Made by a program: the position numbers and the translations under genes. This document shows positions 1-64,000 of a stretch of DNA of 64,000 nucleotides, one piece after another; within the stretch, counting starts at the first letter, position 1; each line of letters starts with the position of its first letter. The DNA is from a virus (Duplodnaviria; Caudoviricetes), in the IMG/VR virus record IMGVR_UViG_3300013121_000013, positions 32,001 to 96,000 of that record. The stretch is one strand, 5' to 3'. A model generated the notes under the pieces. The model was not told the origin of the DNA and made no database searches. It was given only the letters and a program-made list of their open reading frames with translations.

Positions 1-1
1 A

Positions 2-2743
2 AAGAAGATACCAAATATTTTGACCGGCCATCAGTTTATGATGAAGCTTCACCATACTTCCGAGTGCTTTAGTGCTGACACTGAAGTCTTAACTTCTGAA
101 GGTTGGAAGAAGTGGCCAACTGTAACGAGCAAAGATAAACTAGCTACAGTAGAATTAGGAAGTAATAAGTTATTCTTTGAAGAGCCTCTGGAGTTAGTTA
201 AGTATCATTTCAATGGTGATCTATTACAAGTTTCCAACCAATGTATAGATTATGCCGTTACGCCGAACCATCGATTGCTGTGTAGTTTTGAGAAATCTTC
301 TGATCTAGAATTTAACACAGCTAAGAATGTTTATTCTAGAGACTTCTATATACCTCAATCTGGATTTATAAACTCTGAGAATATTGACGAAGGCGAAGTT
401 AATATAAACGGGTTAAGCTTTAAATGGGATGACCTTTCAGAGCTTATTGCCTGGTGGGCAGCTAGAGGCAGTGCTACATCTTTAAAAGGCAAAAACATAG
501 TAACCATATATCAAAATGAAAACCTTAAACCCGAAGGCTTTGCCTCAATTGATCAGCTACTGTCGAGACTAAAGCTTAACTATAAAGTTATAAATATATA
601 TGGCAGAAAACTTGGCTTTACTATAAAGGGTAAAGAGCTTTCTAAATATTTTGTAAAGCTTGGGTCTAAAATATGTAATAAAAAGCTGCCAAGAGAGTTT
701 GTTACACAAACTTCTTTAGAGACTCGTAGAAAGTTTTTAGGCATAATAGCCTTTAATAGCGTTGTGGAAAAAGAAGATGGAAGGAAGTTTTATTCTTTCT
801 CTACGAAGTCCAGACAGTTGGCAGACGATATTCAAGAAGTTGCTATCAGATCCGGCTTCTCAGCTGTCGTAAAAAATGTAGTTATGGATAAGATGTTGAC
901 CGGATTTAAAGTAGAGATCTTTACTAACAATAAGCGTGTGAAAGTAGACCAAAACAGCCATTCTTATCTACAGTATTCTGGAATGGTATACTGCGCCAAT
1001 ATGAGAAATGGCCTGCTGTACGTTAGAAGAAACGGGAAGCCAATGCTTTCTGGAAATTCTAAGTCTCAAGGTAGAGGTCTTGGCGGCTATACAGCAGAAG
1101 GAATTCCCGCAAAGGGCGGGGACGATGCTAGTAAAAGAATGGCTATGATGGATACTTACGCTTTGCTGTCTCATGGAGGTATAGATATCCTTAGAGATTC
1201 TAATTTAATCCGTGGGCAGAGAAATGATGAGTATTGGCAGGCGTTTATGACTGGTCATAGGCCGCCTGCTCCTAAAGTTCCATTTGTATATGAAAAGTTT
1301 GTTAATTCTTTAAAGGCTTCTGGTATTAATGTAGTGCGAAAAGGTTCACAGACTCAATTAATGGGATTAACTGATAAAGATATAGAACAGATGGCTGGAG
1401 ATAGATATATAACAAACGCCGAGACTGTTGACTGGAAAGAAGGATTAAAGCCCGTTAAGGGAGGTTTATTTGATCAAGCTTTAACAGGCGGGCACGACGG
1501 CACGCGATGGGCGCGAATTAAGTTACACGAACCTATGCCAAATCCTGTTTTTGAAGAGCCTATCAGGAAGATCTTGAATCTTACTCAGTCTCAATTTGAT
1601 GATGTTATTAAAGGTAAGAGAAGTATTCATGGTCACACCGGGGCGAGCGGTATAAAGAAGCTTTTAGAGAATATTAATCTGGATAGAGCAATAGAGACAG
1701 CTAGAGCTGAAATAGCTGGAGGAAAAAAGAGCGCCAGAGATATGGCTATCCGTAAACTGGGATATCTAAAAGCTGCACAAGCTACTGGTGTTCATCCAAA
1801 AGATTGGGTAGTTTCTTCAATTCCAGTTTTGCCTCCAGCTTTCAGGCCTGTGTCGGTCATGAAAGGAAGCGGAGGTCAGCTAGTAGCTGATCCTAATTAT
1901 CTCTATAAAGAAGTGTTTGACGCTAATGAAACTTTGTCACAGCTGGCGACCATGGTCGATGATGTTGGGGAAGAGCGACTAAATGTATATAAAGCGTTTA
2001 AAGCAGTGACTGGTCTAGGCGACCCAACTCAACCAAAAAATCAAGAGCGTCAAATTCGCGGTCTTCTCAGACACGTATTTGGCGATTCTCCTAAATTTGG
2101 AATGGTGCAACAAAAGTTATTAGCGTCTTCTGTAAACTTAGTCGGTAGATCAGCGATTACTCCTAATGCAGATTTGGACATGGATCAGGTAGGCCTTCCA
2201 GAACCAACTGCTTGGTCTGTGTATAAACCATTCATTATTCGTAGACTCGTTCGTAAAGGTTTAAAGCCTTTAGATGCGGCCAGATCTGTTGCTGATCAAA
2301 CAAAAGTGGCTAGGGAAGCTTTAATTCAAGAAATGGAAGATAGGCCAGTAATTGTTGACCGTGCGCCTGTACTTCATAAGTATGGTATTATGGCTTTTAA
2401 ACCCTTATTAACTAAGGGGCATACACTTCAAGTCAACCCGGTAGTAACTAAAGGCTTTGGTGCCGACTTTGACGGCGATCAAATGAATTATCACGTACCA
2501 GCTGACGACGACGCTGTTGAAGAGGCACTTCATAAGATGTTGCCATCTAAGAATCTCTTTGCCACTTCTAGCTTTAAAGCTCATTATCTGCCTAACCAGG
2601 AATATGTAGGCGGTCTTTATGCGGCATCAGTTAATAAGAATAAAAATAGGCCACGAAGGTTTGCTACCAAAGCGGACCTTTATAAAGCTATAAAATCTGG
2701 AAATGTTAATATTGACGATCCAGTCGAAGTCGTACAAACCTAA
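2..2743 (+). CDS. Phage multisubunit RNA polymerase: beta C-terminal region fused to beta' N-terminal half, with an intein; 5'-truncated by the window
   Basis: Frame is open from base 2. After intein removal FMMKLHHTSE|SKSQGRGLGGYT..KGG..SKRMAMMDTYALLSHG matches the RpoB C-terminus (YMLKLxH..DKMHARSTG..GGQRFGEMEVWAL). It continues into RpoC motifs: ETVD..KP.KGGLFD, IPVLPPAFRP, GRSAITP, DRAPVLHK and catalytic GADFDGDQM (2459-2479). Confidence 0.93.
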   Translation, partial: KKIPNILTGHQFMMKLHHTSECFSADTEVLTSEGWKKWPTVTSKDKLATVELGSNKLFFEEPLELVKYHFNGDLLQVSNQCIDYAVTPNHRLLCSFEKSSDLEFNTAKNVYSRDFYIPQSGFINSENIDEGEVNINGLSFKWDDLSELIAWWAARGSATSLKGKNIVTIYQNENLKPEGFASIDQLLSRLKLNYKVINIYGRKLGFTIKGKELSKYFVKLGSKICNKKLPREFVTQTSLETRRKFLGIIAFNSVVEKEDGRKFYSFSTKSRQLADDIQEVAIRSGFSAVVKNVVMDKMLTGFKVEIFTNNKRVKVDQNSHSYLQYSGMVYCANMRNGLLYVRRNGKPMLSGNSKSQGRGLGGYTAEGIPAKGGDDASKRMAMMDTYALLSHGGIDILRDSNLIRGQRNDEYWQAFMTGHRPPAPKVPFVYEKFVNSLKASGINVVRKGSQTQLMGLTDKDIEQMAGDRYITNAETVDWKEGLKPVKGGLFDQALTGGHDGTRWARIKLHEPMPNPVFEEPIRKILNLTQSQFDDVIKGKRSIHGHTGASGIKKLLENINLDRAIETARAEIAGGKKSARDMAIRKLGYLKAAQATGVHPKDWVVSSIPVLPPAFRPVSVMKGSGGQLVADPNYLYKEVFDANETLSQLATMVDDVGEERLNVYKAFKAVTGLGDPTQPKNQERQIRGLLRHVFGDSPKFGMVQQKLLASSVNLVGRSAITPNADLDMDQVGLPEPTAWSVYKPFIIRRLVRKGLKPLDAARSVADQTKVAREALIQEMEDRPVIVDRAPVLHKYGIMAFKPLLTKGHTLQVNPVVTKGFGADFDGDQMNYHVPADDDAVEEALHKMLPSKNLFATSSFKAHYLPNQEYVGGLYAASVNKNKNRPRRFATKADLYKAIKSGNVNIDDPVEVVQT
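65..1057 (+). mobile_element. Intein (331 aa) with a degenerate LAGLIDADG endonuclease, inside the RNAP beta region
   Basis: Block A CFSADTEVLT, block B VTPNHRL, block F/G YSGMVYC..NGLLYVRRNGKPMLSGN followed by +1 Ser. Removing it restores the RpoB motif. The LAGLIDADG-like helices are eroded (LIAWWAARGS; FLGIIAFNS). Confidence 0.92.
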
Positions 2744-2755
2744 AAAGGACTAATA

Positions 2756-3217
2756 ATGTTAAAAAGCGTTAAGAACTTTTGTGTATATATGTTTCTATCT
2801 GCTAGAATGTATTTAAAGAATAGGCAACTTCTTAAAAATATTAATTTTGAGATAGATAAAATTAATAAGAATAAGTTTAAATATTACGAAGACGTAACTA
2901 AGTCGGATTTATTATGCAGGCTAAATGAATTGCAAGTAGACTTGCATTCTTTTAAACTAAATTACGTTAAGAGATCGACTAGTGACGTTTTGGGTGGTTA
3001 TGATATTAACATAGAAGTGGGCGGTCGTAATTTATCTGATTGTGGCGTCCTGGTTCAGGGTGTGGACATCAGTATTAGTTCTAAAGATTTTATACCTAAG
3101 GTTACGCTTCATACAGTAACTTTACCTAACGATTTTGTCTCGTCTAAGGAGCCGACAAGAAATGAAAAACCTGAGCAGGTCGTTGATAAAAACAGCGTCC
3201 ATAAGGGCGAAGTCTGA
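2756..3217 (+). CDS. Hypothetical protein
   Basis: 153-aa ORF with an AAGGA RBS; no recognisable motif. Confidence 0.55.
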   Translation: MLKSVKNFCVYMFLSARMYLKNRQLLKNINFEIDKINKNKFKYYEDVTKSDLLCRLNELQVDLHSFKLNYVKRSTSDVLGGYDINIEVGGRNLSDCGVLVQGVDISISSKDFIPKVTLHTVTLPNDFVSSKEPTRNEKPEQVVDKNSVHKGEV

Positions 3218-4346
3218 TCATATAAATGGACTCATAAAGCAAGGTGCATCTTTGTATAAAAATGTACTGAGTCCTTTAAATGAAAAACTAGCCTATAGAG
3301 ATTTAAAAGATCCTCTTGGTCCTTACGAAGCGGATAGATCGGCGGCTGTTTCTGGTTTAGACAACCAGGTTGCAGTTGACGAATACATTCGTGAAAAGCA
3401 CCCAGTTCAATATTGGCTAAATCCTCTGGTAAACGGGCCAATATCTGAAATTATGCATAGACTTTCTAGACGTCATAATGCGTCAATGGGAAGAAGTATG
3501 GGTATGGAAGTTGGTAGGGGTGCAGCTGGGCTTATAGGCGGCATAAATGTTCCGTTAGCCCCTGGGTTAGGAGTACATGCCGGCACTGATATATTTGATA
3601 TAGGAGCGACCATTGCTGGCGGTGCGGGGTCTAAAACAAGGGCCAGAGATACCTTCAATACCAAGCTTAAACCAAGATTAGATATGACAAAAAAAAGAGA
3701 CGAGGAAGATGAAGCTGAAAAAACTTCATCTGATAAAGACTCAGATATCGGGGCTTATACTGCAACTCAGTTAGGGCAATTTAGAGAATCTGATGCGGCT
3801 GTAGCAGCAAATGAGTTTAACAGGAGTAATAGACCCTTCCATTATTGGTTAAACCCTTATGTACAAGGTCCACTCGGAGAGTTTAAGAATAGATATTTAA
3901 GAAGACTTGCAGCTGCAAGGGGCACATCCACTCCAGCTGCTGTAGCTTCGAGTATTCCGTTGTTGAACTTAATCGGGGCTCCTGCAGCAGCTTTATTGTC
4001 TGGAGGACTTAAAAATAAAAATAAGATGCGAAGAATGAGTTCTCCAGATATAGAAGATAGAAAGAAAAAAGAAGTAGAAAAAGATGTCGATGTTATGACC
4101 TATGGCAGTAACCAAAATTATGCCAGACAAAGAACTAAAGAATCTATGCACGTTCCTAGATACCTAGCTTTCAGCTATAGACTAGGGAAGTCAGCTGCGG
4201 AGGTAGGCATGCCGCAAGTTTCTCCTAGCGGCTCTACTTCTTCAAAGTTACCAATTTCGAAAGTAGGTAGGCCTAGAGGGTTAATGTCCATAAAAGCTCC
4301 TCTAGCTGGAGGTTCACAAGCTGGAAATAATTTTTTTTTTAACTGA
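3162..4346 (+). CDS. Putative internal head/ejected protein (K-x-A motifs, duplicated YWLNPxVxGP unit)
   Basis: ATG 3162 follows AAGGAG. Contains IKTAS, EKLAY and GKSAA, two copies of a ..P..YWLNP.V.GP.GE unit, and Gly-rich hydrophobic segments. Confidence 0.55.
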   Translation: MKNLSRSLIKTASIRAKSDHINGLIKQGASLYKNVLSPLNEKLAYRDLKDPLGPYEADRSAAVSGLDNQVAVDEYIREKHPVQYWLNPLVNGPISEIMHRLSRRHNASMGRSMGMEVGRGAAGLIGGINVPLAPGLGVHAGTDIFDIGATIAGGAGSKTRARDTFNTKLKPRLDMTKKRDEEDEAEKTSSDKDSDIGAYTATQLGQFRESDAAVAANEFNRSNRPFHYWLNPYVQGPLGEFKNRYLRRLAAARGTSTPAAVASSIPLLNLIGAPAAALLSGGLKNKNKMRRMSSPDIEDRKKKEVEKDVDVMTYGSNQNYARQRTKESMHVPRYLAFSYRLGKSAAEVGMPQVSPSGSTSSKLPISKVGRPRGLMSIKAPLAGGSQAGNNFFFN

Positions 4347-4383
4347 CAACGATCCGTCTGTCAGTGTAAAGAAGGCTGGCATC

Positions 4384-4773
4384 TTGTATAAAAAGATGGA
4401 TCCAACAGAGCCTATATTAACAAGGCTTAAAAAAAGAAACGATAAGACCGGAGAAACCGAAATAGGTAATTTTTGGGCTGGCGTAGAGCAGTATCAAAAA
4501 CCTAGATTTTTAACTAGACTATTTACTGACGACGAGAACAAGCAATACAACACGGCCACTAACCATTCATTTGCTGTGGACCTGGATGAATATAAAAATA
4601 GACCAGAGTCTTTAAAGAAAGAGGTCGATGCAAGATCTGCACTGTGGTTGGCAGCACTAGTTGAAAACTATCCTAAGCAGTATAGATTTGAAGGTGAAGA
4701 TCTATATACAGTGCCAGAAGAAGTTGCTTTAAAAGGTCCAAAAAGTAACACCAACTTAGAGTATAAAGTTTGA
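4384..4773 (+). CDS. Hypothetical protein, possibly the frameshifted C-terminus of the upstream gene
   Basis: Weak RBS. Its frame is open back through the T10 run at 4331-4340. Confidence 0.5.
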   Translation: MYKKMDPTEPILTRLKKRNDKTGETEIGNFWAGVEQYQKPRFLTRLFTDDENKQYNTATNHSFAVDLDEYKNRPESLKKEVDARSALWLAALVENYPKQYRFEGEDLYTVPEEVALKGPKSNTNLEYKV

Positions 4774-4787
4774 TAGACGTCTAGCAA
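4770..4787. promoter_or_regulatory. 18-bp palindrome, copy 1 (TTGATAGACGTCTAGCAA, 1 mismatch)
   Basis: Overlaps the TGA stop and lies just before the next RBS; matches four other copies. Confidence 0.7.
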
Positions 4788-4801
4788 AAAGGAAATGTTT
4801 T

Positions 4802-5542
4802 ATGCCAATGTATAACCCCGAGTTAATGAGACTTGCGCAGAAAAAGGCTTCTGCTCGAAAGAAGCAAGCATTTGTACCAGGCGATCCGGCTGCAGCAGCA
4901 GGTGGAGGAGGTGGAATGCCTATGGATCCTGCAATGATGGGTGGCGCTCCTCCTATGGATCCTGCAATGATGGGTGGCGCTCCTCCTATGGATCCTGCAA
5001 TGATGGGTGGCGGGGGAATGCCGCCAGCTGCACCACCACCTCCTCCTCCAGCACCTCCTGCACCTCAGCCAGCTACAGCTGAATCAGGAGGAAAACCTCC
5101 TAAGCCTGATATCAATACAGTTGCTAACGACATTTGGCAAGTTAAAAAGATGGTTGAAGGCATCTATCATAGAAATGAATGGCCATTACCTCAAGGCTTG
5201 ATAGACGGCCCTAATAGAGACCCAGCGACAGGCGCTGCTGTGCCGCCTGGAACACCTGGATCTACAAGCGACATGTCGGCACCTACTCAGAATCCTGCAG
5301 GCGGGGGCGGCGGCGCTATACCAGCCATAGAGCCGATGGAAGCCGCCAGTTTTGGAGGAGGCGGAGAAAAGAGTGGAAGCTTTAAGCGGACAGAAGTTGT
5401 AGGTGAGCCTTATGCAGATTCGTCTAGAACTGGCCGACATAGAAACAATATAACTACAATGTCTAAAGCAGCTGCCGTGGCCAGATTGGTTCAGGGTCTG
5501 GCTATGAAACGGGAGAAAGAACGTGCGTCTAGAAGCTCATAA
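4802..5542 (+). CDS. Pro/Gly/Met-rich putative internal head protein
   Basis: N-terminal KKASARKKQAF, PMDPAMMGGAP repeats and poly-Pro. Confidence 0.6.
   Translation: MPMYNPELMRLAQKKASARKKQAFVPGDPAAAAGGGGGMPMDPAMMGGAPPMDPAMMGGAPPMDPAMMGGGGMPPAAPPPPPPAPPAPQPATAESGGKPPKPDINTVANDIWQVKKMVEGIYHRNEWPLPQGLIDGPNRDPATGAAVPPGTPGSTSDMSAPTQNPAGGGGGAIPAIEPMEAASFGGGGEKSGSFKRTEVVGEPYADSSRTGRHRNNITTMSKAAAVARLVQGLAMKREKERASRSS
4919..5012 (+). repeat. 33-bp tandem repeat, ~2.8 copies (PMDPAMMGGAP)
   Basis: CCTATGGATCCTGCAATGATGGGTGGCGCTCCT starts at 4919, 4952 and 4985 (partial). Confidence 0.95.
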
Positions 5543-5786
5543 TGCTTTTGGAGATGTCATCAACTCAGAAGTGACTAGGGTTGTTGTATATGATGACTAT
5601 GACAACCCTATTTCTGTAACATTTAAATACAACGACGGCAATATCTTTACAGCTAATGTCACCGACCCTGATTTTCAAAGAATTCTTTCTTTTTTAGGTA
5701 TTAAAAAAATTGTAAAGGTATCAACTTTAAAGTCTACGAGTATAAAAGATGCTATCGACAACAGCAGGACAATTCTTAATCAATGA
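5523..5786 (+). CDS. Small hypothetical protein overlapping both neighbours
   Basis: 87-aa ORF with a GTG start after GGGAG. Confidence 0.55.
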   Translation: MRLEAHNAFGDVINSEVTRVVVYDDYDNPISVTFKYNDGNIFTANVTDPDFQRILSFLGIKKIVKVSTLKSTSIKDAIDNSRTILNQ

Positions 5787-7638
5787 ATCGCTTCCACCAG
5801 ATCTCAGAGACTACAATAGAGTTCTGGATATGAAAGGCATTAAAAAATTATTTCAAGATATAGCTGAAAAGCATCCTGATAACTATAAGGATATAACAAA
5901 GAAGTTATTTGATATAGCCAGAACTAGTGCTTACGAGACTGGAGGCTATTCTTTTGCTTTAGAGCATTTAACTAAAGCTAAGTCGGCTAAGGCAATAACT
6001 GAGAAGATAAGACAAAAAGTTAATGCTATAAATATGGACAATACGTTGTCCAAAGACGAAAAAGAAAAGAAAATTCTAGAGACTGTCTTAGGCGAAGATG
6101 AAAATTTAACTAATGCTGTCTATAAAGAAAGTCTAGAAGAAAACAATCCTATAGCATTGCAAGTTAAATCTGGTGCTAGGGGTAAGCCTATGAACTTGAG
6201 AAGTCTACGTGGAGCAGACTTAACGTATGTTGATCACAGAGATAGACCGATTCCTATACCTATTTTAAGGAGCTATAGCGAAGGTTTGTCTCCAGCTGAA
6301 TACTTCGCTGCAGCTTTCGGAGCTAGAAAGGGCATTATCGATGTTAAGTTTGCAACTCAAGATGCTGGGTATTTTTCAAAACAGCTAAATCAAGCTACAC
6401 ATAGACTAATGGTGTCTGCTACAGATTCAGAAACTGAACCCACTAACATTAGGGGACTTCCAGTAGATACAAATGATTCGGATAACGAAGGAGCACTATT
6501 GGCTTACCCTGTTGGCGGGTATCCAAGAAATACAGTACTAACTCCTAAAATATTAAATGATCTACAAAATAAGGGCATAGACAAGCTCTTAGTAAGGAGC
6601 CCTCTAGTAGGCGGACCTGAAGATGGTGGAGTGTATGCTAGAGATGTAGGGGTCAGAGAAAGAGGAACTCTCGCGCCTATCGGAGATATGGTAGGAATTA
6701 CAGCCTCGCAGGCATTAAGCGAGCCTCTAAGTCAAAGCCAACTTTCATCAAAGCACAGTGGAGGCGTTGCCGGAGCAGCTAAGGGTGTCAGCGGATTCAA
6801 GCTGATGGATCAATTAGTTCAGGTTCCAAAAACATTTCCAGGCGGTGCTACTCACGCACAGATTGACGGTAGGGTAGAACAGATAGTCGAAGCTCCTGCT
6901 GGAGGTCATTATGTAACTATATCAGGAGAGCGACATTACGTCCCTTCTGGTCTAGATCTTAAGGTTAAAAAAGGTGATCCGATAGAAGCTGGCGATGTCC
7001 TGTCTGCCGGTATTCCCAATCCTTCAGAAATTGTAAAACATAAAGGAATTGGTGAAGGTAGACGTTATTATGCAAATTTATTCAAGTCCTCTTTAACGGA
7101 ATCAGGAATACCAGCAAATAGAAGGAATGTTGAACTTCTAGCTAGGGGCTTGATAAACCATGTCAGAATCACAGAAGAAATGGGCGAATACGTACCAGGT
7201 GATGTATTGCCATATAACGTCTTAGAGAGTCGCTATCAGCCACGTGAAGGGCATAAGGTAATGGACCCAAAACAAGCTGTTGGCCACTACCTTGAAGAGC
7301 CTGTACTTCACTACAGTATAGGCACAAAGATTAGACCAACGATGATACCTGATTTACAGAGATACGGTGTAAGTAATGTCAAGGTGCATCCCGATCCAGC
7401 GTATTTTGAACCTGAAATGGTCAGAGGAATGCAGAACGTGACACAAGACCCAGATTGGATGACGAAGATGCTTGGTTCTAACCAGCAACGAAGTCTGTTA
7501 TCAAGTGTCCATAGAGGTAATAGAAGTGACGAACAAAGCACTAGCTTTGTCCCAGCTTTAGCCAAGGCCGAGGGCTTTGGTATAACAAGTAAAGTAAAAG
7601 ATTGGCATAAGACGCCAAAGGAGTTGTTCAGTGACTAG
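5749..7638 (+). CDS. RNA polymerase beta' subunit, C-terminal half (funnel, bridge helix, trigger loop, clamp)
   Basis: TTAGQFLIN (~TTxGR), NPI..QVKSGARG, bridge helix SEGLSPAEYFAAAFGARKGIIDVKFATQDAGYFSKQL, trigger loop GDMVGITASQALSEPLSQSQLSSKHSGG, and RRNVELLARGL. Confidence 0.92.
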   Translation: MLSTTAGQFLINESLPPDLRDYNRVLDMKGIKKLFQDIAEKHPDNYKDITKKLFDIARTSAYETGGYSFALEHLTKAKSAKAITEKIRQKVNAINMDNTLSKDEKEKKILETVLGEDENLTNAVYKESLEENNPIALQVKSGARGKPMNLRSLRGADLTYVDHRDRPIPIPILRSYSEGLSPAEYFAAAFGARKGIIDVKFATQDAGYFSKQLNQATHRLMVSATDSETEPTNIRGLPVDTNDSDNEGALLAYPVGGYPRNTVLTPKILNDLQNKGIDKLLVRSPLVGGPEDGGVYARDVGVRERGTLAPIGDMVGITASQALSEPLSQSQLSSKHSGGVAGAAKGVSGFKLMDQLVQVPKTFPGGATHAQIDGRVEQIVEAPAGGHYVTISGERHYVPSGLDLKVKKGDPIEAGDVLSAGIPNPSEIVKHKGIGEGRRYYANLFKSSLTESGIPANRRNVELLARGLINHVRITEEMGEYVPGDVLPYNVLESRYQPREGHKVMDPKQAVGHYLEEPVLHYSIGTKIRPTMIPDLQRYGVSNVKVHPDPAYFEPEMVRGMQNVTQDPDWMTKMLGSNQQRSLLSSVHRGNRSDEQSTSFVPALAKAEGFGITSKVKDWHKTPKELFSD

Positions 7639-8191
7639 AAATAGTAGAATGCTTAAAGCCGCGTTCTTAGGCTCTGGCGGCGGCCAGGGAGCTAGTGCTG
7701 GCGGCTTCTCTTCTGGTAATTTATTTAATAGAAGTGCTGGACAGACAGCAACTAATGTTAGACCTGCTTCAACTCCTTACGACAGAAGTACGGGAGTTAA
7801 TCTTGGGGCTAGAGCTGGAAATACTGGAACCAATACAGGCGCTAATAAACCACCAACCACTACAGCAAATGGCTCGCCAACTACAACAACGTCTGGGCAA
7901 TCTATTGGAGATATGACCTCCGGTATAGGCAATTTCTTAAAAGGAATGGTATTGCCGAGAAGTGGAAGTGGACAAGATATGGGGCAGTGGTTAGGAGGGC
8001 CTATGGGTAAGATGATAATGCCAATGTTAGGTGCCACTGGCCCTATGGCCCTTCCAGCTATTATGTGGATGCAGCAAATGATGAATGGCAATATGAAAGA
8101 TTGGAATACTATTACTGCTGGACCTGGAAAAGAAGTAAGATCTTCGTTATCTAAAGATATCAAATGCATTATGGGCATAAGAGAGAGCTAA
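7631..8191 (+). CDS. Gly/Thr/Met-rich putative virion internal protein
   Basis: Low complexity, an MLKAAF motif near the N-terminus and a hydrophobic Met-rich segment. Confidence 0.5.
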   Translation: MTRNSRMLKAAFLGSGGGQGASAGGFSSGNLFNRSAGQTATNVRPASTPYDRSTGVNLGARAGNTGTNTGANKPPTTTANGSPTTTTSGQSIGDMTSGIGNFLKGMVLPRSGSGQDMGQWLGGPMGKMIMPMLGATGPMALPAIMWMQQMMNGNMKDWNTITAGPGKEVRSSLSKDIKCIMGIRES

Positions 8192-8198
8192 ACAATTA

Positions 8199-8228
8199 TT
8201 GCAGAGATATTTAAATACTTGTTATTCT
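8199..8228 (+). promoter_or_regulatory. Candidate sigma70-type promoter (TTGCAG-18-TATTCT with extended -10 TG)
   Basis: Intergenic and upstream of the AAGGAG RBS of the 8266 gene; motif match only. Confidence 0.3.
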
Positions 8229-8265
8229 AGGTTAGTAAGCTTTAACAACGGCAAGGAGACTGAAC

Positions 8266-10647
8266 GTGCCTATTACATCAAATCAAAAAAGAGCGAACAT
8301 GGGCGGCGGACAAGATACGCCGTTTGAACAAGCATTTGCTAATCTAGCGCATACGCATTTGAAAGATAAAGCACCTTCGTTGCTAGATTACGAGGTCGGC
8401 TTTCAACTTGTGGATAGAAACGAAGACAACACAAAAGCTGTAGGTATTTTTGGATTTAAAGTTGGTAATCAGTGGCTGTATGCTCCTGTGTTCTTTTTAA
8501 ATGGTGAGCTTAAAGGCCACGAACTTCTCTACATTAAAAATCAAGATAGCTTCGTTCCTTTGAAGGAAAATTGGCTTAGTTATTTATTAAATAGGAAGCC
8601 GAGTGTCTTAGGAGAAGAGACAGATAAAAATCTATCTCACATTGGAATTATTCCTCCTCACCTATACCAGCTGTCTAGATCGCCGCATAAATTCGCTTCG
8701 GCCATACCTAGAATGTCTGATTGGGCACAGCAAGTGATGCCGGATATTGCAACATTTGCAACAGAGAATCCTCTTACTTCTGAAAAGTATAAAGACATTA
8801 GAACTGCTACTCAGTTTATAAAAGATGCTGGGGCCAATGTAGCCATTACCTTTATCAGAGCTATACAGGAGAATCCGCAGCTTGAGAAAGTGTGCTATGA
8901 TGTGTATGGCAAGGACGAGGTAATTGCTGCTGTAAAGGAAGCTAGAGATTCTTTAAAGAAATCAGCTTCAGTTTTAAATGTTAAAAAAGCTGCTGTTCAA
9001 CCTAGGACTATTAGACAAGTCTTAAATGTTGACCCTCTTTATAAGATGGCTCAAGTACAGAAAAAGATACGAATATTAAAACTGTCGGAAGATAAAAAAG
9101 CTCCTGATGGTCTAGACCAGGGCTTGTCTGGGCTAGACGACAAAGAAAAAGAACAGATTGTGAGATCTGGAGTCGTCATAAAAGATACTAGAGGGCCAGA
9201 AGAAACTACTCTTGCGTATAGAACAGAAGGCCCTGAAAAACTTACGAATCCGTTTGCGAGTGGTATATACGATGTTCTAACTTCTCCAGGGAAGTTCGAA
9301 CGTTGCTATATAGTATTTGGCCCATATAGTTCTAGAAGAAGAAATAGTTTCTGCACGTTGTTCAGACTTGAGGGTTCCAAGTCTGTACTTAATACACATC
9401 CGTCTAACATATGGGTATCCAATAAAGTTGAAGATAAAGAGTTCGATTCTTGGTGGGACAGCTTAGAAGATGTTAAGAGTTTGTCCAAATCTTCGGCTGA
9501 ATATGTTCTTATAACTAAAACTGGAGAAGGTACAGTACCTTTTCGAGTTGAATCTGAGGTAGCAGATGAAAATGGCTACAAGACATATAATGTATGCTTT
9601 GATGACTATGCTAGAAAGTGTAGAGCAGGATATCTGCCCAAAATAGGCCCTGACTCTGATAGAAGATTTGGATTTGAAGGCTCTGGATACGACGATGAAT
9701 ATAGTTCTGACTATCCTAGAATAACTTTAACCGAAAGGCATGGTGGAAGAATTCGTCTAATGAAGGGCGAGCTATTTGTTCCAAATGGAACTAAGATTGT
9801 TAAAGTAACTGATGAAGAGTCGGATAAATCTGAAAAGGATGAGCCTTTAACATTGTCTAGCCTTATTGATATCCAAATGAAGATAATCAATAAGTCGCCT
9901 AAGCTAATGATACAGAAGATGGGAAGTGGCTTTATTCTTAACGGAAAGCCTCAAAAAGATAAGATAGATTCAATCATATATCTTATTAGACAGCACGGGT
10001 TAGGAGAAAAGCAAGCTTCGCTTCTTCTTGATGAAGCTTATGAAAATGGAAAAGCTTCTTATGTCTTAAAATATGCTGCGCCATGGGATTTGTTAAATCA
10101 AGGACCAACAGCTCCAAGCGACCCAGGTCCGTTTATGGGATATGATCCTATGACCAGCGGAGGAGTTCCAACTCAATTCTCGTCTGAGTATATGCAAAAT
10201 ATACCAGAAATGTCTGCTGCAAACACGGATAGGTCTATCTACGCACCAATGGGACCTGAACCTAAATATCAAGGTCCATCTAAGCCAGATCAATCAACGC
10301 TTCAAGCGGCTATGCAAGCTAGCCAGACAGGGCAAAAGGAAGTCTTTGATACAGCTATGCTTGGCTCGCTTTTAAAAGCTACTAAAGATGAAAATCTTGT
10401 AGATAGGTATTTAGGCGATCTGATGAAGGGCATAGACCGTCTTGGACGAATACTCTTCATGTTCTACTGGCACCAGGAAGAGTTTGAGGGCAGATATGGA
10501 AAAGACGATCTTGTTGAATTAGAAGACGGGCTAAGAAATGCGTTTGAGTCACTTGGAGATATTACCTTGTTCTTGAAGCAGAAGACTATAGATCCAGGCC
10601 AAGACAACGCTTACGGACCAGATATAGAAGATATTTCTTCAATATAA
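8266..10647 (+). CDS. Large putative internal head protein with many K-x-A motifs
   Basis: 793 aa; QKRAN, HKFAS, KKSAS, VKKAA, YKMAQ, EKQAS, LKYAA; lies upstream of the head module. Confidence 0.55.
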   Translation: MPITSNQKRANMGGGQDTPFEQAFANLAHTHLKDKAPSLLDYEVGFQLVDRNEDNTKAVGIFGFKVGNQWLYAPVFFLNGELKGHELLYIKNQDSFVPLKENWLSYLLNRKPSVLGEETDKNLSHIGIIPPHLYQLSRSPHKFASAIPRMSDWAQQVMPDIATFATENPLTSEKYKDIRTATQFIKDAGANVAITFIRAIQENPQLEKVCYDVYGKDEVIAAVKEARDSLKKSASVLNVKKAAVQPRTIRQVLNVDPLYKMAQVQKKIRILKLSEDKKAPDGLDQGLSGLDDKEKEQIVRSGVVIKDTRGPEETTLAYRTEGPEKLTNPFASGIYDVLTSPGKFERCYIVFGPYSSRRRNSFCTLFRLEGSKSVLNTHPSNIWVSNKVEDKEFDSWWDSLEDVKSLSKSSAEYVLITKTGEGTVPFRVESEVADENGYKTYNVCFDDYARKCRAGYLPKIGPDSDRRFGFEGSGYDDEYSSDYPRITLTERHGGRIRLMKGELFVPNGTKIVKVTDEESDKSEKDEPLTLSSLIDIQMKIINKSPKLMIQKMGSGFILNGKPQKDKIDSIIYLIRQHGLGEKQASLLLDEAYENGKASYVLKYAAPWDLLNQGPTAPSDPGPFMGYDPMTSGGVPTQFSSEYMQNIPEMSAANTDRSIYAPMGPEPKYQGPSKPDQSTLQAAMQASQTGQKEVFDTAMLGSLLKATKDENLVDRYLGDLMKGIDRLGRILFMFYWHQEEFEGRYGKDDLVELEDGLRNAFESLGDITLFLKQKTIDPGQDNAYGPDIEDISSI

Positions 10648-10660
10648 AGGACTTTAAAGA

Positions 10661-11119
10661 ATGAAGGTTTATAATCAAAGTTATTCAACACTGGCTAAAG
10701 CTGCCGCATCAGCTGCGTTTAATAATATTGTTATAGCTGCGGGGCAAAGCTATTTTTTGCAGGTACCCTTCCCGTATGAAGGTGTTCTGGAAAAGATTAG
10801 ATGCAAGCAAGCGTCAGGCCCATCTGTAGCGTTTACAGTAGATGTGTATGAGTCTGATCTTGGAATTACAAATTTCGGGTCTGCAGTTCATTCGATTCCA
10901 GCATGGGCTCCTTTGTTTGAAGTCGTCAATCAAATGAGTGCCACAGCGGGAAATGTTATTAGGGAGTTGACTAGCGGTATAGACGCTACATTTAGAAATG
11001 TAGATGGAACACAGACAGTTCCACAGAGATTTCTTTATGTTCATATAGCACCCACTGGGGCAGCGGACGTTACTGAATGGATGCTGTCCTTAGAGGCTAG
11101 AACACACGTCGGTGGCTAA
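10661..11119 (+). CDS. Hypothetical beta-rich, probably virion protein
   Basis: 152 aa with alternating hydrophobic strands; AAGGA RBS. Confidence 0.5.
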   Translation: MKVYNQSYSTLAKAAASAAFNNIVIAAGQSYFLQVPFPYEGVLEKIRCKQASGPSVAFTVDVYESDLGITNFGSAVHSIPAWAPLFEVVNQMSATAGNVIRELTSGIDATFRNVDGTQTVPQRFLYVHIAPTGAADVTEWMLSLEARTHVGG

Positions 11120-11139
11120 GTCGAATTGGAGAAGACCTT

Positions 11140-12195
11140 ATGTCCATTAATTCGAGTATCACAAGGCTTAGGGTGGATTCTCCATATCGTCCAGCAGACT
11201 GGAGATGGCAAAAAGCCTGCTATTTAAAGAATAAAAAATCTTTAGCGTCTAAAAGAAAAGACGATAAATGGATAGCCGAAGCGTTGCGATTTAAGATAGC
11301 ACTGGACGCATGTAAAACACAAAAGGACTTAGAGGAACTAACTCGAACCTGGTATTACATGTATTTGGCATATGAAATATATGACGAAAGCGATGAGGGC
11401 GATATCCCTAAAGGACGACCTCATCCAACCAGATATGAAATAGAGGCAAGGATATTAGCAGAAGAATCGTTTGCTTCTATTGGTTGGAAGACTCACGTTG
11501 CTGAAGGCGCTATTGAAATATATGAAAAACTATTTTTCAATGTATTAGATAGAATAGACAGTGAAAGCTATATCTGTAATCAGATCATAGGAAGCGAAGC
11601 CCTTCAAAAAGGTCTTGGTGATAGAGATTATGACAAAATTTGGAAGCTGTACGGATATCACCATGGCGAAGGTGCTGTCGATGAGCTTGTTACAACTTTT
11701 CCTCAAAAGAGAAAAAAACTAGCTCGCGGTGAAATGGAGTCAGTCTGGGAAGAGGACAAACGAGCTACCATGAACCGTAAAGCAGCACTAGCTGCTAGAA
11801 GTATGGCCGTTAATAATTTTACTAATCTCCCTATTTTCGACGCACAAACTAAAGCTACAGAAGTTGCAAATAAATCTTTGTCTGGAGTTGGCGGCGGTGG
11901 GGCCTTAAGTGAAGACTGGCTAAAGTTAATCGGCAACATACTTTTAAATTTACCATGGGTTTCAGGAAAAAAATTAGAAGACGCACATATAGTAGCGCCT
12001 TTTGTAGATCAAGGTTATGATAAAGATAGAGGTTATCCTGTAGAGCCTAGAGCCGATCAAATTTTAATGCTAGCATATAAAAATGGAAGACTACCTAAAC
12101 TTGCTAAAGCTGAATTTCCAGACCAGCCAGCAGACTTAGTAGACGAGTCACAAAACGAGGAGACCGACAATGGAGAAGTTGAGCAAGGAAGCTGA
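11140..12195 (+). CDS. Hypothetical protein (RPADWRWQKA N-terminus)
   Basis: 351-aa ORF with a GGAG RBS. Confidence 0.6.
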   Translation: MSINSSITRLRVDSPYRPADWRWQKACYLKNKKSLASKRKDDKWIAEALRFKIALDACKTQKDLEELTRTWYYMYLAYEIYDESDEGDIPKGRPHPTRYEIEARILAEESFASIGWKTHVAEGAIEIYEKLFFNVLDRIDSESYICNQIIGSEALQKGLGDRDYDKIWKLYGYHHGEGAVDELVTTFPQKRKKLARGEMESVWEEDKRATMNRKAALAARSMAVNNFTNLPIFDAQTKATEVANKSLSGVGGGGALSEDWLKLIGNILLNLPWVSGKKLEDAHIVAPFVDQGYDKDRGYPVEPRADQILMLAYKNGRLPKLAKAEFPDQPADLVDESQNEETDNGEVEQGS

Positions 12196-13669
12196 GAGTC
12201 TCATAATTGAGTCTGTCTCACGCGTGAATGAATTAGTCAATTCTGGTTTGAATCCAACAGACGCAGCCATTAAAGTTGCTGAAGAGAACAGTTTACAACC
12301 TGACTATATCCAGCTAGTAGCCCAAGCATATAATATCGGAGCTACTAATGAACATCGTCAAAATGAAAAAACGGTCCTTGGAAAAGCAGCTAGTTTTCCT
12401 ATCATAGACCCGAAGAAAGTTGTTAAAGCTAGATATCCAGATGAATTAAAATCTGCAGCACAGCTGTTAAGGCAGGAAGCTGTTGCGGATGATTATTCTC
12501 ATCCGCCTCACTGGGTAAGAGAAAGAAATAGATTAAAGGTGGCATGCATTGATCAGAACTGGGCGCTTACTGAAAAGAAGGCTTCTTATCAGACAGATCC
12601 AGAACTAGAAGTTAAAAAAGAAATAGCCCATCAAGACAGACTTCAAAAGAAGGCAGAAAATGCAAGAACTGAAATGTCTAGATACTATAACCAAGTTATG
12701 GGTATAACAAATTCTTTACGCCTATATTTCAAGCAAGCTTCTAAGCACATTCCATTCAAAACAGTAGAAGCTAATTGCAAGATGAAGTATGGCGATAAAG
12801 TTAACTCTTTATTCGATAGACTTTTAGATAGTAATCCAGAGTTTACTAAGTCAGCTTCAAAGAGTTCTATACTTGGTCCAATGATTGGACGACCATATGA
12901 CTTAGTGAGAGATTGGCTGGATAGTGTTGACAAATTTGCAGAGTCTAAAAATAACTTTTCTAAGCTAGCTGGTGAGTACAACGATTCAAGAGTTATAAAG
13001 CCAGAACTAGCTAAGAGAGCTAGGCCAATGCATGTCCTAGATGGAGTTATTTCACTTTCTGAAAAATCCAGTAGTGAGGTATCAAAAGGCCACCCTTCTG
13101 TTACGGGTAACGTATTAAACCCTACAATAGTTAAAGAGGCTGCCTCTGCTAAGAAGATAGAAGATGGCAAGATATTAAGTAAGAAGGCAGAAAATAATCC
13201 TAAGCCTTGGTTTGGAAATAGTGCTACTTTCCTTAGATCAATTAAGCCGTTATTTAGCTCTACTCCTCAAAGCTTAAGCTCAGTGCAAAAGGCAGATATG
13301 GATCACGCCAAACGACTTGCATACGATCCAAAAGGAATGGCCAATATAGACAATCTTCGAACTCAAGCCATGCTTCACGATATGCTTCTAAACGATGACG
13401 TTATTTCTGGCTATGACCCATCTGAAGTAGCCCTAGCCTATAACGATCTTAGAGGCCTAGTGCCAGAAATTGCTGTCAATCCAGTTACAGCCAGGGCTTT
13501 CTTAAGGAAGCATCTAGCACAAGGCCAGACAGATCCATATGACCTAGATCTAGCGGCTGGCCTAGAGAATAAAGTTAGAAAACGTAACGAGCAGCACCTA
13601 ACAGTAGAGGGTGCTAGAATGGGTATAGCTTCTAAACCGAAAATTCGAAGCGAAAAAGAAGAGGAGTAA
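12170..13669 (+). CDS. Putative internal head protein, very rich in K-x-A motifs
   Basis: SKEAE, IKVAE, GKAAS, LKSAA, EKKAS, QKKAE, FKQAS, TKSAS, SKLAG, VKEAA, SKKAE. Confidence 0.6.
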   Translation: MEKLSKEAESLIIESVSRVNELVNSGLNPTDAAIKVAEENSLQPDYIQLVAQAYNIGATNEHRQNEKTVLGKAASFPIIDPKKVVKARYPDELKSAAQLLRQEAVADDYSHPPHWVRERNRLKVACIDQNWALTEKKASYQTDPELEVKKEIAHQDRLQKKAENARTEMSRYYNQVMGITNSLRLYFKQASKHIPFKTVEANCKMKYGDKVNSLFDRLLDSNPEFTKSASKSSILGPMIGRPYDLVRDWLDSVDKFAESKNNFSKLAGEYNDSRVIKPELAKRARPMHVLDGVISLSEKSSSEVSKGHPSVTGNVLNPTIVKEAASAKKIEDGKILSKKAENNPKPWFGNSATFLRSIKPLFSSTPQSLSSVQKADMDHAKRLAYDPKGMANIDNLRTQAMLHDMLLNDDVISGYDPSEVALAYNDLRGLVPEIAVNPVTARAFLRKHLAQGQTDPYDLDLAAGLENKVRKRNEQHLTVEGARMGIASKPKIRSEKEEE

Positions 13670-13671
13670 TA

Positions 13672-15021
13672 ATGAATATTCCACAACCAAAAACGGTTAA
13701 AGAAGCTGCGGCTATTCTAGCTACTGTTAAAGCTAATTCTTTGGCCTTTAAAAAATCTGCTGAAGACCCATGGTATAGTTTTCCTGGCGCTCTTAGACGA
13801 ATTGATACAGCCTCAAACGCTGCTGCAGACGTTATCGGCGCTGCTGCTACTGGAGCTTTGGACAAAGCCAGAGATGGCATTAATTACTTTAAAGGCCATT
13901 TTTCTGACCCTTCAAATGCGCTAGGAATTTCTCCTCTAGGCCAGACTGTTGCAGGAGGTCTAGCTGGTGGTGCGGTTGGAGGCTTAACCGGTCTTACGAC
14001 AGGCCTGTCGCGTAAAAATAAACGACCACTTAGAGATATGCTTACTGGAATTGGTTTAGGTGGTCTTACAGGCGCAGGTCTTGGAGCTGCATATGGCTAT
14101 GGCCATAAAGCTTTATACGATACAGGAGAAGGAGCATCTAGAGCTGGCTTGGACGCTGGAGCTAAAGCCATTGAAGAAGCTAAGGCACATAATGCAACGT
14201 ATGCTATAGCTAGGCCTATAGCTTCTTTAGCCAGGGCTCCTGGTGACACATTATCAAGAGCCGGGACTAAAGTCTTGGATCCAAATATGGCTGACGAAAC
14301 CTGGGCTGGAGCAGCAGGCGGTGGTACGTATTTGGGGGTTAAGGGGTATAAAGGCCTAAGAAATTTGGTGGCTAAATATAAGGGGCTAGACGACAATCGT
14401 GGATGGAGAGCCCTTGCCTCAACTATGAGCGAGCCAACAGCTAAAGGGATGCCAGCAAGTCCTGGAGCTGGAATTGGCAAGCCGAAATCAATACCCTATC
14501 AATTGGCTCAAAGATTATCTACTGGAAAAGAAATTTTTGCTGATGAGATGAATAACATGTTAAATACTTTAGGTCGAAAAGGTGGCGGACTATCTAACAA
14601 GCAAATGATCGAATTGAGGAAGGTGTTAGCCGGAGTAGGCGTTAACGCGCCGACAAGAGCCAAGATTTTAAATGTTATAAAGAATCATGGTCTAGGAAAT
14701 TTAAATGCCAATGAATTACAGCGGCAAATGAACACTGCTGTCAAGACTAGATACGGTGCTAAGCCTACAGTCAGGGGCTTTGGAGCATCAGTTCTAGCGC
14801 CGATGGCTATAACAAGAGGAATAAAGACTCTAACGGATTCTGCTGCACTGAGAGATGAGTTAGAGGCGTTTGTTAAAGCCCAACCGTCTAGCATACAAGG
14901 AAACGGACCTATGCTAGCTAAAGCTTATAAAAAAATGATAGAAGAACAGGCCAACGCGTCCGGCGGTAATCCTCAAGTTTCTCCTGCGATAATAGATAGA
15001 CTTATGAATTGGGGTAAATAA
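13672..15021 (+). CDS. Glycine-zipper putative ejection/internal protein
   Basis: GGLAGGAVGGLTG and GLGGLTGAGLGAAYG segments; VKEAA and KKSAE motifs. Confidence 0.55.
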   Translation: MNIPQPKTVKEAAAILATVKANSLAFKKSAEDPWYSFPGALRRIDTASNAAADVIGAAATGALDKARDGINYFKGHFSDPSNALGISPLGQTVAGGLAGGAVGGLTGLTTGLSRKNKRPLRDMLTGIGLGGLTGAGLGAAYGYGHKALYDTGEGASRAGLDAGAKAIEEAKAHNATYAIARPIASLARAPGDTLSRAGTKVLDPNMADETWAGAAGGGTYLGVKGYKGLRNLVAKYKGLDDNRGWRALASTMSEPTAKGMPASPGAGIGKPKSIPYQLAQRLSTGKEIFADEMNNMLNTLGRKGGGLSNKQMIELRKVLAGVGVNAPTRAKILNVIKNHGLGNLNANELQRQMNTAVKTRYGAKPTVRGFGASVLAPMAITRGIKTLTDSAALRDELEAFVKAQPSSIQGNGPMLAKAYKKMIEEQANASGGNPQVSPAIIDRLMNWGK

Positions 15022-15039
15022 TACCAGAGGTGACAACAT

Positions 15040-16497
15040 ATGCTTAAGGTTATCACGCCAGGTAGCTACGACTTTGATACAAGCTCTACTCAGCTTATAA
15101 AGGTTTCGAGTAGGGGTTTAAGAGGTCATGACCTGAATGAATTTATAAAAAGAGCAGGCCATGCTTTTGTAGATATGGTCAAGAAGCCTGGAATGGTTAA
15201 AGAAGGTGAAGTTCCTATACACCTTATAGCAATTGGAGCCACTGAGTTTTACGGCCCCAATCGAAACGGAGACGGCTTTACTGAAAGTACTTGCAGAGAC
15301 TACCATCAAGAGTTTAAAAAGAACGCTAGATGGTATAGGAACCATTCTAATAAGAATCCATCTGCAAGTTATGGGTTAGTCAAGGAGTCTTATTATAATG
15401 AGAAAATGCATCGTATTGAATTGTTCTGCGTCCTCAATGGAACAAAAGAAGCAGCCAAGAGAAACGGAGGACTTGTCGCAGATCAAGAGCTCGAAAAACT
15501 TGCAAGAGAAGAAGACATCCCTGTTTCCATGGCCTGTCTTGTACCCTATGACATCTGCTCAGAGTGCGGCCATCAAGCAAGGAATAAAAAAGAATACTGT
15601 ACAGGAAAGAGCGAGGGAGGATTCTGCACTAGAGACGGTGCTAAGACAGCTCTTTGTAAAGTCTACTCAGATGGTCGTATTCATCATGTAGACAATCCTA
15701 GACCTAAATTTTTTGATATATCCAAGGTTGTAAGGCCGGCCGATAGGATTGCCTATACTATGGGCAAATTAGCTAGCTGTGCTAGTGTGAAGAGCGGAGC
15801 AGAGATAGCAGAAGAACTAAAGATAACTGCTCCAGCAATGCTATCAATAGATGAGTTTATGCCATATAAAGTGGCAGAACAGATTAAACTCGCTTACGAG
15901 CTTGCTGCTGTAGAAGACTCTATAGAGAATAATTTTAATAACAGACTAAATCTCGCGTTTACAAAAGAAGCCTCTGATCGCCATAGGTTTAACGATGCGC
16001 CCTCTGGCCTTGGCGTGCAACTTTGGAGCGCTTTAGCACAATCAAAAGTGATGCTACCGCTTGAAGGGTTCCTACAGTTGACTACTGGCGATATTGAGAA
16101 ATCGGCCTCTATCGCCCCTGTAGTTCAAGCTGCTCTGCCAGGCGTATATGGAAGAATGATAAATGATGGAACCCTAACGTCATCAGTCGAAAATAATTTA
16201 TTCACAGTTAATGATATATTACCAAATAATAAGCTAAGAAATTGGGCTACCAAATATTCTAAAGATTATTCTTTAGACCCAAATATTGTAGATAAAAGAA
16301 TTGTTAAAGCTGCTATATATAATCCTAAAGTTAGAAAGCCAGCTATGATAAAAATGGCAGCTAATCAAGAAGCTATAGAGCAGCTAGCTAGAAGCTACGC
16401 ATTATACAAGCTTGCAGCATTGCAATATTTACAGGAAAGAGACGTAAAATTTGACCTTACTAAAGAGTTAGCAATACGTCAAAATTACGTAAGCTAA
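15040..16497 (+). CDS. Putative prohead (capsid maturation) protease
   Basis: GPNRNGDGF..RNH motif and VSMACLVPYDICSECGH..FFDISKV..PAD, resembling HK97/assemblin-fold proteases of large phages. Lies directly upstream of the scaffold and capsid genes. Confidence 0.72.
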   Translation: MLKVITPGSYDFDTSSTQLIKVSSRGLRGHDLNEFIKRAGHAFVDMVKKPGMVKEGEVPIHLIAIGATEFYGPNRNGDGFTESTCRDYHQEFKKNARWYRNHSNKNPSASYGLVKESYYNEKMHRIELFCVLNGTKEAAKRNGGLVADQELEKLAREEDIPVSMACLVPYDICSECGHQARNKKEYCTGKSEGGFCTRDGAKTALCKVYSDGRIHHVDNPRPKFFDISKVVRPADRIAYTMGKLASCASVKSGAEIAEELKITAPAMLSIDEFMPYKVAEQIKLAYELAAVEDSIENNFNNRLNLAFTKEASDRHRFNDAPSGLGVQLWSALAQSKVMLPLEGFLQLTTGDIEKSASIAPVVQAALPGVYGRMINDGTLTSSVENNLFTVNDILPNNKLRNWATKYSKDYSLDPNIVDKRIVKAAIYNPKVRKPAMIKMAANQEAIEQLARSYALYKLAALQYLQERDVKFDLTKELAIRQNYVS

Positions 16498-16662
16498 AGT
16501 CCTGTATGTTCAATCTTGTTAAATATTTTGTATAAAACATCTTGTGTAGTTATTGTAAAACCGTCACAATTATATTATTACCTTATGGGTACGGTACATT
16601 TTCTGACACCCGGTAACAACCGGCCGGACCCAGTCAGCAAGAAAGTTTAAAGGAGTGGCCAA

Positions 16663-17955
16663 ATGCCAAGAGCGATGCAAGCACCTACGTATGACGAGAT
16701 CGGCCGGTGGCTAGAAACCGCAACAGCCAGAACTCAGAAGACTGCCAAAGCTAAGTCTGCTTCTGAGATGGAGACTAGCGGCCAAGGTACTAAAGATCCA
16801 GGAGGATACACTGGAGCTAGTAGCCATCCATCCGCAAGAAATGCCTCTAATACACAAAGTGCTCCTATGGGCGCCAGAGCTAAAGAAAATGAGGCGGATA
16901 ATAAGGAAGACAGAGGTCCAGCTTCTGTTGATAGTGTCAGTCCTTCGAGCGGCGGAGATCAGGACGACAAACAGATCCATGTCGGCATGAACCCATCTTC
17001 TACTGGAGAAGATCCGAGCGTAGAGGACGACTACAAGAGTGACAAGGAAGACGGCACAACAGCGCATCCAGCCGACGCTGAAGACGTTGGAGAAAAATAT
17101 AGCTCATGGAAACTTGATCGGCTATGCAAAACTGCTGAATCTCTTCAGAATAATATTTTAGCAAATATAACAATGGGGTTTGGATTTGAAGAGGACGCCA
17201 AGCAGCCAGTAAGAAAGACTGCTGCAGCGAATAGCAAAGCACAAAACAATAGATCGAATTCATCCTCTACACCCTCGAATGAGACAGTTCAGCAAGGTTA
17301 TGAGCTAGCTGCATTAATGGGTCTAACTAAGCAGGCCGCAGACGAGAATGTTAGCTTGTTCCTAGCTGGTATGATGAAGGAAGCTGCTGAAGATGCCGAC
17401 AGCGTTGGCGCATTCCTTGCCGGATATGTACAGAAGCTGGCTGAAGAAGAGGCTGCGGAGCTGCAATGTGGAGAGAACCACGGCTCGCCAGGCGGTGCAG
17501 GCGGCGGCGAGGAACTACCTCCTGAACTTCTTGCGGCTATGCAGGGAGGTGGAGGAGGTGCGCCAGGCGGAGAAGGCGGCGGTGTCCCAGGAGGCGGCCT
17601 CGGAGAGCCCGGCGGAGAAGGCGGTAGTGAAGAAGACGATATGCAGCAACTTGCTATGGCGCTAATGGAAGCTGGGATTCCTCCAGAGAAGCTTCCTGAG
17701 TTAGTCGCTGCAGCACAGGACGCGTCTGGCGAGGGCGATGGAGGCGGACTGCCACCTGGCGGCGATGCGATGCTTGGCGGCGGCGGAGGCGCAGAACCAC
17801 CATCCCCAGCAGAAATGGGAGCTAAGATTGCATCAGCGGTAACCTCGTATAAGAGAAGTGGAAAATTCCGATTTTCTGAGGCCAAGACAGCCGCACAGCG
17901 TCGCAAGCGTGATGCGATGAAAAATTATATTTTAGAGATAGCGGGCCAACGATAA
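16663..17955 (+). CDS. Capsid scaffolding protein (acidic, Gly-rich, K-x-A motifs)
   Basis: Position between protease and capsid; disordered acidic sequence with a basic C-terminal helix; AAGGAG RBS. Confidence 0.6.
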   Translation: MPRAMQAPTYDEIGRWLETATARTQKTAKAKSASEMETSGQGTKDPGGYTGASSHPSARNASNTQSAPMGARAKENEADNKEDRGPASVDSVSPSSGGDQDDKQIHVGMNPSSTGEDPSVEDDYKSDKEDGTTAHPADAEDVGEKYSSWKLDRLCKTAESLQNNILANITMGFGFEEDAKQPVRKTAAANSKAQNNRSNSSSTPSNETVQQGYELAALMGLTKQAADENVSLFLAGMMKEAAEDADSVGAFLAGYVQKLAEEEAAELQCGENHGSPGGAGGGEELPPELLAAMQGGGGGAPGGEGGGVPGGGLGEPGGEGGSEEDDMQQLAMALMEAGIPPEKLPELVAAAQDASGEGDGGGLPPGGDAMLGGGGGAEPPSPAEMGAKIASAVTSYKRSGKFRFSEAKTAAQRRKRDAMKNYILEIAGQR

Positions 17956-18011
17956 CCTGTTACCCGCGCTTCTAAAGCCGGGCAATTGCACTGTAAGGAG
18001 TTATAAGAAAA

Positions 18012-18428
18012 ATGCCTAATTTGACAACTGCTCAAGAAGTCATCGAGCACATCAAGGTTTCTAGCGAGATTGCTGAACGTGCAATGAAGATGGCTAACGA
18101 AAAGAAAGCTCAGGACCAGGCAATTGCGGCCAAAATTCCAGAGGCTGTAGATGCATTGATCCAGAGAGGATTTGTACCTAGTGAGTACGCAGAAGAAGCC
18201 AAGCAAGCTCTTGCTGATCCTGTGCGTGCTCTTGATGTCTTAATTAATACAGCTTGCTATTCGCCAGATAACACTAATCATCTAGGTGAACAAGTTTCAA
18301 ACGGAAGAAGTGAGAAACAAGCTTCTACCAGAGGCAACGTAGACAGCCCTTATTGCGGAGTTCGCTCGTCTACAAAGAGAGCTTCTGATCTTGCGTTTGA
18401 GCAAGGTATTCTTGGTAGAAGAATATAA
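18012..18428 (+). CDS. Small head/scaffold-associated protein
   Basis: Helical; EKQAS and TKRAS motifs; in the head operon. Confidence 0.55.
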   Translation: MPNLTTAQEVIEHIKVSSEIAERAMKMANEKKAQDQAIAAKIPEAVDALIQRGFVPSEYAEEAKQALADPVRALDVLINTACYSPDNTNHLGEQVSNGRSEKQASTRGNVDSPYCGVRSSTKRASDLAFEQGILGRRI

Positions 18429-18446
18429 TTGATAGATGTCTATCAA
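18429..18446. promoter_or_regulatory. 18-bp palindrome, copy 2 (TTGATAGATGTCTATCAA)
   Basis: Immediately after the stop codon; the symmetry extends to 18426-18449; upstream of the decoration and capsid genes. Confidence 0.75.
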
Positions 18447-18617
18447 TTAGTGTAAATTTTAAATTATTGTAAGCTAGAGAATAGGCATACTTTGAGTGCC
18501 AACTGTAATTGGGCTAGAGGTTGAATAGTTTAGCCTCGTGCCAAACATAGAAAAAACTAGCACAAGATTCTAGTATAATCGATTTAATCTATTAACTTTT
18601 TTATGGAGGGTATTAGA

Positions 18618-19283
18618 ATGCCCAGTTATCCAGGCCAGATGTTCGACCACACTTTAGATGGATTGAAGGGTTGGCCAAGACCACACGCAGTAGACATGAG
18701 CGGTACTTTAAGCTCTAACGTTAACAGAGGAAGCGCAGCTTTGCCTATTTATGGTGGTATGTGCGTTCACGTAGTCTCTGTTACTGCCGGTGTCCCGCCC
18801 GAGCCAGTCTTTGAAATGGGTGCGAACCTAACTAAGATGCCGATCTTCTTATGGGTTGGCGATGCGGATTACGATGTAAGCAACCCTGGCGTACCAGCCG
18901 GAACACCTCTTGGTGGATCCGGTGGCGTACTTGGAACTCCAGGCGCTGGAACAGTTCCAGGATGGGTTCCAATTCGCCCTAGCGGTCACGTAATGGGTCT
19001 TGTGGCCATCGGTGGGTACGAACTTGAAACAACCGAGTTTGATACTGATCAGTCTTATTCGCCAAACGACCCGCTTCGCGCTGTAACTAGCAACACAAAT
19101 ACCAATGCTGGAAGGCTCACTAACAAGGGCAACACTGGTGCAGGAAATCCAGGCTATACCAGTTCAGCGTTTACTGTATATACCGACTCTACTGTAGGGA
19201 TTGTAAGTCGCGGTTCATATACTAACAAACATGGTGTACAGGCTCTAGCTTTCTGGCCAGTGTTTTTGCCAGGAAGTAGATAA
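18618..19283 (+). CDS. Putative capsid decoration/cement protein
   Basis: Directly upstream of the capsid gene; Gly/Thr/Pro-rich, beta-rich; ATG 18618 follows GGAGG. Confidence 0.6.
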   Translation: MPSYPGQMFDHTLDGLKGWPRPHAVDMSGTLSSNVNRGSAALPIYGGMCVHVVSVTAGVPPEPVFEMGANLTKMPIFLWVGDADYDVSNPGVPAGTPLGGSGGVLGTPGAGTVPGWVPIRPSGHVMGLVAIGGYELETTEFDTDQSYSPNDPLRAVTSNTNTNAGRLTNKGNTGAGNPGYTSSAFTVYTDSTVGIVSRGSYTNKHGVQALAFWPVFLPGSR

Positions 19284-19335
19284 GTTTAGGCCTGAAGTAC
19301 ATATATATCAATTATAACACGGAGGTTAGCAAACC

Positions 19336-20265
19336 ATGCCACAGACTCGTGATGAAACCAGACTGCTAAACGACACATTGTTTGAGCAGTTAAGCACTCC
19401 TGGCATGGAGAAGACCGCGATTGATGCCGTCAACGACTTCACCCGCATCAGAATGCGTGAAGACGGATTCTATCGCAGAATTCTCCCGCCATTGCAAATT
19501 ACTAATGACGAGCTAGATCGTCAAGTAGACACAGATAAGCCAGTGAAGGTTGTAGACAAGGAGCCAGACAGCCCGGCTGCTGTAAGTATTCCTTTCGCCA
19601 CACTGCCGACCAACTTCTACATTCGCGGACCTCGCTATCGAGTAATGTTTGACAGACTAGTAACTCCAAGATTTACTAAGGACGTAGACGAGCTTCGCAC
19701 CTGGGTAATGGACATCAGACAGGTAATGTCTGACAATGCGATTAAGGACATGTTGGCTGAAGAAGACAACAAGTTCATTGCCGCTGTAAACGCTTCTCTC
19801 ATCTCTCAAGGCGCTGTAGCCCCTACTTCTGGCGAAGTCCAGTGGACACAGATCTTTGGAGGTATTACTCGAGATACATTCCAGGACAGCTTGAAGGTTA
19901 TGCCTTCTACGCCGTTCCACTTAGAGGCGCACACTGGCCTTATCAATAACGTAACCATTAGAGAGTTCCTCAAGTGGGGCCGTGACGAAGTCGGCGGCGA
20001 TATGTCGCAGGACCTTCTAAGAAATGGCTGGTCCGAAACCGAATTTGCAAACGTTCGTTGGATCATCACTATCAAGAGAGATCTTGTACCTGATGACACA
20101 ATCTTCTACTTTGCAGATCCTAAGTTCATCGGCAAGAGCTATATGCTTGAAGATACAACTATGTATATCAAGAGAGAAGCATACTTACTAGAGTTCTTTG
20201 CTTATGAAACTCTTGGCGGATCTATCGGCCATACTGGCGGTCTTGTCAGAGTAGACTTCGCGTAA
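19336..20265 (+). CDS. Major capsid protein (HK97 fold)
   Basis: 309 aa; strong GGAGG RBS and C-ending codon bias. The RRILPP..V.DKEP..IPF..P.F.KDV.EL..ED.KF pattern resembles HK97/encapsulin-like capsids. Canonical synteny; MEKTA after a short leader. Confidence 0.8.
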   Translation: MPQTRDETRLLNDTLFEQLSTPGMEKTAIDAVNDFTRIRMREDGFYRRILPPLQITNDELDRQVDTDKPVKVVDKEPDSPAAVSIPFATLPTNFYIRGPRYRVMFDRLVTPRFTKDVDELRTWVMDIRQVMSDNAIKDMLAEEDNKFIAAVNASLISQGAVAPTSGEVQWTQIFGGITRDTFQDSLKVMPSTPFHLEAHTGLINNVTIREFLKWGRDEVGGDMSQDLLRNGWSETEFANVRWIITIKRDLVPDDTIFYFADPKFIGKSYMLEDTTMYIKREAYLLEFFAYETLGGSIGHTGGLVRVDFA

Positions 20266-20295
20266 TATCCTTGTCTTGTAAGGATCTAATACGTA

Positions 20296-20808
20296 ATGAG
20301 CAGATACTCAGAGCTAAGGTTAAGAAATCTTTGCTGCTCTTGTAGACAGCCAGCACAGACACCAAGATGTGCTGGCTGTTGTAAGAAGCGCCGTGAAAAT
20401 GATCAACGTACTAGACAATTACGAAGACAAGATAAAAGATGTATAGATTGTGATTCTAAAGAGCTGTTTGACAATACAGCATATTGCAAACGACACGCTA
20501 TAGCCAGACGACTAAGAGATAAAAAATTTAGACAACGTCTAAAGACTAGGGTTTTTAATGCCTATGGCGGCTTTAAATGTAGCTGCTGTGGAGAAACGGG
20601 AGAGTCCTTCTTAGCTATAGACCATATTAATAATGACGGCGCAGAGCATCGTAAAAAGCTGTCACAAGGTACTGGCAGTAGGTTTTATCAGTGGTTAAGT
20701 AGTAACAACTTTCCAGACGGCTTCCAAGTTCTGTGCTTTAATTGCAATCACTCCAAGTCAATTAATCGTGGAGTGTGTGAACACCAAATAAAAAGAGGTG
20801 ATAAATGA
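20296..20808 (+). CDS. HNH endonuclease with a Cys-rich N-terminus
   Basis: CSCCGE..LAIDHINNDG..FQVLCFNCN. Confidence 0.85.
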   Translation: MSRYSELRLRNLCCSCRQPAQTPRCAGCCKKRRENDQRTRQLRRQDKRCIDCDSKELFDNTAYCKRHAIARRLRDKKFRQRLKTRVFNAYGGFKCSCCGETGESFLAIDHINNDGAEHRKKLSQGTGSRFYQWLSSNNFPDGFQVLCFNCNHSKSINRGVCEHQIKRGDK

Positions 20809-21233
20809 CAAATGAGACTTTGACTCCAGAACAGCAAAAGGCTGCAATGGATCAGGCTTATAATAACTCATACGCGACACTAGTTGACCGAGTGTGGGGG
20901 CCTGTATTCTTTGAAAAGCTGGCTAGAGATTGGGGCATTCAACCTACGGACGCCGAAGAGGCAGACAAGCTAATAGCTCTGTCACATAGATTAAGAGCTG
21001 GTCGGCATGATCAGTTGAACAAGCAAGCAAATGCTAGTAAATCCTTGTTGGACAGAGCGCTAGATGATGTAGGTGTTGCGCTTCAGCAACAAGGGGTTGG
21101 CCTTCCTCCAGATGTAGCATTTATAAACGAAGCAAAAGAAGTAGCAGCAGCAGCTGTACAGAATGATCCTTCATTAAGAGACGCTGCTTTGCTATACCAA
21201 GACTTTTTGACCCAAGTTCTAAGAAATAACTAA
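20805..21233 (+). CDS. Head-associated hypothetical protein
   Basis: QKAA, FEKLA and NKQAN motifs; GAGGTG RBS. Confidence 0.55.
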   Translation: MTNETLTPEQQKAAMDQAYNNSYATLVDRVWGPVFFEKLARDWGIQPTDAEEADKLIALSHRLRAGRHDQLNKQANASKSLLDRALDDVGVALQQQGVGLPPDVAFINEAKEVAAAAVQNDPSLRDAALLYQDFLTQVLRNN

Positions 21234-21266
21234 TAACTTCTTAGATTATTCACGAAAGGATTAATC

Positions 21267-21599
21267 ATGCCAGATACCTCTGCATTGTACACGACTGTAA
21301 GAAATACATCTGGCGGAGTTGCGAAGCTTGGGTTCATCCCTCCACATGGAAAGAGCTTGGCCAACAACGCAGATGTGACAGTATTCGGCGATATTTGGGA
21401 TAGAATGACAAAGGGTGGCAGACTAAACGAGCGTGCGAGAGCTTCTTTCGAAGCCGCGCTTCTATCTGGCGATATAGAGATTATTAAGTCGCCGGCGCTG
21501 CTAGTTCAAGATTCATCAACTCTTGAAGTAAAGCAAGTTAGTTTAACTGGTGGCACGCTAGGTGTTAGCGACCCCAGCTGGGGTTCGTTTAGCCCATAA
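21267..21599 (+). CDS. Hypothetical virion protein
   Basis: 110 aa; AAGGA RBS; last gene before a terminator. Confidence 0.55.
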   Translation: MPDTSALYTTVRNTSGGVAKLGFIPPHGKSLANNADVTVFGDIWDRMTKGGRLNERARASFEAALLSGDIEIIKSPALLVQDSSTLEVKQVSLTGGTLGVSDPSWGSFSP

Positions 21600-21630
21600 T
21601 ATAGTTCTTACCTTAGGACTATTTCATAGT

Positions 21631-21670
21631 AAGAAAAGGAAATGCATAAATAGCATTTCCTTTTCTTTTT
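21631..21670. terminator. Rho-independent terminator ending the head operon
   Basis: Perfect 15-bp stem AAGAAAAGGAAATGC-ATAAATA-GCATTTCCTTTTCTT followed by T residues. Confidence 0.85.
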
Positions 21671-21740
21671 AATAGACAAACTATCACTACCGTTGTATAA
21701 AATGGTCTTACTTTACTAGTTTGTCCATTAGAGGTAACCC

Positions 21741-23015
21741 ATGCCAAAGATTGTAGTTTACACACCGACTCACCATAACAAGTTTATTCTAGAGGCGTAT
21801 AATTCATTAAAAAATCAAACTATAGATAATTGGACTTGGTTGCTTGTTCCGAATGGAAGCTCTTCAATACCAGATGTCATAAAGAGCGATAAAAGGGTCG
21901 TCGTTATAAACTGGCCAGTAGGTCTGGAGAATATATTTGAAACCAATATCGGAGCTCTTAAGAATTTTGCCTGTGCGCAGGCCATACAAAATGGATTTGG
22001 GGATATTCTTGTAGAACTTGATCATGACGATATTTTATTACCCAACTGTTTAGAAGAGATATTAAAAGCTATAACTGAGGATCCAGAGTCTGGGTTTCTA
22101 TATTCTGATACAATTGGATTTACAGAATCTGGAGAGTCTAGAATATACTCAAAGAAGTACGGCTGGGAAGAATACACCAAAGTTGTTGATGGCAAGCTAT
22201 GGAAAGTAATGAAAACTTTTCCTATAAATGCTAGATCCTTATGCGAAATATTTTATAGCCCAAATCACGTCAGATGCTGGACAGTCGATGCATATAAAAG
22301 ATCTGGTGGTTATGACCCTAGAAGAAAAGTAATAGATGATCATGATCTTATATGTAGAACGTACCTTGCCGGTGTTAAATTCAAATACTTAGGCGATGCC
22401 CTATATATGCAGAGAGCGCATAGCAACTCCATGAGTGTTAAACTAAATTCTTTAATACAGACGGAACAAGCTAATGTTAGAAATAAGTTTTTGCTGCCTT
22501 TGGTTAAAGAATGGTGTAAAAGAGAAGGATTGCAGATGTTTGACCTGGGTGGCGCTCATGCGTTAGAAAGTGGATTTAAGTCCGTAGACTTGTATAATTC
22601 TGATATAATTCATGATGTAACAAAAGGACCTTGGGCAGATGAAAATTCCGTGGGCGTCATAAGGTGCGCAGATTTTATAGAGCATATTCCTATCCCTGAT
22701 ATTATTCCTTTTGTTAATAATGTATATAAGCAACTGGCTCCAGGAGGTTGGTGGCTCACATCAACACCATCTACAGATGGTAGGGGCGCTTTTTGTGATC
22801 CAACTCACGTATCCTTCTGGAATGAGTTAAGTTTTAGATATTATTGTGATAAAAATTTCTCCAAATATATACCTGCAATGACTGCTAGATTTCAACAAGT
22901 TAGGCTCGAGACAATAAAGCCTACTAAGTGGCATGTAGACAATAATGTCCCATATGTAATATGTGATATGTGTGCTTTAAAAGGACAAAGGCAGCCAGGT
23001 GATTGCCATATTTAA
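21741..23015 (+). CDS. GT2 glycosyltransferase fused to a SAM-dependent methyltransferase
   Basis: N-terminal IVVYTPTHH..ELDHDD..DDHDL (GT-A); C-terminal FDLGG..DFIEHI..LAPGG..DPTH.SFW. Confidence 0.85.
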   Translation: MPKIVVYTPTHHNKFILEAYNSLKNQTIDNWTWLLVPNGSSSIPDVIKSDKRVVVINWPVGLENIFETNIGALKNFACAQAIQNGFGDILVELDHDDILLPNCLEEILKAITEDPESGFLYSDTIGFTESGESRIYSKKYGWEEYTKVVDGKLWKVMKTFPINARSLCEIFYSPNHVRCWTVDAYKRSGGYDPRRKVIDDHDLICRTYLAGVKFKYLGDALYMQRAHSNSMSVKLNSLIQTEQANVRNKFLLPLVKEWCKREGLQMFDLGGAHALESGFKSVDLYNSDIIHDVTKGPWADENSVGVIRCADFIEHIPIPDIIPFVNNVYKQLAPGGWWLTSTPSTDGRGAFCDPTHVSFWNELSFRYYCDKNFSKYIPAMTARFQQVRLETIKPTKWHVDNNVPYVICDMCALKGQRQPGDCHI

Positions 23016-23029
23016 TACTGGAGGTTCTC

Positions 23030-24004
23030 ATGCCTATTACTAATTCTTCAGTTCCGCCTTCTGACCCAGGAGCGGCTAACGAAGCTGCGCAGACAGATCT
23101 AAGCGCATTCATTATACGCCCTGTCACTACTAGATTTTACGACAATATCGTACAGGGCAAACGTAGAGGTGTTCAAATCTCTCAAGGACAATACGCTAAT
23201 ATAGTAATGGAAATGAGGGACCCACAAGGAAACGTTGTAGACTTAACACCATTTAGCCTACCTCTTAGCATTCCCACAGAACAAGTTCTAGTTAGATTTG
23301 GTGAAGCAGTTTATGCAACTACAGGAGTTAGCGGCAATGCAGCCATTACTTTAGAAGAAGAAACTGGAGAAATAACTGACGCGGCAAGTGGTTTGGTCCA
23401 ATTCCCTATATCAACTTCTGTTTCTGAATTACCAGGAGTGTATATAGCAGAAGTTGGAATTTTTAGTGCTGGTGGTCATATGCACTTTTCTAACACAATA
23501 TACATATATGTAAATAAGGGCCTTTTTACAGGTACTTCTAGCGCTGCTGCTGTTAGTAATTTTGGTCCACCTACATTGGAAGAGATAAGAGTAGCTATTA
23601 GGGATAATGGTCCTCAAGAAAATCTACTACTTGACGACTTAGAGTTTGATATAGCAGAAATAGGAGATTGTGTTAAAAGAGCTGTTATGGCGTGGAATGA
23701 GGCCCAGCCCCCTATAAACGTCTTCTACACTACTAGGAATTTTCCGTTTAAGGAAAATCTTCTGAGAGGCACTATCGGACTTTTGTTTAGAACTGCCGGA
23801 ATGAGATCTTTCAGAAATGAATTCCAGTACTCAGCTGGAGGTTTATCTATAAACGATCAGAGTCAGTGGAAGCAATACCTTCCTATAGGCAACGAATTTT
23901 GGGAAGAGTACAGAACTTGGGTAAGGCAGAAGAAAGCTCAATTTAATGCAGAAGCTGCAATGGGCTCACTTGGATCTGCTTATGGTTTCTATAGAAAAGG
24001 ATAA
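23030..24004 (+). CDS. Neck/head-tail adaptor with an N-terminal Ig-like domain
   Basis: First gene of the neck block; C-terminal EIRVAIRD..NLLLDDLEF..YSAGGLSIND adaptor-like pattern; ATG 23030 follows GGAGG. Confidence 0.6.
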   Translation: MPITNSSVPPSDPGAANEAAQTDLSAFIIRPVTTRFYDNIVQGKRRGVQISQGQYANIVMEMRDPQGNVVDLTPFSLPLSIPTEQVLVRFGEAVYATTGVSGNAAITLEEETGEITDAASGLVQFPISTSVSELPGVYIAEVGIFSAGGHMHFSNTIYIYVNKGLFTGTSSAAAVSNFGPPTLEEIRVAIRDNGPQENLLLDDLEFDIAEIGDCVKRAVMAWNEAQPPINVFYTTRNFPFKENLLRGTIGLLFRTAGMRSFRNEFQYSAGGLSINDQSQWKQYLPIGNEFWEEYRTWVRQKKAQFNAEAAMGSLGSAYGFYRKG

Positions 24005-24009
24005 CTATT

Positions 24010-24027
24010 TTGATAGATGTCTATCAA
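24010..24027. promoter_or_regulatory. 18-bp palindrome, copy 3 (TTGATAGATGTCTATCAA)
   Basis: Between a stop codon and the GGAGG RBS of the next gene. Confidence 0.75.
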
Positions 24028-24040
24028 CGGAGGCAGCCCT

Positions 24041-24922
24041 ATGACTCTTAGAAAGAGAATTCAACAATCTGCAAATCCAGAACGAGTTCCTATCTTTCCA
24101 ATAGATCAGGATGCTTTTCATAGGGTTTCTGTTGATTACCTAACCAAGGGCGGCGCTAGAATAAGATGGGAAATGGCTCATCATTTTGTAAGGCCTGCAC
24201 CGCACACTTTTCAGTTACAAACTACTTCTGGTAATGTAGCGGAAGCTGATGATTGGGAAGATGTTGGAAGTCCGGTCGTTAATACATTTTATGCCATGGA
24301 TAATACAAGAAGATTATATGGCAAAACTAGGCATATTTCTTATAGAATAAAGTTAACAGATGCGGCTAATGTAGTTTACTACTCTAAGCCTGCGTTAACT
24401 TTAGGACAGTGGACCAAAAGAGACTGGGTTATAGCCCAAGAAATACTTCGCAGAGAACAATTAAGAGCAAAAAGATACACTTCAGTTGATGGTTACATAT
24501 TTAAACGAAGACGATATGGAACTCAATGCCCAGAGGATAATTGCCTAGATCCTATAACTGGGGAAATCATGAATAGTAACTGCGAAGTTTGCGGAGGTAC
24601 TGGAATTGTATTTGGATATTACGATCCAGTAGCTGCGTCGTACGCAGATGTAACTAATGAAAATTCTAGAGAGCATAGAGATAATCAATCAAGGGCTACG
24701 GTAAACGACGTTACTATATCAGGAAGATTCTTTAATTTTCCACCTCTTGTTCAGGGCGATATATGGGTAAACAGATTCTCTGATGAAAGATACTATATTC
24801 ATCAAGTCGGAGAACTGGCGTCACATAGAGGGGTTCCTATAGTCTGGAATGTAGAATTAAGAAAAGCGGAAGATACAGATAAGATTTATCATGACCCAAT
24901 TTTTAATGTAGAAGATAAATAA
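24041..24922 (+). CDS. Head closure/neck protein with a zinc finger
   Basis: FN3-like N-terminus; C..C..CEVCGGTG..GY; GDIW..RYYI closure-type pattern. Confidence 0.55.
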   Translation: MTLRKRIQQSANPERVPIFPIDQDAFHRVSVDYLTKGGARIRWEMAHHFVRPAPHTFQLQTTSGNVAEADDWEDVGSPVVNTFYAMDNTRRLYGKTRHISYRIKLTDAANVVYYSKPALTLGQWTKRDWVIAQEILRREQLRAKRYTSVDGYIFKRRRYGTQCPEDNCLDPITGEIMNSNCEVCGGTGIVFGYYDPVAASYADVTNENSREHRDNQSRATVNDVTISGRFFNFPPLVQGDIWVNRFSDERYYIHQVGELASHRGVPIVWNVELRKAEDTDKIYHDPIFNVEDK

Positions 24923-24932
24923 GGGCGATAGC

Positions 24933-25133
24933 ATGTCACAAAATAAAGTTCTCGAAGGCGGCGTTCTACCTAAAAAGAAAGATAGACAGGCATTGCGTAA
25001 AATTAAGATCTTGGAGACAATAAAGCTATCTATGTATAAACCCAATCAGGACCTGATAGATGAAGCTATGCCTGATATCTTTAATAGTGAGTCTAGAGAT
25101 AGAAAAAGCTCTGGAGGCCTAAGAGTTATATAA
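24933..25133 (+). CDS. Small hypothetical protein
   Basis: 66 aa, coupled to the next gene by TAATG. Confidence 0.45.
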   Translation: MSQNKVLEGGVLPKKKDRQALRKIKILETIKLSMYKPNQDLIDEAMPDIFNSESRDRKSSGGLRVI

Positions 25134-25768
25134 TGTCAGGTTCTACTATAAACCTTCAGGAATTCTGTACAAAGCTTTGTTCAGTTTGTAGAACTGGATG
25201 GAGATTAAGGCTTTTAACTGGTTTCGTAACTCTATGGATGAGATCTCACTTCTCTAGTGCTGATTCAATAGATGACCCAGCGTTAAAGCACAGAATATGG
25301 AAACCAACACAAGATACCGGAATACTGATTGAAAGTATTAGTAAATGGGACCCAAAAACTACTGGTAAAAGACCAGCTATTATAGTTAAAAGAAATCCAC
25401 AAAAGATATTAAGGCAAATTATAGAAGATAGGCTAATGCCTGGTATGGGGCCTGAAAGCACAAGAAATATCTTCTCTTCATTTAGACAGGGCAGTCATAC
25501 TATTTTTTGCATAGGCGGAGAAAGTGCAGAGACAGAAATATTAGCTGAAGAAGTTGCCATAGAGTTAATACAGTTTGCTGCTGTATTAAGACAGCCTTTA
25601 AGATTACATAAATTACAAACAACGGAAATAGGTGATCTTTCATTGGTAGAAGAAGCCGATGAAAATTTTGTTGTGCCTATTACACTGGCGTATGCGTTTG
25701 AAGACACATGGGAACTCACAAACCGGGCTCCTCCGATTAGAAGAGTTGACCTGTCTGTGTTTATTTAA
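25133..25768 (+). CDS. Tail terminator/tail completion protein
   Basis: Directly before the sheath gene; RPAIIVKR motif; size fits. Confidence 0.55.
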   Translation: MSGSTINLQEFCTKLCSVCRTGWRLRLLTGFVTLWMRSHFSSADSIDDPALKHRIWKPTQDTGILIESISKWDPKTTGKRPAIIVKRNPQKILRQIIEDRLMPGMGPESTRNIFSSFRQGSHTIFCIGGESAETEILAEEVAIELIQFAAVLRQPLRLHKLQTTEIGDLSLVEEADENFVVPITLAYAFEDTWELTNRAPPIRRVDLSVFI

Positions 25769-25787
25769 CATCTGGTAGGAGGACAAA

Positions 25788-28589
25788 ATGCCACAAGTTT
25801 TAACAGCTGGGTCAGTAATTGACAGCGGACGTAGAATCAAGACCTCATTCGGCGCCCCTCTTCGTCCACTTATTTTTGGATCGAAAGCTGGGTTACATAG
25901 ATATTCGGTCGCAGGAGAAAAGACAGAGATCTCTCTTGGTGATTACGACGTAAACCAAAATACTGTTTATAGCTATCCGGATAAGGCTTCTGGCTCTATT
26001 GTAGATCTGGACTATGTGAAGCTTTACATGGACGATGCGTATTTACAGTACTTAGCTAAATATATAGGTGTAGGTAGCGGGACTGTTGCTCCAGTAGCTA
26101 ATTACAATAATAGAGTTAGGGCATCAGATTTAGTATTTAAAGAATACACAAATGCTGCAGGTACGACTTTTTCTAGATCTTCTGACTTCTATGACAGAGA
26201 CGTAGCTGTAGGAGACATAGTAAGAGTTAGAGGAACAGTAGGAAGCCAATCTACTACGTTCACTACCAGCGTTAATGGATTTATAAACGAATCAATCCCA
26301 TCTGTTATAGGCGCAGCCTCCGCAGACTCTGACAATGCCGCAAGCCAAAGCTCTAGTACTTCTATCAGTCAAGTAGCTGATACTCCAGTCAATGAAGTTG
26401 TAGCTACCGCCGATGGTAGCGCTTATGATGGCCTTGCTGACGGGGATATTAGTGAAACCTACACTATCACTGTCATACAATCATCAACCAATAGTGATGC
26501 CACTACAGCAAGACTTCAAGTTACCAGCGCCAGCGGTAATGATGATCAGGCTTCTGTAACTCCAGCCGCTTTTGGGGATCCTACAGATATCGGAACTAGA
26601 GGCCTAACTGTCACATTTGCACTAAGCGGTCCAGGAACGTCTGAATCTATAGATCAAAACGATCTTGTGGTGGGGCAATCTTGGACGGTAACTGTAGAGC
26701 AAAGCTTCACTCCTCCGACAGCTACCTCTGGAGGAACAGCAGCGACAGGTCTACCCACAACAACCTATATAATCACTGTTACAAGAGGCGGGTCGTTCGT
26801 AGATCCAACTCCTCCTCAAATCACGGTCTCTACAACAACTGGCGTTGATGTGAGCGGACCAACTAACGCTACTGTATCAACAGCTTTGGCGGTAGGTACA
26901 TATGGAGTCACTGTCACTTTTACAGGGTCTGCACTGCGTAAGGGGGATATTTATCACATCTCCACAACTCGTACACAGCTTGGTGCTTATAAAACAATTA
27001 TCTTGAAGGATAGTCTTCCCTCAGGCTTAGTTGGAGCTACAGATCTTGATATTTGGTTATTCATTGAGAAAAATGGATTACTCATTACTGAAAATAGGCT
27101 GCCCAGTCCTCCAGATAAGAACTGGGTTGCAGCAGCGTCAACTTTTACAGTGAATTCAGATATAGAAGTTTACGAGGATAGTTGGACAGACGACGGCACG
27201 CCTCTAAGTCTGCCTGTCGTTGAAGGCACTATGTATCTTGAATACAGAGAGTGGCTGACGTCTGGTGGAAATACTATATACAACATATATGACGTTTCTG
27301 AAGTAGAAGCTACGTTCGGAACGGTTGATCCAGATAATCCAATTGCCTATGCCGTGGACAAGGCTCTTAGAAATACTGGATATAACAACCTTACCGGAGT
27401 ATCCGTAGATGATATAGACATCGTTAGGGCAGTATGGCTAGCTGATGACCCATCAGAAACTCAAAGCTGGCAGGATGTTCTAGATCTAGTTGAAGGTGTA
27501 GAGAGCATTTATAATCTCATACCTCTCACTACAGATACCGATGTTCTAAATATCGTAGCGTCTCACGTTTCGACTGAATCGGCGGCAGAAGTGGCCAGCT
27601 TTAGAGCCGCAATATTCCAGCTTACAGCGCCCAGCGTACAGACTATAAGATCTACAAACGACGACTCGTCGGTTATCTTGGCTACACTCGTCCAAAATCC
27701 TGAAGTTACATCTACCTCTTATAGTCAGTTTGTGGTTGAGGGACAAACACCGAAATTTATTACAAGCGGTGTAGTGGCGGGTGACGTTGTGAGATATCTA
27801 TATACCACAGACGGGTTCGGAAGCGAAACATACACGGAGTTCACAATCGCTTCTGTAGTCTCTGAAGATACACTTCTAGTAGAGACGGGGCATACATCTG
27901 CAGTGAACGTGGCGCAAAAGATAGTAATCGTAAGATATCCTAGTAAGGCAGAAATTATCACTGATCTTATAACTCAGGCAGAGTCTTATGGTTCTGATAG
28001 AGTTCTTGCTATTTGGCCTGATACTATTAACGACGCTGGACAAGAAGTCGCAGGATATTATCTTGCAGCAGCTCTCGGAGGATTAATGGGCTCTGTTGCC
28101 CCACATCAGCCTTTGACAAATGTTGAAGTCCTTGGTTTCGATGCTGTTTCTAGATCTAAAGATTTCTTCACCAATAAGCAACTTCAGCAACTCGCAGATG
28201 GTGGCGTATTTGTTGTTACAGAGGCACCAGATGGTACTGTCTATATTCGAAAAGCTTGGACAACCGATCCTTCGTCTATAGGCTCTAGAGAGGAAATGGC
28301 TAGACGCAATAGTGATGCAGCCAGATTTGCAATACTTAGTAAGTGGCACGACTACATCGGTAATGCAAACAATGTCCCATCAACTTATGCTGCGATGAAT
28401 GGTGACTTTACCGGCGTTATCGGAGAAATGAGAAGTGACACCTTCTTACCTAGATTAGGGTCTATGGTACTGGCGGGCAGTCTTGACGAATTGCGATCTC
28501 ATGCTGTACTTGCTGATAGGGCAGTTGCAAACATAACTTTACAGGTGCCTTATCCTCTTAATGTTATAGAGCTAAACGTTGTTATATAA
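25788..28589 (+). CDS. Contractile tail sheath protein with inserted Thr-rich domains
   Basis: C-terminal core YYLAAALGG..PHQPLTN..GF..QLQQLADGGV..RE..RNSD..VPYPLN.I; 933 aa. Confidence 0.85.
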   Translation: MPQVLTAGSVIDSGRRIKTSFGAPLRPLIFGSKAGLHRYSVAGEKTEISLGDYDVNQNTVYSYPDKASGSIVDLDYVKLYMDDAYLQYLAKYIGVGSGTVAPVANYNNRVRASDLVFKEYTNAAGTTFSRSSDFYDRDVAVGDIVRVRGTVGSQSTTFTTSVNGFINESIPSVIGAASADSDNAASQSSSTSISQVADTPVNEVVATADGSAYDGLADGDISETYTITVIQSSTNSDATTARLQVTSASGNDDQASVTPAAFGDPTDIGTRGLTVTFALSGPGTSESIDQNDLVVGQSWTVTVEQSFTPPTATSGGTAATGLPTTTYIITVTRGGSFVDPTPPQITVSTTTGVDVSGPTNATVSTALAVGTYGVTVTFTGSALRKGDIYHISTTRTQLGAYKTIILKDSLPSGLVGATDLDIWLFIEKNGLLITENRLPSPPDKNWVAAASTFTVNSDIEVYEDSWTDDGTPLSLPVVEGTMYLEYREWLTSGGNTIYNIYDVSEVEATFGTVDPDNPIAYAVDKALRNTGYNNLTGVSVDDIDIVRAVWLADDPSETQSWQDVLDLVEGVESIYNLIPLTTDTDVLNIVASHVSTESAAEVASFRAAIFQLTAPSVQTIRSTNDDSSVILATLVQNPEVTSTSYSQFVVEGQTPKFITSGVVAGDVVRYLYTTDGFGSETYTEFTIASVVSEDTLLVETGHTSAVNVAQKIVIVRYPSKAEIITDLITQAESYGSDRVLAIWPDTINDAGQEVAGYYLAAALGGLMGSVAPHQPLTNVEVLGFDAVSRSKDFFTNKQLQQLADGGVFVVTEAPDGTVYIRKAWTTDPSSIGSREEMARRNSDAARFAILSKWHDYIGNANNVPSTYAAMNGDFTGVIGEMRSDTFLPRLGSMVLAGSLDELRSHAVLADRAVANITLQVPYPLNVIELNVVI

Positions 28590-28607
28590 AATTTGACAAA
28601 TAACTAA

Positions 28608-28631
28608 TCGGCGGATAGAGATATCCGCCGA
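28608..28631 (+). other. GNRA-capped hairpin between sheath and tube genes
   Basis: TCGGCGGATA-GAGA-TATCCGCCGA, a perfect 10-bp stem with no U-tract. Confidence 0.7.
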
Positions 28632-28658
28632 CTATTGAAATGACATGGAGGTCCTAAT

Positions 28659-29309
28659 ATGGCCGATATTTTTAACCGACGGTCTATGCAAATAGGTAAT
28701 TCCTTTGCAGCAGATTCGGCGGTAATCAACTTTAGTGGTGGAGGTCTTGCTCCAGGTGCTGGATCTGGATTGTTGGTACAGAATATGGGCTTCCAGTATC
28801 AGCAGCCAGTTACTCGTATCTACGAGCTTGGAACTCAGTTAACATATTATATTGCCGGCAGGCCTCAAGGTAACGGTAATATCGGAAGAATACTAGGTCC
28901 GGGCCCTGTTGTATTATCATTTTATACTGCATATGGCGACGTATGTAAGGCTGCCAGAAACAATATCAACATTTGGGCGTCTGCTCTATGCAACCCGTCC
29001 TTGGGGCAATCACTAGGACCAACGGCAAACGCTTTGTTAGGCTTAGTTGGACTTGGAGGCGCTAGAATAGCCCCAGGCATTAAATGGTGCCTTACTGGTG
29101 TAGTTCTTAATAGCGTAGGTATGACTATAGCCGCGCAAGATATGATAATGAATGAGACCCTAGGATTTATGTTCGTTGCCTTGGAAGTATGTCAGGCTTC
29201 ACAGTTTGCGCTACCTTGGTCAGCCGGAGCCTGCTGCCCAGTTTCTGCACCAGCAGCAACACAAGCAGGTGCTGCTCCACTACCTTTACTTAGAACAGTT
29301 AGCGGCTAA
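28659..29309 (+). CDS. Tail tube protein
   Basis: Follows the sheath gene; LVQN...QYQQPVTRIYELG...YY..GR.QG pattern typical of myophage tube proteins. Confidence 0.75.
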   Translation: MADIFNRRSMQIGNSFAADSAVINFSGGGLAPGAGSGLLVQNMGFQYQQPVTRIYELGTQLTYYIAGRPQGNGNIGRILGPGPVVLSFYTAYGDVCKAARNNINIWASALCNPSLGQSLGPTANALLGLVGLGGARIAPGIKWCLTGVVLNSVGMTIAAQDMIMNETLGFMFVALEVCQASQFALPWSAGACCPVSAPAATQAGAAPLPLLRTVSG

Positions 29310-29360
29310 TTTTCCATAGACAATTCTAGTGATTTAGAGAAGCCCAGAAATAAGGAATGA

Positions 29361-32027
29361 ATGAACGACAGCACTTTAGATCTGGACTATTTAATTGAAT
29401 CCTACATCGATAACGAAGTTATTCCAAAATCCGAAGCGATGCGAGATCGCTTCGGATCTTATTGGTTACACCGTCAAGATCTGGGCAATTCAAGTATAAT
29501 ACGCTTTGGCCGTATAGTAGATTACGTGCCATACGCTAATGCATACAAAGTACAAGCTGATCAACAATCTATAATTTGGTGTACAACACTAACAGACACC
29601 GGGCTGCAGCCGTTTGGCGCGAAGTCAATTAATACCCTTCCGGCCGGTGCTGGCGTTTTCTATTTATGGTATAGAGAATCCCATTGGGGCTACATTATAG
29701 GGGTAGTTCCAGATTTTATTACAAATAAAGAAAAAGGGCAGTCTGACTATATAAGTCCTGGAAGCAGGGCTGGAATATTAGCAGATGCAGCTCATAGAAA
29801 TCTGATGAGCTTGCAATTCAACGGAGGCGTGGTCAACTGGTCTGCCGGCAGACCAGTTGACTCTACAGGTGTAGGCGAGTGGGGTGCTATTACTGAAACT
29901 GGCTTAATGTTCTTTCTAGACCCATATATGGCTTGCATGAAGGTTAATGAAGAGACTGGTATTTGGGGATTTTTCTACGATCAACTCTTAAGAATAGCTG
30001 GACATAATTTGCAATTTAGAACAGCTATGCGTGATCAATATGAATTTGATGACCAAGACGAACCTTCTATGGTGTCCGGTATTACGCCATATACGTGGGA
30101 AAGATTGGGACTTTGGTCGTGGGGTAATACTTCAGGCCATAGAGTAAACTCGCCGCTTAAAACTCAAGTCTCCAATACAGAGCTAGCCAGGATAGAGCCC
30201 GCATATTCTGATCAACAGCCATTCATGCGTAAGTTAGAGTTTGAAGGCTACTTAGGTCAGGGTGGATCTAGATTAATTTCTTTACCTCCTTGTCCAGTCC
30301 CAGAATCGGATTTAGATCTTAATAGATTTTCTATTGATAGAAGCTTCCCAGGAGCGTTTGAAGAGCACATAGCTCTGACAGGTGCGTATTCAATAAGGAG
30401 CGCCAAAGAGATAATAATCTCCAAACGCTGGGGCGTTACGCCTAAACAAAAAGTATTGCCTGAGGACGATAACGGCGATAATGAAACAAATTATAAATCA
30501 GGCGGTATGCTCGGAGATGGCGATGCACACCTTATTAAGGGAGAGCTTTCGCTCCACGAGGATGAAGATCTACAAGAAAATATACTTAGAAGATTAAGTA
30601 GTGCTGATTCTGAAGTTTGGGTGTTTAACTGGAAAAACCTACATCAGTTTCACTACCATAAGCGGGACTGGTACCTACCAGAACACTCTGAGCTTCCATG
30701 CACATTAGGTATTAGTTCCAGTATTTGTGAAAGTCTGGCTGAACTCAGTACTAATCAGTATATGTCTGCTCCTACACCTGTCGAAGTATACGTTGACCAT
30801 AGATATGGAAATACTAAATATTGGCTCAACGAAAGTGTGTTCATACTAACAGAGGATGGAGGAGTATCTCTTATAGACGGATATGGCGTCGAATGGAGGT
30901 CCACTGGCGGAAATCTTGATATATTTGCTCCAGCAGATATTAATCTCCATGCTGGAAGAAGCTTTAATCTTATAGCCGGAAAAGACATAAACCTTAGAGC
31001 AAATAACTCTATTGATATTATTTCTAACAATAAAGACGTAAGAATCAAAGCCGAGCATAACTTTATGGCACTATCTGGCAATGACGGATGTGGCGGTACG
31101 TTACTTGAAAATAGAGCTATCTGCCCAGCCTATGATTTTTGTCCAAATGTGGGCGAAGATGTGGTTCATAGTGGGATCTTTTTAAAGTCTTTTTCTAGCC
31201 GAGTTGCAGTTCAAGCTGCAGATGTTGTAATAGAAGCTAACTGCAATCCTCACTATGATGGGCAGTTAGTTCTTGACACTAACGATAGCCGATTGAGGGT
31301 TAGAACTGGATTCCTGGAAAGATTTGTTAGTTCAGCTATTCTTGACTTTTTTATAAACGACAACAATGAAGTAGTAAATGGTAATGAATGGTGGCAGAAT
31401 CAAACCGTAATAGGATCTCCAGTTTCTATTCATGGATGTATGCACGTATACGGTATACACAGCAAGGGAAATGTGGTAATCATAGATGGGCACATTGGAA
31501 CAAGTGAAGCAGCGACTAACAACTATACTGTGGCCCAAGTCACTAATGTTTCAACTATAGACGGACAATTTACGTCGCTAGATTCAGAACTTGCACAACT
31601 TGTTAGTGTTACCGGACCCCAAGAGTTTGATTTTGCGGCATATACAGCTTTAAAAAATATACATAATTCTGTAGAGTATTCACTAAGAACTAGTGAACAA
31701 TACGGAACTAATGGATATGTATTAGCCGAGAGTAGATGGCAGCAGACAGCAAGGTTATGCGAAGCTGGTGCTAGATGGGTAGAAAATCCTGTAGCGACTA
31801 GTTGTAGCACGCATGAGTTTATGTATCCATGGCCAGGCCCAGCTGTTTGGTGTAGCGATAGTGGTTACAAAATTTATAATCCTAAGTTTAAAAATCCAGC
31901 TTCTGGAAGTGTTGTTGATAGAGATACGGTGGATGGCGACTCGACAACTACTATCTATGAAGACGCAGTTCTTGCTAAATCTGCTAGCTTGAAGCCAGAT
32001 GGAAATTATGTAATACCTGTAATTTAA
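29361..32027 (+). CDS. Baseplate central spike (gp5/VgrG-like: OB fold plus beta-helix)
   Basis: N-terminal GRIVDY..YKVQ..IWC..P.G..V OB-fold pattern and ~8-residue repeats DINLHAGRSFNLIAGKDINLRANNSIDIISNNKDVRIKAEHN. Confidence 0.65.
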   Translation: MNDSTLDLDYLIESYIDNEVIPKSEAMRDRFGSYWLHRQDLGNSSIIRFGRIVDYVPYANAYKVQADQQSIIWCTTLTDTGLQPFGAKSINTLPAGAGVFYLWYRESHWGYIIGVVPDFITNKEKGQSDYISPGSRAGILADAAHRNLMSLQFNGGVVNWSAGRPVDSTGVGEWGAITETGLMFFLDPYMACMKVNEETGIWGFFYDQLLRIAGHNLQFRTAMRDQYEFDDQDEPSMVSGITPYTWERLGLWSWGNTSGHRVNSPLKTQVSNTELARIEPAYSDQQPFMRKLEFEGYLGQGGSRLISLPPCPVPESDLDLNRFSIDRSFPGAFEEHIALTGAYSIRSAKEIIISKRWGVTPKQKVLPEDDNGDNETNYKSGGMLGDGDAHLIKGELSLHEDEDLQENILRRLSSADSEVWVFNWKNLHQFHYHKRDWYLPEHSELPCTLGISSSICESLAELSTNQYMSAPTPVEVYVDHRYGNTKYWLNESVFILTEDGGVSLIDGYGVEWRSTGGNLDIFAPADINLHAGRSFNLIAGKDINLRANNSIDIISNNKDVRIKAEHNFMALSGNDGCGGTLLENRAICPAYDFCPNVGEDVVHSGIFLKSFSSRVAVQAADVVIEANCNPHYDGQLVLDTNDSRLRVRTGFLERFVSSAILDFFINDNNEVVNGNEWWQNQTVIGSPVSIHGCMHVYGIHSKGNVVIIDGHIGTSEAATNNYTVAQVTNVSTIDGQFTSLDSELAQLVSVTGPQEFDFAAYTALKNIHNSVEYSLRTSEQYGTNGYVLAESRWQQTARLCEAGARWVENPVATSCSTHEFMYPWPGPAVWCSDSGYKIYNPKFKNPASGSVVDRDTVDGDSTTTIYEDAVLAKSASLKPDGNYVIPVI

Positions 32028-32038
32028 AGGAAGTTAAG

Positions 32039-33328
32039 ATGCCGATTCCGATTGGAAGATCTAAAAAACAGCCACAAATTCAACCGAACACAAAAGATAT
32101 ACAGCACCTTTCGCCGCAGCAATTATCCGAGTTAAGGCCAACTTCATCACTACCAGTTGGCTCTATAGTAGGTAAAGGTTCTCTGACTGATACTGAAAAA
32201 AAAGTATTAGAACAGATGGGTTGGCAGCCTGGCCAGCCAATTCCTTCAGAAATAAGTAAACAGCTTTCGAATATGGAAGTTGTAAAAGATTTGAGAGAGT
32301 TACAGAGGAAGCTGAAAGTCGAAGCAGAGAATGCTGTACCCGTTCCTCTAAACACTCCTCCTTTAAAAGTACCGAAGCCGACTCTTCTAGAAGATCTGCC
32401 TCCAGACAAGCAGGCAAGTATCTTGCAGAGTATTAAAAGCGCCATTAAAGATACTGAACTATTAGTAAAGGCAGCAAATGAAGAAGCGGCTGGCAGCAAG
32501 AGATCTGTACAATTTGAAGATCCGAGTCTAGAGGCAGCGGCTAGATATGTCTTAGAGAATTCTAATTCTTCTGACATCGTTATAGATTCAAAACCTTTGA
32601 CAACTGATAATGTCGTCCCTGCTTCTGATGTACAACATCCAGCCGCTTATTTGACCAAAGAAGAGCTTGATAAGCTTATAAATAAGACGGAAGTACAAGC
32701 TCAGTCTAACTCTGTAAAGGAAGAGGCTAAACAGCTTCCTAAAGATTCGGACACAGGGCTATTAAAGAAGCATCAAGAATGTCCGCACTGCGGCTGGGAT
32801 CAAGACAAGCCAGAACCAGCAGAAATGCCATCAAGTACAGATAAATCTGCTTTCCTACAATCCGTGCTTGGACAGATAAGATTTAAGAAATCTTATAGCC
32901 TTCTAGGCGATAAGGTTGTTGTTGTTTTTAGAACTCTAAAAGCAGAAGAGGCTGACTTGTGCATGACTCAAACAGTCATAGATATGGCTAAAACTGCCCA
33001 GGCTGATAACGAAGTTGCATTTTGGCGTACTGTTGCCGACTATAGATTGGCTATATCTATTGATTCTGTATACATAGATGGCAGGGGCAAGATTTACACA
33101 GCGCCTGAGGATATATGGACAGGTTTCGAAATAGCTGAAGAAGAAAAGCCTAAAGATTCGACAATACTTCCATTGATAGTTCAGTATATCTATAGCAATA
33201 TCTTAGTTCTAGAGTCATTAAGAAGAGCTATAGGAGTTAACTGCTTTAACTTCCATAGGATGGTTGAATTTATGGAGGCTCGTGTGCTGGACACAAATTT
33301 TTGGAAAGCGACCGAGGATGCGCATTAA
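32039..33328 (+). CDS. Tail assembly chaperone (gpG-like) with an N-terminal extension
   Basis: Upstream of the tape measure; VVFRTLKAEE motif; ends at an in-frame A_AAT_TTT slippery site. Confidence 0.65.
   Translation: MPIPIGRSKKQPQIQPNTKDIQHLSPQQLSELRPTSSLPVGSIVGKGSLTDTEKKVLEQMGWQPGQPIPSEISKQLSNMEVVKDLRELQRKLKVEAENAVPVPLNTPPLKVPKPTLLEDLPPDKQASILQSIKSAIKDTELLVKAANEEAAGSKRSVQFEDPSLEAAARYVLENSNSSDIVIDSKPLTTDNVVPASDVQHPAAYLTKEELDKLINKTEVQAQSNSVKEEAKQLPKDSDTGLLKKHQECPHCGWDQDKPEPAEMPSSTDKSAFLQSVLGQIRFKKSYSLLGDKVVVVFRTLKAEEADLCMTQTVIDMAKTAQADNEVAFWRTVADYRLAISIDSVYIDGRGKIYTAPEDIWTGFEIAEEEKPKDSTILPLIVQYIYSNILVLESLRRAIGVNCFNFHRMVEFMEARVLDTNFWKATEDAH
33295..33301 (+). other. Programmed -1 ribosomal frameshift heptamer A AAT TTT
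   Basis: X XXY YYZ pattern in the frame of 32039..33328; the -1 frame continues into ORF 33301..33717. Confidence 0.78.
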
Positions 33329-33717
33329 TTTGTCAAGCGGCTGCTGAGGGCCTTATTGATTTTAGTAAGGCCCAACTCCTCGATCGCTATTGGTGGAAAC
33401 GTCTTGACATACTTCTCTATCAACTAGAGAAACGTAACTATTATGACGTTATTAAAACACAGCATAACCAATGCTCTAACGCGTTGACTTATTGTGACGA
33501 TGACGAAATTTTCAAATCATATTGGAAATCTTGCAATGACCTTTTGAACGATTTGTATAGTTCTTATTTCTCTTGGGTTAAAGAAAAAGAATTATCCAAG
33601 AATAATGACGTCATTAAGCAGTTGAGAGAAGAGTACATTGCTAACTTTGGCGATCCGGACACTCCTGAGGCCAAGCAACGAATTGCAAATACTGTTAACT
33701 TCTTAATGAATAGATAG
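33301..33717 (+). CDS. Tail assembly chaperone gpT-like frameshift extension
   Basis: Overlaps the upstream gene in the -1 frame; only a TTG start and no clear RBS; directly precedes the tape measure. Confidence 0.65.
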   Translation: MESDRGCALICQAAAEGLIDFSKAQLLDRYWWKRLDILLYQLEKRNYYDVIKTQHNQCSNALTYCDDDEIFKSYWKSCNDLLNDLYSSYFSWVKEKELSKNNDVIKQLREEYIANFGDPDTPEAKQRIANTVNFLMNR

Positions 33718-33731
33718 TAATTGGAGCTGTA

Positions 33732-36371
33732 ATGAGTAATAACCCGTATTTTCAACAGGTGGGCCAGGCTCCTAGTTTCTTTGCTGGGACTCCTATCACA
33801 CCTAGCCAAATGATGAATCTGTCTGGAGTTCCAGGAATGAATGGACCTCTGGGTATGATCGTCCAAATGCTTTTGCAGCCGATGATTCAACAGCTGTCGG
33901 CCAGTCACGGGTTTATTCCATTACAGTTCCAGCAAACACAAGGAGCATACGATCATCTAACTGCTAACATGGTCTTCAGAGAACGAATGAGGACCATGCA
34001 AATAGGCTCTGACCAAGATCAAGAAACTGCATATAGGACTCTTAGAGGTATAGCACATTTAAATAATACTCCTTGGAACGACTCTACAAGAAGCGCAGCT
34101 AGAAATATGGCTAAGCAGGCAGCTACTTGGCTTCCTCATCTGGCTATGGCTAACCCAGACTTTTTGGATCAAGCTTCTGGAGTTAGAGGCAGCTCCACGG
34201 TTATGCATCAATTCATGTCTATGGGGCTTAGATATGCTAGAGACCCTATTACTGGTCTAACTGGGCCAGATGGAGAGACTAGTGGAGCCATAGCTAGTCG
34301 TGTATTTAAGAATTTCTATGGTAAAGACTTATCCTTAGAAGAAGTGGCTTCTAGAACTAGAGGCCTATCTGCTGGCAGGATGGGTCAGCTTTTTGAAGAA
34401 TTGCAACGACGTGGATTAATGGGCGCTGGCATAACTGAGCAAGACAGAGAAAGAGTCAGGGCTGAAACTGAAAGAGAAATAGAAGCGAGCCCAAATGCTG
34501 CATCTTTAAGAGGACAGGCAGATGAGATAAACAATAAGAAGTTGACTAATATCACTGCTGATAGATATACCTCCAGGCTTAAAAATATGGCCGGAGCCGT
34601 ACAGGCTATGCGAGAGATATTTGGCGACCAAGGCCGTAAAGGTAACATGGTCGAGCTTATAAATAGCTTGGACGCCCTAACTCAAGGTGGGCTCGCAACA
34701 ATGAGTGGCGCTAAGCTTGAATCAACCGTTCGTAACATCCATATGCTAGTCAAGAATTCAGGAATGACAATGGATGGAATGCTTCAGTTAATGGCTGGCG
34801 GCGCTAGAGTAGCAGATAAGCTTGGCCTGGATAGGGAGTATGTAGTTGGTGCGTCTCAAGGTGCTGCTTCGTTTTCAGCAGCATTCGCTCAGACTGGAGG
34901 AGGCAATCTTCCTGGCTACGGATCCTTGAGTCGAGAAAAGGTCATACAGCTTGACCAACAATTAAGACTTAATGCTGCAGCCAGCTTCCAAGCTAATCTA
35001 TTATCTTCAGTTGTAAGTTTGGAAAAGGGCGGCTTTATAAAGTCCGGTACTGCAGCCGCTAGATTAGCTAAAGAGATTAAAGATGGTACTATTAAAGGCC
35101 CTCTAAGTCTTGAAGAATACTATAGAGTACTTAAAGAGTCTGGCGTTACTAGAGATATGGCTAATCAAAGCTTGCACAATACAGAGGCAAATAGAGAATA
35201 TGGCCTGGAGTATGATGTCCAGGATACGGTTAGAAATTTTCAGCCTAAAGAATTCAGTGCTATGCTTAAGAATATAGCCGCACCTGCTGCTACAGCTGCG
35301 CTAGATAAGAAGTTGAAGGCGGCTCTTGGTGACTCTGGACTTGCTGCTCTTCAAAGGGGTCTTGGAAATATTATAAATATGACCCCAGAACAGCAGCAAT
35401 CTGCCAATAGCAGACTTGAAGCTTCGATAGATATGATGTTAGCTGAAATGACTCCAGATCAGTTAAAGGCTCTAGGAAATACCGACGAAGAGAGACGTAA
35501 TGCTTTACGTCCTGTAGCTTTTACGTTTTTGGGGAATGTTACACATCATACAAAACATTTGGGAGGCACAAGAGCTGCGCTCCAGATGATGAACCCAGAA
35601 ACACTAAGGCAAGGAAGACAATTCAGAAGTGAGCAAAGAATAAAAGCTAACTTAGCTAAAGCTTTGGCTCCTTTTGGCTTAAGCGAAATAAGCAGAAGAG
35701 CAGCTCAAGCTGTTATAAACTCTGACAAAGACACCGACATAGGTAAGCTCTTTGCACAAATGTTTGGCGGTATCCCGGCCACTCCTGGCATGGATAAAGA
35801 AAAGCTAAATTCGCTACAGAAAGAGCTTGGGGAATTGTTTGAGCAAGGTATAGAGTTTGACGTCAATACTGGAGAGATAGCTCCTAAGGGCGGAACAAAG
35901 ATAACATTCAAAGAAGCTGTAGAGAGATATAGAAAGGACCCTACTAAAGAAAATGAAAGGATATTGACCGCCCATACGAATAGGTTAATCCCTGGCCTTA
36001 ATAAGGCTTTTTCTAGAGCCGGAGTTGAAACACCAGATAAGCAACCACTAGATGACGGCTCAAAAGATCCTAAAAATAAAGACAAAGAAGTCAAAGAGAA
36101 TGGTGGGGTTGAAACCAAAAATTCTACAACAACTATAGCTTCTAGTGTTAAACTAGAGGGAGAGCCTTTTGTTAATCTTTCAGATAAGACGTTAAAGAAT
36201 TTGAAAGAAGTTCTTAAAGAAGCCTCGTCTAAAAATAAAGATTCTGGAAAAGATGAGCCAATAGAAATAGTACTCAAGGACGTCGAAATCAAAATTAAAG
36301 ACGAAAGATCAACAATGAGTGCTGTAGCTGTTGTTAGGACCAGAGGTTCTGTAAGACCATCAAGAGGATAA
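33732..36371 (+). CDS. Tape measure protein
   Basis: 879 aa, Ala/Gly/Met-rich helical sequence between the chaperones and the baseplate genes. Confidence 0.7.
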   Translation: MSNNPYFQQVGQAPSFFAGTPITPSQMMNLSGVPGMNGPLGMIVQMLLQPMIQQLSASHGFIPLQFQQTQGAYDHLTANMVFRERMRTMQIGSDQDQETAYRTLRGIAHLNNTPWNDSTRSAARNMAKQAATWLPHLAMANPDFLDQASGVRGSSTVMHQFMSMGLRYARDPITGLTGPDGETSGAIASRVFKNFYGKDLSLEEVASRTRGLSAGRMGQLFEELQRRGLMGAGITEQDRERVRAETEREIEASPNAASLRGQADEINNKKLTNITADRYTSRLKNMAGAVQAMREIFGDQGRKGNMVELINSLDALTQGGLATMSGAKLESTVRNIHMLVKNSGMTMDGMLQLMAGGARVADKLGLDREYVVGASQGAASFSAAFAQTGGGNLPGYGSLSREKVIQLDQQLRLNAAASFQANLLSSVVSLEKGGFIKSGTAAARLAKEIKDGTIKGPLSLEEYYRVLKESGVTRDMANQSLHNTEANREYGLEYDVQDTVRNFQPKEFSAMLKNIAAPAATAALDKKLKAALGDSGLAALQRGLGNIINMTPEQQQSANSRLEASIDMMLAEMTPDQLKALGNTDEERRNALRPVAFTFLGNVTHHTKHLGGTRAALQMMNPETLRQGRQFRSEQRIKANLAKALAPFGLSEISRRAAQAVINSDKDTDIGKLFAQMFGGIPATPGMDKEKLNSLQKELGELFEQGIEFDVNTGEIAPKGGTKITFKEAVERYRKDPTKENERILTAHTNRLIPGLNKAFSRAGVETPDKQPLDDGSKDPKNKDKEVKENGGVETKNSTTTIASSVKLEGEPFVNLSDKTLKNLKEVLKEASSKNKDSGKDEPIEIVLKDVEIKIKDERSTMSAVAVVRTRGSVRPSRG

Positions 36372-36372
36372 C

Positions 36373-37188
36373 ATGCCAAATATCTTTTCTAGTAAGCCAG
36401 GTTCTGTTACAGCCGTAGGAAGTAGTAACCCACTCCCATTAAAGGTAACAATGGGTTCATGGGGAGGCTATGCCTCGTTCAAGGCTATAATAACTGAGGC
36501 TGGGGTAAACAGAGGTGGAAGATTTCAGTTTCTATACTCAATGAGAGACTTTATTTACTTCTATTCTTTTGGTGAGTTATTGGGAGAAATTTCGATATCT
36601 GGTATAGCTTTTTCTAGTGCTTGTCCTGGTGAGGGCGGCACTGCTGGATCCAAATCAGGATTTGAACATGTTCTGGATTATTATGAAAAAAATAGAATAA
36701 GTCGTATAGGTTCACCTATATCTATATCTATAGGTACAGCTGGGTTTAGTGCATTTTTAACAAACATAGGAGTTGTAGCGCAAGACGCGCAACAACAAAT
36801 TGCGCCATTCAAGATGAAATTTTTATTTCCTCCAAATCCTAGACCAGCAGCGACATTTGCGACTATACCTACTAACGCTATAAATTTCATAAGCAGCTTT
36901 GCACCTAGAGAGCCAAGCGCTAATAGTTTAGGTTCTAACCAGGGTCAGTGCTGTCCTTCTATAGCTTCAGTAACTAATGCACCTACTACGAGCATATCAA
37001 CACCTACAGCCTCTACCAGGCCTGCGGCCTCCAACGGGCTCCATAGAATGATTAGCTCCACTAGATTACCTAACGCGCCTAGTGCCACTAGTACTACCAA
37101 TTCTAATAGCACGCCTAGCATGCATAATATAGAAGGCGGAAGTATACCAGGGGTTGTTGCTATTACTAATCTTCTTTTAAGGCGATAA
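36373..37188 (+). CDS. Tube-like baseplate/tail initiator protein
   Basis: Follows the tape measure; IYFYSFGE..GEISISG pattern; Ser/Thr-rich tail. Confidence 0.55.
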   Translation: MPNIFSSKPGSVTAVGSSNPLPLKVTMGSWGGYASFKAIITEAGVNRGGRFQFLYSMRDFIYFYSFGELLGEISISGIAFSSACPGEGGTAGSKSGFEHVLDYYEKNRISRIGSPISISIGTAGFSAFLTNIGVVAQDAQQQIAPFKMKFLFPPNPRPAATFATIPTNAINFISSFAPREPSANSLGSNQGQCCPSIASVTNAPTTSISTPTASTRPAASNGLHRMISSTRLPNAPSATSTTNSNSTPSMHNIEGGSIPGVVAITNLLLRR

Positions 37189-37189
37189 A

Positions 37190-37993
37190 ATGATAAATCA
37201 TATTCGCACTTTGTTGCTCAATAAACCATCATCTGCATCAGTATCAGATAGTTTTCCAGGTGAAGAATATGTGCCTCCAAATTTTGTGCCTATTACCTTA
37301 ACTCCTGATTTATCTAAAATTAGAGATATACTTTTTGGTCAAAGACCTGATAGAGCTATGCTTAACTATAGGTTAAGACAATATATGAATTTGCTGCATA
37401 GTGATAAGTTTTTAAATCAATATACCGTGGTTCTTGATCCAAGGATAACTTACTTACCCTTTAACGATCCATTGTTTGTGCAGCCATCTAGATATAATGT
37501 GAGCATAAAACATATACCAGTCGGAACCACTAGAACTTTATACATAAACGGCGACATCGACAACGTCAGAGATAGAAGTAGGTTGAGAAAGTTTTGGACG
37601 GTCGAGATACTATCAGAAGATTCAGCTAAAGTTATATCTGATACTGTTCCTACGTCTATTGAAACGTATTCCTTTTCTGTTGAAGATGGACTTACGACTT
37701 CTATACCATTAACAAATTCTGATTTATCTGTTTATGCTGATCCTACGATAGGGACTAAGTGGTTTATAGAGATTTTCGCGCAGCCTGAAGAAAGTTTGAC
37801 AGATGTAGTGTCAAAACTTAATAGTTTGGATAATCAGTCTCTATCGGCTATATTCGGTAGAAGAGTAGAGCCATTTTTATCTTTTTATAGTTTATGGACT
37901 AATGAAAAGATTGTTGGTCCGTCTGTTAGGCTAGGAAGTATAGTTCTAAGCTATGCCTTCAATCTAGAGTTATTGAGATTAAACAGGGAGTAA
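37190..37993 (+). CDS. Putative baseplate protein
   Basis: Synteny only. Confidence 0.45.
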   Translation: MINHIRTLLLNKPSSASVSDSFPGEEYVPPNFVPITLTPDLSKIRDILFGQRPDRAMLNYRLRQYMNLLHSDKFLNQYTVVLDPRITYLPFNDPLFVQPSRYNVSIKHIPVGTTRTLYINGDIDNVRDRSRLRKFWTVEILSEDSAKVISDTVPTSIETYSFSVEDGLTTSIPLTNSDLSVYADPTIGTKWFIEIFAQPEESLTDVVSKLNSLDNQSLSAIFGRRVEPFLSFYSLWTNEKIVGPSVRLGSIVLSYAFNLELLRLNRE

Positions 37994-37997
37994 GACA

Positions 37998-40160
37998 TTG
38001 GATTATGTCATTACATCAAAGAGAGCCTGGGCTGTAGTTACGGTCCCTTTATCTCTTATTAGTAGAATAGGCGCGGCAATAAGCGGTATTGGAGTGCTAA
38101 ATCCAATAGGTGGTATAGGTGTAGCGTCTTCTCAAACTCCTGTAGATATAACTCTAGATATTGGCAGATACAGTATAGATTGGGAGTTGAATGCTATACC
38201 CAATGCTAATTTGACAATTGCTGTTGGAAGACTAGCCAGTGACGTTAGACAAGTATCTGCAATTCATAGAATTGTCCATCAACTAAAAGAAATGGTTCCG
38301 ATCTCTATTTACATAGAGGATAGCACTTCTAATTTTGCTCCAGCATCAGAAATTGATGCTGTATATCAAGACAAGGCTATAAGAATATTTAGGGGAGTTG
38401 TTGTGTCTACTGGATTCAGGAGACACGATAACAATCTAGAATTTATTATAAGTGCGGCACATTGGCTAAGGGATCTTACGTTCTCGTCCGCATTGTCTAG
38501 ATCTAGTCATCCGTCTAATCCAAATCAGACATCTTTTAATGCAGCTTTTCCAGACCTAGCTGTAAGCGGCGGAATAGATATCGCGCCTCACGCTACAGCT
38601 GACACAATGCCAGCTAACTTCTTTTCCGTTGATGTGGTCCGTAAAGACTTCTGGGGGTCAGGAGAGACTCCTGTGGACAACACAGGAGGATTTAAACTTG
38701 GCGGAATGAAAGAATTTTTAAAGCAGCTTTCTTCCGTAGATAGAATGTATACAACACCTACAGCCAGACAAATTTTCGGACAACCCAACGACGTTAATAA
38801 TGAAAAAAATTGGGAAGCTCTAAGGGCTTTACAACATTTTGAACCAAATGCTAGATATAGATTGCCTGGAGAGGATAAAGAAACTTTAGAGTCAGGGTAT
38901 GTTGATGGTGTTCCACTATCTATGGACCTAGACGGAGTAGACGGAATAACAGCTATACACGTTGCGTCAGCTATAGGTATGACAATGGGCCGTGAAACAT
39001 TTAGTTCTATAGCTTCTCAGACGTTGTGGGACAAACTTGTAGGACAGTACGCTCCATTATTTTTATTCGCTATAGTTCCTATGGTTGAAAAAGCTTTAAT
39101 TGTACCCTTTACACCTGGGCTAAAATGGAACGGCGGAAAGAAGGGTGCTAGGTTAATAACTACTCAAGACTACTCAGGCTTTGAATTCGTATCACAAAAT
39201 ATATCTCCTTTGAAAGGGGTGTTTTTACTGACAAGCATGGCAGTAACTACAGGATATGATGTTGGTAGAGAGGATTCTCCTTCTTATACTCTGTTTGGCC
39301 CTAAGTATGTCAGTCAACAAGCAGAAAATAGTGGCGGTCTTGTTATGTTTAAATCTGCTCCTAGGTGGTTGACAGATTTAAGTATTCCATTCTTATATCC
39401 TTCAATGTCACCTCCGTTCAGCACTGCGCACGATTCCGTTACGGATAACATTAACGCAAGTTTGGAGTCTGACTTATCAGCTATATTCCTGTCAAACGGC
39501 ATAGACGATCCCAATAAAACAACTTTAATAAATGCTGTAAAGGTTATGGTCGAGGACGGAGAAAGAGATGCTGCTAAAATAATGCTGGAACTTGTACCTT
39601 TGATGAACAGTCTTAATATTACTGTCTCAACGGGATTAGCGTTATCGCTGCAAATTATGATTGGCGCGGCTGTTCAGTCGTATGCGACTAATATTGCTGA
39701 TGTTTACTCTAAGGTTTCTGGGCTGTGGGATAGGTATGCACAGGCTCTGTATGTACAAGAAAAGACTAAAGGTAGACAGGCAACCTTGACGGGAAGATTT
39801 AGACTAGACATAGCTCCAGGAACTTTAGTTAAAATTGAAACAAATAGCCCTGATCTAAATATAGCTCCTCCAGTCTGCCCAGGCTCTTTGTGCGTAGACG
39901 ACAAAGAAAGATATCTATATGGAACAGTTCTAAGAATTAGTATTTGGGGCGATGCTCAAGCTAATAAAACTGGAACGTCATTTCAGATAGGCTTTATTCA
40001 TGATGAGTATGAAGAGCAATCTTCAGACACGACAGTAGATAGGCACCCAGTTTGGGCTACAGCTTGGTATGGAGCTCCTTTGGTAGTAGATAAAGATCCT
40101 GCTACAGATAAATTCAGGCACTGGAATACACCTGTTTTAGCTCCGAATATAGTAAATTGA
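37998..40160 (+). CDS. Putative baseplate hub (gp27/gpD-like)
   Basis: IFRGVV..GF near the N-terminus; C-terminal GR.ATLTGRFRLDIAPGTLVKI..YLYG.V..I. Confidence 0.6.
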   Translation: MDYVITSKRAWAVVTVPLSLISRIGAAISGIGVLNPIGGIGVASSQTPVDITLDIGRYSIDWELNAIPNANLTIAVGRLASDVRQVSAIHRIVHQLKEMVPISIYIEDSTSNFAPASEIDAVYQDKAIRIFRGVVVSTGFRRHDNNLEFIISAAHWLRDLTFSSALSRSSHPSNPNQTSFNAAFPDLAVSGGIDIAPHATADTMPANFFSVDVVRKDFWGSGETPVDNTGGFKLGGMKEFLKQLSSVDRMYTTPTARQIFGQPNDVNNEKNWEALRALQHFEPNARYRLPGEDKETLESGYVDGVPLSMDLDGVDGITAIHVASAIGMTMGRETFSSIASQTLWDKLVGQYAPLFLFAIVPMVEKALIVPFTPGLKWNGGKKGARLITTQDYSGFEFVSQNISPLKGVFLLTSMAVTTGYDVGREDSPSYTLFGPKYVSQQAENSGGLVMFKSAPRWLTDLSIPFLYPSMSPPFSTAHDSVTDNINASLESDLSAIFLSNGIDDPNKTTLINAVKVMVEDGERDAAKIMLELVPLMNSLNITVSTGLALSLQIMIGAAVQSYATNIADVYSKVSGLWDRYAQALYVQEKTKGRQATLTGRFRLDIAPGTLVKIETNSPDLNIAPPVCPGSLCVDDKERYLYGTVLRISIWGDAQANKTGTSFQIGFIHDEYEEQSSDTTVDRHPVWATAWYGAPLVVDKDPATDKFRHWNTPVLAPNIVN

Positions 40161-40174
40161 TAGACGTCTATCAA
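40157..40174. promoter_or_regulatory. 18-bp palindrome, copy 4 (TTGATAGACGTCTATCAA, perfect)
   Basis: Contains the TGA stop of the hub gene; 2 nt before the AGGAG RBS of the sigma gene. Confidence 0.8.
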
Positions 40175-40188
40175 ATAGGAGAATTAAA

Positions 40189-40998
40189 ATGCCGTATATG
40201 GACCCTTCTCAGTTTAAGCCAAAAAAACTGAAAAGTAACTTACAAGAAGAGGCCAGCCCTCTTGATGATTTATTGCTGGAGCCCTCTTATAGAAAACAAT
40301 ATGAAGCATGGAAAAATACTCCAAGCCCAGCTACGTCTGGCGCACTTTTAAGATCTGTAGATCCAGTTATTAAATCGGCTTTAACAACATATGGAGGGAC
40401 TTCTTCCAAAAGTCCTACTTTATACAGTAAAGCTAGATTAATGGCTTTACAATCTCTACCTTCATACGATCCAAAAAGAGCAAAATTACAGACATTCTTA
40501 ATGTCACAGCTACAAGGCCTGAGAAGGGCAGCTAGTAAAGAAGAGAGAGTACTGTCAGTCCCAGAACAGGTCCTTTTAGATAGACAGCACATATTTGATA
40601 CGTCGAAGTTTTTAGAAGAAGAACTAGGTAGAGAACCATCTACTATGGAGTTGGCGGATAGATTAAAACTTTCTCCAAAAAGAATCGAGTATATACAGAA
40701 ATACAGACCAGCTATGGCTGAAGGATCGTTTGTAGCACAAACTGAGGAGGGTGGCGCAGAGCCTTGGGCTCCTGCTGTCGAGTCTGATGGCTCTGCTTCT
40801 TGGCGTGAGTTCGTATATCATAGTTTAGATAATACTGATAAGCTTATAATGGAGTACACACTAGGAATGCACGGTAGAAGTCCATTAAGCAATCAAGAGC
40901 TAGCAAAGAAATTAAGGGTATCGCCTGGGGCGATAAGCCAAAGAAAAGCTAAAATACAGGATAAAATAGATTCTAGATATGATGTTGGAGTTATGTAA
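40189..40998 (+). CDS. Phage sigma-70 family factor (regions 2, 3 and 4; FliA/SigB-like size)
   Basis: Region 2 SYDPKRAKLQTFL..L.R; region 3 LEEELGREPSTMELADRLKLS; region 4 HTH LSNQELAKKLRVSPGAISQRKAKI. Confidence 0.88.
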   Translation: MPYMDPSQFKPKKLKSNLQEEASPLDDLLLEPSYRKQYEAWKNTPSPATSGALLRSVDPVIKSALTTYGGTSSKSPTLYSKARLMALQSLPSYDPKRAKLQTFLMSQLQGLRRAASKEERVLSVPEQVLLDRQHIFDTSKFLEEELGREPSTMELADRLKLSPKRIEYIQKYRPAMAEGSFVAQTEEGGAEPWAPAVESDGSASWREFVYHSLDNTDKLIMEYTLGMHGRSPLSNQELAKKLRVSPGAISQRKAKIQDKIDSRYDVGVM

Positions 40999-41558
40999 TG
41001 CCAACTGCGTACGTGAGTGGAGTAATAGAACCTTTTAAAGAACAGCTAGACGTATTTATAAATAATGCGTCTGCTGCTTTTCAATCTATAACTCAAACCG
41101 GACAAAGAAAATGGGATGTCCCATATACTCATTTAGGCTGGGATAAGAATGTATTAAACTATACAGGCGCTAACTCTATAGCCAGTGCTTTTGATAGAGC
41201 TCTCTTAAATAGCTCTTATTGGAATGCTCTGTCAAATGGCGCGAAGTTATCTAGCGATTATGGAAAAGTAGCAGAATGTAGATGTGCGAAATATCAGATA
41301 GACGCTTTAGGTTCTATGGAAAGAGCTTTTAGAGAAAGATCAAGGAGTTACGTTAGGGCTGCTTATGTAACAGCCTCCAGATATCAGGGTCATGCCAGCC
41401 AGCAGGGACCTATAGCAGACCTTGTTCAGGTGGTCAATCGAATGATAGCTCAATCTAGCGTAGATAATATTCCTGAACAAAGACCAAGAGTTAATACTAG
41501 ACAAAAGTTTTCTGACATCGATTCATCTAGCCCAGCATCAGTAGGAGCTTTTCAATGA
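40998..41558 (+). CDS. Hypothetical protein
   Basis: Coupled to the sigma gene by TAATG. Confidence 0.5.
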   Translation: MPTAYVSGVIEPFKEQLDVFINNASAAFQSITQTGQRKWDVPYTHLGWDKNVLNYTGANSIASAFDRALLNSSYWNALSNGAKLSSDYGKVAECRCAKYQIDALGSMERAFRERSRSYVRAAYVTASRYQGHASQQGPIADLVQVVNRMIAQSSVDNIPEQRPRVNTRQKFSDIDSSSPASVGAFQ

Positions 41559-41977
41559 TAGACATTGGGTTATATACTCCTAATAAAGAAGGTATTGGTA
41601 CTCAGTCTTTTGTTTCTACTGTAAGCGCAGGTAAAGAGGTGACTGGCGAGGAGCTTCTAGCACAAAGATTTTTAATGAAGTTTCTAAAATCACCAACGAG
41701 TAGCCCATATTTTAATGACGGCTGTGGGTTTTTAGATATTCTTCAGTCCAATGTTATAACTGAGTTTGATATATTTTCAGCATTTGCTACTTCTTTATCT
41801 GAAATACGATCGCTACTGAGAGCTGAAGAGGACGAAGATACTCCTGATAACGAAACGTTTATGGATGCCAGTATAATAGAGTTGTCTTTATATGCCGATA
41901 AACTACTTCTAGGAATTGGCATATTAAGTAAAGCTGGCACTGTTGTCGGAGTTAGACTGCCAGTGGAGGTGTCTTAA
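41555..41977 (+). CDS. Baseplate wedge gp25/gpW-like protein
   Basis: VTGEELLAQRFL..FL..PTS.P....G.G pattern; precedes baseplate J. Confidence 0.7.
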   Translation: MIDIGLYTPNKEGIGTQSFVSTVSAGKEVTGEELLAQRFLMKFLKSPTSSPYFNDGCGFLDILQSNVITEFDIFSAFATSLSEIRSLLRAEEDEDTPDNETFMDASIIELSLYADKLLLGIGILSKAGTVVGVRLPVEVS

Positions 41978-43657
41978 ATGTCTATTGAAATAACGGATCT
42001 AGATAGCTTGGACCAAGCTGATGTTCTAGACGCTCTTGAACGAGCTAGGTCATTTATAAGCGAACAGTACCCGGATCGTCAGATAAAAGGTGGACCTTTC
42101 GATGAATTAGTCCTTAGATCTGATGCAATTCTAGGTACAGTTCATAGAGAGAATTTTAACAGGTTGTTAAATTCTCAAAGCTTAAAAGCGATAGAGGACG
42201 ATCCGACACTTGTAGATGACGAAGTTCTAGATTCTCTAGCTTCTAATTATCGCATAGAAAGATCTGAAGGTCAGTTAGCGTCCGGTAGCGTAATGATAGT
42301 AGTATCTAATAACAACGACACTGTCATAGCAATAGGAACTAGATTTACCGCTCCTAACGGCAAGACTTTTGAAGTGACAAATCTATTTACTGGTAGGGGC
42401 AGCGCCAATAATGTAGTGACCAGTAACGATAGATTAATGATAGAGTTTGATGACTCTACTTACGGCTTCATAGTTGATGTTATAGCTACAGAAGTTGGAG
42501 CAGACGGTAATATAGAGATATTTACTACATTAACAAATGAGTCTCCAACTTCTAACTTTATTAGAGCCTATGCGAGCAATACGTTTACTGGAGGTCTTGA
42601 TGAAGAAAGCACTGCTAGTTTGTTGCCAAAGCTACAGGCTGGAATAGCGCACAGATCTCTAAGTAGTAGATCCTCTATTGAAGGTGTTATTAGATCAGAT
42701 GAGGATTATGCCAATATAGTTGCACTGTCAGTCGTTGGATATGGTGACCCCGAACAAATACGTTATCATGGGCTGTTTCCTATAGCTTTTGGAGGTAGAG
42801 TAGATGCTTACGTAAGGTCGTCAGAAAATTTAAATATAGTAGAGCTAACAAAAACTGCAACTCTCATTAATGCAAACGGAACGTGGCAGTTTACTATCTT
42901 CAGAGATGACGTGCCTGGGTTCTATGAGATAAGCAAGATTCTTTTACCAAGTCAATCAACAGACTCCACTGGATTCTCGGTATCTTCTGACATAAGGGGT
43001 GTCGATACAACTGAGGACCCACAATCAGATTCAACACCAGGAACTTCTTTTATACCAGATATAGAAACGGCTGAAGAAGCTGCGTACAGTAGGTATCAGA
43101 CAGCGGTTATAAAGTTTCTAGACGATGAAACATCAACTGCAGGATTAACTCCAGGAGTGTCAACTGCTAGCTATAAAGTTTATGTTAAAGCCATGCCTGG
43201 TATAGCTGAAATACAAGATCTAGTTTCTGATAGATCAGTTAGAAGTCCTGCTGGAGATTGCTTGGTCAAGGCTGCAGTTCCTTGCTTTACTAGCATAACT
43301 ATAGAGATTGAAAAAAAGAGTTCTGACCCTGATATAGATACAGATGTTATAAAGCAAGATATAATAAGAACAGTTAATTCCACCGGTTTTACAGGAAAAT
43401 TGTCTGCATCAAAAATTACGGCGGCTGTCGAGTCTTCAGTAAGGGCGCAATCAATAACAGATTTTTCTATAGCGTCTATATCATTAGTTGGTAGAATACT
43501 TCGGCCAGATATGACTACTAGAACAGTAACAAGTAGTACTATGCTTGAAATTGGAGATGAAGCTAGTAAGATGGTTACTGGTAGAACTACTGTTTTTATA
43601 ACTTCTACTGATATTATCACAATAACTGTGTCTTCTTCCGATTCTCCGGAAATTTAA
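41978..43657 (+). CDS. Baseplate J/gp6-like wedge protein
   Basis: LD.LA.NY.I.R..G..ASG.V, G..GNI, FTGG.DEES and GGRVD.YV motifs. Confidence 0.85.
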   Translation: MSIEITDLDSLDQADVLDALERARSFISEQYPDRQIKGGPFDELVLRSDAILGTVHRENFNRLLNSQSLKAIEDDPTLVDDEVLDSLASNYRIERSEGQLASGSVMIVVSNNNDTVIAIGTRFTAPNGKTFEVTNLFTGRGSANNVVTSNDRLMIEFDDSTYGFIVDVIATEVGADGNIEIFTTLTNESPTSNFIRAYASNTFTGGLDEESTASLLPKLQAGIAHRSLSSRSSIEGVIRSDEDYANIVALSVVGYGDPEQIRYHGLFPIAFGGRVDAYVRSSENLNIVELTKTATLINANGTWQFTIFRDDVPGFYEISKILLPSQSTDSTGFSVSSDIRGVDTTEDPQSDSTPGTSFIPDIETAEEAAYSRYQTAVIKFLDDETSTAGLTPGVSTASYKVYVKAMPGIAEIQDLVSDRSVRSPAGDCLVKAAVPCFTSITIEIEKKSSDPDIDTDVIKQDIIRTVNSTGFTGKLSASKITAAVESSVRAQSITDFSIASISLVGRILRPDMTTRTVTSSTMLEIGDEASKMVTGRTTVFITSTDIITITVSSSDSPEI

Positions 43658-43664
43658 TGGAGCT

Positions 43665-44402
43665 ATGATGTTGTCCAGATTTCCTAGATTTATTATATCG
43701 ATCATAATTTTAAGCACCATGCTTGTAGGTGCTACGCTAAAAGCAGAAGAAGGAACTAATTCTGTTCCTGGTCTAGTTCTACCTCCAAATAGCTCTGTTA
43801 GCTATAATAATGTAGCAGCTATAAGAATTAAAGCTAACACTACATCTAAAAATGTTAGATTCTTAGTTGTTGGTAGCGTACCCGATATTAAGTCTAAGCA
43901 AACAGATGCAAATACTATTGTTATAGATTTACCACAAAAAGACGCAACTATTTTTGTTTATGCAGTTGCTTGGTTGAATGGAGATTTCACTCCGTTTGCT
44001 AAAACTGTGGTGGTTGTAAAGGGAGACAGCACATCTGTTTCTTCTGACCCTGTTAATCCAACTACATCTACACCCTCGAAGGAATCTTTACCTGAGTTGG
44101 ATAAAAGTATAGCTATAACAATTGTTATGGATAAAGTTGATAATAAAAGTCAAGTTGTTAGTAATTATGTTAAGTCTAAAGAAGTACAAGATTGGCTAAC
44201 ATCTGGCAAGCACAAACTTATAATATATTATAACGACAATCCCGAACATTTAGCTTCTATTAAAAGACGTAAGCTTGAAGCGTTCTTAAAACCTACTGGG
44301 ATGGTTACACAAGAACTCTCAACCGGGACTTTACTTGATAGTAGGCCTGTCCCGGCAACTTTAGAAGACTTTATTAAAAATATAAATGAAATGTTTAAAT
44401 AA
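43665..44402 (+). CDS. Secreted hypothetical protein
   Basis: Signal peptide ending in LKA; Pro/Ser/Thr linker between two domains. Confidence 0.6.
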   Translation: MMLSRFPRFIISIIILSTMLVGATLKAEEGTNSVPGLVLPPNSSVSYNNVAAIRIKANTTSKNVRFLVVGSVPDIKSKQTDANTIVIDLPQKDATIFVYAVAWLNGDFTPFAKTVVVVKGDSTSVSSDPVNPTTSTPSKESLPELDKSIAITIVMDKVDNKSQVVSNYVKSKEVQDWLTSGKHKLIIYYNDNPEHLASIKRRKLEAFLKPTGMVTQELSTGTLLDSRPVPATLEDFIKNINEMFK

Positions 44403-44418
44403 GAACTAGGAGATATAA

Positions 44419-44823
44419 ATGTCAACTCATGTTTTATCGATGCTGACTGATGAGCAGAAGACAGTCGCAGAGCTAATGGTAGTAAATCATAATCTTAGCT
44501 GGGATTGGGTTTCTGATTTAGTAAATAAAGCATCGCCGGCAGTTTTGGATCTAGTTAGGCTAGCTCTAGACTTGGGTTTAAGTAAAGAATGGGTAGCTGA
44601 AGCTTTAGATAAACTCGGTCCTGTTATGTTGGAGTTTATCATTGTCGTGCTCAGAAAAAAGGAGCTAGATAATGTTCCAGCCTCAGCATCGAATATGTCA
44701 CATGTAGAGGATCTACAGCTAAACGATCTAGTTAAAAAGCTATTGCCAGCCCTGCTAGACGCCTTTGGCCCACAAATAGTGGATTTACTGACTACAGCCC
44801 TAATTAAAGCCCTGGCAAAGTAA
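44419..44823 (+). CDS. Leu-rich amphipathic hypothetical protein
   Basis: AGGAG RBS; repeated K.GP..L..I pattern. Confidence 0.55.
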   Translation: MSTHVLSMLTDEQKTVAELMVVNHNLSWDWVSDLVNKASPAVLDLVRLALDLGLSKEWVAEALDKLGPVMLEFIIVVLRKKELDNVPASASNMSHVEDLQLNDLVKKLLPALLDAFGPQIVDLLTTALIKALAK

Positions 44824-44835
44824 TAGTCCAATATT

Positions 44836-44871
44836 GAATACAAAGCCGTTTAATGAAACGGCTTTGTATTC
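44836..44871. terminator. Perfect 16-bp hairpin (terminator-like) upstream of the cytochrome cassette
   Basis: GAATACAAAGCCGTTT-AATG-AAACGGCTTTGTATTC. Confidence 0.75.
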
Positions 44872-44896
44872 TACTGATTTAATGAAAAGGACAGAG

Positions 44897-46675
44897 ATGA
44901 CACCTGGTAACAACTATAACAGATTGAATGTTGTTCTGACATTAATAGTGACTGTTGCTATTTTTGGTTTAACACTAAGAAATACTGAGAGTAAGGACTC
45001 ATATAAGGTGTTAATTCCTAGCTCCTTTAAGTTGCTAGAAGCAGAAGGTAAAGAATTTCTTATACCTAATCTAACTAGTTTAAAGGTTGTAAATCTTAAG
45101 GATCTGCCTATGTACAGTGGGCCCGGACAATCTAAGGACGGCCCAAATATTCCAGATCAAAAAAAAGAAGTACTACCATTTAGACACGTAGTACCAGCTA
45201 AAGCATTACTTAATCCTCAACACTCGACATTTCACGCTAATTTGGATTTACTAACTGTCCCTCTGGAAGACAGAAAATATTTAATGTATTTTTCCGCATA
45301 CAATTTTCCTAAGGAACACCGAAGAAGTATATGGGAAACACTGTCGTTTACAGTGAATTCGCTAAGTACAGAAAGAGCTATAAAAACTCCTGTAATAGTG
45401 GCTAACACGGATGACTCTCTCTTTAGAATAGATATTAGATGGTATGGATGGGATAGAAAAGTCGTAGAAGAGTTAATTACAAAGGGCAGTGGTCCAAAGC
45501 CATTACCAGAACCTTATTTCTATATGACGTTTGTTAAAGCGGAAGACGCTAAAGTAGAGAAAACTCCATATACAGAAAAAGAAACAGTTTTAGTTCAGAA
45601 TCAATTTGGGCAGCTTGTGCATCATACAAGAGAGGTTACAAAGTATAGAGAAGTTAAGACGGCTGGAAGTAAGAAGACTATACAAGCTATTGCTCCGTGG
45701 ATATCGCCTATATCAGCAAAGACTCTTTCAGAAAGCTTGCATACTACTACTCCTATAGTTAGAGCAGATTGGTTTATAGTGTACTCTATGTTTGCGCCAA
45801 TGTATTATAAGTTTCTCGGGGTTAAAGATAGAAAAGAAAAAGAACTTAAAGTCATAGCTATCTTCGATGAAAAGAATACGGATAAAGTAGAGTTAAGAGG
45901 TACGGCTGATACTAAAGTTGTAGCTTTAAATAATAGAATTCTTGTTAGAGTTCCAACTATAGCTTCTGTTAAAGGCGCCTACTGGTGGGAGTCCAACGAT
46001 TTTTCAAAAAGTGTAGATGAGGGCGATGTTCACAACAATTTGTTTGCAACACCAGAAGCTAAGGAAATTATATTTTCATTAAGAAATGGTTTGCAGGCTT
46101 ATGGATTATCGGATAAAGACGGAAATCTAGTAGATGTTGCACCTCCGCAGTTTGCCCAAGATACAGAGATTAAGAATCACGATAAGCAGGTATACAACGC
46201 TAGAAATTGTGTTACTTGTCATCAACAAGGTATACGAACCTTTAAAAATAAAGTAAAAGAATTAAGTCAAGGTACGGTCGCTCTTCTGGTGGCTAAAGAG
46301 AAGGATGCAAAGAAGGTAGAAGATAAATACTTCTCCTATGACATAGAAGATCTTATTAAAAGAGATCAGTTGCTATACTCAGAAGCAGTTGCATCTGTTA
46401 ACGGACTAACTGCTGCAGCAAATGCAACACAGTTTGATCTTCTTCAATATAACTATCTTGAAAACCAAATAACCCTATCAGCAATAGCCTATGAAACAGG
46501 GATTGAAAAGGAAAAGATACTAGACATGCTAAAAAAAGCCGTTAATATAGACCATACTTTAGTCGGGTTATTAAAAGAAGATCCCATCAGCATACGTAGA
46601 GAACAATTTGAACGAAGAGGGTTTCCTCAACTAGCTATGCTTATAATGCAGGCTAACTTGTACTCTGATAAGTAA
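44897..46675 (+). CDS. Membrane-anchored/secreted c-type cytochrome-like protein (one CxxCH)
   Basis: ATG 44897 follows AAGGA; N-terminal hydrophobic anchor; EIIFSLRNGLQAY...ARNCVTCHQQG with CxxCH at 46208-46222. Confidence 0.7.
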   Translation: MTPGNNYNRLNVVLTLIVTVAIFGLTLRNTESKDSYKVLIPSSFKLLEAEGKEFLIPNLTSLKVVNLKDLPMYSGPGQSKDGPNIPDQKKEVLPFRHVVPAKALLNPQHSTFHANLDLLTVPLEDRKYLMYFSAYNFPKEHRRSIWETLSFTVNSLSTERAIKTPVIVANTDDSLFRIDIRWYGWDRKVVEELITKGSGPKPLPEPYFYMTFVKAEDAKVEKTPYTEKETVLVQNQFGQLVHHTREVTKYREVKTAGSKKTIQAIAPWISPISAKTLSESLHTTTPIVRADWFIVYSMFAPMYYKFLGVKDRKEKELKVIAIFDEKNTDKVELRGTADTKVVALNNRILVRVPTIASVKGAYWWESNDFSKSVDEGDVHNNLFATPEAKEIIFSLRNGLQAYGLSDKDGNLVDVAPPQFAQDTEIKNHDKQVYNARNCVTCHQQGIRTFKNKVKELSQGTVALLVAKEKDAKKVEDKYFSYDIEDLIKRDQLLYSEAVASVNGLTAAANATQFDLLQYNYLENQITLSAIAYETGIEKEKILDMLKKAVNIDHTLVGLLKEDPISIRREQFERRGFPQLAMLIMQANLYSDK

Positions 46676-46685
46676 GGGGCTGAAG

Positions 46686-47372
46686 ATGTACATAAAGTTT
46701 ATGTGCTTGCTTTCTATAGTAGTTGTATCAACTTTGCTATATTTTCTACCTGCTTCTACAAAAGCTGGTTCTGTGACAACCCACGTAGTCCGGCACAATA
46801 GTCATGTAGTTCAGTATCCTATTCAACCGTTTTATCAATCAATAGTTGTACCTGCGTATTCATTTCAATATCTACCTGCTGTCAGTAGCTACACCTCTCC
46901 AGTAGTGCCACCCATATCTGCTCTTGTGCAGCAAGAGATGGCTAGAAGACAGCAGCTAAATTTAAACTCTAGTAATTTAAAAGAAGTAGTAGCAGAAGTA
47001 CTAAGACAGCTGGAGCAGCAAAAAGTAAAAATACCTAACGACGGAATGCCGGTTGTTTTTGATCCATCTACCGCTAGGAGTGAATCAAGAGCACAAGCTA
47101 AAGAAGCCGATAATAGCCAACTACCAGATATGACAGCGTACGCTCTGCAAGTACTTCAACATAGATGCGCAAGATGCCATACTGAGCCAGGAAGAGGAGA
47201 TGTCTTTCTGTTCACTAAACAAGGCGTTTATAGCCCAAACACTACAATAGCTTCTATATACGAAGAAATTCGCTCGCAAAGAATGCCTCCAGGTGCTAAA
47301 CTAGATCCTGACAAGAGATTACCAAAAGCCGAGCTTGACGTTATCGAAGCTTGGGCCTCACAAAGCAGATAA
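46686..47372 (+). CDS. Secreted monoheme cytochrome c domain protein
   Basis: Signal peptide; VLQHRCARCH (47166-47180)..RMPP..L...E..VI.AWA class I cytochrome c signature with a Met axial ligand. Confidence 0.8.
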   Translation: MYIKFMCLLSIVVVSTLLYFLPASTKAGSVTTHVVRHNSHVVQYPIQPFYQSIVVPAYSFQYLPAVSSYTSPVVPPISALVQQEMARRQQLNLNSSNLKEVVAEVLRQLEQQKVKIPNDGMPVVFDPSTARSESRAQAKEADNSQLPDMTAYALQVLQHRCARCHTEPGRGDVFLFTKQGVYSPNTTIASIYEEIRSQRMPPGAKLDPDKRLPKAELDVIEAWASQSR

Positions 47373-47396
47373 CAAATTTATTTCAAGGAGAATTAG

Positions 47397-47996
47397 ATGA
47401 AGAATCTTATCTTTACAGTTTTTGCGTCGTTTGTAGCTTTCACCGGAAATGTGTTTGCTGGCCATTGCGGTGTCAGCTCAGTAAGTTATAATCATGCCTA
47501 TAGCCAAGTTGTAACTCAGGCTGCATATACATATGTTGCTCCTATAGTCGTTCCTCTTGTGGCGTTACCAGTACAACCTGTTGTTTCTCAGGTACAGGCC
47601 ACTGTGCAGCAAGCTCCAGTAGTTGTTACAGCTCCAGTAGCTCCTGTATACTCTCAGCCAGTGGTAGGTTTTAATGTTTACTCTCTTCCTCAAACCTACA
47701 ATTATGGAGTTAGCCAGCTTGGAGTAGCTGCTAAACTAGTGAACACTGTAAAAGTAGTAGCGCCGCATGCTCCAGCCAAGGTTGTGTTGCAGCAGAAAGT
47801 TGTTAAGATTAAACAGCCAGTTGTTGTCAAGCAACAAAATGTGATTGTTAAGAGGCAGGAAGTTGTTGTCAAACAGCAAAATGTTGTTGTAAAAAGACAA
47901 AACGTGCAGAATCAAAGATTGGACGTAAAAGTCGTTAATAGATCTGCGTCCAGATTTTCTGCTAATAGAGTTTCAGTAAGAGTTAGATCTAGATAA
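47397..47996 (+). CDS. Secreted Val/Gln-rich low-complexity protein
   Basis: Signal peptide (VFA-GHC); VVVKQQN-type heptad repeats; AAGGAG RBS. Confidence 0.7.
   Translation: MKNLIFTVFASFVAFTGNVFAGHCGVSSVSYNHAYSQVVTQAAYTYVAPIVVPLVALPVQPVVSQVQATVQQAPVVVTAPVAPVYSQPVVGFNVYSLPQTYNYGVSQLGVAAKLVNTVKVVAPHAPAKVVLQQKVVKIKQPVVVKQQNVIVKRQEVVVKQQNVVVKRQNVQNQRLDVKVVNRSASRFSANRVSVRVRSR
47820..47903 (+). repeat. Four degenerate 21-bp units (V-V/I-V-K-Q/R-Q-N/E)
   Basis: GTTGTTGTCAAGCAACAAAAT-like units in tandem. Confidence 0.8.
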
Positions 47997-48019
47997 AATC
48001 TTCAAATTGAAGTGACATA

Positions 48020-48050
48020 AAGCACCTTGTGTGTTAAACTCAAGGTGCTT
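48020..48050. terminator. Hairpin closing the cytochrome cassette
   Basis: AAGCACCTTG...CAAGGTGCTT 10-bp stem followed by AT-rich sequence. Confidence 0.65.
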
Positions 48051-48082
48051 ATTCATTTAACGCTATAGAGGATTATAGAATA

Positions 48083-49570
48083 ATGTCAGCTATTTTTCCT
48101 TCAAATGATTTTGAACGAAAAGGCCAGTTAGTAAAGCAATTGGGTTCTTTTTGGAATGGTATCTTTGACGACGCAGAATTTATTTCTGATCGAGAAGTCA
48201 CCCTACTTCAAGAGGCTAGGCAGACATATGATATAGCCAGAGAGAATCTTTTGTCTATAAGTCGATTTACTATTCCTGTATATAATAAAGAAGAATGGCT
48301 GATCTTATCCATAGACGAAGCGGATATGCAAATCGGCAGAATAGTAGAATCTGGGAACGCTTACTCATTTGAAGAAAATACAACAGTTGCTGATCCAGTA
48401 TTTGCGTTCCCACTAAGATCGGACATCAAAGAAGTCGGCTCTATAGTAGATAAAAAAACAAATCCAAATATCCTTCTTATTAATAGCGTTGATTATTTTG
48501 TAGATGCAGAGAATTCTTTAATAGTCTTCAAGTCCAATCCGTTTTTAAACAGTTCTCTAAAAGTTGAGGCTACATATAGCGCTCAAGGTGTAGAAGAGCA
48601 AAGTATAATCAAGCTGTGGATGAATAAGGTATATGTTGATAAGAATAGAATATATAGCCAATTTGGATATGTGATCTCTCTATGGCTTAAATCAAGCGCT
48701 CAATATAGAGATATATTAAACTATATATTTGATAATTTAATGTTTGGTAATTCTCATAAAGCGTTTATAGGCAGTCTAGCCTTGATGGCTGATTGTCCAA
48801 TTTCGTTAGTGAATAACGAGGTTGTAGAAGATATAGTATATAGAAGCTCAGAGACTTTAATAATCACTGATAGAAACGTTTATAAGGCGCACAAGGATGC
48901 AAGTGTAGTTGTTGATATTGGAGAAGTGTTACTAGAAGGTCAATTCCTAACCGATACTTTAAAGGTTATAAGTCTAAACTCAGCTATTCTGCCGTCGTCT
49001 GTTACCTCTCTATCTATTGGAAAAGGCCTACTTATTGGAAGAGGATATACTGACGAACTTGTGTTTGAAAACAAAGTCGTGGATACAGAGATAAGTTCTG
49101 ACTCAAATGGTAAAACTAAAATTGAATGGGAAATTGTAGGCAACGATGCGGATAAGAGGTTATTCTGGGATACTGTCCATCAAAATGGTGTAGATAACGA
49201 TCAGACTTTAGCCAATTTCTTAGACCGTAGAACTAATAAAGTCGGTGAACCAAGTGCGTCTAACCTACCTAGGACCGTTAATCCTCTTAAATTTCTTGTA
49301 GATAATTTTTTAAGAAATGTAATAATAGTCGAAGCTAACTTTAATACATTTGGAAGGAACTCCCTAGGGTTTAATAATACAAACATTGTTAGAAGATTGA
49401 TTCCGCCTCAGTATTTATTAATCTTTATTGTAACTATCAGCATTTCTGAGGTTTCCAACAGATTTCCGCTACAGTCTGAAAGCACTACAACTTTCTTTAC
49501 TGGAGCTCCGAATGTAATTCAGTCAGTATCATCAACACTTATAGGAAACAGCAGCTTTACATTTAGTTAA
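48083..49570 (+). CDS. Baseplate wedge (gpI/gp7-like) protein
   Basis: Resumes the baseplate order after J; FG......S..YR..L..I and RRLIPP motifs. Confidence 0.55.
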   Translation: MSAIFPSNDFERKGQLVKQLGSFWNGIFDDAEFISDREVTLLQEARQTYDIARENLLSISRFTIPVYNKEEWLILSIDEADMQIGRIVESGNAYSFEENTTVADPVFAFPLRSDIKEVGSIVDKKTNPNILLINSVDYFVDAENSLIVFKSNPFLNSSLKVEATYSAQGVEEQSIIKLWMNKVYVDKNRIYSQFGYVISLWLKSSAQYRDILNYIFDNLMFGNSHKAFIGSLALMADCPISLVNNEVVEDIVYRSSETLIITDRNVYKAHKDASVVVDIGEVLLEGQFLTDTLKVISLNSAILPSSVTSLSIGKGLLIGRGYTDELVFENKVVDTEISSDSNGKTKIEWEIVGNDADKRLFWDTVHQNGVDNDQTLANFLDRRTNKVGEPSASNLPRTVNPLKFLVDNFLRNVIIVEANFNTFGRNSLGFNNTNIVRRLIPPQYLLIFIVTISISEVSNRFPLQSESTTTFFTGAPNVIQSVSSTLIGNSSFTFS

Positions 49571-49586
49571 AGGATAATAAATTCAG

Positions 49587-50177
49587 ATGTCAAATCCTAA
49601 AAGCTTTACTACGATTTGGACCATTAATGAGTCTGGGCTCTGGACGCCAGTAGCAACGGCTCCAAATGATTTAACATATAAATGGGCTTATCTTGTAATC
49701 AAAACTCTGGCTCATGGCGATATGGACTACAAGATATCGTCCATGTATATGGAATTTGAAAATGTTGCTTCCCCTTCAACTTTGGCTACTGTCCCAACTA
49801 TAGATAGAGAAGATCAACTGGGTTACTATAATAGCCTTAGTGCAAATAAGGACTTTTTAAGGGTTAATTTAGTGTCTAACCCAGCTATTTCCATATCGTC
49901 AGGATTTGAAAGTTATTTCAACGAAGGAGAAGGAAACACGGTTACGTTCTTTGCTCAATCTGCTGGGGTTACCGGAATTCTTGGTAGAGATTTTTCAAAT
50001 TCTTCTAATAGTAAAATTTATGGTTCAGCTCTTGTGGCCACTCCAGTAAGCTCTGATAGATATCAAGATATAATTTTTGCTAGATCATATTACGACGGTG
50101 TTATCGTACCTCAACAGCTAAAATCGGCAAATACCCAGATAGGTATAAGCTGGACTGTTCCTTTTGAAGAAAATTGA
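49587..50177 (+). CDS. Baseplate/tail-fibre attachment protein
   Basis: IFARSY..K.....I.W.V.F C-terminus typical of fibre-proximal baseplate proteins. Confidence 0.55.
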   Translation: MSNPKSFTTIWTINESGLWTPVATAPNDLTYKWAYLVIKTLAHGDMDYKISSMYMEFENVASPSTLATVPTIDREDQLGYYNSLSANKDFLRVNLVSNPAISISSGFESYFNEGEGNTVTFFAQSAGVTGILGRDFSNSSNSKIYGSALVATPVSSDRYQDIIFARSYYDGVIVPQQLKSANTQIGISWTVPFEEN

Positions 50178-50191
50178 TAGATATCTATCAA
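50174..50191. promoter_or_regulatory. 18-bp palindrome, copy 5 (TTGATAGATATCTATCAA, perfect)
   Basis: Contains the TGA stop; upstream of the tail fibre gene. Confidence 0.8.
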
Positions 50192-50213
50192 AATCTTAAA
50201 CGGGGTGTTAAGT

Positions 50214-52634
50214 ATGCCTTTGCCATATTCTCCGTACTTACCAAGACCATATTCTGCCGACGAGGAAATATTAATTCCTGGATTCGGAGGATTAAGCTCT
50301 ATTTTATGCCCTTGCCCTCCTTATCCTTATTTTCTTCCTATTTATTATCCTAACATTTATTGCCCATACCCAGATCTTGTACCTGGCGCCGGAGGAACAG
50401 GTCCTCAGGGCCCTCAAGGGTACCAGGGGCCACAGGGCTCTCAAGGACCTCAAGGGGACCAAGGTCCACAGGGCTCTCAAGGACCTCAAGGAAATCAAGG
50501 TGAACAAGGACCCCAAGGACCTCAAGGATACCAAGGTGACCAAGGACCTCAAGGATACCAAGGTGACCAAGGACCTCAAGGATACCAAGGCGATCAGGGC
50601 TATCAGGGGCTACAAGGAGAACAAGGTCCGCAAGGTGCCCAAGGACCGCAAGGAAATCAAGGACCACAAGGTTATCAGGGATATCAAGGCCCCATAGGTA
50701 ACTACGCACTTACTGTATATGGTGTATACGCCGGCTTATGCTTAGTCAGTGCTTTTAGCTCTATAAGTTTAAGAAATCAGACAGTTCCCGTACCACCGAC
50801 CCCGGCCTTAGAAGTTTATCTTTTAGACGATGTTCTTTTAAACTCTAACCCTCTTGTCTTCACGGCTACAGATGCAACTACTCTAACAATAGAGGAAGAT
50901 GGCTATTACTCTATCGAATATCAGATAGCTTTAAAATGGGTAACAACTCCAGCAGATGAAGCTGCAGTTGAATGTAAATTATTGCTTAACGGAGCACCTT
51001 TAGTTGGAGGTGCTTCGGTTATATATATGACCGAAACAGCAGGAGGCAGTAATGATTTGCATTCTACATCCAAGCAAAAATTATCATATCTTGAGGCTGG
51101 AGACGAGCTAGCTGTAACTGTTGAGCAAATAAGCGGGGCGAGCGTCGTTGCTGTAGAGACAAGCGCTTATCATTGCACTTTAGACGTGCATAGAATTTCT
51201 TGCGATACAGGTCCACAAGGATACCAAGGCGACCAAGGACCTCAAGGCGATCAAGGTCCTCAAGGCGATCAAGGATACCAAGGAGATCAAGGTCCTCAAG
51301 GCTATCAAGGACCACAAGGAGATCAGGGTTATCAAGGTGATCAAGGATACCAAGGAGATCAAGGCTATCAAGGTCCTCAAGGAGATCAAGGTCCTCAAGG
51401 AGATCAAGGCTATCAAGGTCCTCAAGGAGATCAAGGCTATCAAGGTCCTCAAGGAGATCAAGGTGTGCCAGGACCTTCTCATGATCCTGTAACCTTCTCT
51501 TTGTTATCTCTTGATTATCTTACCATTTTAGGGCAAAAGATAACACAGAACCCTATAGACTTATCTTCAGACGTTACAGGAATTCTTGGTCTAGCATATG
51601 GAGGTACAGGCGCAGACTTATCAACAGTAGCTGGTCAAGATAGAATTCTATATTGGAATGATGCAGGTTTAACCACGGCTTGGTTAAATATAGATACAAC
51701 ATTGCAGATCTCTGCCGGTGCCTTAGGTGTAACATATCCAGTTGAGCTGTCAGAAGGCGGTACAGGCGCAGACTTATCAACAGTAGCTGGTCAAGATAGA
51801 ATTCTATATTGGAATGATGCAGGTTCAACCACGGCTTGGTTAAATATAGGCGCTGGTTTATATATTTCTGCCGGAGCCTTGGTTGCTGCTACTACGTTTG
51901 ACGCCAGCGCTATAACTACTGGAACAGTAGACACAGCCAGGCTAGGAACAGGTACGGCCAATAACACTGTAGTTCTAAGAGGAGATCAGACTTGGGCACA
52001 GGTCAATACTTCTCAGATGGCTAACGACGCTGTTACAGACGCTATTCTGAGAAATAGTACAGCATGCTCTATTATAGGTCGAAGCGCTAATTCAACAGGT
52101 GATCCGGCTGATATCTCAGCTGGTTCTGATGGGCTATATTTAGGACGACGTTCGAGTGCTCTTGGCTTCTATGCGCCTAACGGCAACGAACTAGCGATCG
52201 TTGGCGCCGTCTACCGTAGTACGGCTAACCAATCTATTAGCCAGAATACTCCAACAATACTCCTGACGGGCTCTACCACCCTAGACCTTAACACGAACAG
52301 TTTTACCAGCGGAGCAACCAGCGGTTTCCTCAAGATTCCGACTGGCTATGGTGGTTGGTACGAGGTTGGATATTCGGTGGCTTGGGATACGATCAGCACC
52401 GCTGGTCACGTCTCCGCGCAGCTGGTAGACAGTGACAGCAACGTCTACGCCCTGAGCCGGCACAACACCACCTCAACCTCGGCGGCCCACGGTCATGCAG
52501 CTTCGGCGCTCATCTACCTGGCTGATGGCAAGGAGATCGCTGTGCGCGTCAACCAAAGTCCGGTGGCCAGCGTAAACATTTTGGCATCATCTAGACAGTC
52601 TGCTATCTTATGGCTATTTAAAGTGGGGAATTAA
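50214..52634 (+). CDS. Collagen-like tail fibre/spike with C1q/BclA-like domains
   Basis: Two G-X-Q collagen tracts; beta-sandwich domains ([18 protein letters not shown]); GGTGA fibre repeats; RLGTGTA....LRGD.TW motif. Confidence 0.8.
50401..50692 (+). repeat. Collagen G-(P/Y/D/S/E)-Q tract 1
   Basis: 9-bp periodic CAAGGA/CAAGGT repeats. Confidence 0.9.
51211..51470 (+). repeat. Collagen G-(P/Y/D)-Q tract 2
   Basis: 9-bp periodic repeats. Confidence 0.9.
51603..51849 (+). repeat. 91-bp direct repeat (51603-51693 and 51759-51849)
   Basis: One mismatch; encodes [22 protein letters not shown](L/S)TTAWLNI twice. Confidence 0.9.
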
Positions 52635-52636
52635 CT

Positions 52637-53107
52637 ATGACGCGGCTGGAATATACTGCTCCAGTAAACCTAAATGGTGCCCAGCTGATAAAAGAGTTAA
52701 TTATCGCTGGCCTACCAGAGCCTGACGATTTGTATTTACAGGGGCAAACTTTAATATTACTCTGGTCTACTACTCTCGTAGAAGCACAGATCACCATAGC
52801 AGACAGTACAGTGGCCTCCCATGATTGGACCGAGGCAAAAGAAACTCAGGCCAGGCGGGCAAAGGTCAAGGAGATGGCTGCGGCCCTGGCAGGCTCCCTG
52901 GATGACCCCATGGCGGTGATCGCCCGCAACGGGAATCGCGTGACCTACCAGGCCGTGACCGCACTGTGGGTCAAGTTCAACCAGCTGATCGACCACCTCA
53001 ACGGCAAGGGGCCGCTTCCAACCAAACTGCCTGCTCCCCGCACCTGGAAGCAAGTGCTGGACGCCGGTAGGGGCCTGGCTCAATCCGAGACCGATCCTGA
53101 GGCTTAA
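52637..53107 (+). CDS. Putative tail fibre assembly/accessory protein with a GC-rich 3' half
   Basis: Directly follows the fibre gene; abrupt composition shift near 52810. Confidence 0.55.
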   Translation: MTRLEYTAPVNLNGAQLIKELIIAGLPEPDDLYLQGQTLILLWSTTLVEAQITIADSTVASHDWTEAKETQARRAKVKEMAAALAGSLDDPMAVIARNGNRVTYQAVTALWVKFNQLIDHLNGKGPLPTKLPAPRTWKQVLDAGRGLAQSETDPEA

Positions 53108-53110
53108 AAT

Positions 53111-54085
53111 ATGAATAGACAAATTCTTTTTGAAAATAGAAGAGCCATTGGGGACGCTATAGTTCTAAGCGCAGCTATTAGAGATTTTAAATTTTCGTAT
53201 CCAGATATAGATATTTGCGTAAGTACAGAATATCCTGAATTGTGGATCAATAATCCGCATATAAAAAATCTTACAGCACCAGTTGAAAGGGTTGGACTTT
53301 TTGTAAACTCGTATGTAAGAGCTTCGCAGAATAGATCAATCAAAATTCACTATATTCAAGTCTTCCATAAAGTTATAAAAGATCTTATAGGTTTAAAGGT
53401 CGATTGTTTAATTCCAAAACCAGATTTGCATCTTAGTAATGACGAGATAGAAAATAGAATTCTAAATTACCCGTACTGGGTTATAGTTGCTGGCACTAAG
53501 AGGCACGCAACAACTAAACAATGGCATTTCAATAGATATCAGCAAGTTGTAAATATACTATCAAAAGAAGACAATTTGAAGTTTGTACAAGTAGGAACCA
53601 CCAAGGATAACGTATCATCAGTCAAGCACATACATCCAAAATTATCTGGCGTGGTAGATTTAGTAGATAAAACTAATCTTAGGCAGTTAATGAGTTTAAT
53701 ATATAATTCTAGTGGCGTAATTTGCCCAATCACTTCGTCCATGCACATTGCTGCAGCTTTTGATAAACCGTGCGTAGTGCTAGCAGGCGGTAGAGAAGAA
53801 TATACTTGGAGCGCGTACTCTAAAGATAACGATGCTTTTAATATTAGCCAAAAGAATAATATTATAGTTTCACACAGGTATCTAAACACTATAGGAAAGC
53901 TCCAGTGCTGTCGTAATAGTGGTTGCTGGAAAAGTCATGTTGAGGCTGAAGGTACGTATCCGTTTACACCATCATTGAAGACTTTATGCCCTTTACCTAT
54001 AAAGTCTGAGCCGATGACTGTACCTAAGTGCTTGGATCTAATATCCGTGACAGACGTGGTAGAGGCTGTTAGAAGTTATTACTAG
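53111..54085 (+). CDS. GT9 (heptosyltransferase-like) glycosyltransferase
   Basis: AIGDAI..NNPHI..KQW..VQVG..LVDKTNLRQL..MHIAAAFDKPCVVL. Confidence 0.85.
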   Translation: MNRQILFENRRAIGDAIVLSAAIRDFKFSYPDIDICVSTEYPELWINNPHIKNLTAPVERVGLFVNSYVRASQNRSIKIHYIQVFHKVIKDLIGLKVDCLIPKPDLHLSNDEIENRILNYPYWVIVAGTKRHATTKQWHFNRYQQVVNILSKEDNLKFVQVGTTKDNVSSVKHIHPKLSGVVDLVDKTNLRQLMSLIYNSSGVICPITSSMHIAAAFDKPCVVLAGGREEYTWSAYSKDNDAFNISQKNNIIVSHRYLNTIGKLQCCRNSGCWKSHVEAEGTYPFTPSLKTLCPLPIKSEPMTVPKCLDLISVTDVVEAVRSYY

Positions 54086-54104
54086 TTGTGTCTGGAGTTC
54101 ATAT

Positions 54105-54509
54105 ATGGCAAATCCAAATAGAAGAATAAAACTAACAAGGACAGCTCAAGTTGCGAACTTAAGCATGCCTTCGTTTACATATACTGTCACTTCAAGTGAC
54201 GGCAATCTAATGGAGAATGATATATTTGTTTTTAGAAAGATCGTTACTAATAATTTGACAAACGAAACTCAAGATTTTTTTGATAGAGTAGCGTCTATAG
54301 TAGATTTAAGCAATGTCCCTATTGGCGCTCCTAACGAAGGAGAAGAAGAATTTAGAGGCTCTTCATTTACTATTTCATTTGATAATCAATCTCTTGGAGA
54401 TGAAGTTTGGAGTGCAATACAATCTGGAGCTAGAGATTTAAAAAGAGCCCTTGATGCAAGTGAGAATCTTGGAGCCGCAGAGGAAGTTTGGGTCGGTATC
54501 GAGCCTTAA
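54105..54509 (+). CDS. Hypothetical protein
   Basis: GGAG RBS; 134 aa. Confidence 0.55.
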   Translation: MANPNRRIKLTRTAQVANLSMPSFTYTVTSSDGNLMENDIFVFRKIVTNNLTNETQDFFDRVASIVDLSNVPIGAPNEGEEEFRGSSFTISFDNQSLGDEVWSAIQSGARDLKRALDASENLGAAEEVWVGIEP

Positions 54510-54530
54510 TATATAAAGGAGTTCTCTACA

Positions 54531-54797
54531 TTGACTACTATTACAAATACTATTTTATTGCAACTTTCGTCTAACTTAGCCTATGTTAGGGAGTTTCCTT
54601 TTTTGAAGATTAGACAAAGCCCAGTGGCCAGCTGCTGTAGTCAGCAAGCTTCTAGGAATATAGATTTTAATAATGCAAAGGTTAAAATTGCTAGCCTATC
54701 AGGCGATAGGCTTAAAAGATTTAAAGAGATAGTAGGAGCTGATGAAATCAAAGTATTGTATAAAAATGGTAATAAAGTTCTAACTAAACTGCTCTAA
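54531..54797 (+). CDS. Hypothetical protein
   Basis: AAGGAG RBS with a TTG start. Confidence 0.5.
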   Translation: MTTITNTILLQLSSNLAYVREFPFLKIRQSPVASCCSQQASRNIDFNNAKVKIASLSGDRLKRFKEIVGADEIKVLYKNGNKVLTKLL

Positions 54798-55004
54798 ATC
54801 AGAGCACGAAATCTGGCATAATATATGCAAGAGCATAGCTCAGCTAGTGATTTTTTTAGATTTTAATTTATATTTTGAATATTGTATTACATATAATCCT
54901 GTTGACGTTTTGGCAAGATAAGCCAAAATAGTCCGGGGTTATATGTAGTACAAAAGTAACTTTTTAAGTTTAGCTATTGGATATAAAATTTTTAAGGAGT
55001 TTTC
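54798..55004 (+). promoter_or_regulatory. AT-rich intergenic region, likely promoter of the next operon
   Basis: One of the longest gaps in the window; contains TATAAT (54892) and TTGACG (54902), but not at canonical spacing. Confidence 0.35.
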
Positions 55005-55325
55005 ATGAAGGTGTCTAGTTCAGATGTAAAGGCCGTGGCGTTTAGTGATGACGACGGGCAGTTGTGGGTTGAGGTTGAAGGATCAACCGTAGATTCAGTT
55101 AGAAGTACAGAGGCTAAGCTTTGTGCTATTAAAGCTGCCTCTGAACAAGGATATGGTCGATGCGGGTTTAATCAAGATACAGGACCATTTATAGTTGATG
55201 AAAATGGAAAAGAAGTAACTTCCGTCAATGATTCGGAAAAGCTAAAGAAAGAATCCGAACTTCTGACTAGCGGTAAAGCTAGGTATAGAAATAGACTGAG
55301 ATTGATGCAGGGTACAGGTGTGTAA
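55005..55325 (+). CDS. Hypothetical protein
   Basis: AAGGAG RBS. Confidence 0.6.
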   Translation: MKVSSSDVKAVAFSDDDGQLWVEVEGSTVDSVRSTEAKLCAIKAASEQGYGRCGFNQDTGPFIVDENGKEVTSVNDSEKLKKESELLTSGKARYRNRLRLMQGTGV

Positions 55326-55804
55326 TGTCGGTAAAGAGGTTTAAGTCAGAAGATATAAAAAGAAACTGTACTCACATGTCGGCATCATTCAAAAGAGTTC
55401 TATCTGAAATGTGTGCTGACAAAGAAAGTCTTACTCCTGGCGAAGCCCTTGTATTTTGGATGTTCGATCTTTTAGCAGCTACTAATATATTTATTGATAA
55501 GCTCAAATGTGAAGAAGGGATGCTTCTTTTAGCGGATGAACTGTTTAGAGTCATATCGACTTATGGCAATAAATTAGAAGACGCTATTAAAAATAATGAT
55601 GAAGAGCTTCCTATATCTGAACTTATAATTTGTGACAGGCAGAGAGTAGGGTTAATAGGATACAACGGCTTCATTGATGTTATTGAAGCTAAAAAAATTA
55701 GTGATAATAAAATAGGCTCGTTCCTAGAAAGAATTAATTACAGCCTGGCAACTTTATATGTAAGACAGAATATAAAGTTTATTACAGAAAAAGAGGAAAA
55801 GTAA
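55325..55804 (+). CDS. Hypothetical protein
   Basis: TAATG coupling at both ends. Confidence 0.55.
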   Translation: MSVKRFKSEDIKRNCTHMSASFKRVLSEMCADKESLTPGEALVFWMFDLLAATNIFIDKLKCEEGMLLLADELFRVISTYGNKLEDAIKNNDEELPISELIICDRQRVGLIGYNGFIDVIEAKKISDNKIGSFLERINYSLATLYVRQNIKFITEKEEK

Positions 55805-56517
55805 TGACATTACTAGCATCTCAGCGCGATAAACATAGAGAGGTGTGGACTAATCAAAATTCTTTTGCCACTACTCTTCTAATATTAGCATTAGATACTT
55901 ATGAAACTGAGATGCTAGAATGGTCTCCTCTAACAATAAGACAAGAAATACAAGAAGACTTTCATGTTAATATACCGCCTGCCAATTTCGATAGATTAAT
56001 GCAGGGCATAATTCATTTAACCCAGCCTTTAAACTTTTATAAAAGTCTGCCTGACTTTAATGAGACATGTAATGTATTTGGCGGGGATCTGGCCAGCCCA
56101 AAACTTGTAAATCCAGCCGATGTGACAGACATAGCCTGGGGTATAACTGAAGCTTCTTTAATATGGCCAGCGGAAGAGGATGAGCCATTTTCCGAGGAAA
56201 TTATTGGGTTTATAGCTGCAACTTTAGATGAAGAAGGAATTCTTGTTCCGCCAGATATCCTTAAGCTCTCTGGAGTTAATGAAGAACTTATCCAAAGAAT
56301 AAGAATGGATTTTTCAGATGATCCAGAGATGTTTTCTGCCATCTGGGATATGGAGCACCAGAAAACTGAAGAAATAAATTTGATAGTATTCGCTAGAATT
56401 GAAGAGCTTATTAAACAACTTAAATCATTATCACTAAAAGTAGGTGATGCTATTAAGGCAGCCGAAAAACTTGAAAAGGGCCTATTAGAGCATCGAAGGA
56501 AAGCACAGAAGCTTTAG
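55804..56517 (+). CDS. Acidic helical hypothetical protein
   Basis: 237 aa, translationally coupled to the upstream gene. Confidence 0.6.
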   Translation: MTLLASQRDKHREVWTNQNSFATTLLILALDTYETEMLEWSPLTIRQEIQEDFHVNIPPANFDRLMQGIIHLTQPLNFYKSLPDFNETCNVFGGDLASPKLVNPADVTDIAWGITEASLIWPAEEDEPFSEEIIGFIAATLDEEGILVPPDILKLSGVNEELIQRIRMDFSDDPEMFSAIWDMEHQKTEEINLIVFARIEELIKQLKSLSLKVGDAIKAAEKLEKGLLEHRRKAQKL

Positions 56518-56524
56518 GGGTAAA

Positions 56525-58135
56525 ATGAGTAGTTTTGAAGACAAGCTTGTCCAATACATTAAGGGTGGTGGGCAAGCTTTTTTCGTTGATACATTAGAAA
56601 CAGCTAGATGTCAAAGATCTATAAAACAAGTTGCTGAAAAGTTAAGCAAAAAAACAAAAACAAAAGTTATAACATGGGATTGCATAAACGGATTTGATAT
56701 AGAAGGCGGAGATCGGTTTACAGCACTGCAAAAAGCTATCTTAGCTACTGTTGATTCTTCTGCACTGGGGCCTGGTGACGCTCTTGTAGTGTTTAAAAAT
56801 GCTCATCCGTGGTTAAGTAAGGTCCCAGAAATAAGGCAGGCGTTTAAGAATCTTAGAGAAATCAATGCCTTTAATTCAATATCACATTTCAGGCGACCTC
56901 TGATCTTTTTATCTAATTCTTACGAAGTTCATCCGGAAATCACTCATGATCTAGTTAAGTTAACATTTGAACTTCCTACAACAGAAGAGCTTTTATCAGT
57001 ATTCAATCAAGTTGAATCTGTAGTTAAATCTATGCTCGGAGAAGAAGGTAGATGCGACGATGTGCTTAAAGACAGGATACTTAGAAATTTATTAGGCCTG
57101 ACCGAATGTGAAGCCGAAAATATCTTATATTATGCTGTAAATCAGAGTAAAGGATTTAATAACGATGTTTTAGAAATCCTAGAGGAAGAGAAAGCAAGCT
57201 CTATCAATAGTGGCAGCATTCTGGAATATGTACCAAGACGTAAGATTGAGTCTATAGATAACTTTAAAGGGTTTGAAAGATATATCGATTGGCTCAAGTC
57301 TAGACTTAAGACTTATACACCAGAGGCCAGAGCTAGAAATCTTGAATTTCCTAAGGGTGCAGCTCTGATTGGCCCTCCTGGCACAGGCAAAAGCGCTATA
57401 GCGAAAGCTACTGCAAAAATGCTGAATTTGCCTTTGGTTATTCTCGACTATTCAGCTACCTTCAACTCTTTGGTTGGAGAAAGTGAAGGAGCACTTAGAA
57501 ACTCTTTAAAGCAGATCAGAGGCCTAAGAGGAAGTGTAATGCTTATCGATGAGGCAGATAAGGCATTACAAGGACAAGGCGATCTAAGCGGTGTTTCTCA
57601 AAGATTGAGCGGAATATTACTAAGTTGGCTAACAGATAGGCCTCCAGATGACCGGACTTTTGTTTTGTTTACGCTTAATCGAACTGAAGGAATTAGACCA
57701 GAGACACTACGAGCAGGGCGACTCGATAAGATGTGGTGTACACGGATTCCTAATGACCGGGAAAGATGGGAAATCTTTGATGTTCACTGCAAAATAAGGA
57801 ATATAAAGACTAAATATAATGAAAAGGAAAAACAGGCGTTCCTTCAGGCCACTAAGGGATATGTAGGCTCAGAAATAGAGCAGGTTGTTATCGATTCTCA
57901 AGTCGCAGACTTCGATATTGGTAAAGATAATTCTGAAGTTATTCCTATGAATGTAGTACTAAAAGAAGCATATTCTATTACTCCGGTAAGTAGACTGGAC
58001 TCAGAGAATATCAAACAAATAGAACAGTTTTGTAAGGATAGGGCTTTTCCTGTTGGTCTTTCTGACGAAGACGGCAAATCTAATACTAAGAATAAAACAG
58101 GAAGAGGGTTAGAAATGGATAATTGGGAATCATAA
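56525..58135 (+). CDS. AAA+ ATPase, Ycf46-like
   Basis: Walker A GPPGTGKS, Walker B MLIDEADK, LVGESE and second region of homology PETLRAGRLD; degenerate N-terminal AAA domain. Confidence 0.9.
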   Translation: MSSFEDKLVQYIKGGGQAFFVDTLETARCQRSIKQVAEKLSKKTKTKVITWDCINGFDIEGGDRFTALQKAILATVDSSALGPGDALVVFKNAHPWLSKVPEIRQAFKNLREINAFNSISHFRRPLIFLSNSYEVHPEITHDLVKLTFELPTTEELLSVFNQVESVVKSMLGEEGRCDDVLKDRILRNLLGLTECEAENILYYAVNQSKGFNNDVLEILEEEKASSINSGSILEYVPRRKIESIDNFKGFERYIDWLKSRLKTYTPEARARNLEFPKGAALIGPPGTGKSAIAKATAKMLNLPLVILDYSATFNSLVGESEGALRNSLKQIRGLRGSVMLIDEADKALQGQGDLSGVSQRLSGILLSWLTDRPPDDRTFVLFTLNRTEGIRPETLRAGRLDKMWCTRIPNDRERWEIFDVHCKIRNIKTKYNEKEKQAFLQATKGYVGSEIEQVVIDSQVADFDIGKDNSEVIPMNVVLKEAYSITPVSRLDSENIKQIEQFCKDRAFPVGLSDEDGKSNTKNKTGRGLEMDNWES

Positions 58136-58137
58136 AA

Positions 58138-59157
58138 ATGAGCATAGCTGTGCAGAAACAGCCTGACGAAGTTAAATCTACACTTCAATCTGCGAGAGAG
58201 ACTCTAGGAAGCGCCAAGACTTTTAATAAAGTCATGAGCAGATGTCTGCTTGTCACTATGACGTTCAATAGATGGCGTGGTCTTTATCAGATAGATAAAG
58301 CTCAAACACTATCAGATGGAAAAGTTATTCCTGAAGAACTTTCAACGCCTGGCAAGTGGAAATTAATTCCAGATGAGTTAAATAAAAGTCTAAACGCGTT
58401 GGAATCGTCTGCCAGATCAATACTTGCTAGAAGGTCTGTGTCATTTAAACTTCCATCTGTCTATATAGTTCCAATATCTGCTGCTGACAAGCTATTCGAA
58501 GATTTGAAACGTATTAGGTTAGATCTAGAAGAAGCGGCCGATAACTTTTGCTCTCCCCAGAATTATAAAACAATACTTCAGGAGTTATTTAAAAAGGTGA
58601 ACTCTGATACAGAGTTGTTTAAAACTGTAAAGGGTCTTTTACCATCTAGGGATAAACTACGAAGTAAGTTTGGAATAACCTGTGCCCTGGTTCCTATAGG
58701 ATCTCTCAATACTGATTTTGAAGATAACGCCTCAGAATTTATTAAAGAAGCTCAAGCTGAGACACGAAAGTTTATCAAGGAATCTATTGAGTCTATGCTT
58801 AGCGAACCAAGGAAGGAGCTTGAAAACGCTCTATTAAACCTATCTAGTATTTTACAGAAAAGACATTCAGAAGGTAGCGTACGTAGCAGTGTCCGACAGG
58901 CCAGTATCGATAACGTAAGAGCTGCACTTCAAAAACTAAAAGATTTTAGCTTTATAGCTGACGATCAACTTTTAGATCAAATGAATACTTTGGATTCTCA
59001 GTTAGCTAAAACTACACCCAAAGAGCTGAACTCGTCTCTAGAAATATCTCAAAGTATTAACGCCACACTTAAAAGTATAGCTGCTAAAGCAGCTGACGAT
59101 GATGCTGCTTTGCTTCAATTTGATAAATTCTCTCGAAGTCTAGACTTTGAAGAATAG
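58138..59157 (+). CDS. DUF3150-like coiled-coil protein
   Basis: W.G..GKWKLIP..L..LES.AR..L..Y.VP pattern; adjacent to the Ycf46-like AAA. Confidence 0.55.
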   Translation: MSIAVQKQPDEVKSTLQSARETLGSAKTFNKVMSRCLLVTMTFNRWRGLYQIDKAQTLSDGKVIPEELSTPGKWKLIPDELNKSLNALESSARSILARRSVSFKLPSVYIVPISAADKLFEDLKRIRLDLEEAADNFCSPQNYKTILQELFKKVNSDTELFKTVKGLLPSRDKLRSKFGITCALVPIGSLNTDFEDNASEFIKEAQAETRKFIKESIESMLSEPRKELENALLNLSSILQKRHSEGSVRSSVRQASIDNVRAALQKLKDFSFIADDQLLDQMNTLDSQLAKTTPKELNSSLEISQSINATLKSIAAKAADDDAALLQFDKFSRSLDFEE

Positions 59158-59171
59158 AATCTGGAGATAGA

Positions 59172-59489
59172 ATGCCGTGCCATCAGATCAATCTTATGTC
59201 CGTTAAGATAGAAGCTGCCGATAGAAATCTATTAGAACAAGCACTTCAGAAGTTGAAGTTAAAATATACTAGAAACGGCCAAAAGTTTGTTATTAATGTC
59301 GGGTCTCAGACCATCACTATAAACGAAAATTCTGCAACATTGCCAATTTCGATGCAGAATACTTTAAATGATATTAAACAACAATATTCTAAAGAAGTAG
59401 TAATGGAAGCAGCATCACAGTATGGATGGACTATTTTCGGAGAGGAAAGTGAAGAAACTGGTCATTCGATTGTGCTGAGGAGATACTAA
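59172..59489 (+). CDS. DUF1257/Ycf35-like protein
   Basis: D..LL..AL..L..IKQQYS.EVV..AA..YGW pattern; gene context. Confidence 0.6.
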   Translation: MPCHQINLMSVKIEAADRNLLEQALQKLKLKYTRNGQKFVINVGSQTITINENSATLPISMQNTLNDIKQQYSKEVVMEAASQYGWTIFGEESEETGHSIVLRRY

Positions 59490-59492
59490 TAA

Positions 59493-59729
59493 ATGACTAA
59501 GGTTGGGTTGTCTAAACTTATGATTAATGTGCTACCAGAAACCCTTATGAATTTAAGGCGGCATTCTCTAACTAAGGCTGGATCTGGACCTCCCTATCCA
59601 ATTGGAAGGATCGTTGATGAGCTGGTAAAGGCGCATATACCTGATTATGTATCAATTGAAGCTTCACACAGTCCTGCTCCATCTTTTGATATTGATAAGG
59701 ATGGGCCAAGAATCGTGCATGAAAGTTAA
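59493..59729 (+). CDS. Small putative ribbon-helix-helix DNA-binding protein
   Basis: Strand-helix-helix pattern LMINVLPETLMNL...IGRIVDELV. Confidence 0.35.
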   Translation: MTKVGLSKLMINVLPETLMNLRRHSLTKAGSGPPYPIGRIVDELVKAHIPDYVSIEASHSPAPSFDIDKDGPRIVHES

Positions 59730-59732
59730 ATA

Positions 59733-59945
59733 ATGCAAGCTGAAATGTCGATCAAAATTCTTAAAGACGGCACTATTAAAGTGATTACTGACGGACCAGT
59801 ACCAGAAGAACATCACCAAAATGCTGAAGAGTTTTTGTCATTTATTGCCGACAAAGCCGGAGGAGATAGGTCCACTGAGAAACTAAAAGAGCACCACCAC
59901 TATCATGTTGACGGTACTAGCCACTCTCATGTGCATAAACATTAA
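59733..59945 (+). CDS. DUF2997-like small protein with a His-rich tail
   Basis: I.ILKDGTIKV.T N-terminus; HHHYH..HSHVHKH C-terminus; gene context. Confidence 0.55.
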   Translation: MQAEMSIKILKDGTIKVITDGPVPEEHHQNAEEFLSFIADKAGGDRSTEKLKEHHHYHVDGTSHSHVHKH

Positions 59946-59972
59946 TATCTAGTTCTTTGTCGGAGAATCAAA

Positions 59973-60290
59973 ATGAGCTTTCGATTCATTAGATGGTGCG
60001 TTTGTTATAAAAATGTCGAAGGCAATATCTCCGACGATCAAAGGGAAGAAATTCTTTCTTCCAGTACGTCGGAAAAACATAGGATTCGAATATATAAACT
60101 TAGAGGTGCTGGCAAGAAGTTTAAAATTCTTCTCCTTAATCATCAAGATGACGAAGTTCAAAGAGAGCTTGTTATTGCTGGATTGGGCGGAGATCCCTTT
60201 CCATGTGTATCGGAAGCTTTAAAGAGTAAGGAGTTTAAACGTGGAGCCACTATTGTAGGTCGTAAATATCCTGCAGATGGGAACGAATGA
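59973..60290 (+). CDS. Hypothetical protein
   Basis: GGAG RBS. Confidence 0.45.
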   Translation: MSFRFIRWCVCYKNVEGNISDDQREEILSSSTSEKHRIRIYKLRGAGKKFKILLLNHQDDEVQRELVIAGLGGDPFPCVSEALKSKEFKRGATIVGRKYPADGNE

Positions 60291-60299
60291 ACTAATACG

Positions 60300-60341
60300 T
60301 AAGTCCAGGGTTCAAGACTTTCATCTCACACCCTGGACTTA
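60300..60341. terminator. Hairpin between convergent transcription units
   Basis: TAAGTCCAGGG...CCCTGGACTTA 11-bp stem. Confidence 0.6.
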
Positions 60342-60359
60342 TATTTAATAAAATGTCTG

Positions 60360-60851
60360 TTAAGAGTTAACTGGCACTGAAGATAAGTCAAATGACATTT
60401 GATACATATCTTCTCCCGTATCTGTAAAGTGGCCTCTTACTACAGCTGTTGCTTTAAAGCCTAGACTATTAAGAAATAGCTGCGCGTCAAGGTTGGTTTC
60501 TCTCATTTCTACTCTAAGCTTAGAGCAATCGGAATCTACCATATACGAGATGAGCTTTTTTATAAGCTTAGATCCTAGTCCTTTTCTTCTCACATCTGGC
60601 CTAACACCAAGATTTATGAGCTGGATTGATCGTCTTCTTACCTCGTAAATTAAGAAGGCAATTATTTTATTATCAACTTCTATAACCAGACCGTTACAGT
60701 GTTTTCTATCTAGACATTTTGCAAAATCTTCTGATGTCCATGGAGAGCTGAAGCATGTTTGTTCTACTTCTGCAATTCCATGTAAATCGCTCCTCAGCAC
60801 TAGTCTAGGGCTAGCTTTGTTCAAAAGGTTGTCTATAGTCCTGGTCGTCAT
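60360..60851 (-). CDS. rimI: RimI-like GNAT N-acetyltransferase
   Basis: E..CFSSPW..F, INLGV.PDVRRKGLG, EMRETNLDAQLF...GF and GEDMY motifs; ATG 60851 follows AAGGAG. Confidence 0.85.
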   Translation of the reverse strand: MTTRTIDNLLNKASPRLVLRSDLHGIAEVEQTCFSSPWTSEDFAKCLDRKHCNGLVIEVDNKIIAFLIYEVRRRSIQLINLGVRPDVRRKGLGSKLIKKLISYMVDSDCSKLRVEMRETNLDAQLFLNSLGFKATAVVRGHFTDTGEDMYQMSFDLSSVPVNS

Positions 60852-60892
60852 AGAAGACTCCTTTTCTGTGACTCCCAAGAAAGTCCACTACA

Positions 60893-62077
60893 CTATTTAC
60901 GAAGTTTAGCTATTTCTCGAAGACATTCTTTCGTAAGTCGTGTATTTGATTTATGTGAGGCCTCCTTGGAATATGGTAAGATTCCAACATCTTCGAGTAG
61001 TCTGTCAAGTAATGCCGCGTCATTTCTTGGTAGAGTAGATGCAACCTCCGCCATTTTTTCTGGTGATATCATTAGCCCATCTCTCGATACTTCATTTGCA
61101 AAGTCTTCACCTAGTAAATCTTTCAAATCGTGAAGTTTAACTCGTTTGAAGTCGGCTACTTTATAAACATTTCCAGTTGTTGTCTTACAATGCTGATTCA
61201 TAAATTCTGACGCTTGTTTCTTTGTGTATTTAAATAAGACATCTTCTGGAGGAGGTACAACTGGTGAATGAACTATATTATAGTGCCTATCGATTTGATC
61301 TATTATAGATGCAATTTTAGTAAGAGATTCATGACATCGAATTTGCTCTGGTTGTTCTAGGCAAACCTTAGCCATCTTTGCTAGCTCTATCTGCATTTCA
61401 TTAGGCGAGCTGTTATGATCTCCTATAAGCTTTAATCTATTCCAAAGAAGCCCAACTACATCTTCAGTAGAGCATCCACCATATCCAGCCTGTTTCTCTA
61501 AAAAGTCATCAAGATCTTTTGTGTTAGCTCCAAATTGTGCTGCTTTTTCTATTATCCTTCTTGATATAATGGCCCTGTCTTCAAATGGGATATTGGATTT
61601 GTATTGCTTTAACCATTCAGCAGCAGCTCTGACTTCTTTAGCGTTTCTAAGAGGATATTTACGATCTGATGTTCCGTTTGGATATTTGACAATTAGAGCG
61701 AAGTCGTCGTCATGCAGCTCCATACCTTCAAAAGAAGCGTCCTTTTGCCATTCTTCTTTCAACTTATCCACAGAACTTTTAATGCCATAAAAAGAGGACA
61801 TTTTATCTAATGTACCTTCGATCCACGGTCTAACCTTGGCATCAATATGTTCTGAGTTTTTAAGAAAGAAAGCTGTACTCAGCCATGTGGCTGCTTTTGT
61901 ATGCACTGGAAATCTTTTTCTTCCTGGATCCGCATATGCTCTTGGCGGCAGATCTTCATCTGGTCCATATAAATCTGATTGAGAAGCCTCTTTCACAAAT
62001 TGTGGTGGTGAAAATTTTCGCATTATGCGATAAGTATCTTGTCCACTGAGATCGCCTGTTTGATCTAAAATATTCAT
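60893..62077 (-). CDS. Putative head-associated protein with K-x-A motifs and two R-K/R-F/Y-P units
   Basis: FVKEAS, EKAAQ, LEKQAG, TKIAS, KKQAS, SKEAS; AYADPGRKRFPVHTKA and DFA..RKYPLRNAKEVRAA. Confidence 0.6.
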   Translation of the reverse strand: MNILDQTGDLSGQDTYRIMRKFSPPQFVKEASQSDLYGPDEDLPPRAYADPGRKRFPVHTKAATWLSTAFFLKNSEHIDAKVRPWIEGTLDKMSSFYGIKSSVDKLKEEWQKDASFEGMELHDDDFALIVKYPNGTSDRKYPLRNAKEVRAAAEWLKQYKSNIPFEDRAIISRRIIEKAAQFGANTKDLDDFLEKQAGYGGCSTEDVVGLLWNRLKLIGDHNSSPNEMQIELAKMAKVCLEQPEQIRCHESLTKIASIIDQIDRHYNIVHSPVVPPPEDVLFKYTKKQASEFMNQHCKTTTGNVYKVADFKRVKLHDLKDLLGEDFANEVSRDGLMISPEKMAEVASTLPRNDAALLDRLLEDVGILPYSKEASHKSNTRLTKECLREIAKLRK

Positions 62078-62099
62078 TTATTCCTCCAAAGGATATTAC

Positions 62100-63374
62100 A
62101 TGACATCCAATAAAGATAGTAAGACACATAAACCAGAACAGCACCCAGCGAACCTAAATTCAAAATTAGATTGGAAATTTGTATTCCACAGTATAGGGGT
62201 CCAACTTCCATCTGATAAGAATAAAAGAACTCCGATATGGGTACATTGTCCGTTATGTAAGGTTCGTAGGGGCCACATCTTCGCTGACTATGTATTTGGA
62301 GGCAGCTGGTTCTATTGCACTTGCTGTAAATCTGGAATGGATCTTATAGAGTTAGCTGCCGAAGTACTTGGTACAGAACTAGAAAATGCCACAAAGCTAT
62401 TACTCCCAAATGTTTCAGACGAAGAAATATCTGAATATATTCTACAGTACCCATATAATAGACGAAAGACTAACCAATTCTGGAAAAATTTAGAAAAGCT
62501 ATCGCCCGATTCCGATGAAGCTAGTAGAGATTTATTAAAGCAGCTTGAAATAAAGCTACCTCCAGAACGCCATTGGTATAGCAGACTTGGAAAGTATGTA
62601 TCTTGTGTAAGATATTCGGATTTGGATCCAGATATCTCTGCATTAGGTAATATAGATAGTCCTTTTAATAGCTCCAGCTATAGGGGTACTAAGTTTACTG
62701 TTTCTTCTCATAAGATAAACAGAGTTGTATGGAAGAACGATAGGTTACTTATTGCTCCAGCTAGGGATTTTCCAGGCAGGATATCCAGCTTTTTTGTTTC
62801 TGGATTTAAATCTTACTGTAATCAGTTAACATTGCGGAAGCAGTCTTGGAGAGTTAAACCTTACAGTATGGTTAAGGAGCATAAAACATTAAATATAAGT
62901 AGCTATGGATCTACTAAAGTCAGAGTAGAGTCCGGATTTGTAATGGACTACACCCTATACGAAGGATTAGACGTTGAGACTGATCTTTGGTGTTTTATAA
63001 TGCTAGATCCTCTTGCTGCTATAAAGCTTCAATCACATCATATGCAAACCCAAGAGCGGCCGTTACCAATAGTAGGAGCCATGGTTAATAATTTCTATGG
63101 CCCATGGGCTGCCTGGTCTGCTTGGAGGTGGCGAAGAAGAAATAACAAGCTTAGAAGAAAATATCTATTTATAGGATCTGAGGATGAAAAAGAAGAGCTT
63201 AAGATGCTAGCTAAACTGGCTACAGCTTCTTATAGCGTGCAGCCAGTAAAAGACATTGACTTTTCTAAGCCAAAAATTTGGCTAAATACAGCTATAGAGG
63301 ACAAAGTTATGGTAAGACATTCAACTCACGAAAGAATAAATAATCTAGGGGTAATTCGTGATTGGATTCATTAA
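62100..63374 (+). CDS. Protein with a primase-type N-terminal zinc finger
   Basis: CPLC...WFYCTCCKSGMDLIELA pattern; no intact TOPRIM motif recognised. Confidence 0.45.
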   Translation: MTSNKDSKTHKPEQHPANLNSKLDWKFVFHSIGVQLPSDKNKRTPIWVHCPLCKVRRGHIFADYVFGGSWFYCTCCKSGMDLIELAAEVLGTELENATKLLLPNVSDEEISEYILQYPYNRRKTNQFWKNLEKLSPDSDEASRDLLKQLEIKLPPERHWYSRLGKYVSCVRYSDLDPDISALGNIDSPFNSSSYRGTKFTVSSHKINRVVWKNDRLLIAPARDFPGRISSFFVSGFKSYCNQLTLRKQSWRVKPYSMVKEHKTLNISSYGSTKVRVESGFVMDYTLYEGLDVETDLWCFIMLDPLAAIKLQSHHMQTQERPLPIVGAMVNNFYGPWAAWSAWRWRRRNNKLRRKYLFIGSEDEKEELKMLAKLATASYSVQPVKDIDFSKPKIWLNTAIEDKVMVRHSTHERINNLGVIRDWIH

Positions 63375-64000
63375 TAACCTGGCCTATTAAAATAACCGCC
63401 CATATTTTCATTATGGTCTATTGGATCATCGAATGTACCCATAGCTGCTGTTTGTTGGGCATTTAGAACATATCTGGTGTCATTAAACCTTGGCCAGCTG
63501 TCCATAGTTTGCCACAGGCTACAGCATCCGATATTTACCGCCTGAGCAAAGTCATCAGAAAAATTAGGATTTCTCTGGATTGTATATATATCTGATCCGT
63601 AGTTTGTTGGAACTTTGTTTTCGTAAAGAGATAAGAAGTCATGAAGTAGTCCTGGCTGATCGTCATTCTTATAATCGTACTTAAAGAATTTAATAGTTCC
63701 CAACTTGATGCAAGTTGATACTAATTGAAGAGATCGAGCTTTGTCTACTCTCCATATATTTCTAGGATGTTGAATTGTGGCCGGTACAAATGACATGATA
63801 TTATGCTTAGCAGATCTTACATATTGGACTGGCACCAGCTGATCTAGTGTAACAGCGCCGCTCTGTACTAGAAATTGTTCCCTTAGATTTCCAGCACCAG
63901 TATAGTCATGTGCTAAAATTTGGCATCCGAACTTTTTAAATACACGAAGACATTCAGCAGCCTCTGCCATGTGATCGTGTGGAGTTAATAGCCTATTTCC
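63371..64000 (-). CDS. Probable terminase large subunit, C-terminal nuclease domain (5'-truncated by the window)
   Basis: AHDYTGAG..RE and SDDFAQA acidic RNase-H-type motifs; phage head context. Confidence 0.55.
   Translation of the reverse strand, partial: GNRLLTPHDHMAEAAECLRVFKKFGCQILAHDYTGAGNLREQFLVQSGAVTLDQLVPVQYVRSAKHNIMSFVPATIQHPRNIWRVDKARSLQLVSTCIKLGTIKFFKYDYKNDDQPGLLHDFLSLYENKVPTNYGSDIYTIQRNPNFSDDFAQAVNIGCCSLWQTMDSWPRFNDTRYVLNAQQTAAMGTFDDPIDHNENMGGYFNRPGY

Follow-up and report, generated by a model that had tools for sequence, protein, structure and literature searches.

The window analyzed here, a stretch of 64,000 nucleotides within the record (about 155 kb) of an uncultured phage, begins inside a gene that joins the beta subunit of a bacterial-type RNA polymerase (RNAP) to the N-terminal portion of the beta' subunit (beta'N). 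The first open reading frame (ORF) of the window (positions 2–2743, plus strand, 2,742 nt, amino acids 1597–2509) is open at the window start and represents the 3' end of a larger fusion gene. This gene begins at L005:214, 4,787 nt upstream of the window, and covers 7,530 nt encoding 2,509 amino acids in the parent record (L005:214–7743). In the fusion gene of the parent record the Pfam domains follow each other in one frame in the order Rpb2_2, Rpb2_3, Rpb2_6, Rpb1_1, and Rpb1_2, and the part inside the window forms one ORF in which Rpb2 domains precede Rpb1_1 and Rpb1_2. A preliminary description of this DNA had noted that beta motifs read without a stop into RpoC past the catalytic DFDGD motif up to position 2743, and had proposed a search upstream for the rest of beta. 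All of these coordinates hold by domain and alignment evidence, and the parent record contains a complete beta in the same ORF, interrupted by three inteins. The catalytic domain of beta (Rpb2_6, PF00562, 136 bits) lies upstream of the window, and its GDK...GxKG motif is restored after removal of intein 1.

Within the window, the fusion gene consists of a short beta extein segment (2–64, plus strand) that ends in MMKLHHTSE and includes the conserved KLxH motif, intein 3 (65–1057), the C-terminal beta extein (1058–1348, plus strand), which extends to the position corresponding to Salmonella beta residue ~1337–1342, and beta'N (1349–2743, plus strand). An alignment to Salmonella RpoB and RpoC places the end of beta near nucleotide 1346 (...SGINVVRKGS), inside the interval of 1330–1360 suggested earlier, and the two subunits are joined without a linker. 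According to PDB alignments, beta'N contains the catalytic double-psi beta-barrel, which carries the GADFDGD motif (nucleotides 2459–2479, DFDGD at 2465–2479), as well as the clamp helices, and can be aligned to residues ~160–513 of PDB beta' chains and to the cyanobacterial gamma subunit, which is the best PDB match to this part. The Rpb1_2 match reaches 88 bits and the beta'N core shows ~30% identity to bacterial beta'. The enzyme is as readily alignable to bacterial RNAP by Pfam, PDB, and Salmonella alignments as was first proposed. It is also reduced: the zinc-binding domain at the N-terminus of beta' is deleted (Salmonella beta' residues 68–99 are without a counterpart) and the insertions SI1, SI2, and SI3 are lost. 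The beta polypeptide does not include the whole of beta', since the stop codon at 2743 ends the chain ~90 residues past the active site and the remainder is encoded 3 kb further on.

Three Inteins in the Beta Part

Intein 3 (65–1057, plus strand, 331 amino acids) is probably of the LAGLIDADG type and is the third of three related inteins within beta; the preliminary description had implied one intein, which corresponds to this element, and two further ones lie upstream of the window. All three inteins carry Cys at position 1, a terminal Asn and a Ser or Thr as +1 nucleophile (for intein 3, a first Cys, a final Gly-Asn, and Ser as the next residue). The penultimate His is missing, all three ending in Gly-Asn. 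Excision of the inteins restores the motifs GDKM-S..GGKG, NPLGVVSR-T, and KLHHTSE-S and results in a fusion protein of 1,486 amino acids. Intein 3 can be aligned over its full length to inteins 1 and 2 with 24–25% identity and matches intein-bearing phage genes. The better of two stretches with similarity to Pfam LAGLIDADG_3 was found in intein 1, and intein 3 has no Pfam match of its own. Relative to Salmonella phage Arash and Vibrio phage D69, intein 3 is an insertion unique to this phage.

The Separate Beta' Gene and Its Surroundings

The rest of beta' is encoded by a second gene (beta'C, 5749–7638, plus strand, 629 amino acids, Cys-free) that begins with MLSTTAGQFL, in agreement with the earlier observation that RpoC resumes at TTAGQFL (5749) five ORFs downstream. 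The protein contains Rpb1_4 and Rpb1_5 domains (78 bits for Rpb1_5) and aligns to nearly all of beta' downstream of and including the TTxGR motif; it covers the TTAGQ motif, the bridge helix, a trigger loop that lacks SI3, and the region at the C-terminus. The bridge helix (GARKG) and the trigger loop (...KHSGG) align to PDB beta' chains and the trigger-loop His is retained. The split is located at a loop before TTAGQ, whereas the cyanobacterial-type break comes after TTxGR and is combined with a separate beta. As residue 34 of RpoC2 is aligned to residue 51 of beta'C, the cyanobacterial break lies ~17 residues further on than the phage split; the position of the split just before TTxGR, and the comparison with cyanobacteria, were already part of the preliminary description and stand up to the RpoC1/RpoC2 alignment.

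Five ORFs on the plus strand separate the two RNAP genes: g1 (2756–3217, 153 amino acids, three Cys), g2 (3135–4346, 403 amino acids), g3 (4384–4773, 129 amino acids), g4 (4802–5542, 246 amino acids), and g5 (5523–5786, 87 amino acids), the last of which overlaps the start of beta'C by 38 nt. All except g1 are Cys-free. No families were identified when the five ORFs and their flanks were searched against Pfam and PHROGs. The g2 gene is without a homologue in related loci, five close relatives carry a homologue of g4 in the corresponding gap, and g5 belongs to a small family that is located directly upstream of beta'C throughout the subclade of this phage. A complex prediction of g5 with beta'C gave a score of 0.00, which weighs neither for nor against binding. 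Downstream of beta'C lies a 793-amino-acid gene (8266–10647, plus strand) that is homologous to gp218, a virion protein of Arash, and follows beta'C in 43 related loci. The RNAP genes are placed among morphogenesis genes, in the same orientation and next to the homologue of a virion protein.

Sigma Factor, Alpha Subunit, and Cysteine Content

A sigma-70-family gene (40189–40998, plus strand, 269 amino acids, Cys-free) was identified by a Sigma70_r3 match over the cut-off (31.4 bits) and by tblastn with the Arash virion sigma gp10, of which it is a homologue; it also matches phrog_351 and the PDB structures of SigA and HrdB. A search of the genome for Sigma70_r2 gave no match. Homologues of the sigma-like gene are present in 19 out of 20 related records and, judged by sequence, the gene likely encodes the initiation factor of this polymerase. 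The genome contains one RNAP gene set only. Searches for the alpha subunit (PF01000, PF01193), which the preliminary description had recommended, had positive controls and found no match in this record (76% complete) or in five complete relatives. The lack of alpha is defined here as the lack of a detectable Pfam match, and the polymerase could use alpha or omega of the host. The mature enzyme contains no Cys in 2,115 residues, compared with 1.4% in the ORFs of the genome, a compositional feature that is suggestive of packaging into the virion but no proof of it; the Arash branch retains 4–6 Cys.

Distribution and Phylogeny of the Fused RNAP

The layout is common to hundreds of uncultured phages and to Salmonella phage Arash, and the phage studied here adds a further member to a large lineage that has been little described. 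The same organization is found in Arash (gp206/gp216) and in the Vibrio phages D69 (0261/0264), D148, and D181. Within IMG/VR, 40 loci contained both a match to the fusion gene and a separate beta'C in reach; the C-terminal tail of beta and beta'N are encoded in one ORF in 38 of these, 36 of which also include the N-terminal part of beta, and beta'C is located 0.6–6.7 kb downstream of the fusion gene. PF00562 and PF00623 occur in one protein in all 120 matches listed by a search of metagenome proteins. One related locus (L053) has a probable frameshift inside beta.

The 31 split forms included in the phylogenetic analysis fall into one clade (support 100/99) that contains this phage, and the single-chain beta::beta' forms are placed outside of it in an adjoining clade and are equally common. 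All 48 members of the lineage included in the tree have the fusion. Because the split forms make up one clade beside the single-chain clade, the split is most simply explained as a single derived event, and the order of events was, most simply, a fusion followed later by the split, as judged by parsimony and by LG+G4 trees in which the outgroup branches are long. The sizes of the proteins fit the lineage, with a fusion protein of ~1.45–1.53 thousand residues after removal of inteins (1,486 amino acids here, 1,525 and 1,527 amino acids in the cultured relatives) and a beta'C of ~0.6 thousand residues that starts at T-x-G.

The preliminary description had suggested an undescribed lineage of phage RNAPs. 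Layouts and trees agree with a lineage that is distinct from the phiKZ/AR9-type, crAss-type, and unfused mReC-type enzymes. The word undescribed is only half true, as the lineage is already present in public databases including the published Arash genome, and the window therefore adds a member to a group that already existed and does not represent its discovery. None of the papers searched was found to describe the fusion or the split; the Arash paper names the two proteins beta and beta' (PMC10585845).

Comparison with Other RNAPs

Arash (gp206, 1,525 amino acids, and gp216, 606 amino acids; OQ632216, PMC10585845) and the Vibrio phages D69, D148, and D181 have an architecture identical to that of this phage and share the deletion of the zinc-binding domain, the gp10-type sigma, and the gp218-type neighbor. 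They differ in that they show only 26–30% identity, belong to a different subclade, lack inteins, and retain 4–6 Cys including a CxxC in beta'C. The SNF2 helicase gene adjoining beta'C in Arash is not found next to beta'C in this phage, and tblastn searches of this genome with the Arash portal gp204, helicases gp197, gp198, and gp217 and second sigma gp196 gave no match. The sister group, single-chain beta::beta' enzymes of uncultured phages of ~150–190 kb (e.g., L056, 2,082 amino acids), shares the junction, the zinc-domain deletion and the sigma companion, but its beta' is unsplit and reads through the loop where the gene of this phage stops.

The rpoB–rpoC fusions of Helicobacter and Wolbachia covalently join the C-terminus of beta to the N-terminus of beta' as in this phage, but these cellular enzymes are full-length, have alpha, omega, and zinc sites, and keep beta' unsplit. 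Cyanobacteria and plastids (gamma RpoC1 and RpoC2; PDB 8h3v, 8gzg) resemble the phage enzyme in that beta' is divided a short distance past the catalytic barrel into parts that reassemble, but their beta is a separate chain and RpoC2 has a large insertion. The phiKZ/AR9-type RNAPs are also phage-encoded, lack alpha, have a beta' that is split after the catalytic barrel, and include a virion form. In contrast to the enzyme described here, whose beta is fused but unbroken and which comes with a sigma-like gene and a single gene set, these RNAPs have a split beta, no sigma-70 homologue, and two paralogous sets, and are barely alignable to bacterial sequences. The mReC phages (Weinheimer and Aylward 2020, PMC7481178), Cobetia phage Carin-5, and the Rhizobium Kleczkowskaviridae are Caudoviricetes with bacterial-type beta and beta' and often a sigma gene, but beta and beta' are separate and unsplit (~0.9–1.4 thousand residues). 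Carin-5, the only mReC-like representative in the trees, has a long branch and falls outside the fused lineage. A possible identity of locus L027 with a published mReC contig was rejected, as the two come from the same metagenome but differ in gene sizes.

Discussion

The two genes are best explained as encoding the catalytic core of a single bacterial-type multisubunit RNAP that belongs to the phage itself. We hold with good confidence that this enzyme has the described architecture with intact catalytic motifs, lost domains, and no Cys, that it is encoded by one gene set without an alpha gene and has a sigma-like companion, and that it belongs to an Arash/D69-type clade in which the split arose once. 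The first chain would be produced as a precursor of 2,509 amino acids from which three inteins are spliced out, leaving a pared-down beta::beta'N of 1,486 amino acids that extends up to the catalytic barrel, and the second chain of 629 amino acids would provide the bridge helix, the trigger loop, and the remainder of beta'. By analogy with cyanobacterial gamma and beta', the two chains should reassemble non-covalently into a normal active center. The phage sigma would direct this core, the covalent link between beta and beta' may stand in for the alpha dimer as an assembly aid, and the enzyme may be packed into the virion, injected, and used for early-gene transcription that does not depend on the host.

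The enzyme is probably a sigma-dependent polymerase carried in the virion, with packaging of this particular polymerase being slightly favored over its absence from the particle. In Arash, gp206, gp216, the sigma gp10, and the neighbor gp218 are abundant in purified virions, and gp206 was detected by mass spectrometry with 100% coverage and with the top spectrum count, above the capsid protein (PMC10585845). Homologues of gp10 and gp218 are present in this phage, and the extension to its polymerase would be an analogy to one proteomic study of a relative with 26–30% identity. A more far-reaching model, which we put forward tentatively and consider less likely than packaging as such, is a self-sufficient alpha-less, zinc-free, and Cys-free RNAP that resides in the capsid together with a sigma of its own, enters the cell along with the injected DNA, and transcribes from the first minute without the host RNAP; the beta–beta' link would then replace the alpha dimer and the Cys-free g2–g5 proteins would be co-injected accessory subunits.

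The strongest competing explanation, although an unlikely one, is that the two-chain RNAP is made by the host RNAP after infection and serves middle and late transcription only, like the non-virion RNAPs of the phiKZ type. The authors of the Arash study proposed that abundant enzymes may be contaminants carried over into the preparation, and metabolic enzymes such as ribonucleotide reductases and ligases were also detected in the virions (PMC10585845); in addition, the evidence for packaging from the window itself is indirect. A non-virion role is at odds with the presence of a single RNAP gene set, with genes that are co-oriented among morphogenesis genes beside the homologue of a virion protein, with an Arash fusion protein that outnumbers the capsid protein in spectra, and with the lack of Cys in both the mature enzyme and the sigma.

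Slightly less probable is a hybrid enzyme in which the phage chains assemble with the alpha dimer and omega of the host as in an ordinary bacterial core and the fusion has no role in assembly. Most of beta and the C-terminal region of beta' are retained in the phage proteins and align to bacterial enzymes, and a phage substitute for alpha was not identified, both of which favor this reading. However, an enzyme carried in the virion would have to act before it makes contact with host proteins, the fusion is universal among the lineage members in the tree, and phiKZ-type phage RNAPs function without alpha according to a review.

It is very improbable that the split is a recent disruption by mobile DNA, with beta' restored by trans-splicing at the RNA or protein level or the gene simply broken. 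Insertions of homing endonucleases sometimes split phage genes and this gene is rich in inteins, but the break point is identical in 31 diverged genomes of one clade, the gap varies in size (0.6–6.7 kb) and content and includes genes on the opposite strand in Arash, the chain ends (...VEVVQT and MLSTTAGQ) carry no intein motifs, and in Arash gp206 and gp216 were each seen as a protein of their own. A bridge between the two genes in the form of an intron or split intein was likewise rejected based on the chain ends and the shared break point. An assembly or frameshift artefact of the contig, which the preliminary description had named for checking and which a single metagenome assembly and the frameshifted beta of L053 might bring to mind, has a negligible probability because the layout is found again in dozens of other, independent assemblies and in the complete genomes of two cultured phage groups, which also argues against chance.

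Multisubunit RNAPs previously known from phages are either highly diverged, with parts that are hard to recognize (phiKZ, AR9, crAss), or ordinary two-gene copies (mReC). The lineage described here has a minimal enzyme that aligns well to its bacterial counterparts and exists in two natural topologies (one or two chains), and it lacks alpha, zinc sites, and, in this phage, cysteines, yet has kept a sigma. This combination makes the enzyme tractable for studies of the roles of alpha, the zinc domains, and chain connectivity in assembly and initiation, and the window itself contributes mainly a well-resolved, intein-rich member of the lineage. The existence of cultured members (Arash and Vibrio phage D69) makes these questions directly testable. 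If the enzyme is injected, it would represent a sigma-dependent virion RNAP and a mode of host takeover that is so far uncharacterized.

Organization of the RNA polymerase genes

The parent IMG/VR virus record is a linear sequence of 155,646 bp (estimated 76% complete), of which the window covers bases 32,001–96,000. Almost every ORF is encoded on the + strand, and the GC content is ∼40%. The genome contains a single set of RNA polymerase genes, located within the morphogenesis region. The ORF that is open at the window start (2–2743, + strand) is the 3′ end of a fusion gene, which is complete in a longer stretch of the parent record (L005:214–7743) as one ORF of 7,530 nt encoding 2,509 amino acids. 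Its single frame contains, in order, the Pfam domains Rpb2_2, Rpb2_3, Rpb2_6 (136 bits), a LAGLIDADG domain, Rpb1_1, and Rpb1_2. The preliminary description of a beta::beta′N fusion with a separate beta′C was confirmed in its coordinates: an alignment to Salmonella RpoB and RpoC ends beta at approximately nt 1346, the catalytic DFDGD motif is found at nt 2465–2479, and the separate beta′C gene (5749–7638, 629 amino acids, Rpb1_4 and Rpb1_5) follows after five intervening ORFs (g1–g5). The beta tail (...SGINVVRKGS) joins beta′ without a linker, and beta′ lacks only its first ∼18–30 residues in the Salmonella alignment. A MoxR-type AAA+ ATPase gene and a DUF2201 metallopeptidase/VWA gene are located ∼3–6.6 kb upstream of the fusion gene, outside the window (L002:8629–12446).

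Inteins and enzyme structure

Compared with the intein-free homologues of Salmonella phage Arash and Vibrio phage D69, the beta part carries three insertions of 359, 333, and 331 amino acids at three different conserved sites (within the GDKM/GxKG motif, after NPLGVVSR, and after KLHHTSE). These LAGLIDADG-type inteins are related to each other (24–27% identity); two are encoded upstream of the window (L005:2632–3708 and L005:3829–4827) and only the third lies inside it (65–1057). All three start with Cys and end with Gly-Asn (the penultimate His is absent), and the exteins remain cysteine-free because Ser or Thr, not Cys, occupies the +1 position. Predicted splicing leaves a fusion protein of 1,486 amino acids.

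The part following the last intein matches bacterial beta′ residues ∼160–513 with ∼30% identity (top PDB match: cyanobacterial gamma). Beta′C, which has no SI3, aligns to Gram-positive-type beta′ chains from the TTxGR motif nearly to their C-terminus. The family lacks Salmonella beta residues 221–302, 388–419, 938–1049 (SI2), and 1149–1187. From beta′ it lacks the SI3 region and residues 12–29 and 68–99, the latter stretch being the zinc-binding domain. It retains the clamp helices and the beta flap. The chain break replaces a Salmonella beta′ loop (∼residues 553–570), a position across which the single-chain relative L056 continues uninterrupted. The cyanobacterial split is on the opposite side of the TTxG motif, ∼17 residues further on, since RpoC2 residue 34 aligns to phage beta′C residue 51. 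Because the catalytic residues are intact in the sequence, the two genes are expected to yield an active polymerase.

No cysteine is present among the 2,115 amino acids of the mature fusion protein and beta′C (genome ORF mean 1.4%, chance probability ∼1e-13), and the sigma-like protein described below and g2–g5 are likewise cysteine-free.

Distribution and phylogeny

Arash (gp206, 1,525 amino acids; gp216, 606 amino acids) and D69 (1,527 and 609 amino acids) share the arrangement, and their beta′C proteins begin at the same motif. A scan of IMG/VR identified 54 loci, 40 of which had a fusion-gene match and a separate beta′C within reach. The beta C-terminal tail and beta′N form one ORF in 38 out of these 40, the N-terminal part of beta is included in 36 of the 38, and beta′C follows 0.6–6.7 kb downstream. 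Three loci (L056, L053, and L060) have an unsplit beta′, L056 as one beta::beta′ ORF of 2,082 amino acids (4169–10417). A protein search gave 1,697 matches at E ≤ 1e-20; among the matches listed, 120 out of 120 combine beta and beta′ domains in a single protein (∼1.44–3.6 kaa). In a second search the single-chain form (∼2.05–2.16 kaa, contigs of 150–190 kb) was equally common. Other phage RNA polymerases have a different layout: the genes are separate and unsplit in Rhizobium phages, Cobetia phage Carin-5, and the published mReC contigs, and Ralstonia phage RP13 has two short beta′ pieces.

A tree of concatenated beta and beta′ (IQ-TREE, LG+G4, 36 rows, 1,973 columns) recovered the 31 split forms as a single clade (support 100/99), with L053, L056, Carin-5, and then the bacteria outside. 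The phage studied here belongs to a ten-row subclade, its closest relative being 54–55% identical. After the addition of 15 further single-chain proteins the fused lineage formed one clade (100), in which L053, the split clade (99), and a single-chain clade of 16 rows (100) diverge as a three-way polytomy. Since beta′ is unsplit in the outgroups, a single derived split in a single-chain ancestor would be most parsimonious, given an assumed root, long outgroup branches, and the site-homogeneous LG+G4 model.

Several relatives show further variation. Many members of the large single-chain clade (L056 and proteins P0124–P0242, ∼2,050–2,160 amino acids) come from marine contigs, and some are assigned in NCBI to bacterial MAGs (Alteromonadaceae). 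In the single-chain relative L053 (5242–11596) beta shifts frame at approximately nt 7165 (656 and 1,473 amino acids), explained either by a frameshift introduced in sequencing or by a split at another place, inside beta. The beta′C frame runs on for 630–760 amino acids in four close relatives (L008:10001–14125, L010:10001–13720, L011, and L012), which may represent a beta′C fusion protein; the L008 extension contains LigD_N phosphoesterase and ATP-dependent ligase domains.

The preliminary description also proposed an undescribed phage polymerase lineage. No description of the fusion or the split was found in the searched literature: the words “fusion” and “split” are absent from the Arash paper (PMC10585845), the mReC paper speaks of fusion for crAss phage only (PMC7481178), and reviews of jumbo-phage RNA polymerases leave out the fused-and-split type. 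The sequences themselves, however, are already public, annotated as beta and beta′. The window thus adds to this real, little-described variant a new member that is rich in inteins and free of cysteine.

Associated genes and proposed virion carriage

Alpha (PF01000, PF01193) was not detected in this genome or in five complete relatives, with control genomes positive; the beta–beta′ fusion may replace alpha in assembly. A sigma-70-family gene (40189–40998, 269 amino acids; Sigma70_r3, 31.4 bits; phrog_351) with weak yet consistent matches to regions 2–4 of SigA and HrdB is homologous to Arash gp10 and has homologues in 19 out of 20 related phage records, including single-chain ones. The gene that follows beta′C (8266–10647, 793 amino acids, no family match) is a homologue of Arash virion protein gp218, and the same order is found in 43 related loci.

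A family of ∼70–90 amino acids (VYDD.G ... DPDF...L...GI, alignment A2) abuts beta′C upstream across the subclade, often overlapping its start (window 5523–5786, L009:9733–10008, L022:8279–8521, L015:9703–9930, and others), and a different small, basic protein occupies this position in the D69 subclade; such proteins could be accessory subunits. In Arash the SNF2-family helicase gp217 (L004:20511–21929), abundant in virions, adjoins beta′C, an association reminiscent of the helicase that phiKZ-type phages have linked to beta′C genes. No gp217 homologue was detected in this phage's record by tblastn. Cysteine is absent from g2–g5 (865 amino acids in total) and beta′C (3135–7638), the sigma-like protein, and large ORFs at 13672–15021, 19336–20265, 25788–28589, and 33732–36371; together, all of these could make up a group of proteins carried in the virion or ejected from it.

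In Arash, gp206 has the highest spectrum count among virion proteins, gp216, sigma factor gp10, the helicase gp217, and gp218 are abundant in virions as well, and its authors suggested early transcription while also allowing for carry-over (PMC10585845). Homologues of both gp10 and gp218 are present in this phage. On balance a virion-carried, sigma-dependent enzyme is somewhat favored, because the genes lie within the morphogenesis region and the enzyme is devoid of cysteines and zinc sites.

Follow-up and report, generated by a model that had tools for sequence, protein, structure and literature searches.

The DNA analysed here, a window of 64,000 nucleotides, comes from a 155.6-kb viral contig (completeness 76%) of an uncultured large phage. 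The phage encodes a bacterial-type RNA polymerase (RNAP) in two chains, a fusion of beta with the N-terminal half of beta' (beta::beta'N) and a separate C-terminal half (beta'C). The beta::beta'N frame (contig positions 27196-34743; 2515 aa) includes three inteins, and the window begins within beta. The 3' part of the fusion gene (1-2743, plus strand) matched Pfam RNA_pol_Rpb1_2 (8.7e-25) and beta'/gamma chains in PDB (E ~1e-48). Its beta' N-terminal half (1349-2740, plus strand) extends from the equivalent of about residue 20 of E. coli beta' to about 75 aa beyond the catalytic motif, and scored 88.3 bits for RNA_pol_Rpb1_2 against a cut-off of 25.3. The Mg-binding motif GADFDGDQMN of the double-psi beta-barrel is located at 2459-2488 (plus strand). 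The beta'C gene (5749-7638, plus strand; 629 aa, no Cys) matched Pfam RNA_pol_Rpb1_5, the bridge helix/trigger loop region, with 78.5 bits (7e-22; cut-off, 28.5), and PDB beta' with E 2e-39. The AlphaFold2 model of beta'C (pLDDT 86.7) could be superimposed on Thermus and E. coli beta' (Foldseek TMq 0.70-0.75), indicating at the level of the model that beta'C has the bacterial beta' fold.

The split of beta', about 75 aa downstream of DFDGD, is at the same point as in the two-chain RNAP of Salmonella phage Arash. Between the two RNAP genes lies a Cys-free, low-complexity ORF of 246 aa rich in Gly, Pro, Met, and Ala (4802-5542, plus strand), which is conserved in one relative (L009; 37% identity over 153 aa, E 8e-10) and gave no match in Pfam or PHROGs. 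A second Cys-free ORF of 87 aa (5523-5786, plus strand) stands immediately 5' of beta'C and overlaps it; its product, conserved in two relatives (L009, E 1e-12; L010, E 7e-7), may be an accessory protein. Very few matches in Pfam or PHROGs were obtained for the ORFs at 2756-5786 and 7631-10647 or for the upstream genes. An alternative genetic code might have explained why the ORFs at 2743-5749 are fragmented; this was rejected, because the relatives are split likewise, with separate genes in between. For the alpha and omega subunits, no match was found in the contig, while all control genomes were matched; as the contig is 76% complete, alpha, omega, or a factor acting in trans could be encoded on the missing part.

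A sigma70-family factor of 269 aa without Cys is encoded at 40189-40998 (plus strand; Pfam Sigma70_r3, 31.4 bits, above the cut-off; phrog_351). The match to its region 2 is weak; judged from these similarities, it is probably the promoter-specificity subunit of the phage RNAP. The RNAP genes themselves are located in the structural module. By tblastn the gene order is as in Arash: RNAP comes first, genes resembling gp218 and gp222 follow, and then the major capsid protein homologue (19336-20265, plus strand; 30% identity to Arash gp226, E 5e-35). This structural-module and virion context had been overlooked in the initial annotation, in which the enzyme was described as minimised and as one that may differ in promoter recognition and termination. 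The enzyme is compact (beta, ~1040 aa; beta', ~1085 aa), and to this extent 'minimised' holds, yet the core is complete and bacterial-type, the DFDGD motif is intact, the C half is beta'-like, and a sigma70-like factor is encoded.

The three in-frame inserts in beta are inteins as judged from sequence, each starting with Cys, ending with Asn, followed by Ser or Thr, and absent from orthologues. Inteins 1 and 2 (frame residues 813-1170 and 1212-1544) are upstream of the window, and intein 3 (residues 1624-1954) occupies 65-1057 (plus strand), with Cys as first residue, Asn as last, and Ser at +1. The boundaries were set against an intein-free homologue (P0002), and the +1 nucleophiles are Ser, Thr, and Ser, none being Cys; Pfam PF14528 is annotated on the beta::beta'N protein in the precomputed data. 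All 21 Cys residues of the frame fall within inteins. The predicted spliced enzyme (1493 plus 629 aa) contains no Cys in 2122 residues, as is also the case for the sigma factor. At the mean of the phage proteome (1.38%), about 29 Cys would be expected (P ~1e-13 for none), and at 0.6%, a value assumed for Cys-poor virion genes, P is still ~3e-6, indicating that the absence of Cys is not due to chance. Proteome-wide avoidance of Cys was ruled out by the same mean of 1.38% and by the content of the non-structural genes: the structural module is Cys-poor, and other modules have 1-4%. Likewise, 80 of 86 intein-free beta-beta'N homologues have no Cys at all, and only 76 Cys were found among 92,316 aligned residues of beta'C homologues.

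Loss of both canonical Cys4 sites of beta' had been proposed for this gene pair, and alignments to E. coli beta' and phiKZ gp55 bore out the proposal, including positions and motifs. The N-terminal Cys4 zinc-binding domain (ZBD) is described as common to all multisubunit RNAPs in the passage of PMC7618050 that cites Lane & Darst. In the phage enzyme about 30 residues with C70, C72, C85, and C88 are absent, and an 11-residue Gly-rich loop stands where the ZBD would be; the Cys4 ZBD of bacterial-type beta' is thus lacking, with no Cys at that place. The loop segment, GGLFDQALTGGHDGTRWARIKL (1460-1525, plus strand; residues 2089-2110 of the 2515-aa frame; pattern GGLFD..LTGGH.G.RW..I.L), is conserved in 117 of 120 beta-beta'N homologues, 116 of which have no Cys within 40 aa, and also in Arash and Vibrio phage D181. 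The same deletion was observed for the virion RNAPs of phiKZ and AR9: in phiKZ, non-virion gp55 has a CxC-x12-CxxC ZBD and virion gp180 has none, and the ZBD is absent from AR9 virion beta'N. The AR9 non-virion RNAP is also reported to be without the beta' ZBD (PMC7618050). The ZBD deletion is therefore old and not unique to the phage clade, a distribution that the initial annotation did not take up.

The former second zinc site (ZnII) lies at 6415-6651 (plus strand). Both HMMER and MAFFT alignments placed E. coli C814, C888, C895, and C898 at beta'C S227 (6427-6429), G289 (6613-6615), Y296 (6634-6636), and D299 (6643-6645), in a region modelled with pLDDT of 92-97 (residues 231-300) or 83 (block 221-230, including S227). 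Among 150 homologue representatives, none has Cys at any of these positions; the first is variable, and the others are Gly in 130, Tyr in 136, and Asp in all 150. Alternative Cys or His ligands were also sought at both sites, and no cluster was found to align there. In Arash and D181 the ZBD is gone and ZnII is retained, and the ZnII tetrad is present in 117 of 120 Arash-like beta'C proteins, in 113 of which those four are the only Cys. All other enzymes compared at that site possess ZnII, AR9 being represented in this comparison only by its non-virion beta'C. As the ZBD loss is common to Arash-type and to phiKZ and AR9 virion RNAPs, and is reported for the AR9 non-virion RNAP, the trait that distinguishes the clade is the ZnII loss alone. 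The sequence comparison indicates that ZBD deletion came before ZnII loss. That the loss of zinc belongs to a total absence of cysteine was a further aspect passed over in the initial annotation.

Among known systems, the phage RNAP resembles most closely those of Arash (Gp206, beta::beta'N; Gp216, beta'C; sigma, Gp10) and Vibrio phages D69, D148, and D181 in the two chains, the beta' split point, the ZBD-less loop GGLFD..TGG..G..W, the location of the genes in the structural module beside head genes, and near-freedom from Cys. It differs in that it is only 27-32% identical to the Arash RNAP, which has no inteins, carries the catalytic motif AADYDGD, and, as in 117 of 120 relatives, keeps the four ZnII cysteines, usually as the sole Cys. 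The non-virion RNAP of the Bacillus jumbo phage AR9 (structure, PMC9209446) is likewise a phage multisubunit enzyme without alpha or omega and is reported to be ZBD-less. It is, however, very distant, consists of four to five chains with a non-sigma specificity subunit, and is not a virion enzyme, and the only Cys residues of its beta'C are four arranged as in ZnII; since the structure paper is silent on zinc, this ZnII state was taken from sequence. The phiKZ virion RNAP (gp180, gp80, gp178, and gp149), in which gp180 lacks the ZBD, is packaged and ejected. Unlike the phage enzyme, it is made of more chains, has no sigma70 homologue, and keeps a ZnII-like tetrad (gp80) and 16 Cys (0.61%). With bacterial beta' (E. 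coli RpoC) the phage protein shares homology over both halves (E ~1e-48 and 2e-39), the fold, and the sigma70-type factor. The split falls roughly where the cyanobacterial gamma and beta' chains are divided, a gamma chain being the best PDB match. In contrast to bacterial RNAP, the phage enzyme has no ZBD, ZnII, or Cys, beta is joined to beta'N, neither alpha nor omega was detected, and lineage-specific insertions are missing.

On balance we favour the interpretation that a large clade of uncultured phages (~150-220 kb) possesses a two-chain, sigma-dependent, bacterial-type RNAP that is free of Cys and of Cys4 zinc sites owing to carriage in the virion. The three inteins would splice from beta, leaving a mature enzyme with neither cysteine nor either beta' Cys4 site. 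The ZnII knot would be replaced by the conserved Gly/Tyr/Asp set, packing and hydrogen bonds presumably holding the fold, and the beta-beta' tether would probably assume the assembly roles of alpha2 and ZnII. The RNAP and its Cys-free sigma would then be packed in the capsid, kept in an oxidising extracellular environment, in which thiols and zinc-thiolate clusters are liabilities, and ejected alongside the DNA, ready to begin transcription. Virion carriage in the clade is suggested by gene order and by analogy with Arash, for which Gp206 and Gp216 were among the most abundant proteins of purified virions by mass spectrometry, sigma being present too (PMC10585845). Oxidation-proof storage is the likely selective reason for the loss of Cys and zinc. 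The whole series, that is, a natural RNAP active without structural zinc or cysteine, from which the ZBD was lost first, non-ligand Cys next, and ZnII last, with virion storage and ejection as the driver, has in our estimate about an even chance of being correct. Conservation of the enzyme is broad, homologues at E<1e-30 making up more than 1100 representative clusters, part of them possibly bacterial beta', and retention of the catalytic DFDGD motif among homologues is one sign of purifying selection. Virion carriage alone does not demand the losses, as the phiKZ virion RNAP with its 16 Cys and ZnII-like tetrad indicates. Also against this interpretation, virion carriage was seen for Arash, a distant relative by RNAP identity, and several structural-module proteins of both the present phage and Arash contain Cys.

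A driver other than the virion, such as host conditions or defences that are oxidative or thiol-reactive, the scarcity of zinc in oligotrophic waters, or a need for intein-friendly folding, is unlikely, even though the homologues are mostly from environmental metagenomes, the case for virion carriage in the clade is built on Arash, and the AR9 enzyme without a ZBD is a non-virion one. Zinc economy in particular is hard to accept, since many other proteins of this phage, encoded outside the structural module, are rich in Cys and probably bind zinc. In addition, non-ligand Cys was removed as well, Cys depletion tracks the structural module, and in phiKZ the ZBD is missing from the virion and not from the non-virion enzyme. 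Still less probable is a non-Cys site of His, Asp, or Glu that now holds zinc or another metal at the old ZnII. Invariant D299 (150 of 150) at the C898 position, near-invariant D226 beside the C814 position, and invariant, clade-specific H218 and R219 (Tyr and His in Arash) could in principle make such a site. Only one of the four former ZnII positions, however, offers a possible ligand: the C814 position varies (D/A/G/E/R/S), the C888 position is Gly, and H218, which precedes the C814 position by nine residues and stands where a long helix of the model (H182-217) ends, probably lies far off. A single His is present in the ZBD loop; it is not universally conserved and is Pro in Arash. Both sites are inferred to be free of metal.

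That a small, separately encoded protein supplies the ZBD in trans is very improbable. As beta' is already split, the two small ORFs between its halves, one conserved in both relatives and the other in only one, might be considered as its source, but the ORFs in this interval have no Cys, except for a doubtful, non-conserved ORF at 2756-3217 (three Cys, no CxxC). No neighbouring ORF was found to encode such a protein, whether by regular expressions over all six frames, by inspection of the ORFs between the two genes, or by phmmer, for which ZBD segments from E. coli and phiKZ were compared with the six-frame translation and returned only noise (best E 0.3). The sole CxC..CxxC in a long open frame (>100 aa) is in the Cys-rich ORF at 20296-20808, which has no match in Pfam or PHROGs. 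It was rejected as a zinc module of RNAP, because its clear HNH-nuclease motifs (DH..N, CFNCN) mark a free-standing homing endonuclease. Decay of the RNAP genes into a non-functional state, as might be read from the loss of universally conserved elements, the split gene, and the three inteins, has a negligible chance in view of the intact frames, the retained catalytic motifs and fold, and the strong conservation, replacement residues included, over hundreds of distinct clusters at 50-60% identity.

Both zinc sites of beta' are regarded as near-universal, and Markov et al. in 1999 are said to have found ZnII to be needed for assembly. Our literature search found no description of an RNAP without both zinc sites and cysteine. 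A widespread natural enzyme that lacks them would mean that both sites are dispensable with the right compensations, for which the beta-beta' tether and the Gly/Tyr/Asp replacement are candidates. Together with the phiKZ non-virion RNAP (both sites) and the Arash type (ZnII only), the phage clade (neither) provides a natural series for the roles of the zinc sites, and the phage enzyme itself is a candidate RNAP insensitive to redox state and chelators. If the virion explanation is true, the enzyme would be an oxidation-proof RNAP, ejected phage enzymes may shed thiols as a general rule, and Cys depletion could be of use in predicting the packaging and ejection of phage proteins.

The RNAP genes lie on an IMG/VR viral contig of 155,646 bp (completeness estimate, 76%), of which the window covers bases 32001-96000, and nearly every gene of the window is carried on the + strand. 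A single open frame of 2515 aa (beta::beta'N; contig 27196-34743, stop at window 2743, + strand) encodes RNAP beta fused without a break to the beta' N-terminal half; it stops about 75 aa beyond the catalytic motif GADFDGDQMN. The remaining part of beta' is encoded by its own gene (beta'C, 629 aa; window 5749-7638, + strand). Against PDB chains of bacterial beta', the beta'N half gave E of about 1e-48 and beta'C 2e-39, and as judged from sequence both halves are clear relatives of the bacterial subunit. In superpositions of the AlphaFold2 model of beta'C (pLDDT 86.7) with the beta' subunits of Thermus and E. coli, TMq was 0.70-0.75. A sigma70-like protein without Cys is encoded at window 40189-40998 (+ strand), and no homologue of alpha or omega was found on the 76%-complete contig. 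The initial annotation proposed a minimised RNAP, possibly with different promoter use and termination. The term minimised is apt only in part, as the catalytic core is complete, and the presence of the sigma70-type partner gene argues for broadly bacterial-style initiation. For most beta'C homologues (950-1800 aa), the match to query residues 1-617 is followed by a long additional C-terminal region. Here beta'C stops at 629 aa, and separate ORFs come next at window 7631-8191 (Gly/Thr/Asn-rich) and 8266-10647, the latter having a separate counterpart gene also in two related phage contigs (L009 and L010).

By alignment with E. coli beta' and phiKZ gp55, about 30 residues including C70, C72, C85 and C88 of the N-terminal zinc-binding domain (ZBD) were found to be replaced by a loop at window 1460-1525, with the flanks retained on either side (GLF upstream and R(M/W)..I.L downstream). 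For the second zinc site (ZnII), HMMER and MAFFT placed beta'C residues S227, G289, Y296 and D299 opposite E. coli C814, C888, C895 and C898. The former ZnII region was modelled by AlphaFold2, which ignores metals, with high confidence over most of its length: pLDDT was 92-97 at residues 231-300 and 83 in the 221-230 block containing S227. Both Cys4 sites are absent, with conserved replacements there, and the loss initially annotated is correct as written; the wording zinc-free is borne out for these canonical sites. A metal site of non-Cys type, involving the invariant D299, could in principle be formed at the former ZnII.

The 2515-aa frame has 21 Cys, every one of them within three inserts (residues 813-1170, 1212-1544 and 1624-1954). 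Since the inserts are missing from the intein-free homologue P0002, each start with Cys and end with Asn, and are followed by Ser, Thr and Ser in turn, they are identified as inteins (358, 333 and 331 aa; contig 29632-33057, window -2368 to 1057, with intein 3 at window 65-1057). The intein +1 nucleophiles were never Cys. Conserved beta motifs are split at GDK(M)/SNRFGGKGV, LNPLGVVSR/TNPAQ and KLHHTSE/SKSQGRG. Intein number among beta::beta'N homologues (1436-3572 aa) ranges from none to many; many beta'C homologues align to the query as two or three separated stretches, with breaks near residues 195-210 and 333 that may also be inteins. After predicted splicing no Cys is left in beta::beta'N (1493 aa), and beta'C (629 aa) has none either, versus about 29 expected from the phage proteome mean of 1.38% (P about 1e-13). 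Zinc economy as the driver of zinc-site loss is unlikely, because many Cys-rich proteins are encoded by the same phage.

The family is very large: 3878 proteins were detected with the beta'N region, and 4658 representative clusters with beta'C, 1126 with E<1e-30 and bacterial beta' possibly among them. Contigs of the clade reach about 220 kb. Of the top 120 beta-beta'N homologues, 117 had the ZBD-less loop motif, with no Cys within 40 aa in 116 of these, and 80 of 86 intein-free beta-beta'N homologues were Cys-free. Across 150 beta'C representatives the ZnII Cys set was absent, the four positions being variable, Gly (130), Tyr (136) and Asp (150) in order; beta'C homologues contained 76 Cys in 92,316 aligned residues. 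The replacement residues are under selection themselves, so that the state is a stable design rather than decay of the RNAP.

No candidate for a ZBD acting in trans was found among the ORFs between the RNAP halves, by CxC..CxxC motifs or by phmmer of ZBD segments against all six frames, which gave noise only. Just one of the ORFs between the halves contains Cys (three, scattered); it is a doubtful ORF and is not conserved. The sole CxC..CxxC motif inside an open frame longer than 100 aa belongs to a 170-aa ORF with 15 Cys among the head and neck genes (window 20296-20808). This ORF was rejected as an RNAP zinc module on its HNH-nuclease motifs (AIDHINNDGAEHR and CFNCNHSK); without a match in Pfam or PHROG, it probably encodes a free-standing homing endonuclease. 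Three Cys-free ORFs in window 3135-5542, between the RNAP genes, might encode internal or ejected virion proteins. ORFs 3135-4346 and 4802-5542 look low-complexity; in the latter, PPMDPAMMGG is repeated in tandem and there is a poly-Pro/Ala stretch. Neither ORF 3135-4346 nor ORF 4384-4773 has a counterpart in L009 or L010, the two relatives compared, and ORF 4802-5542 is kept in one of them. The 87-aa Cys-free ORF at window 5523-5786, overlapping the beta'C start, may encode an RNAP accessory subunit, because a conserved ORF of about 80 aa is kept at this position in both.

The non-virion RNAP of phiKZ (gp55, gp74) carries both the ZBD (CxC-x12-CxxC) and ZnII, whereas the clade here has neither. 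The phiKZ virion RNAP (gp180, gp80) shares the absence of the ZBD but carries a ZnII-like tetrad. The ZBD is likewise absent from AR9 virion beta'N and from AR9 non-virion RNAP (PMC7618050); unlike the clade here, the latter contains ZnII, its beta'C having exactly four Cys, all of the ZnII pattern. In RNAPs of the type found in Salmonella phage Arash and Vibrio phage D181, the ZBD is replaced by the same loop as here, but ZnII is present (DC.T...TC...G(V/I)C..CYG); among Arash-like beta'C, the tetrad was detected in 117 of 120 and exactly four Cys in 113 of 120. Since the ZBD is absent in phiKZ virion, AR9, Arash/D181 and this clade, its loss is recurrent among phage RNAPs and, for the two-chain family as a whole, is the ancestral state; ZnII loss is the distinguishing mark of the present clade. 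In the literature searched, we found no published description of either loss for this family, nor any statement on the absence of the ZBD in phiKZ gp180 and AR9 virion beta'N as compared with gp55, or on the restriction of AR9 non-virion beta'C to the four ZnII Cys.

In bacteria, alpha2 and ZnII reportedly aid RNAP assembly (Severinov et al. 1997; Markov et al. 1999); on this basis we propose that the beta-beta' tether would take over this help. The Gly/Tyr/Asp set would hold the former ZnII knot by packing. The enzyme is probably packed together with sigma into the virion, kept there in oxidising surroundings, and then ejected for early-gene transcription. Virion carriage is suggested by Arash proteomics, shared gene order, the Cys-poor structural module and the contrast between the phiKZ virion and non-virion enzymes. 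Arash Gp206 (beta::beta'N) and Gp216 (beta'C) rank with the most abundant proteins of the virion, where sigma is also present (PMC10585845). Gene order here is shared with the Arash structural genes, including that for the major capsid protein, and the structural module is poor in Cys, whereas other modules are Cys-rich. Against virion carriage, Arash is distant from the clade (27-32% identity), the phiKZ virion RNAP retains ZnII and 16 Cys, the ZBD is also absent from a non-virion enzyme, that of AR9 (PMC7618050), and some structural proteins contain Cys. Two further very large proteins of the structural module are Cys-free (933 aa at window 25788-28589, weakly matching a tail sheath; 879 aa at window 33732-36371), and their neighbouring genes encode up to 9 or more Cys. 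With a zinc-site feature that is real and strongly conserved, the clade enzyme is best described as a variant of an already known kind of enzyme.

Follow-up and report, generated by a model that had tools for sequence, protein, structure and literature searches.

The window analysed here is a stretch of 64,000 nucleotides from the 155,646-bp record of the phage under study (G000); coordinates are window positions unless they are called record or genome positions. It opens within the 3' part of a 2509-aa gene for RNA polymerase beta/beta'(N) (2..2743, + strand; genome 27214-34743), continues into the gene for beta'(C) (5749..7638, + strand), the identity of which was confirmed by a family search, and farther on carries a sigma-70-family factor (40189..40998, + strand) with a Pfam Sigma70_r3 domain and a C-terminal region-4-like HTH. 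An 18-bp palindrome, TTGATAGAYRTCTATCAA, which the first-pass annotation had placed at five gene junctions, is real: exact copies, none of which can be assigned a strand, start at 18429, 24010, 40157 and 50174 (0.00 expected from 100 shuffles of the window), and a fifth, TTGATAGACGTCTAGCAA, starts at 4770 with a single mismatch in its right arm. The arms had been described as conserved around a variable center; the centers are indeed CG, TG, TG, CG and TA in order of position, whereas the arm mismatch means that the 4770 copy is not an exact fit to that consensus. Weaker matches at 41191 (2 mismatches) and 49981 (3 mismatches) are intragenic and at chance level (0.65 expected at ≤3 mismatches).

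The copies are closely fitted to their junctions. The first (4770..4787) lies within the RNA polymerase gene cluster, gives the TGA of ORF 4384-4773 and is followed 14 nt on by the ATG of a 246-aa ORF, whose product has no match in the ESM Atlas. The second (18429..18446, center TG) begins right after the TAA of ORF 18012-18428 and precedes a 156-nt untranslated gap and then genes for 226-aa and 309-aa proteins, the latter being the most conserved protein of the family. The third (24010..24027, center TG) lies 5 nt past the stop of ORF 23003-24004, with GGAGG beginning 1 nt downstream and the ATG of a 301-aa gene 13 nt downstream; a related phage (G004, below) has its own palindrome at this junction. 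The fourth (40157..40174, center CG) gives the TGA of the 720-aa ORF 37998-40160 and is followed by AGGAG and, 14 nt downstream, the ATG of the sigma-factor gene. The fifth (50174..50191, center TA) gives the TGA of ORF 49587-50177, and the tail-fiber gene comes next. Three copies thus supply a TGA, and four stand before a ribosome-binding site, with the ATG 13-22 nt downstream and a Shine-Dalgarno-like sequence between, the exception being the 18429 copy; both points are as first annotated. The motif itself can contain AGGA. Among the downstream genes named at first, sigma (by Pfam), the tail fiber (by PHROG) and beta'(C) hold, except that beta'(C) is two ORFs past the 4770 copy; no family matched the genes labeled "decoration/capsid" and "neck-tail", names whose sole basis is synteny with phage Arash. 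A 21-kb DNA contig that is about 1.7% divergent covers 38000-51275, and 40157-40174 is unchanged among the differences listed for it; this contig was left out of the evidence.

The first-pass annotation had called for a scan of the full genome. This finds 13 copies with at most one mismatch in the record, against about zero expected, and at least 11 of these lie at gene junctions, in a genome that is about 94% coding and has a gene array almost entirely on one strand. Approximately every tenth gene boundary of this phage is so marked. Eight of the 13 begin within 60 nt past a stop codon, a placement shared by 7.9% of random positions (p = 1.4e-6). One site (record 142813-142830) stands 4 nt ahead of tRNA-Glu, the first tRNA of the array, which starts at record position 142835. 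The proposed regulon linking RNA polymerase, sigma and virion genes is right as far as it went but too narrow: a tRNA array and, beyond the window, many further genes are headed by the site as well.

Five related phage records (G001 to G005) were found via the beta'(C) gene. TTGATAGAYRTCTATCAA is absent from all five, even at 2 mismatches, yet every one of them carries an AT-rich dyad of its own where its genes meet: AGTATT-NN-AATACT in G001, TTGWTC-N4-GAWCAA in the sister phages G002 and G004, a pseudo-palindrome of the form TAGAAAC-YR-weak arm in G003, and TCnnAAAACCGGTTTTnnGA in G005. Their enrichment at junctions ranges from p = 1e-4 to 4e-11, and in each genome the dyad is the top intergenic-enriched word once Shine-Dalgarno sequences and tRNA T-arms are set aside. 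Arm GC content is 17-33%, against 40-69% for the genomes themselves, as is expected of DNA that must be opened. G002 and G004 (79% identity in beta'C) have a common motif type, and at their orthologous junctions the arms are kept and the center changed; the motif type thus appears to be passed on by vertical inheritance. Conserved junction positions are seen only between these two sister phages. The comparative pattern, as read from these genomes, is one of a single design clothed in another sequence per lineage. Intermediate relatives exist at 47-73% identity.

In 596 Gb of genome contigs, 43 single hits to TTGATAGAYRTCTATCAA were recovered, which is about chance, and no genome had two copies. 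As no bacterial genome has several copies, the palindrome is not part of a host regulon; the idea of a regulon borrowed from a host transcription factor was rejected on these single chance-level hits. Viral contigs matched at 41 loci, mostly as single chance hits, and metagenome contigs at 102 loci, none related to G000. One family of small phage contigs bearing TTGATAGACCTCTATCAAC four times has no protein in common with G000 by tblastx, and was treated as unrelated.

The symmetry raises the question of whether the element acts as a duplex or as a folded strand. All four imperfect copies in G000 lack a compensating change; in G004, 18 of 29 copies are unpaired (W-W) at one arm position; and in G003 none of the 20 sites is a perfect palindrome, the weak arm lying upstream in 12 and downstream in 8. 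Asymmetric versions, found in G003, G004 and G005, face either way with respect to the genes. Uncompensated imperfect copies, together with weak half-sites on either side, point to a duplex DNA site probably read by a symmetric protein, rather than an RNA or DNA hairpin. Of the options originally offered, an operator for a dimeric regulator or a promoter for the phage polymerase survives in general form, as a private two-fold-symmetric AT-rich site heading gene blocks; the hairpin-type (N4-like) promoter and the RNA processing signal are disfavored because pairing is not kept in G000, G003 and G004. An RNA hairpin in a polycistronic transcript, serving as a processing site, a stabilizer or a translational operator by the ribosome-binding site, is decidedly improbable to us. 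The perfect copies can fold (7-bp stem and 4-nt loop, -6.1 to -9.4 kcal/mol, z = -2.2 to -3.8) and sit immediately 5' of Shine-Dalgarno sequences, but the 4770 copy reaches a mere -2.3 kcal/mol (z = -0.5), compensatory changes are seen in no genome, and in G005, whose genome is 69% GC, the stem would consist of four or five A-U pairs flanking CCGG. The G003 element, being present in both orientations, would yield different RNAs; copies also stand ahead of tRNA genes, which are not translated, and the window has zero Rfam matches at gathering score. N4 early promoters have a hairpin centered near -11. A promoter of this virion-polymerase type, with the DNA extruded as a hairpin or cruciform, would accommodate an inverted repeat with a small center and the distance of about 10 nt that we infer from dyad center to first functional RNA base, which resembles that of the N4 early promoters; it is nevertheless very improbable, given that arm pairing is not maintained and that the polymerase encoded is a multisubunit beta/beta' enzyme with sigma. 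A search with PF00940 (T7/N4-type RNA_pol) had no match in five records, and the control genomes were also without a match.

A further set of observations concerns what stands around the sites. They follow directly on strong intrinsic terminators in 6 cases against 0.9 expected, including G000 142784-142817 (record) and two tandem small genes in G004, where there is no space for any other promoter. The palindrome was itself considered as an intrinsic terminator and rejected: this needs a GC-rich hairpin and a U tract, and the G000 palindrome has neither, its arms being 25% GC with no T run downstream. In G004, a site lies between tRNA-Thr and tRNA-Lys, and in both G000 and G004 a tRNA begins 5 nt past the site end; as sites precede tRNAs, their role is not translational. 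The ATG of several G004 genes has its A 2 nt past the core. Matches to host-type sigma-70 promoters and terminator-scan hits in the window are at chance level. A second element, box B (TTTT(C)TTTA[GC]CYATC[AG]G), is directional, follows terminators, is conserved family-wide and numbers some 3-8 copies in each genome; the conserved sigma-polymerase may in fact use this box as its promoter. Where box B and palindrome occur together (G002 151533; G004 72852 and 117738), the palindrome lies 3-12 nt downstream of the box, a classic repressor-operator position.

Taken with the comparative data, these associations suggest that the palindrome most likely serves as a rapidly evolving signal for transcription, with a two-part phage protein as its reader. 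More specifically, and only tentatively, with somewhat less than an even chance in our estimate, we favor a symmetric site, private to the phage, that serves its own RNA polymerase as a promoter or as the obligatory gate to one. The mechanism we infer in terms of protein binding, promoter activity, start-site position and reader identity would run as follows. The reader would be a two-fold-symmetric phage-encoded factor, whether a specificity protein acting as a dimer or a component of the phage's multisubunit RNA polymerase machinery, and the site would mark the heads of transcription units in the nearly one-stranded gene array. The first transcribed base would coincide with the downstream edge of the palindrome or lie no more than about 2 nt away, such that the RNA would open directly with a ribosome-binding site, a start codon or a tRNA. 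Reader and site would co-evolve quickly, which is proposed to result in a different palindrome per lineage. A stronger form of the proposal, possible if on the unlikely side, is that of a new promoter class for multisubunit RNA polymerases: a 14-20-bp two-fold-symmetric element centered about 9-10 bp upstream of the start, with a fast-evolving dimeric specificity factor rather than the conserved sigma as its reader, leaderless or near-leaderless mRNAs and tRNA transcripts as its products, and lineage-recoded orthogonal pairs of promoter and reader as its outcome.

Certain features speak against a promoter. A perfectly symmetric site gives no direction, and the presence of asymmetric versions in both orientations is accounted for no less well by a simple dimer operator. 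The site is equally tight against the upstream stop codon and the downstream ribosome-binding site; hence, its closeness to gene starts may only reflect genome compaction. The main rival, which we regard as somewhat unlikely, is a stoperator-like operator or roadblock, at which a dimeric phage repressor would block or throttle polymerase arriving from upstream promoters and gate gene blocks in time, with the site having no promoter activity of its own. Symmetry and indifference to orientation are what is normally seen in operators for dimers, box B is followed closely by the palindrome where both occur, and dispersed, stop-overlapping operators at short junctions are known from the cluster A mycobacteriophages (PMC9283540, PMC6550527). 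On the other hand, no integrase (Phage_integrase) was detected in five records searched, and the phage looks lytic, with no sign of lysogeny; no conserved HTH_3 regulator emerged from the comparison of relatives, nor any ParB-type regulator; and box B, at its low copy number, is too infrequent to drive 150-225 kb. Further, copies after strong terminators and before the tRNA array have no other promoter-like element, and under the roadblock scheme these genes would need read-through. Evenly spaced docking, for chromosome organization, clamp or partition loading, replication or packaging punctuation, or cassette-border recombination, would account for the fairly even spacing of sites (median 4.7-13.7 kb across genomes) and for the turnover of their positions between lineages. 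We consider it improbable, as ParB_N (PF02195) is absent from five records searched with positive controls, accessory genes are not specifically bordered, and site placement follows gene starts, terminators and tRNA arrays rather than distance alone.

A search for the reader among the phage's own proteins did not produce one, which counts against the promoter reading. The sigma factor encoded downstream of the 40157 copy is probably not the reader: its region-4 helix is almost identical in two phages with differing palindromes, which argues against recognition by sigma region 4. The RHH-like protein at 59493-59729 has no Pfam or PHROG match, its relatives are not found in three or more related genomes, and nothing supports it as a candidate reader. 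Pfam or PHROG searches with 30 proteins yielded no regulators other than sigma. A conserved 122-aa protein beside the polymerase gene, with 8 homologs and no Pfam domain, was rejected as too conserved for a fast-evolving reader. Virions of phage Arash contain abundant RNA polymerase beta, beta' and sigma (PMC10585845), which, along with the lack of an integrase, fits a phage supplying its own transcription machinery.

Several known systems offer partial parallels. The promoters of the T7 group (T7, T3, SP6 and K11) are about 17-23 bp long, asymmetric and directional, are read by a single-subunit polymerase, and co-evolve in sequence with the specificity of the phage polymerase. Like them, the palindromes are lineage-private conserved motifs, repeated between genes of a co-directional genome at the heads of its units, near a downstream ribosome-binding site; unlike them, they are dyads with asymmetric variants both ways and belong to phages with a multisubunit beta/beta' enzyme and sigma. 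The KorB OB operators of the IncP plasmid RK2 and parS-type sites number about a dozen dispersed palindromes under one global control network; here, a ParB_N or KorB-type protein is present in none of five records searched. The cluster A stoperators of the L5 gp71 type are asymmetric sites of 13-14 bp that point in the direction of transcription and serve as binding sites for a monomeric immunity repressor in temperate phages (PMC9283540, PMC6550527). They share with our sites the many copies, very short gaps, frequent stop overlap and lineage specificity, and differ from our palindromic sites, which have variants in both orientations (12:8 in G003) in lytic-looking phages for which no integrase or repressor was found. 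The cluster O mycobacteriophages carry a 17-bp dyad, TGTTCGGNNNCCGAACA, with 34 copies in Corndog (PMC4351075). This comes close in its invariant 7-8-bp inverted arms, variable center, mostly intergenic or near-gene-start location and lack of orientation bias; however, it is unrelated in sequence, host and phage type (siphoviruses of 72 kb that lack a polymerase of their own), and its copies accompany predicted SigA promoters, whereas no host-type promoters stand out here. Finally, bacterial bidirectional promoters, as outlined for Warman et al. (2021) in PMC10268837 and in PMC12825309, are pseudo-symmetric around the -10 element with starts about 18 bp apart. On that account, symmetric promoters do exist, and an AT-rich dyad ending, on its downstream side, at the predicted first transcribed base would share their geometry. 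Those promoters, as described there, are sigma-70 dependent with an odd-length A-N3-T core, in contrast to the even-length, lineage-variable dyads with 6-8 conserved bases per arm of these phages.

Phages of this group, with genomes of about 150-225 kb, a sigma factor and a gene that fuses beta and beta' of the polymerase, are almost unstudied, and the palindromes are the clearest cis-signal of their genomes, offering a direct handle on their transcription organization. Should they be promoters, they would represent rare strictly symmetric promoters for a multisubunit polymerase, and the five or more private versions would constitute a natural set of orthogonal promoter-reader pairs. Should they be operators, they would make up a network that gates genes throughout the genomes of lytic phages, on a par with the stoperators of temperate ones. 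Either way, one design with lineage-specific sequence shows how the reader could be tracked down through covariation, given more genomes. In the distant cultured relative, phage Arash, no palindrome family was detected in the 50 kb examined; a 32-nt direct repeat lies there upstream of gp212 and gp216.

The palindrome TTGATAGAYRTCTATCAA recurs exactly at positions 18429, 24010, 40157, and 50174 of the window, with matches in none of 100 dinucleotide-preserving shuffles, and the copy at 4770 (TCTAGCAA) carries one mismatch in its right arm. The first-pass annotation had described these copies as lying against a stop codon and, for four of them, just before a ribosome-binding site, and this description holds: three supply the TGA of the upstream ORF (4773, 40160, and 50177), one directly follows a TAA, and another lies 5 nt past a stop; in four cases, a Shine-Dalgarno-like sequence comes next and then, within 13 to 22 nt of the copy, a start codon. 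A 156-nt gap follows the remaining copy, at 18429. Family searches also bear out the tail fibre, the polymerase beta/beta' pieces, and the downstream sigma gene, whose product combines Pfam Sigma70_r3 with a C-terminal HTH. The whole record of this phage (G000; 155,646 bp, of wastewater origin, and an estimated 76% complete) contains nine exact copies and four with one mismatch (genome positions 6046, 19918, 36770, 50429, 56010, 72157, 82174, 107554, 111638, 122524, 136453, 142813, and 150265). With ORFs taken as simple longest-ORF calls, 11 of these 13 lie between ORFs, as the proposed junction placement would have it, despite the record being ~94% coding with nearly all genes on one strand; one of the others overlaps the final 35 nt of an ORF, and one, bearing a mismatch, falls inside an ORF. 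A stop codon is found within 60 nt before the start of 8 of the 13 copies versus 7.9% of random positions (p = 1.4e-6).

A search with the beta'(C) protein recovered eight related viral loci, and five of the records that contain them were studied (G001 to G005; 153-226 kb, 54-69% GC, 53-59% beta'C identity), among which G002 and G004 are sisters with 79% beta'C identity. The G000 motif, TTGATAGA-YR-TCTATCAA, is absent from all five with two mismatches allowed; searching each genome afresh for palindromes and enriched words instead recovered a dyad proper to each lineage, namely, AGTATT-NN-AATACT in G001 (19-22 copies), TTGWTC-N4-GAWCAA in both G002 (21 copies) and G004 (29 copies), TAGAAAC-YR followed by a weaker arm in G003 (20 copies), and TCnnAAAACCGGTTTTnnGA in G005 (25 copies). 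All six genomes share the one-strand gene array, and the arms have a GC content of only 17-33% against 40-69% for the genomes. In G000, G001, and G003 to G005, the dyads are enriched directly past stop codons (p from 1.2e-4 to 3.9e-11) and represent the top intergenic-enriched word besides the Shine-Dalgarno sequence and tRNA T-arms. Four junctions orthologous between the sisters G002 and G004 have retained the arms, with differences in the central four bases and the flanks. The outer TTGAT...ATCAA and the central A-Y-R-T are common to G000 and G002/G004, as is RAAAC...GTTTY to G003 and G005, which indicates that the dyads changed gradually with phylogenetic divergence and did not arise anew each time. 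The novelty lies in an entire family of large polymerase-encoding phages in which the same kind of dyad is re-coded in every lineage.

A group of small phage contigs, regarded as unrelated to G000, carries TTGATAGACCTCTATCAAC four times in ~4 kb at intergenic positions (L005, L006, L011, L012, L014, L019, L026, L027, L033, L035, and L038; IMG/VR names 3300042518_000380, 3300044966_000174, and others). Its arms are identical to those of the G000 palindrome, with CC at the centre, and protein similarity between these contigs and the G000 phage was not detectable; they represent either convergence on one half-site or a common reader protein diverged past detection. A dense local repeat array in G002 (146130-147511), containing AAGCAATCCCCAGCCAAG in 10-14 copies, is not related to the palindrome.

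The manner in which the arms vary bears on the form in which the site is recognized. At the W-W pair of G004, 11 copies have A/A, 6 have T/T, and 1 has A/G, versus 11 paired copies, and in G002, the same position is unpaired in 8 of 21. All 20 sites in G003 depart from perfect symmetry: each has a strong TAGAAAC arm, and the weak one is on the upstream side 12 times and on the downstream side 8 times. Likewise, none of the four imperfect copies in G000 is compensated. The central step is mostly pyrimidine-purine. We regard the lack of compensation as decisive, and the pattern is that of two half-sites in double-stranded DNA, which a symmetric protein would recognize independently of each other. 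Readings as an N4-like extruded hairpin or as an RNA hairpin do not fit this uncompensated variation. The predicted RNA fold of perfect copies reaches only -6.1 to -9.4 kcal/mol, and that of the 4770 copy -2.3 kcal/mol.

The surroundings of the sites link them to transcription. They directly follow strong intrinsic terminators six times, against ~0.9 expected; the G000 copy at 142813-142830 merges with a -14.9 kcal/mol hairpin and T run, and lies 4 nt upstream of a run of six tRNAs that opens with tRNA-Glu (142835). One G004 copy occupies the space from tRNA-Thr to tRNA-Lys, another lies 3 nt past tRNA-Gln, and at two tandem small genes of that genome, terminator, palindrome, Shine-Dalgarno sequence, and ATG succeed one another with no space for another signal. 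Shine-Dalgarno sequences in G000 begin 1-6 nt past the site; about ten genes of G004 have their ATG 1-7 nt past the core (CAAaATG), leaving no space for one (421, 29132, 38964, 92882, and about six more, in gene-oriented coordinates), so that the mRNAs might be leaderless should the site act as a promoter. The terminators, the tRNAs, and the functional RNA elements that begin just past the site together argue for a role in transcription rather than translation.

On the strength of these links, and of indications that these phages rely on signals of their own, we place first, at somewhat under an even chance, the reading of the palindrome as a promoter or promoter gate. Matches to host-type sigma-70 promoters in the window are at chance level, no bacterial genome in the 596 Gb scanned has more than one copy of the palindrome, and an integrase was not found in the five records searched. 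Genes for beta/beta' and sigma are present in the phages of this family; where a lytic phage brings its own polymerase, as in the T7 group, a lineage-private junction motif is normally a phage promoter. In the distant cultured relative Arash, RNA polymerase beta/beta' and sigma are abundant in the virions (PMC10585845), and pseudo-symmetric bacterial promoters are on record (PMC10268837). Tempering the promoter reading, a symmetric element cannot specify direction, and its asymmetric versions are found facing either way; moreover, conservation of junction positions is limited to the sisters G002 and G004, which counts against confidence in it. The site is also equally tight to the upstream stop codon and the downstream start, so its proximity to gene starts may merely reflect genome compaction.

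A second element, box B, bears on both this reading and its main rival. The directional box TTTT(C)TTTA[GC]CYATC[AG]G, present in ~3-8 copies in each of the six genomes, follows several terminators; the element comprises a GC-rich hairpin with variable stems and then the box, whose sequence is conserved across genomes of 40-69% GC. It often stands directly before a Shine-Dalgarno sequence and start codon, sometimes with the palindrome of that genome 3-50 nt further on. Copies are located in G000 at window 54969-54980 (genome 86969) and genome 13239, 24490, and 154431; in G001 at 42 and 156819; in G002 at 151533; in G005 at 54072, 193761, and 198040; and, in gene-oriented coordinates, in G003 at 43103, 88723, 90847, and 137983 and in G004 at 72852, 77661, and 117738. 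Since a conserved sigma-polymerase is expected to read a conserved promoter, box B is itself a candidate, and it may be that promoter or else an extended terminator box. At places with both elements, the palindrome follows the box at a distance of 3-12 nt, the classic position of an operator, which supports the main rival reading as a repressor or roadblock operator; we consider that reading less likely than the promoter one. In Arash, a 32-nt repeat upstream of gp212 and gp216 (L256 7606-7637 and 9382-9413) is loosely box-B-like.

Among known systems, cluster O mycobacteriophages carry a 17-bp dyad of the same anatomy, whose function has not been assigned (PMC4351075). The stoperators of cluster A mycobacteriophages share the placement, but a repressor binds them and they lack symmetry and have a fixed orientation (PMC9283540). 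T7-type promoters share the genomic logic; they too lack symmetry, and their polymerase has a single subunit. Assignment to the stoperator, N4-hairpin, ParB/KorB, terminator, or Rfam classes fails in each case on at least one defining feature.

As for the protein that might read the palindrome, sigma region 4 is an unlikely choice because its recognition helix differs by a single residue between G000 and G001, whose palindromes are unrelated. A conserved 122-aa neighbor of the polymerase gene was set aside as too invariant. ParB_N was not found in the five records searched, nor was a conserved HTH_3 protein, and Pfam or PHROG searches with 30 proteins returned no regulator besides sigma. For the 246-aa protein encoded directly after the 4770 copy in the polymerase cluster, recognizable relatives were not found in the ESM Atlas. 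Some relatives encode extra small proteins with a Sigma70_r4-type helix-turn-helix (G003:C1:60105-60251, minus strand; G005:C1:124381-124470, G005:C1:7286-7360, and G001:C1:116052-116114, plus strand), the best match being a 151-aa ORF of G003 (E = 2.8e-10); these proteins might act as additional specificity factors.

The polymerase ORF at window 20-2743 shows, in its N-terminal part, weak PHROG matches to thymidylate synthase and the terminase large subunit (residues 10-285), which may reflect an element inserted in the beta/beta' gene, for instance an intein or a homing module. Finally, GTAAGCT is enriched between genes, with 6 of its 11 genome copies intergenic (among its positions are window 8235, 16489, and 18469, i.e., genome 40235, 48489, and 50469, and genome 10719) and a TTTAAAT-like AT-rich sequence before several. 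One copy lies 22 nt past the 18429 palindrome, within the gap that precedes a 226-aa gene; GTAAGCT may be another signal or a leader-RNA start.

Follow-up and report, generated by a model that had tools for sequence, protein, structure and literature searches.

A recurrent phage gene module encoding predicted exported CxxCH proteins, candidates for haem attachment in the host periplasm

Introduction

What are candidate haem proteins with export signals doing among the tail genes of a bacteriophage? The question is raised by an uncultured 155.6-kb phage record, in which three co-oriented genes for predicted exported proteins occupy positions 44882-47996 of the 64-kb window analysed here (the whole stretch of DNA under study), in the tail-gene region. 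To our knowledge, exported haem-c proteins are rare as phage cargo. An initial annotation described the genes as a hairpin-bounded, baseplate-positioned cassette of c-type cytochrome-like proteins with relatives common in planctomycetes, and proposed an undescribed system for redox support, sensing or superinfection exclusion. Here, we follow the genes through other phages and through cellular genomes and weigh what their products might do.

Results and Discussion

Locus layout

Features are given in window coordinates, with the strand where assigned.

41978-43657: baseplate J gene (Pfam PF04865, E 1.7e-11)
43665-44402, + strand: ORF0, predicted exported 245-aa protein with a signal peptide, no Cys and no family match
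44419-44823, + strand: g134, helical protein of 134 aa that has no signal peptide and belongs to the module facultatively
44836-44871, + strand: hairpin 1, 16-bp perfect stem and 4-nt loop, 10 nt 5′ of the ORF1 ATG (RNAfold -23.1 kcal/mol)
44882-46675, + strand: ORF1, 597-aa signal-anchored, predicted exported protein with three domains: an N-terminal one (residues ~110-300), one of beta-sheet that closes with CVTCH, and a helical one at the C-terminus
46686-47372, + strand: ORF2, 228-aa predicted exported protein with a low-complexity N-half and a C-terminal small cytochrome-c-like domain
47397-47996, + strand: ORF3, 199-aa predicted secreted low-complexity protein with a signal peptide (V 26%, Q 11%)
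48020-48050, + strand: hairpin 2, 13-bp stem containing one mismatch, with ATTCATTT on its 3′ side (RNAfold -18.4 kcal/mol)

All three exported ORFs of the initial annotation (597 aa, bearing CVTCH; 228 aa, bearing CARCH...MPP; and 199 aa, rich in V and Q) are present and co-oriented as described, and its view of them as phage-borne and exported is supported: judged by the signals read in their sequences, the products of ORF0 to ORF3 are all exported. The three genes do not directly adjoin the baseplate J gene, two module-associated genes (ORF0 and g134) lying between that gene and ORF1, and the supposed next wedge gene at 48083-49570 has no family match in Pfam or PHROG. The ORF1 reading frame is open over 44834/44882-46675, with its likely start at ATG 44882 (597 aa) or at ATG 44897 (592 aa), the latter being the one called in related assemblies.

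Four independent assemblies, three of them from other samples (ORF1 ~97% amino-acid identity) and one at 49%, keep the genes in the identical order between sigma factor and tail fibre, and GC content is even over the module region. Genes across the block are under purifying selection (dN/dS 0.08-0.14), including ORF3 (0.12), ORF0 (0.13) and g134, which combines a dN/dS of 0.08 with a dS of 0.57 and has diverged further than any other gene of the block. Among six-frame ORFs of at least 80 aa in the full 155.6-kb record, CxxCH is confined to ORF1 and ORF2, on which ground chance occurrence of the motif was rejected.

Recurrence in phages

The module recurs in 15 phage-type loci, on contigs that span 41-71% GC, and ORF1 is followed directly by ORF2 in 13 of them. 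An ORF3-like protein is encoded 3′ of ORF2 in 13 loci when assessed by eye, or in nine under a fixed composition rule that finds no such neighbour at any of 66 cellular loci. Additional members are ORF0, usually upstream, and sometimes the 134-aa protein or a papain-like peptidase. In an iterated profile search, ORF0 was recovered 5′ of ORF1 in 11 of the 15 loci, including loci without shared synteny; the Atlas clusters nearest to it are 93% viral and its profile matched none of the cellular neighbours. Homologues of g134 lie directly 5′ of ORF1 in three loci (L002, L006 and L008), and in L004 the homologue is the C-terminal portion of a larger protein of 524 aa. The unit is thus larger than first described, extending upstream to 43665.

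Because only three of the 15 loci have baseplate neighbours, the other 12 lying outside any J/wedge context, we regard this as a mobile phage module rather than part of the baseplate, and the idea of a baseplate-positioned cassette falls. A structural role in the baseplate was rejected on the same count, together with the export signals and the lack of any structural match in Pfam or PHROG. The single match in INPHARED is an unannotated 595-kb uncultured phage, so that this search provides no cultured carrier and no host. The locus L077 belongs to a 343-kb record that is classed as a provirus.

In sum, these genes are real, are under purifying selection and are co-inherited across unrelated phages, with both CxxCH motifs kept without exception. 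The module is not described in the literature that we searched, which agrees with the proposal of an undescribed system.

The large CxxCH protein

The AF2 model of ORF1 (pLDDT 87.4, pTM 0.80) has an N-terminal hydrophobic helix at residues 12-32, and CVTCH occupies residues 443-447 (46208-46222). A lack of CxxCH conservation among homologues, which the initial annotation would have taken as a refutation, was not seen: the motif proved invariant in four ORF1 homologue sets (n = 9, 83, 74 and 153) and in six ORF2 homologues. All 74 proteins in one of the ORF1 sets have one CxxCH in the beta domain, and across more than 150 family sequences its His is as invariant as both Cys. The family comprises 4,442 cluster representatives and is absent from Pfam, with none of 83 homologues matching any Pfam family at E ≤0.001; ORF1 also lacks a match to PSCyt2/PSD1 (DUF1549/DUF1553). 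No ORF1-ORF2 fusion was seen among the 153 best representatives, each of which has a single CxxCH and neither an ORF2-like nor a PSCyt1 region.

The top VIA-align matches, for the whole ORF1 model as for its isolated beta domain (residues ~300-490), are cytochromes c′-beta/P460, which rank 1, 2, 3, 5 and 12 among 48,161 chains when the isolated domain is used. Their Z scores (5.8/5.0/4.5 for the whole model, 5.3/4.8/4.7 for the isolated domain) lie below the level at which chance arrangements stop. Foldseek returned no match at E ≤0.001 for the whole model or the domain against the PDB, or against BFVD, and a sequence profile search of the PDB gave nothing meaningful. Like the known proteins (PDB 8brk, 7s5o, 6hiu, 6amg and 2je3), the ORF1 domain is modelled as a mostly beta-sheet unit of ~140 residues; its one CxxCH is placed close to the C-terminal end, and it has no conserved sixth haem ligand: beyond the CxxCH His, no Met, His or Lys is invariant. 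It differs from them in being embedded in a 600-aa three-domain protein, and the correspondence is distant (Z 3.4-5.8, rmsd 3.4-4.4 Å, 9-16% identity), with Foldseek silent and no PDB sequence match. From cytochrome P460 it differs further, as no Lys that could form the P460-type haem cross-link is invariant or nearly so in a 68-sequence domain alignment. The modelled domain thus weakly resembles cytochrome c′-beta/P460, which we take only as a lead, since the likeness could reflect just a common beta-sheet arrangement.

The small CxxCH protein and ORF3

ORF2 has a signal peptide, a conserved PA[YF]SFQ[YV] motif in its N-half, CARCH at residues 161-165 (47166-47180) and MPP at residues 200-202 (47283-47291). 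C161, C164, H165, M200 and P201 are invariant in six homologues; the conserved Met-Pro, already noticed in the initial annotation, places a distal Met ~35 residues past CxxCH, inside the expected range of ~30-40, and fits a His/Met haem.

Against Pfam, PHROGs and NCBIfam, the module proteins gave cytochrome matches below threshold only. For ORF2, these are to Haem_bd and Cytochrome_CBB3 (score 17.6 against a threshold of 27), with no match to PSCyt1. Cytochrome_CBB3-type matches occur in nine of ten ORF2 homologues, all sub-threshold (best of the ten 21.5 against 27), and one homologue, from L006, matches PSCyt1 at 16.1 against 22. In its signal peptide, its CxxCH, the ~35-residue spacing and the invariant Met-Pro, ORF2 is like PSCyt1 (PF07635) and Cytochrome_CBB3 (PF13442), and the weak matches fall in the right register; unlike them, it scores under every curated cut-off and has a low-complexity N-half, with PA[YF]SFQ[YV], that has no counterpart there. 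The label "c-type cytochrome-like" stands as regards a strictly conserved CxxCH in both families, although neither ORF1 nor ORF2 reaches a Pfam cytochrome threshold.

In ORF3, Cys/His lie at the N-terminus of the mature protein, the gene contains a tandem repeat of 21 nt, and the tail, ...VRVRSR, is basic. Since the ORF2 profile does not match ORF3 proteins, any resemblance between the two is compositional only.

Cellular relatives

The planctomycetal affinity given in the initial annotation proved correct: cellular relatives of ORF1 come mostly from Planctomycetota—with others from Armatimonadota, Verrucomicrobiota, Myxococcota and further groups—and PSCyt1 is fused in front in 46 of 66 genome loci. 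The ORF1 profile matches these loci at hmmsearch E values of 1e-45 to 1e-82 (HMM positions 28-129 and 205-520), in proteins of 580-1,414 aa. Their architecture, on which the Atlas agrees, is PSCyt1 (above threshold), the core and a variable C-terminal domain (TPR, Sel1, LRR, beta-helix, FGE-sulfatase, WD40 or DUF4384). Ser/Thr kinases lie within 5 kb at 17 of the 66 loci, and one relative, L059, is itself a kinase-PSCyt1-core-FGE-sulfatase fusion.

These proteins share with the phage module the invariant CxxCH in the same beta-sheet domain and a second haem site, which lies in a small cytochrome domain matched by the ORF2 profile. The cytochrome is fused in front of the cellular core, whereas in phages it is a separate gene after the core gene, with its own low-complexity N-half; the phage core has an extra beta-hairpin insert and lacks a C-terminal repeat domain; and ORF0 and ORF3, both phage-only, are missing as partners from the cellular loci. 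Because core and PSCyt1 are fused in one bacterial protein, ORF1 and ORF2 are very probably partners in function.

A gene pair of DUF1501 with PSCyt1/PSCyt2/PSD1 has reportedly been described as a module of Planctomycetes-Verrucomicrobia. It resembles our proteins in being an exported PSCyt1-bearing system of the same phyla, and differs in that ORF1 lacks PSCyt2/PSD1 and the phage module lacks a DUF1501 partner. DUF1501 occurs within 5 kb of only four of the 66 cellular loci, and in one of these (L027) it directly follows a separate 1,163-aa PSCyt1-type protein; its adjacency was rejected as a functional link.

What the module might do

Our preferred explanation, to which as a whole we give slightly better than even credence, is that of a widespread, phage-specific accessory module with ORF1, ORF2 and ORF3 at its core. 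Our best guess at its action is a periplasmic two-haem relay working with ORF3. The host's cytochrome-c maturation machinery would attach haem to ORF1 and ORF2 in the periplasm; neither the 155.6-kb record nor five other module-bearing viral records encode CcmF/CcsA (PF01578), so maturation must be the host's. ORF2, with a His/Met haem, would then pass electrons between the ORF1 haem and a carrier in the host periplasm. As the ORF1 domain lacks a conserved sixth ligand, its haem may be five-coordinate, leaving a reactive site open as in cytochrome c′-beta/P460. Most speculatively, the pair might act on or with ORF3, rich in aromatic residues, Val and Gly, for example by oxidative cross-linking or assembly, and so alter the envelope of the infected cell.

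Several observations sit uneasily with a relay. The module proteins all stay below the curated Pfam cytochrome thresholds; the c′-beta/P460 likeness is weak; ORF3 is tied to the candidate haem proteins by gene order alone; the cellular relatives have no ORF3-like neighbour and lie instead near Ser/Thr kinases; and g134 and the peptidase, having no export signals, are not explained by a purely periplasmic redox model.

The kinase neighbours, with one fusion, point to sensing rather than catalysis, and a periplasmic sensor is the alternative that survives best, unlikely as we hold it to be. ORF1, with ORF2, would bind a small redox-active or gaseous ligand (NO, O2, H2O2 or hydroxylamine) at an open haem and so report on the condition of the host's envelope, in parallel with the kinase-linked proteins of cells; timing of lysis or detection of superinfection would be examples of its use. 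The remaining C-terminal fusions of the cellular proteins, which are ligand- or protein-binding repeats (TPR, Sel1, LRR, WD40 and DUF4384), agree with this, as does the weak likeness of the ORF1 domain to c′-beta, a gas-binding family. The phage proteins, however, have neither an output domain nor a kinase partner, planctomycete genomes are so rich in kinases that some of the adjacency will be chance, and a sensor leaves the strict link to ORF3 and ORF0 unexplained.

We also entertain, with somewhat less confidence than a sensor, a phage-specific periplasmic haem enzyme system in which the small cytochrome feeds an open-site haem protein that oxidatively cross-links or assembles an ORF3-type protein and, together with ORF0 and in some phages the papain-like peptidase, builds or remodels an envelope layer. 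If true, the outcome would be a phage-made barrier of a new kind, serving to exclude superinfecting phages, delay lysis or protect progeny by a mechanism akin to the peroxidase-hardened matrices of eukaryotes.

Doubtful to a greater degree is an auxiliary metabolic role, in which the two cytochromes would join the host's periplasmic electron-transport chain and sustain respiration or detoxify NO/ROS during infection. ORF2 does resemble the small, soluble cytochromes c of class I, given its CxxCH, its Met-Pro and the sub-threshold Cytochrome_CBB3-type matches of its homologues. Phage soxD-type cytochrome genes, which are said to have been described in work on sulfur auxiliary metabolism, would be a precedent. 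Against this, a branch supported at 100% (SH-aLRT) separates the phage copies of ORF1, which group together, from every sampled cellular copy, and the partners are virus-only; ORF1 is therefore not a recently borrowed host respiratory gene. Moreover, none of the cellular relatives is known to take part in respiration and such a role has no place for the low-complexity ORF3.

It is improbable that CxxCH serves to bind a different metal or as a structural disulfide, in proteins that would be envelope-binding or structural and possibly virion-associated. The missed Pfam thresholds, the absence of a cytochrome fold in Foldseek and the position among tail genes in the lineage of the window phage all lean that way. 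They are opposed by a His as constant as the two Cys, by the above-threshold PSCyt1 that stands beside the core in cellular relatives and is recognised by the ORF2 profile, by the 12 loci outside tail modules and by Sec-type signals on all four motif-bearing or partner proteins, which would be unusual for virion parts. Finally, a chimeric join that put foreign genes into a tail module, an assembly artefact foreseen in the initial annotation, is scarcely credible and was rejected, given the gene order kept in four independent assemblies and the even GC content.

On the preferred reading of an accessory haem module, the system would show how a phage benefits when, late in infection, it places redox cofactors in the periplasm of its host. 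It is no one-off: the family of the large protein runs to thousands of sequence clusters and has no name in any domain library. The PSCyt1-core proteins, abundant in Planctomycetota, are equally unstudied, and the phage version, which is compact, split over four small genes and free of variable repeat domains, is a tractable route to their function.

Hairpins

Stems of at least 11 bp number seven in the 64-kb window against 0.75 expected from shuffles, and in the same comparison both hairpin 1 and hairpin 2 are far stronger than chance. The phrase "hairpin-bounded cassette" thus holds for the presence of two strong hairpins and fails as a description of the boundaries: as the genes at 43665-44402 and 44419-44823 travel with the module, hairpin 1 is internal to the unit. 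It lacks a U-run, hairpin 2 precedes the sequence given above and a consensus terminator scan calls neither; we regard hairpin 2 as a terminator-like end of the unit. In L083 and L084, hairpin 2 is identical and hairpin 1 keeps its stem with an altered loop. Similar hairpins are found at or just 5′ of the ORF1 start in L004, L006 and L008, and also 3′ of the ORF3-like gene in L003, L004 and L006.

Gene content and genomic setting

Beside the baseplate J gene (41978-43657) lies a module that we hold, with high confidence, to be real and haem-related. The module extends from 43665 to 47996, and its genes and the two hairpins are as follows:

43665-44402, + strand: ORF0 (exported protein, 245 aa)
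44419-44823, + strand: g134 (134 aa)
44836-44871: hairpin 1
44882-46675, + strand: ORF1, with CVTCH at residues 443-447
46686-47372, + strand: ORF2 (228 aa), with a signal peptide, CARCH at residues 161-165 and MPP at 200-202
47397-47996, + strand: ORF3 (199 aa; 26% Val, 11% Gln), with a canonical signal peptide, a 21-nt tandem repeat and a basic tail
48020-48050: hairpin 2

The ORF listing bears out the initial annotation, which had described three exported proteins (ORF1-ORF3) between strong hairpins: folding energies are −23.1 kcal/mol for hairpin 1 and −18.4 kcal/mol for hairpin 2. The longest ORF1 frame (+ strand) opens with TTG 44834, inside hairpin 1; the start is likely to be ATG 44882 (597 aa) or ATG 44897 (592 aa), the latter being the choice of gene callers in related assemblies. 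The ORF1 N-terminus is basic and hydrophobic, with a modelled helix at residues 12-32. Among six-frame ORFs of at least 80 aa across the whole record, CxxCH was confined to ORF1 and ORF2.

The source record is linear, 155,646 bp long and, by the IMG/VR estimate, 76% complete. Long ORFs from about 1 to 60,000 of the window lie without exception on the + strand, and GC content (0.35-0.45) is even across the region of interest. A gene for a sigma-70-like factor (40189-40998; Sigma70_r3, E 2e-7; phrog_351, RNA polymerase sigma factor) sits within the tail/baseplate block, in a position conserved in L002 and L008 (phage-type loci bearing ORF1 relatives) and in L083-L085. The 495-aa gene at 48083-49570, initially called the next wedge gene, had no Pfam, PHROG or NCBIfam match. 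Further downstream, an 809-aa tail-fibre-like protein (50205-52634) has two blocks of long collagen-type triplet runs (G-x-Q/G-P-Q) and a duplicated internal segment near residues 470-560. A perfect palindrome with TTGATAGA...TCTATCAA occurs at gene junctions at 50174-50191 and 18426-18449.

Assembly integrity and selection

A chimeric assembly was rejected as the source of the module: three independent assemblies (two ENA, one Logan; ORF1 about 97% identical in amino acids) share an identical order of sigma-like gene, two small genes, baseplate J, 245-aa gene, 134-aa gene, ORF1, ORF2, ORF3, 495-aa gene, 196-aa gene and fibre, and the order is also that of the window in a more distant contig (ORF1 49% identity). 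The module genes are under selection, with pairwise dN/dS against a close relative of 0.13 for ORF0, 0.08 for g134, 0.14 for ORF1 and 0.12 for ORF3 (flanking 495-aa gene, 0.09); ORF2 is identical in the two. Against the close-relative assemblies L083 and L084, divergence across 41978-50177 is mosaic: dS is about 0 for baseplate J and the 196-aa gene, 0.06-0.12 for ORF1, ORF3 and the 495-aa gene and 0.57 for the 134-aa gene, an unevenness among neighbours that suggests recombination within the block.

Distribution among phages

Word-based and profile searches of JGI, Logan, NCBI and IMG/VR for ORF1 homologues on phage-like contigs gave 15 phage-type loci, the window included. An ORF2-family gene lies directly 3′ of ORF1 in 13, and by eye the next gene in 13 encodes a signal-peptide-bearing, low-complexity protein rich in aromatic residues, Val, Ala, Gly and Gln, usually with a basic tail. 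Under a fixed composition rule, tuned on the phage examples, an ORF3-like neighbour was found in 9/15 phage-type versus 0/66 cellular loci. Homologues of ORF0 precede ORF1 in 11 of the 15, and those of the 134-aa protein do so in five.

The module is mobile among phages, as shown by its varied gene neighbourhoods and by carrier contigs spanning 41-71% GC. Baseplate J and the 495-aa gene adjoin it only in the window, L002 and L008, the 495-aa gene again lying 3′ in both; in the other phage-type loci it sits among small early-type genes (RusA, LexA-like, integrase, AcrVA2-like, ParB-like). Four module-bearing phages carry a papain-family cysteine peptidase gene between ORF0 and ORF1, and in two of them an intein with Hint and LAGLIDADG parts splits it near residue 70; tblastn found no such gene in the window's genome.

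Papain-family peptidase genes in module-bearing phages
L008: 4651-6555
L009: 5929-7911
L005: 9138-9989
L006: 6653-7495 (PF00112, E 1e-6)

INPHARED held a single phage with a homologue (595 kb, uncultured, unannotated), and full-text searching of the literature turned up no account of the module. One module-bearing record, L077 (IMGVR_UViG_3300047160_036266, 343 kb), carries a provirus classification, and the sequence flanking it might point to the module's host.

Hairpins

Seven hairpins with stems of at least 11 bp occur in the 64 kb, against 0.75 expected from shuffles. Hairpin 1 has a perfect 16-bp stem, which is kept in a close relative while the loop is changed. A consensus terminator scan called neither flanking hairpin; of the two, only hairpin 2 has a T-tail, and it is partial. 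Since the module starts at 43665, hairpin 1 is internal to it. Hairpins recur at or just before the ORF1 start in L004, L006 and L008, and terminator-like ones 3′ of the ORF3-like gene in L003, L004 and L006, suggesting that ORF1-ORF3 form a transcriptional sub-unit.

Predicted haem domains

In six ORF2 homologues C161, C164, H165, M200 and P201 are invariant, and the low-complexity N-terminal half shares a PA[YF]SFQ[YV] motif. Nine of ten homologues matched Cytochrome_CBB3 and one PSCyt1, all below threshold, and from its sequence we read ORF2 as a divergent small His/Met cytochrome c. A search of the window's record and five further carrier records, one of them complete, found no CcmF/CcsA-type gene, so putative haem attachment would depend on the host.

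In the AlphaFold2 model of ORF1 (83-sequence alignment; pLDDT 87.4, pTM 0.80), the anchor is followed by a disordered stalk and then by an alpha/beta N-domain that carries long beta-hairpins (about 110-300). Next comes a beta-sheet domain of five strands (about 300-460), which closes with the CxxCH helix, and the C-terminal domain is helical. Foldseek returned no match in PDB or BFVD. VIA-align ranked cytochrome c′-beta of Thermus thermophilus first of 48,161 chains (8brk; Z 5.8, rmsd 3.4 Å, 99 residues), followed by cytochrome P460 of Methylococcus capsulatus (6hiu, Z 5.0) and c′-beta of Nitrosomonas europaea (7s5o, Z 4.5), with two more P460 entries lower down; all these matches fall on residues 304-491. 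Residues 300-510 folded alone (68-sequence alignment, pLDDT 90.4) gave the same top three (Z 5.3, 4.8, 4.7). This family has a beta-sheet haem-c domain with CxxCH near the C-terminus, coherent with the ORF1 domain, and as the Z scores lie below the level where unrelated folds stop appearing, we treat the modelled likeness as a lead, not as membership. The only invariant Met, His or Lys in the 68-sequence alignment is the CxxCH His. This pattern is consistent with an open, five-coordinate haem and speaks against a Lys cross-link of the P460 type.

Cellular relatives and possible function

At E ≤0.001, a profile built from nine ORF1 homologues picked up 4,442 representatives of 50%-identity clusters (1,812 at ≤1e-30). 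None of 83 aligned family members had a Pfam match; their six invariant columns include CxxCH and the following Gly, and each of the 153 best representatives contains a single CxxCH and lacks an ORF2-like part. The nearest ESM Atlas clusters are unnamed, their classified members most often Uroviricota (several 65-87% viral); farther clusters hold proteins from Planctomycetota and Myxococcota that bear PSCyt1, in some cases joined to WD40 or DUF4384.

Scanning one genome per prokaryotic species gave 66 cellular loci, 46 in Planctomycetota and the remainder in Pseudomonadota, Armatimonadota, Acidobacteriota, Verrucomicrobiota and others. These relatives are longer (580-1,414 aa) and match the ORF1 profile in two blocks, and thus lack a phage-specific insert. 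All ten scanned with Pfam have a PSCyt1/Cytochrome_CBB3-type cytochrome c domain N-terminal to the core (eight reaching the PSCyt1 cut-off), and the ORF2 profile matches the PSCyt1 region in several. The case for ORF1 and ORF2 acting together rests chiefly on this fusion. The fusions run cytochrome then core, whereas the phage genes run core then cytochrome, so a simple split does not account for the phage form. In a maximum-likelihood tree (quick search under LG+G4, with midpoint rooting for drawing only), a branch with SH-aLRT support of 100% separated 14/14 phage-type sequences from 50 genome sequences sampled via a single peptide pattern.

Variable C-terminal domains of the cellular proteins include TPR, Sel1, LRR, beta-helix/NosD, Big_7, FGE-sulfatase and cohesin-dockerin; by comparison, the phage form has lost the variable repeat domains and acquired ORF0 and ORF3 as virus-only partners. 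Our favoured reading is that a periplasmic two-haem relay, together with the secreted low-complexity ORF3 protein, would alter the envelope; for the specific chemistry our confidence is low. What surrounds the cellular genes hints at a role in signalling or ligand binding, with Ser/Thr kinases no more than 5 kb away in 17/66 loci, VWA proteins near six and CHAT-TPR near three; one protein (L059) is a kinase-PSCyt1-core-FGE-sulfatase fusion with the Ser/Thr kinase N-terminal. An exported protein of about 400-530 aa without Pfam match (family about 430 aa) lies near 14/66 (L013, L030, L033, L037, L049 and nine others), beside a short (about 600-aa) clade of PSCyt1-core genes.
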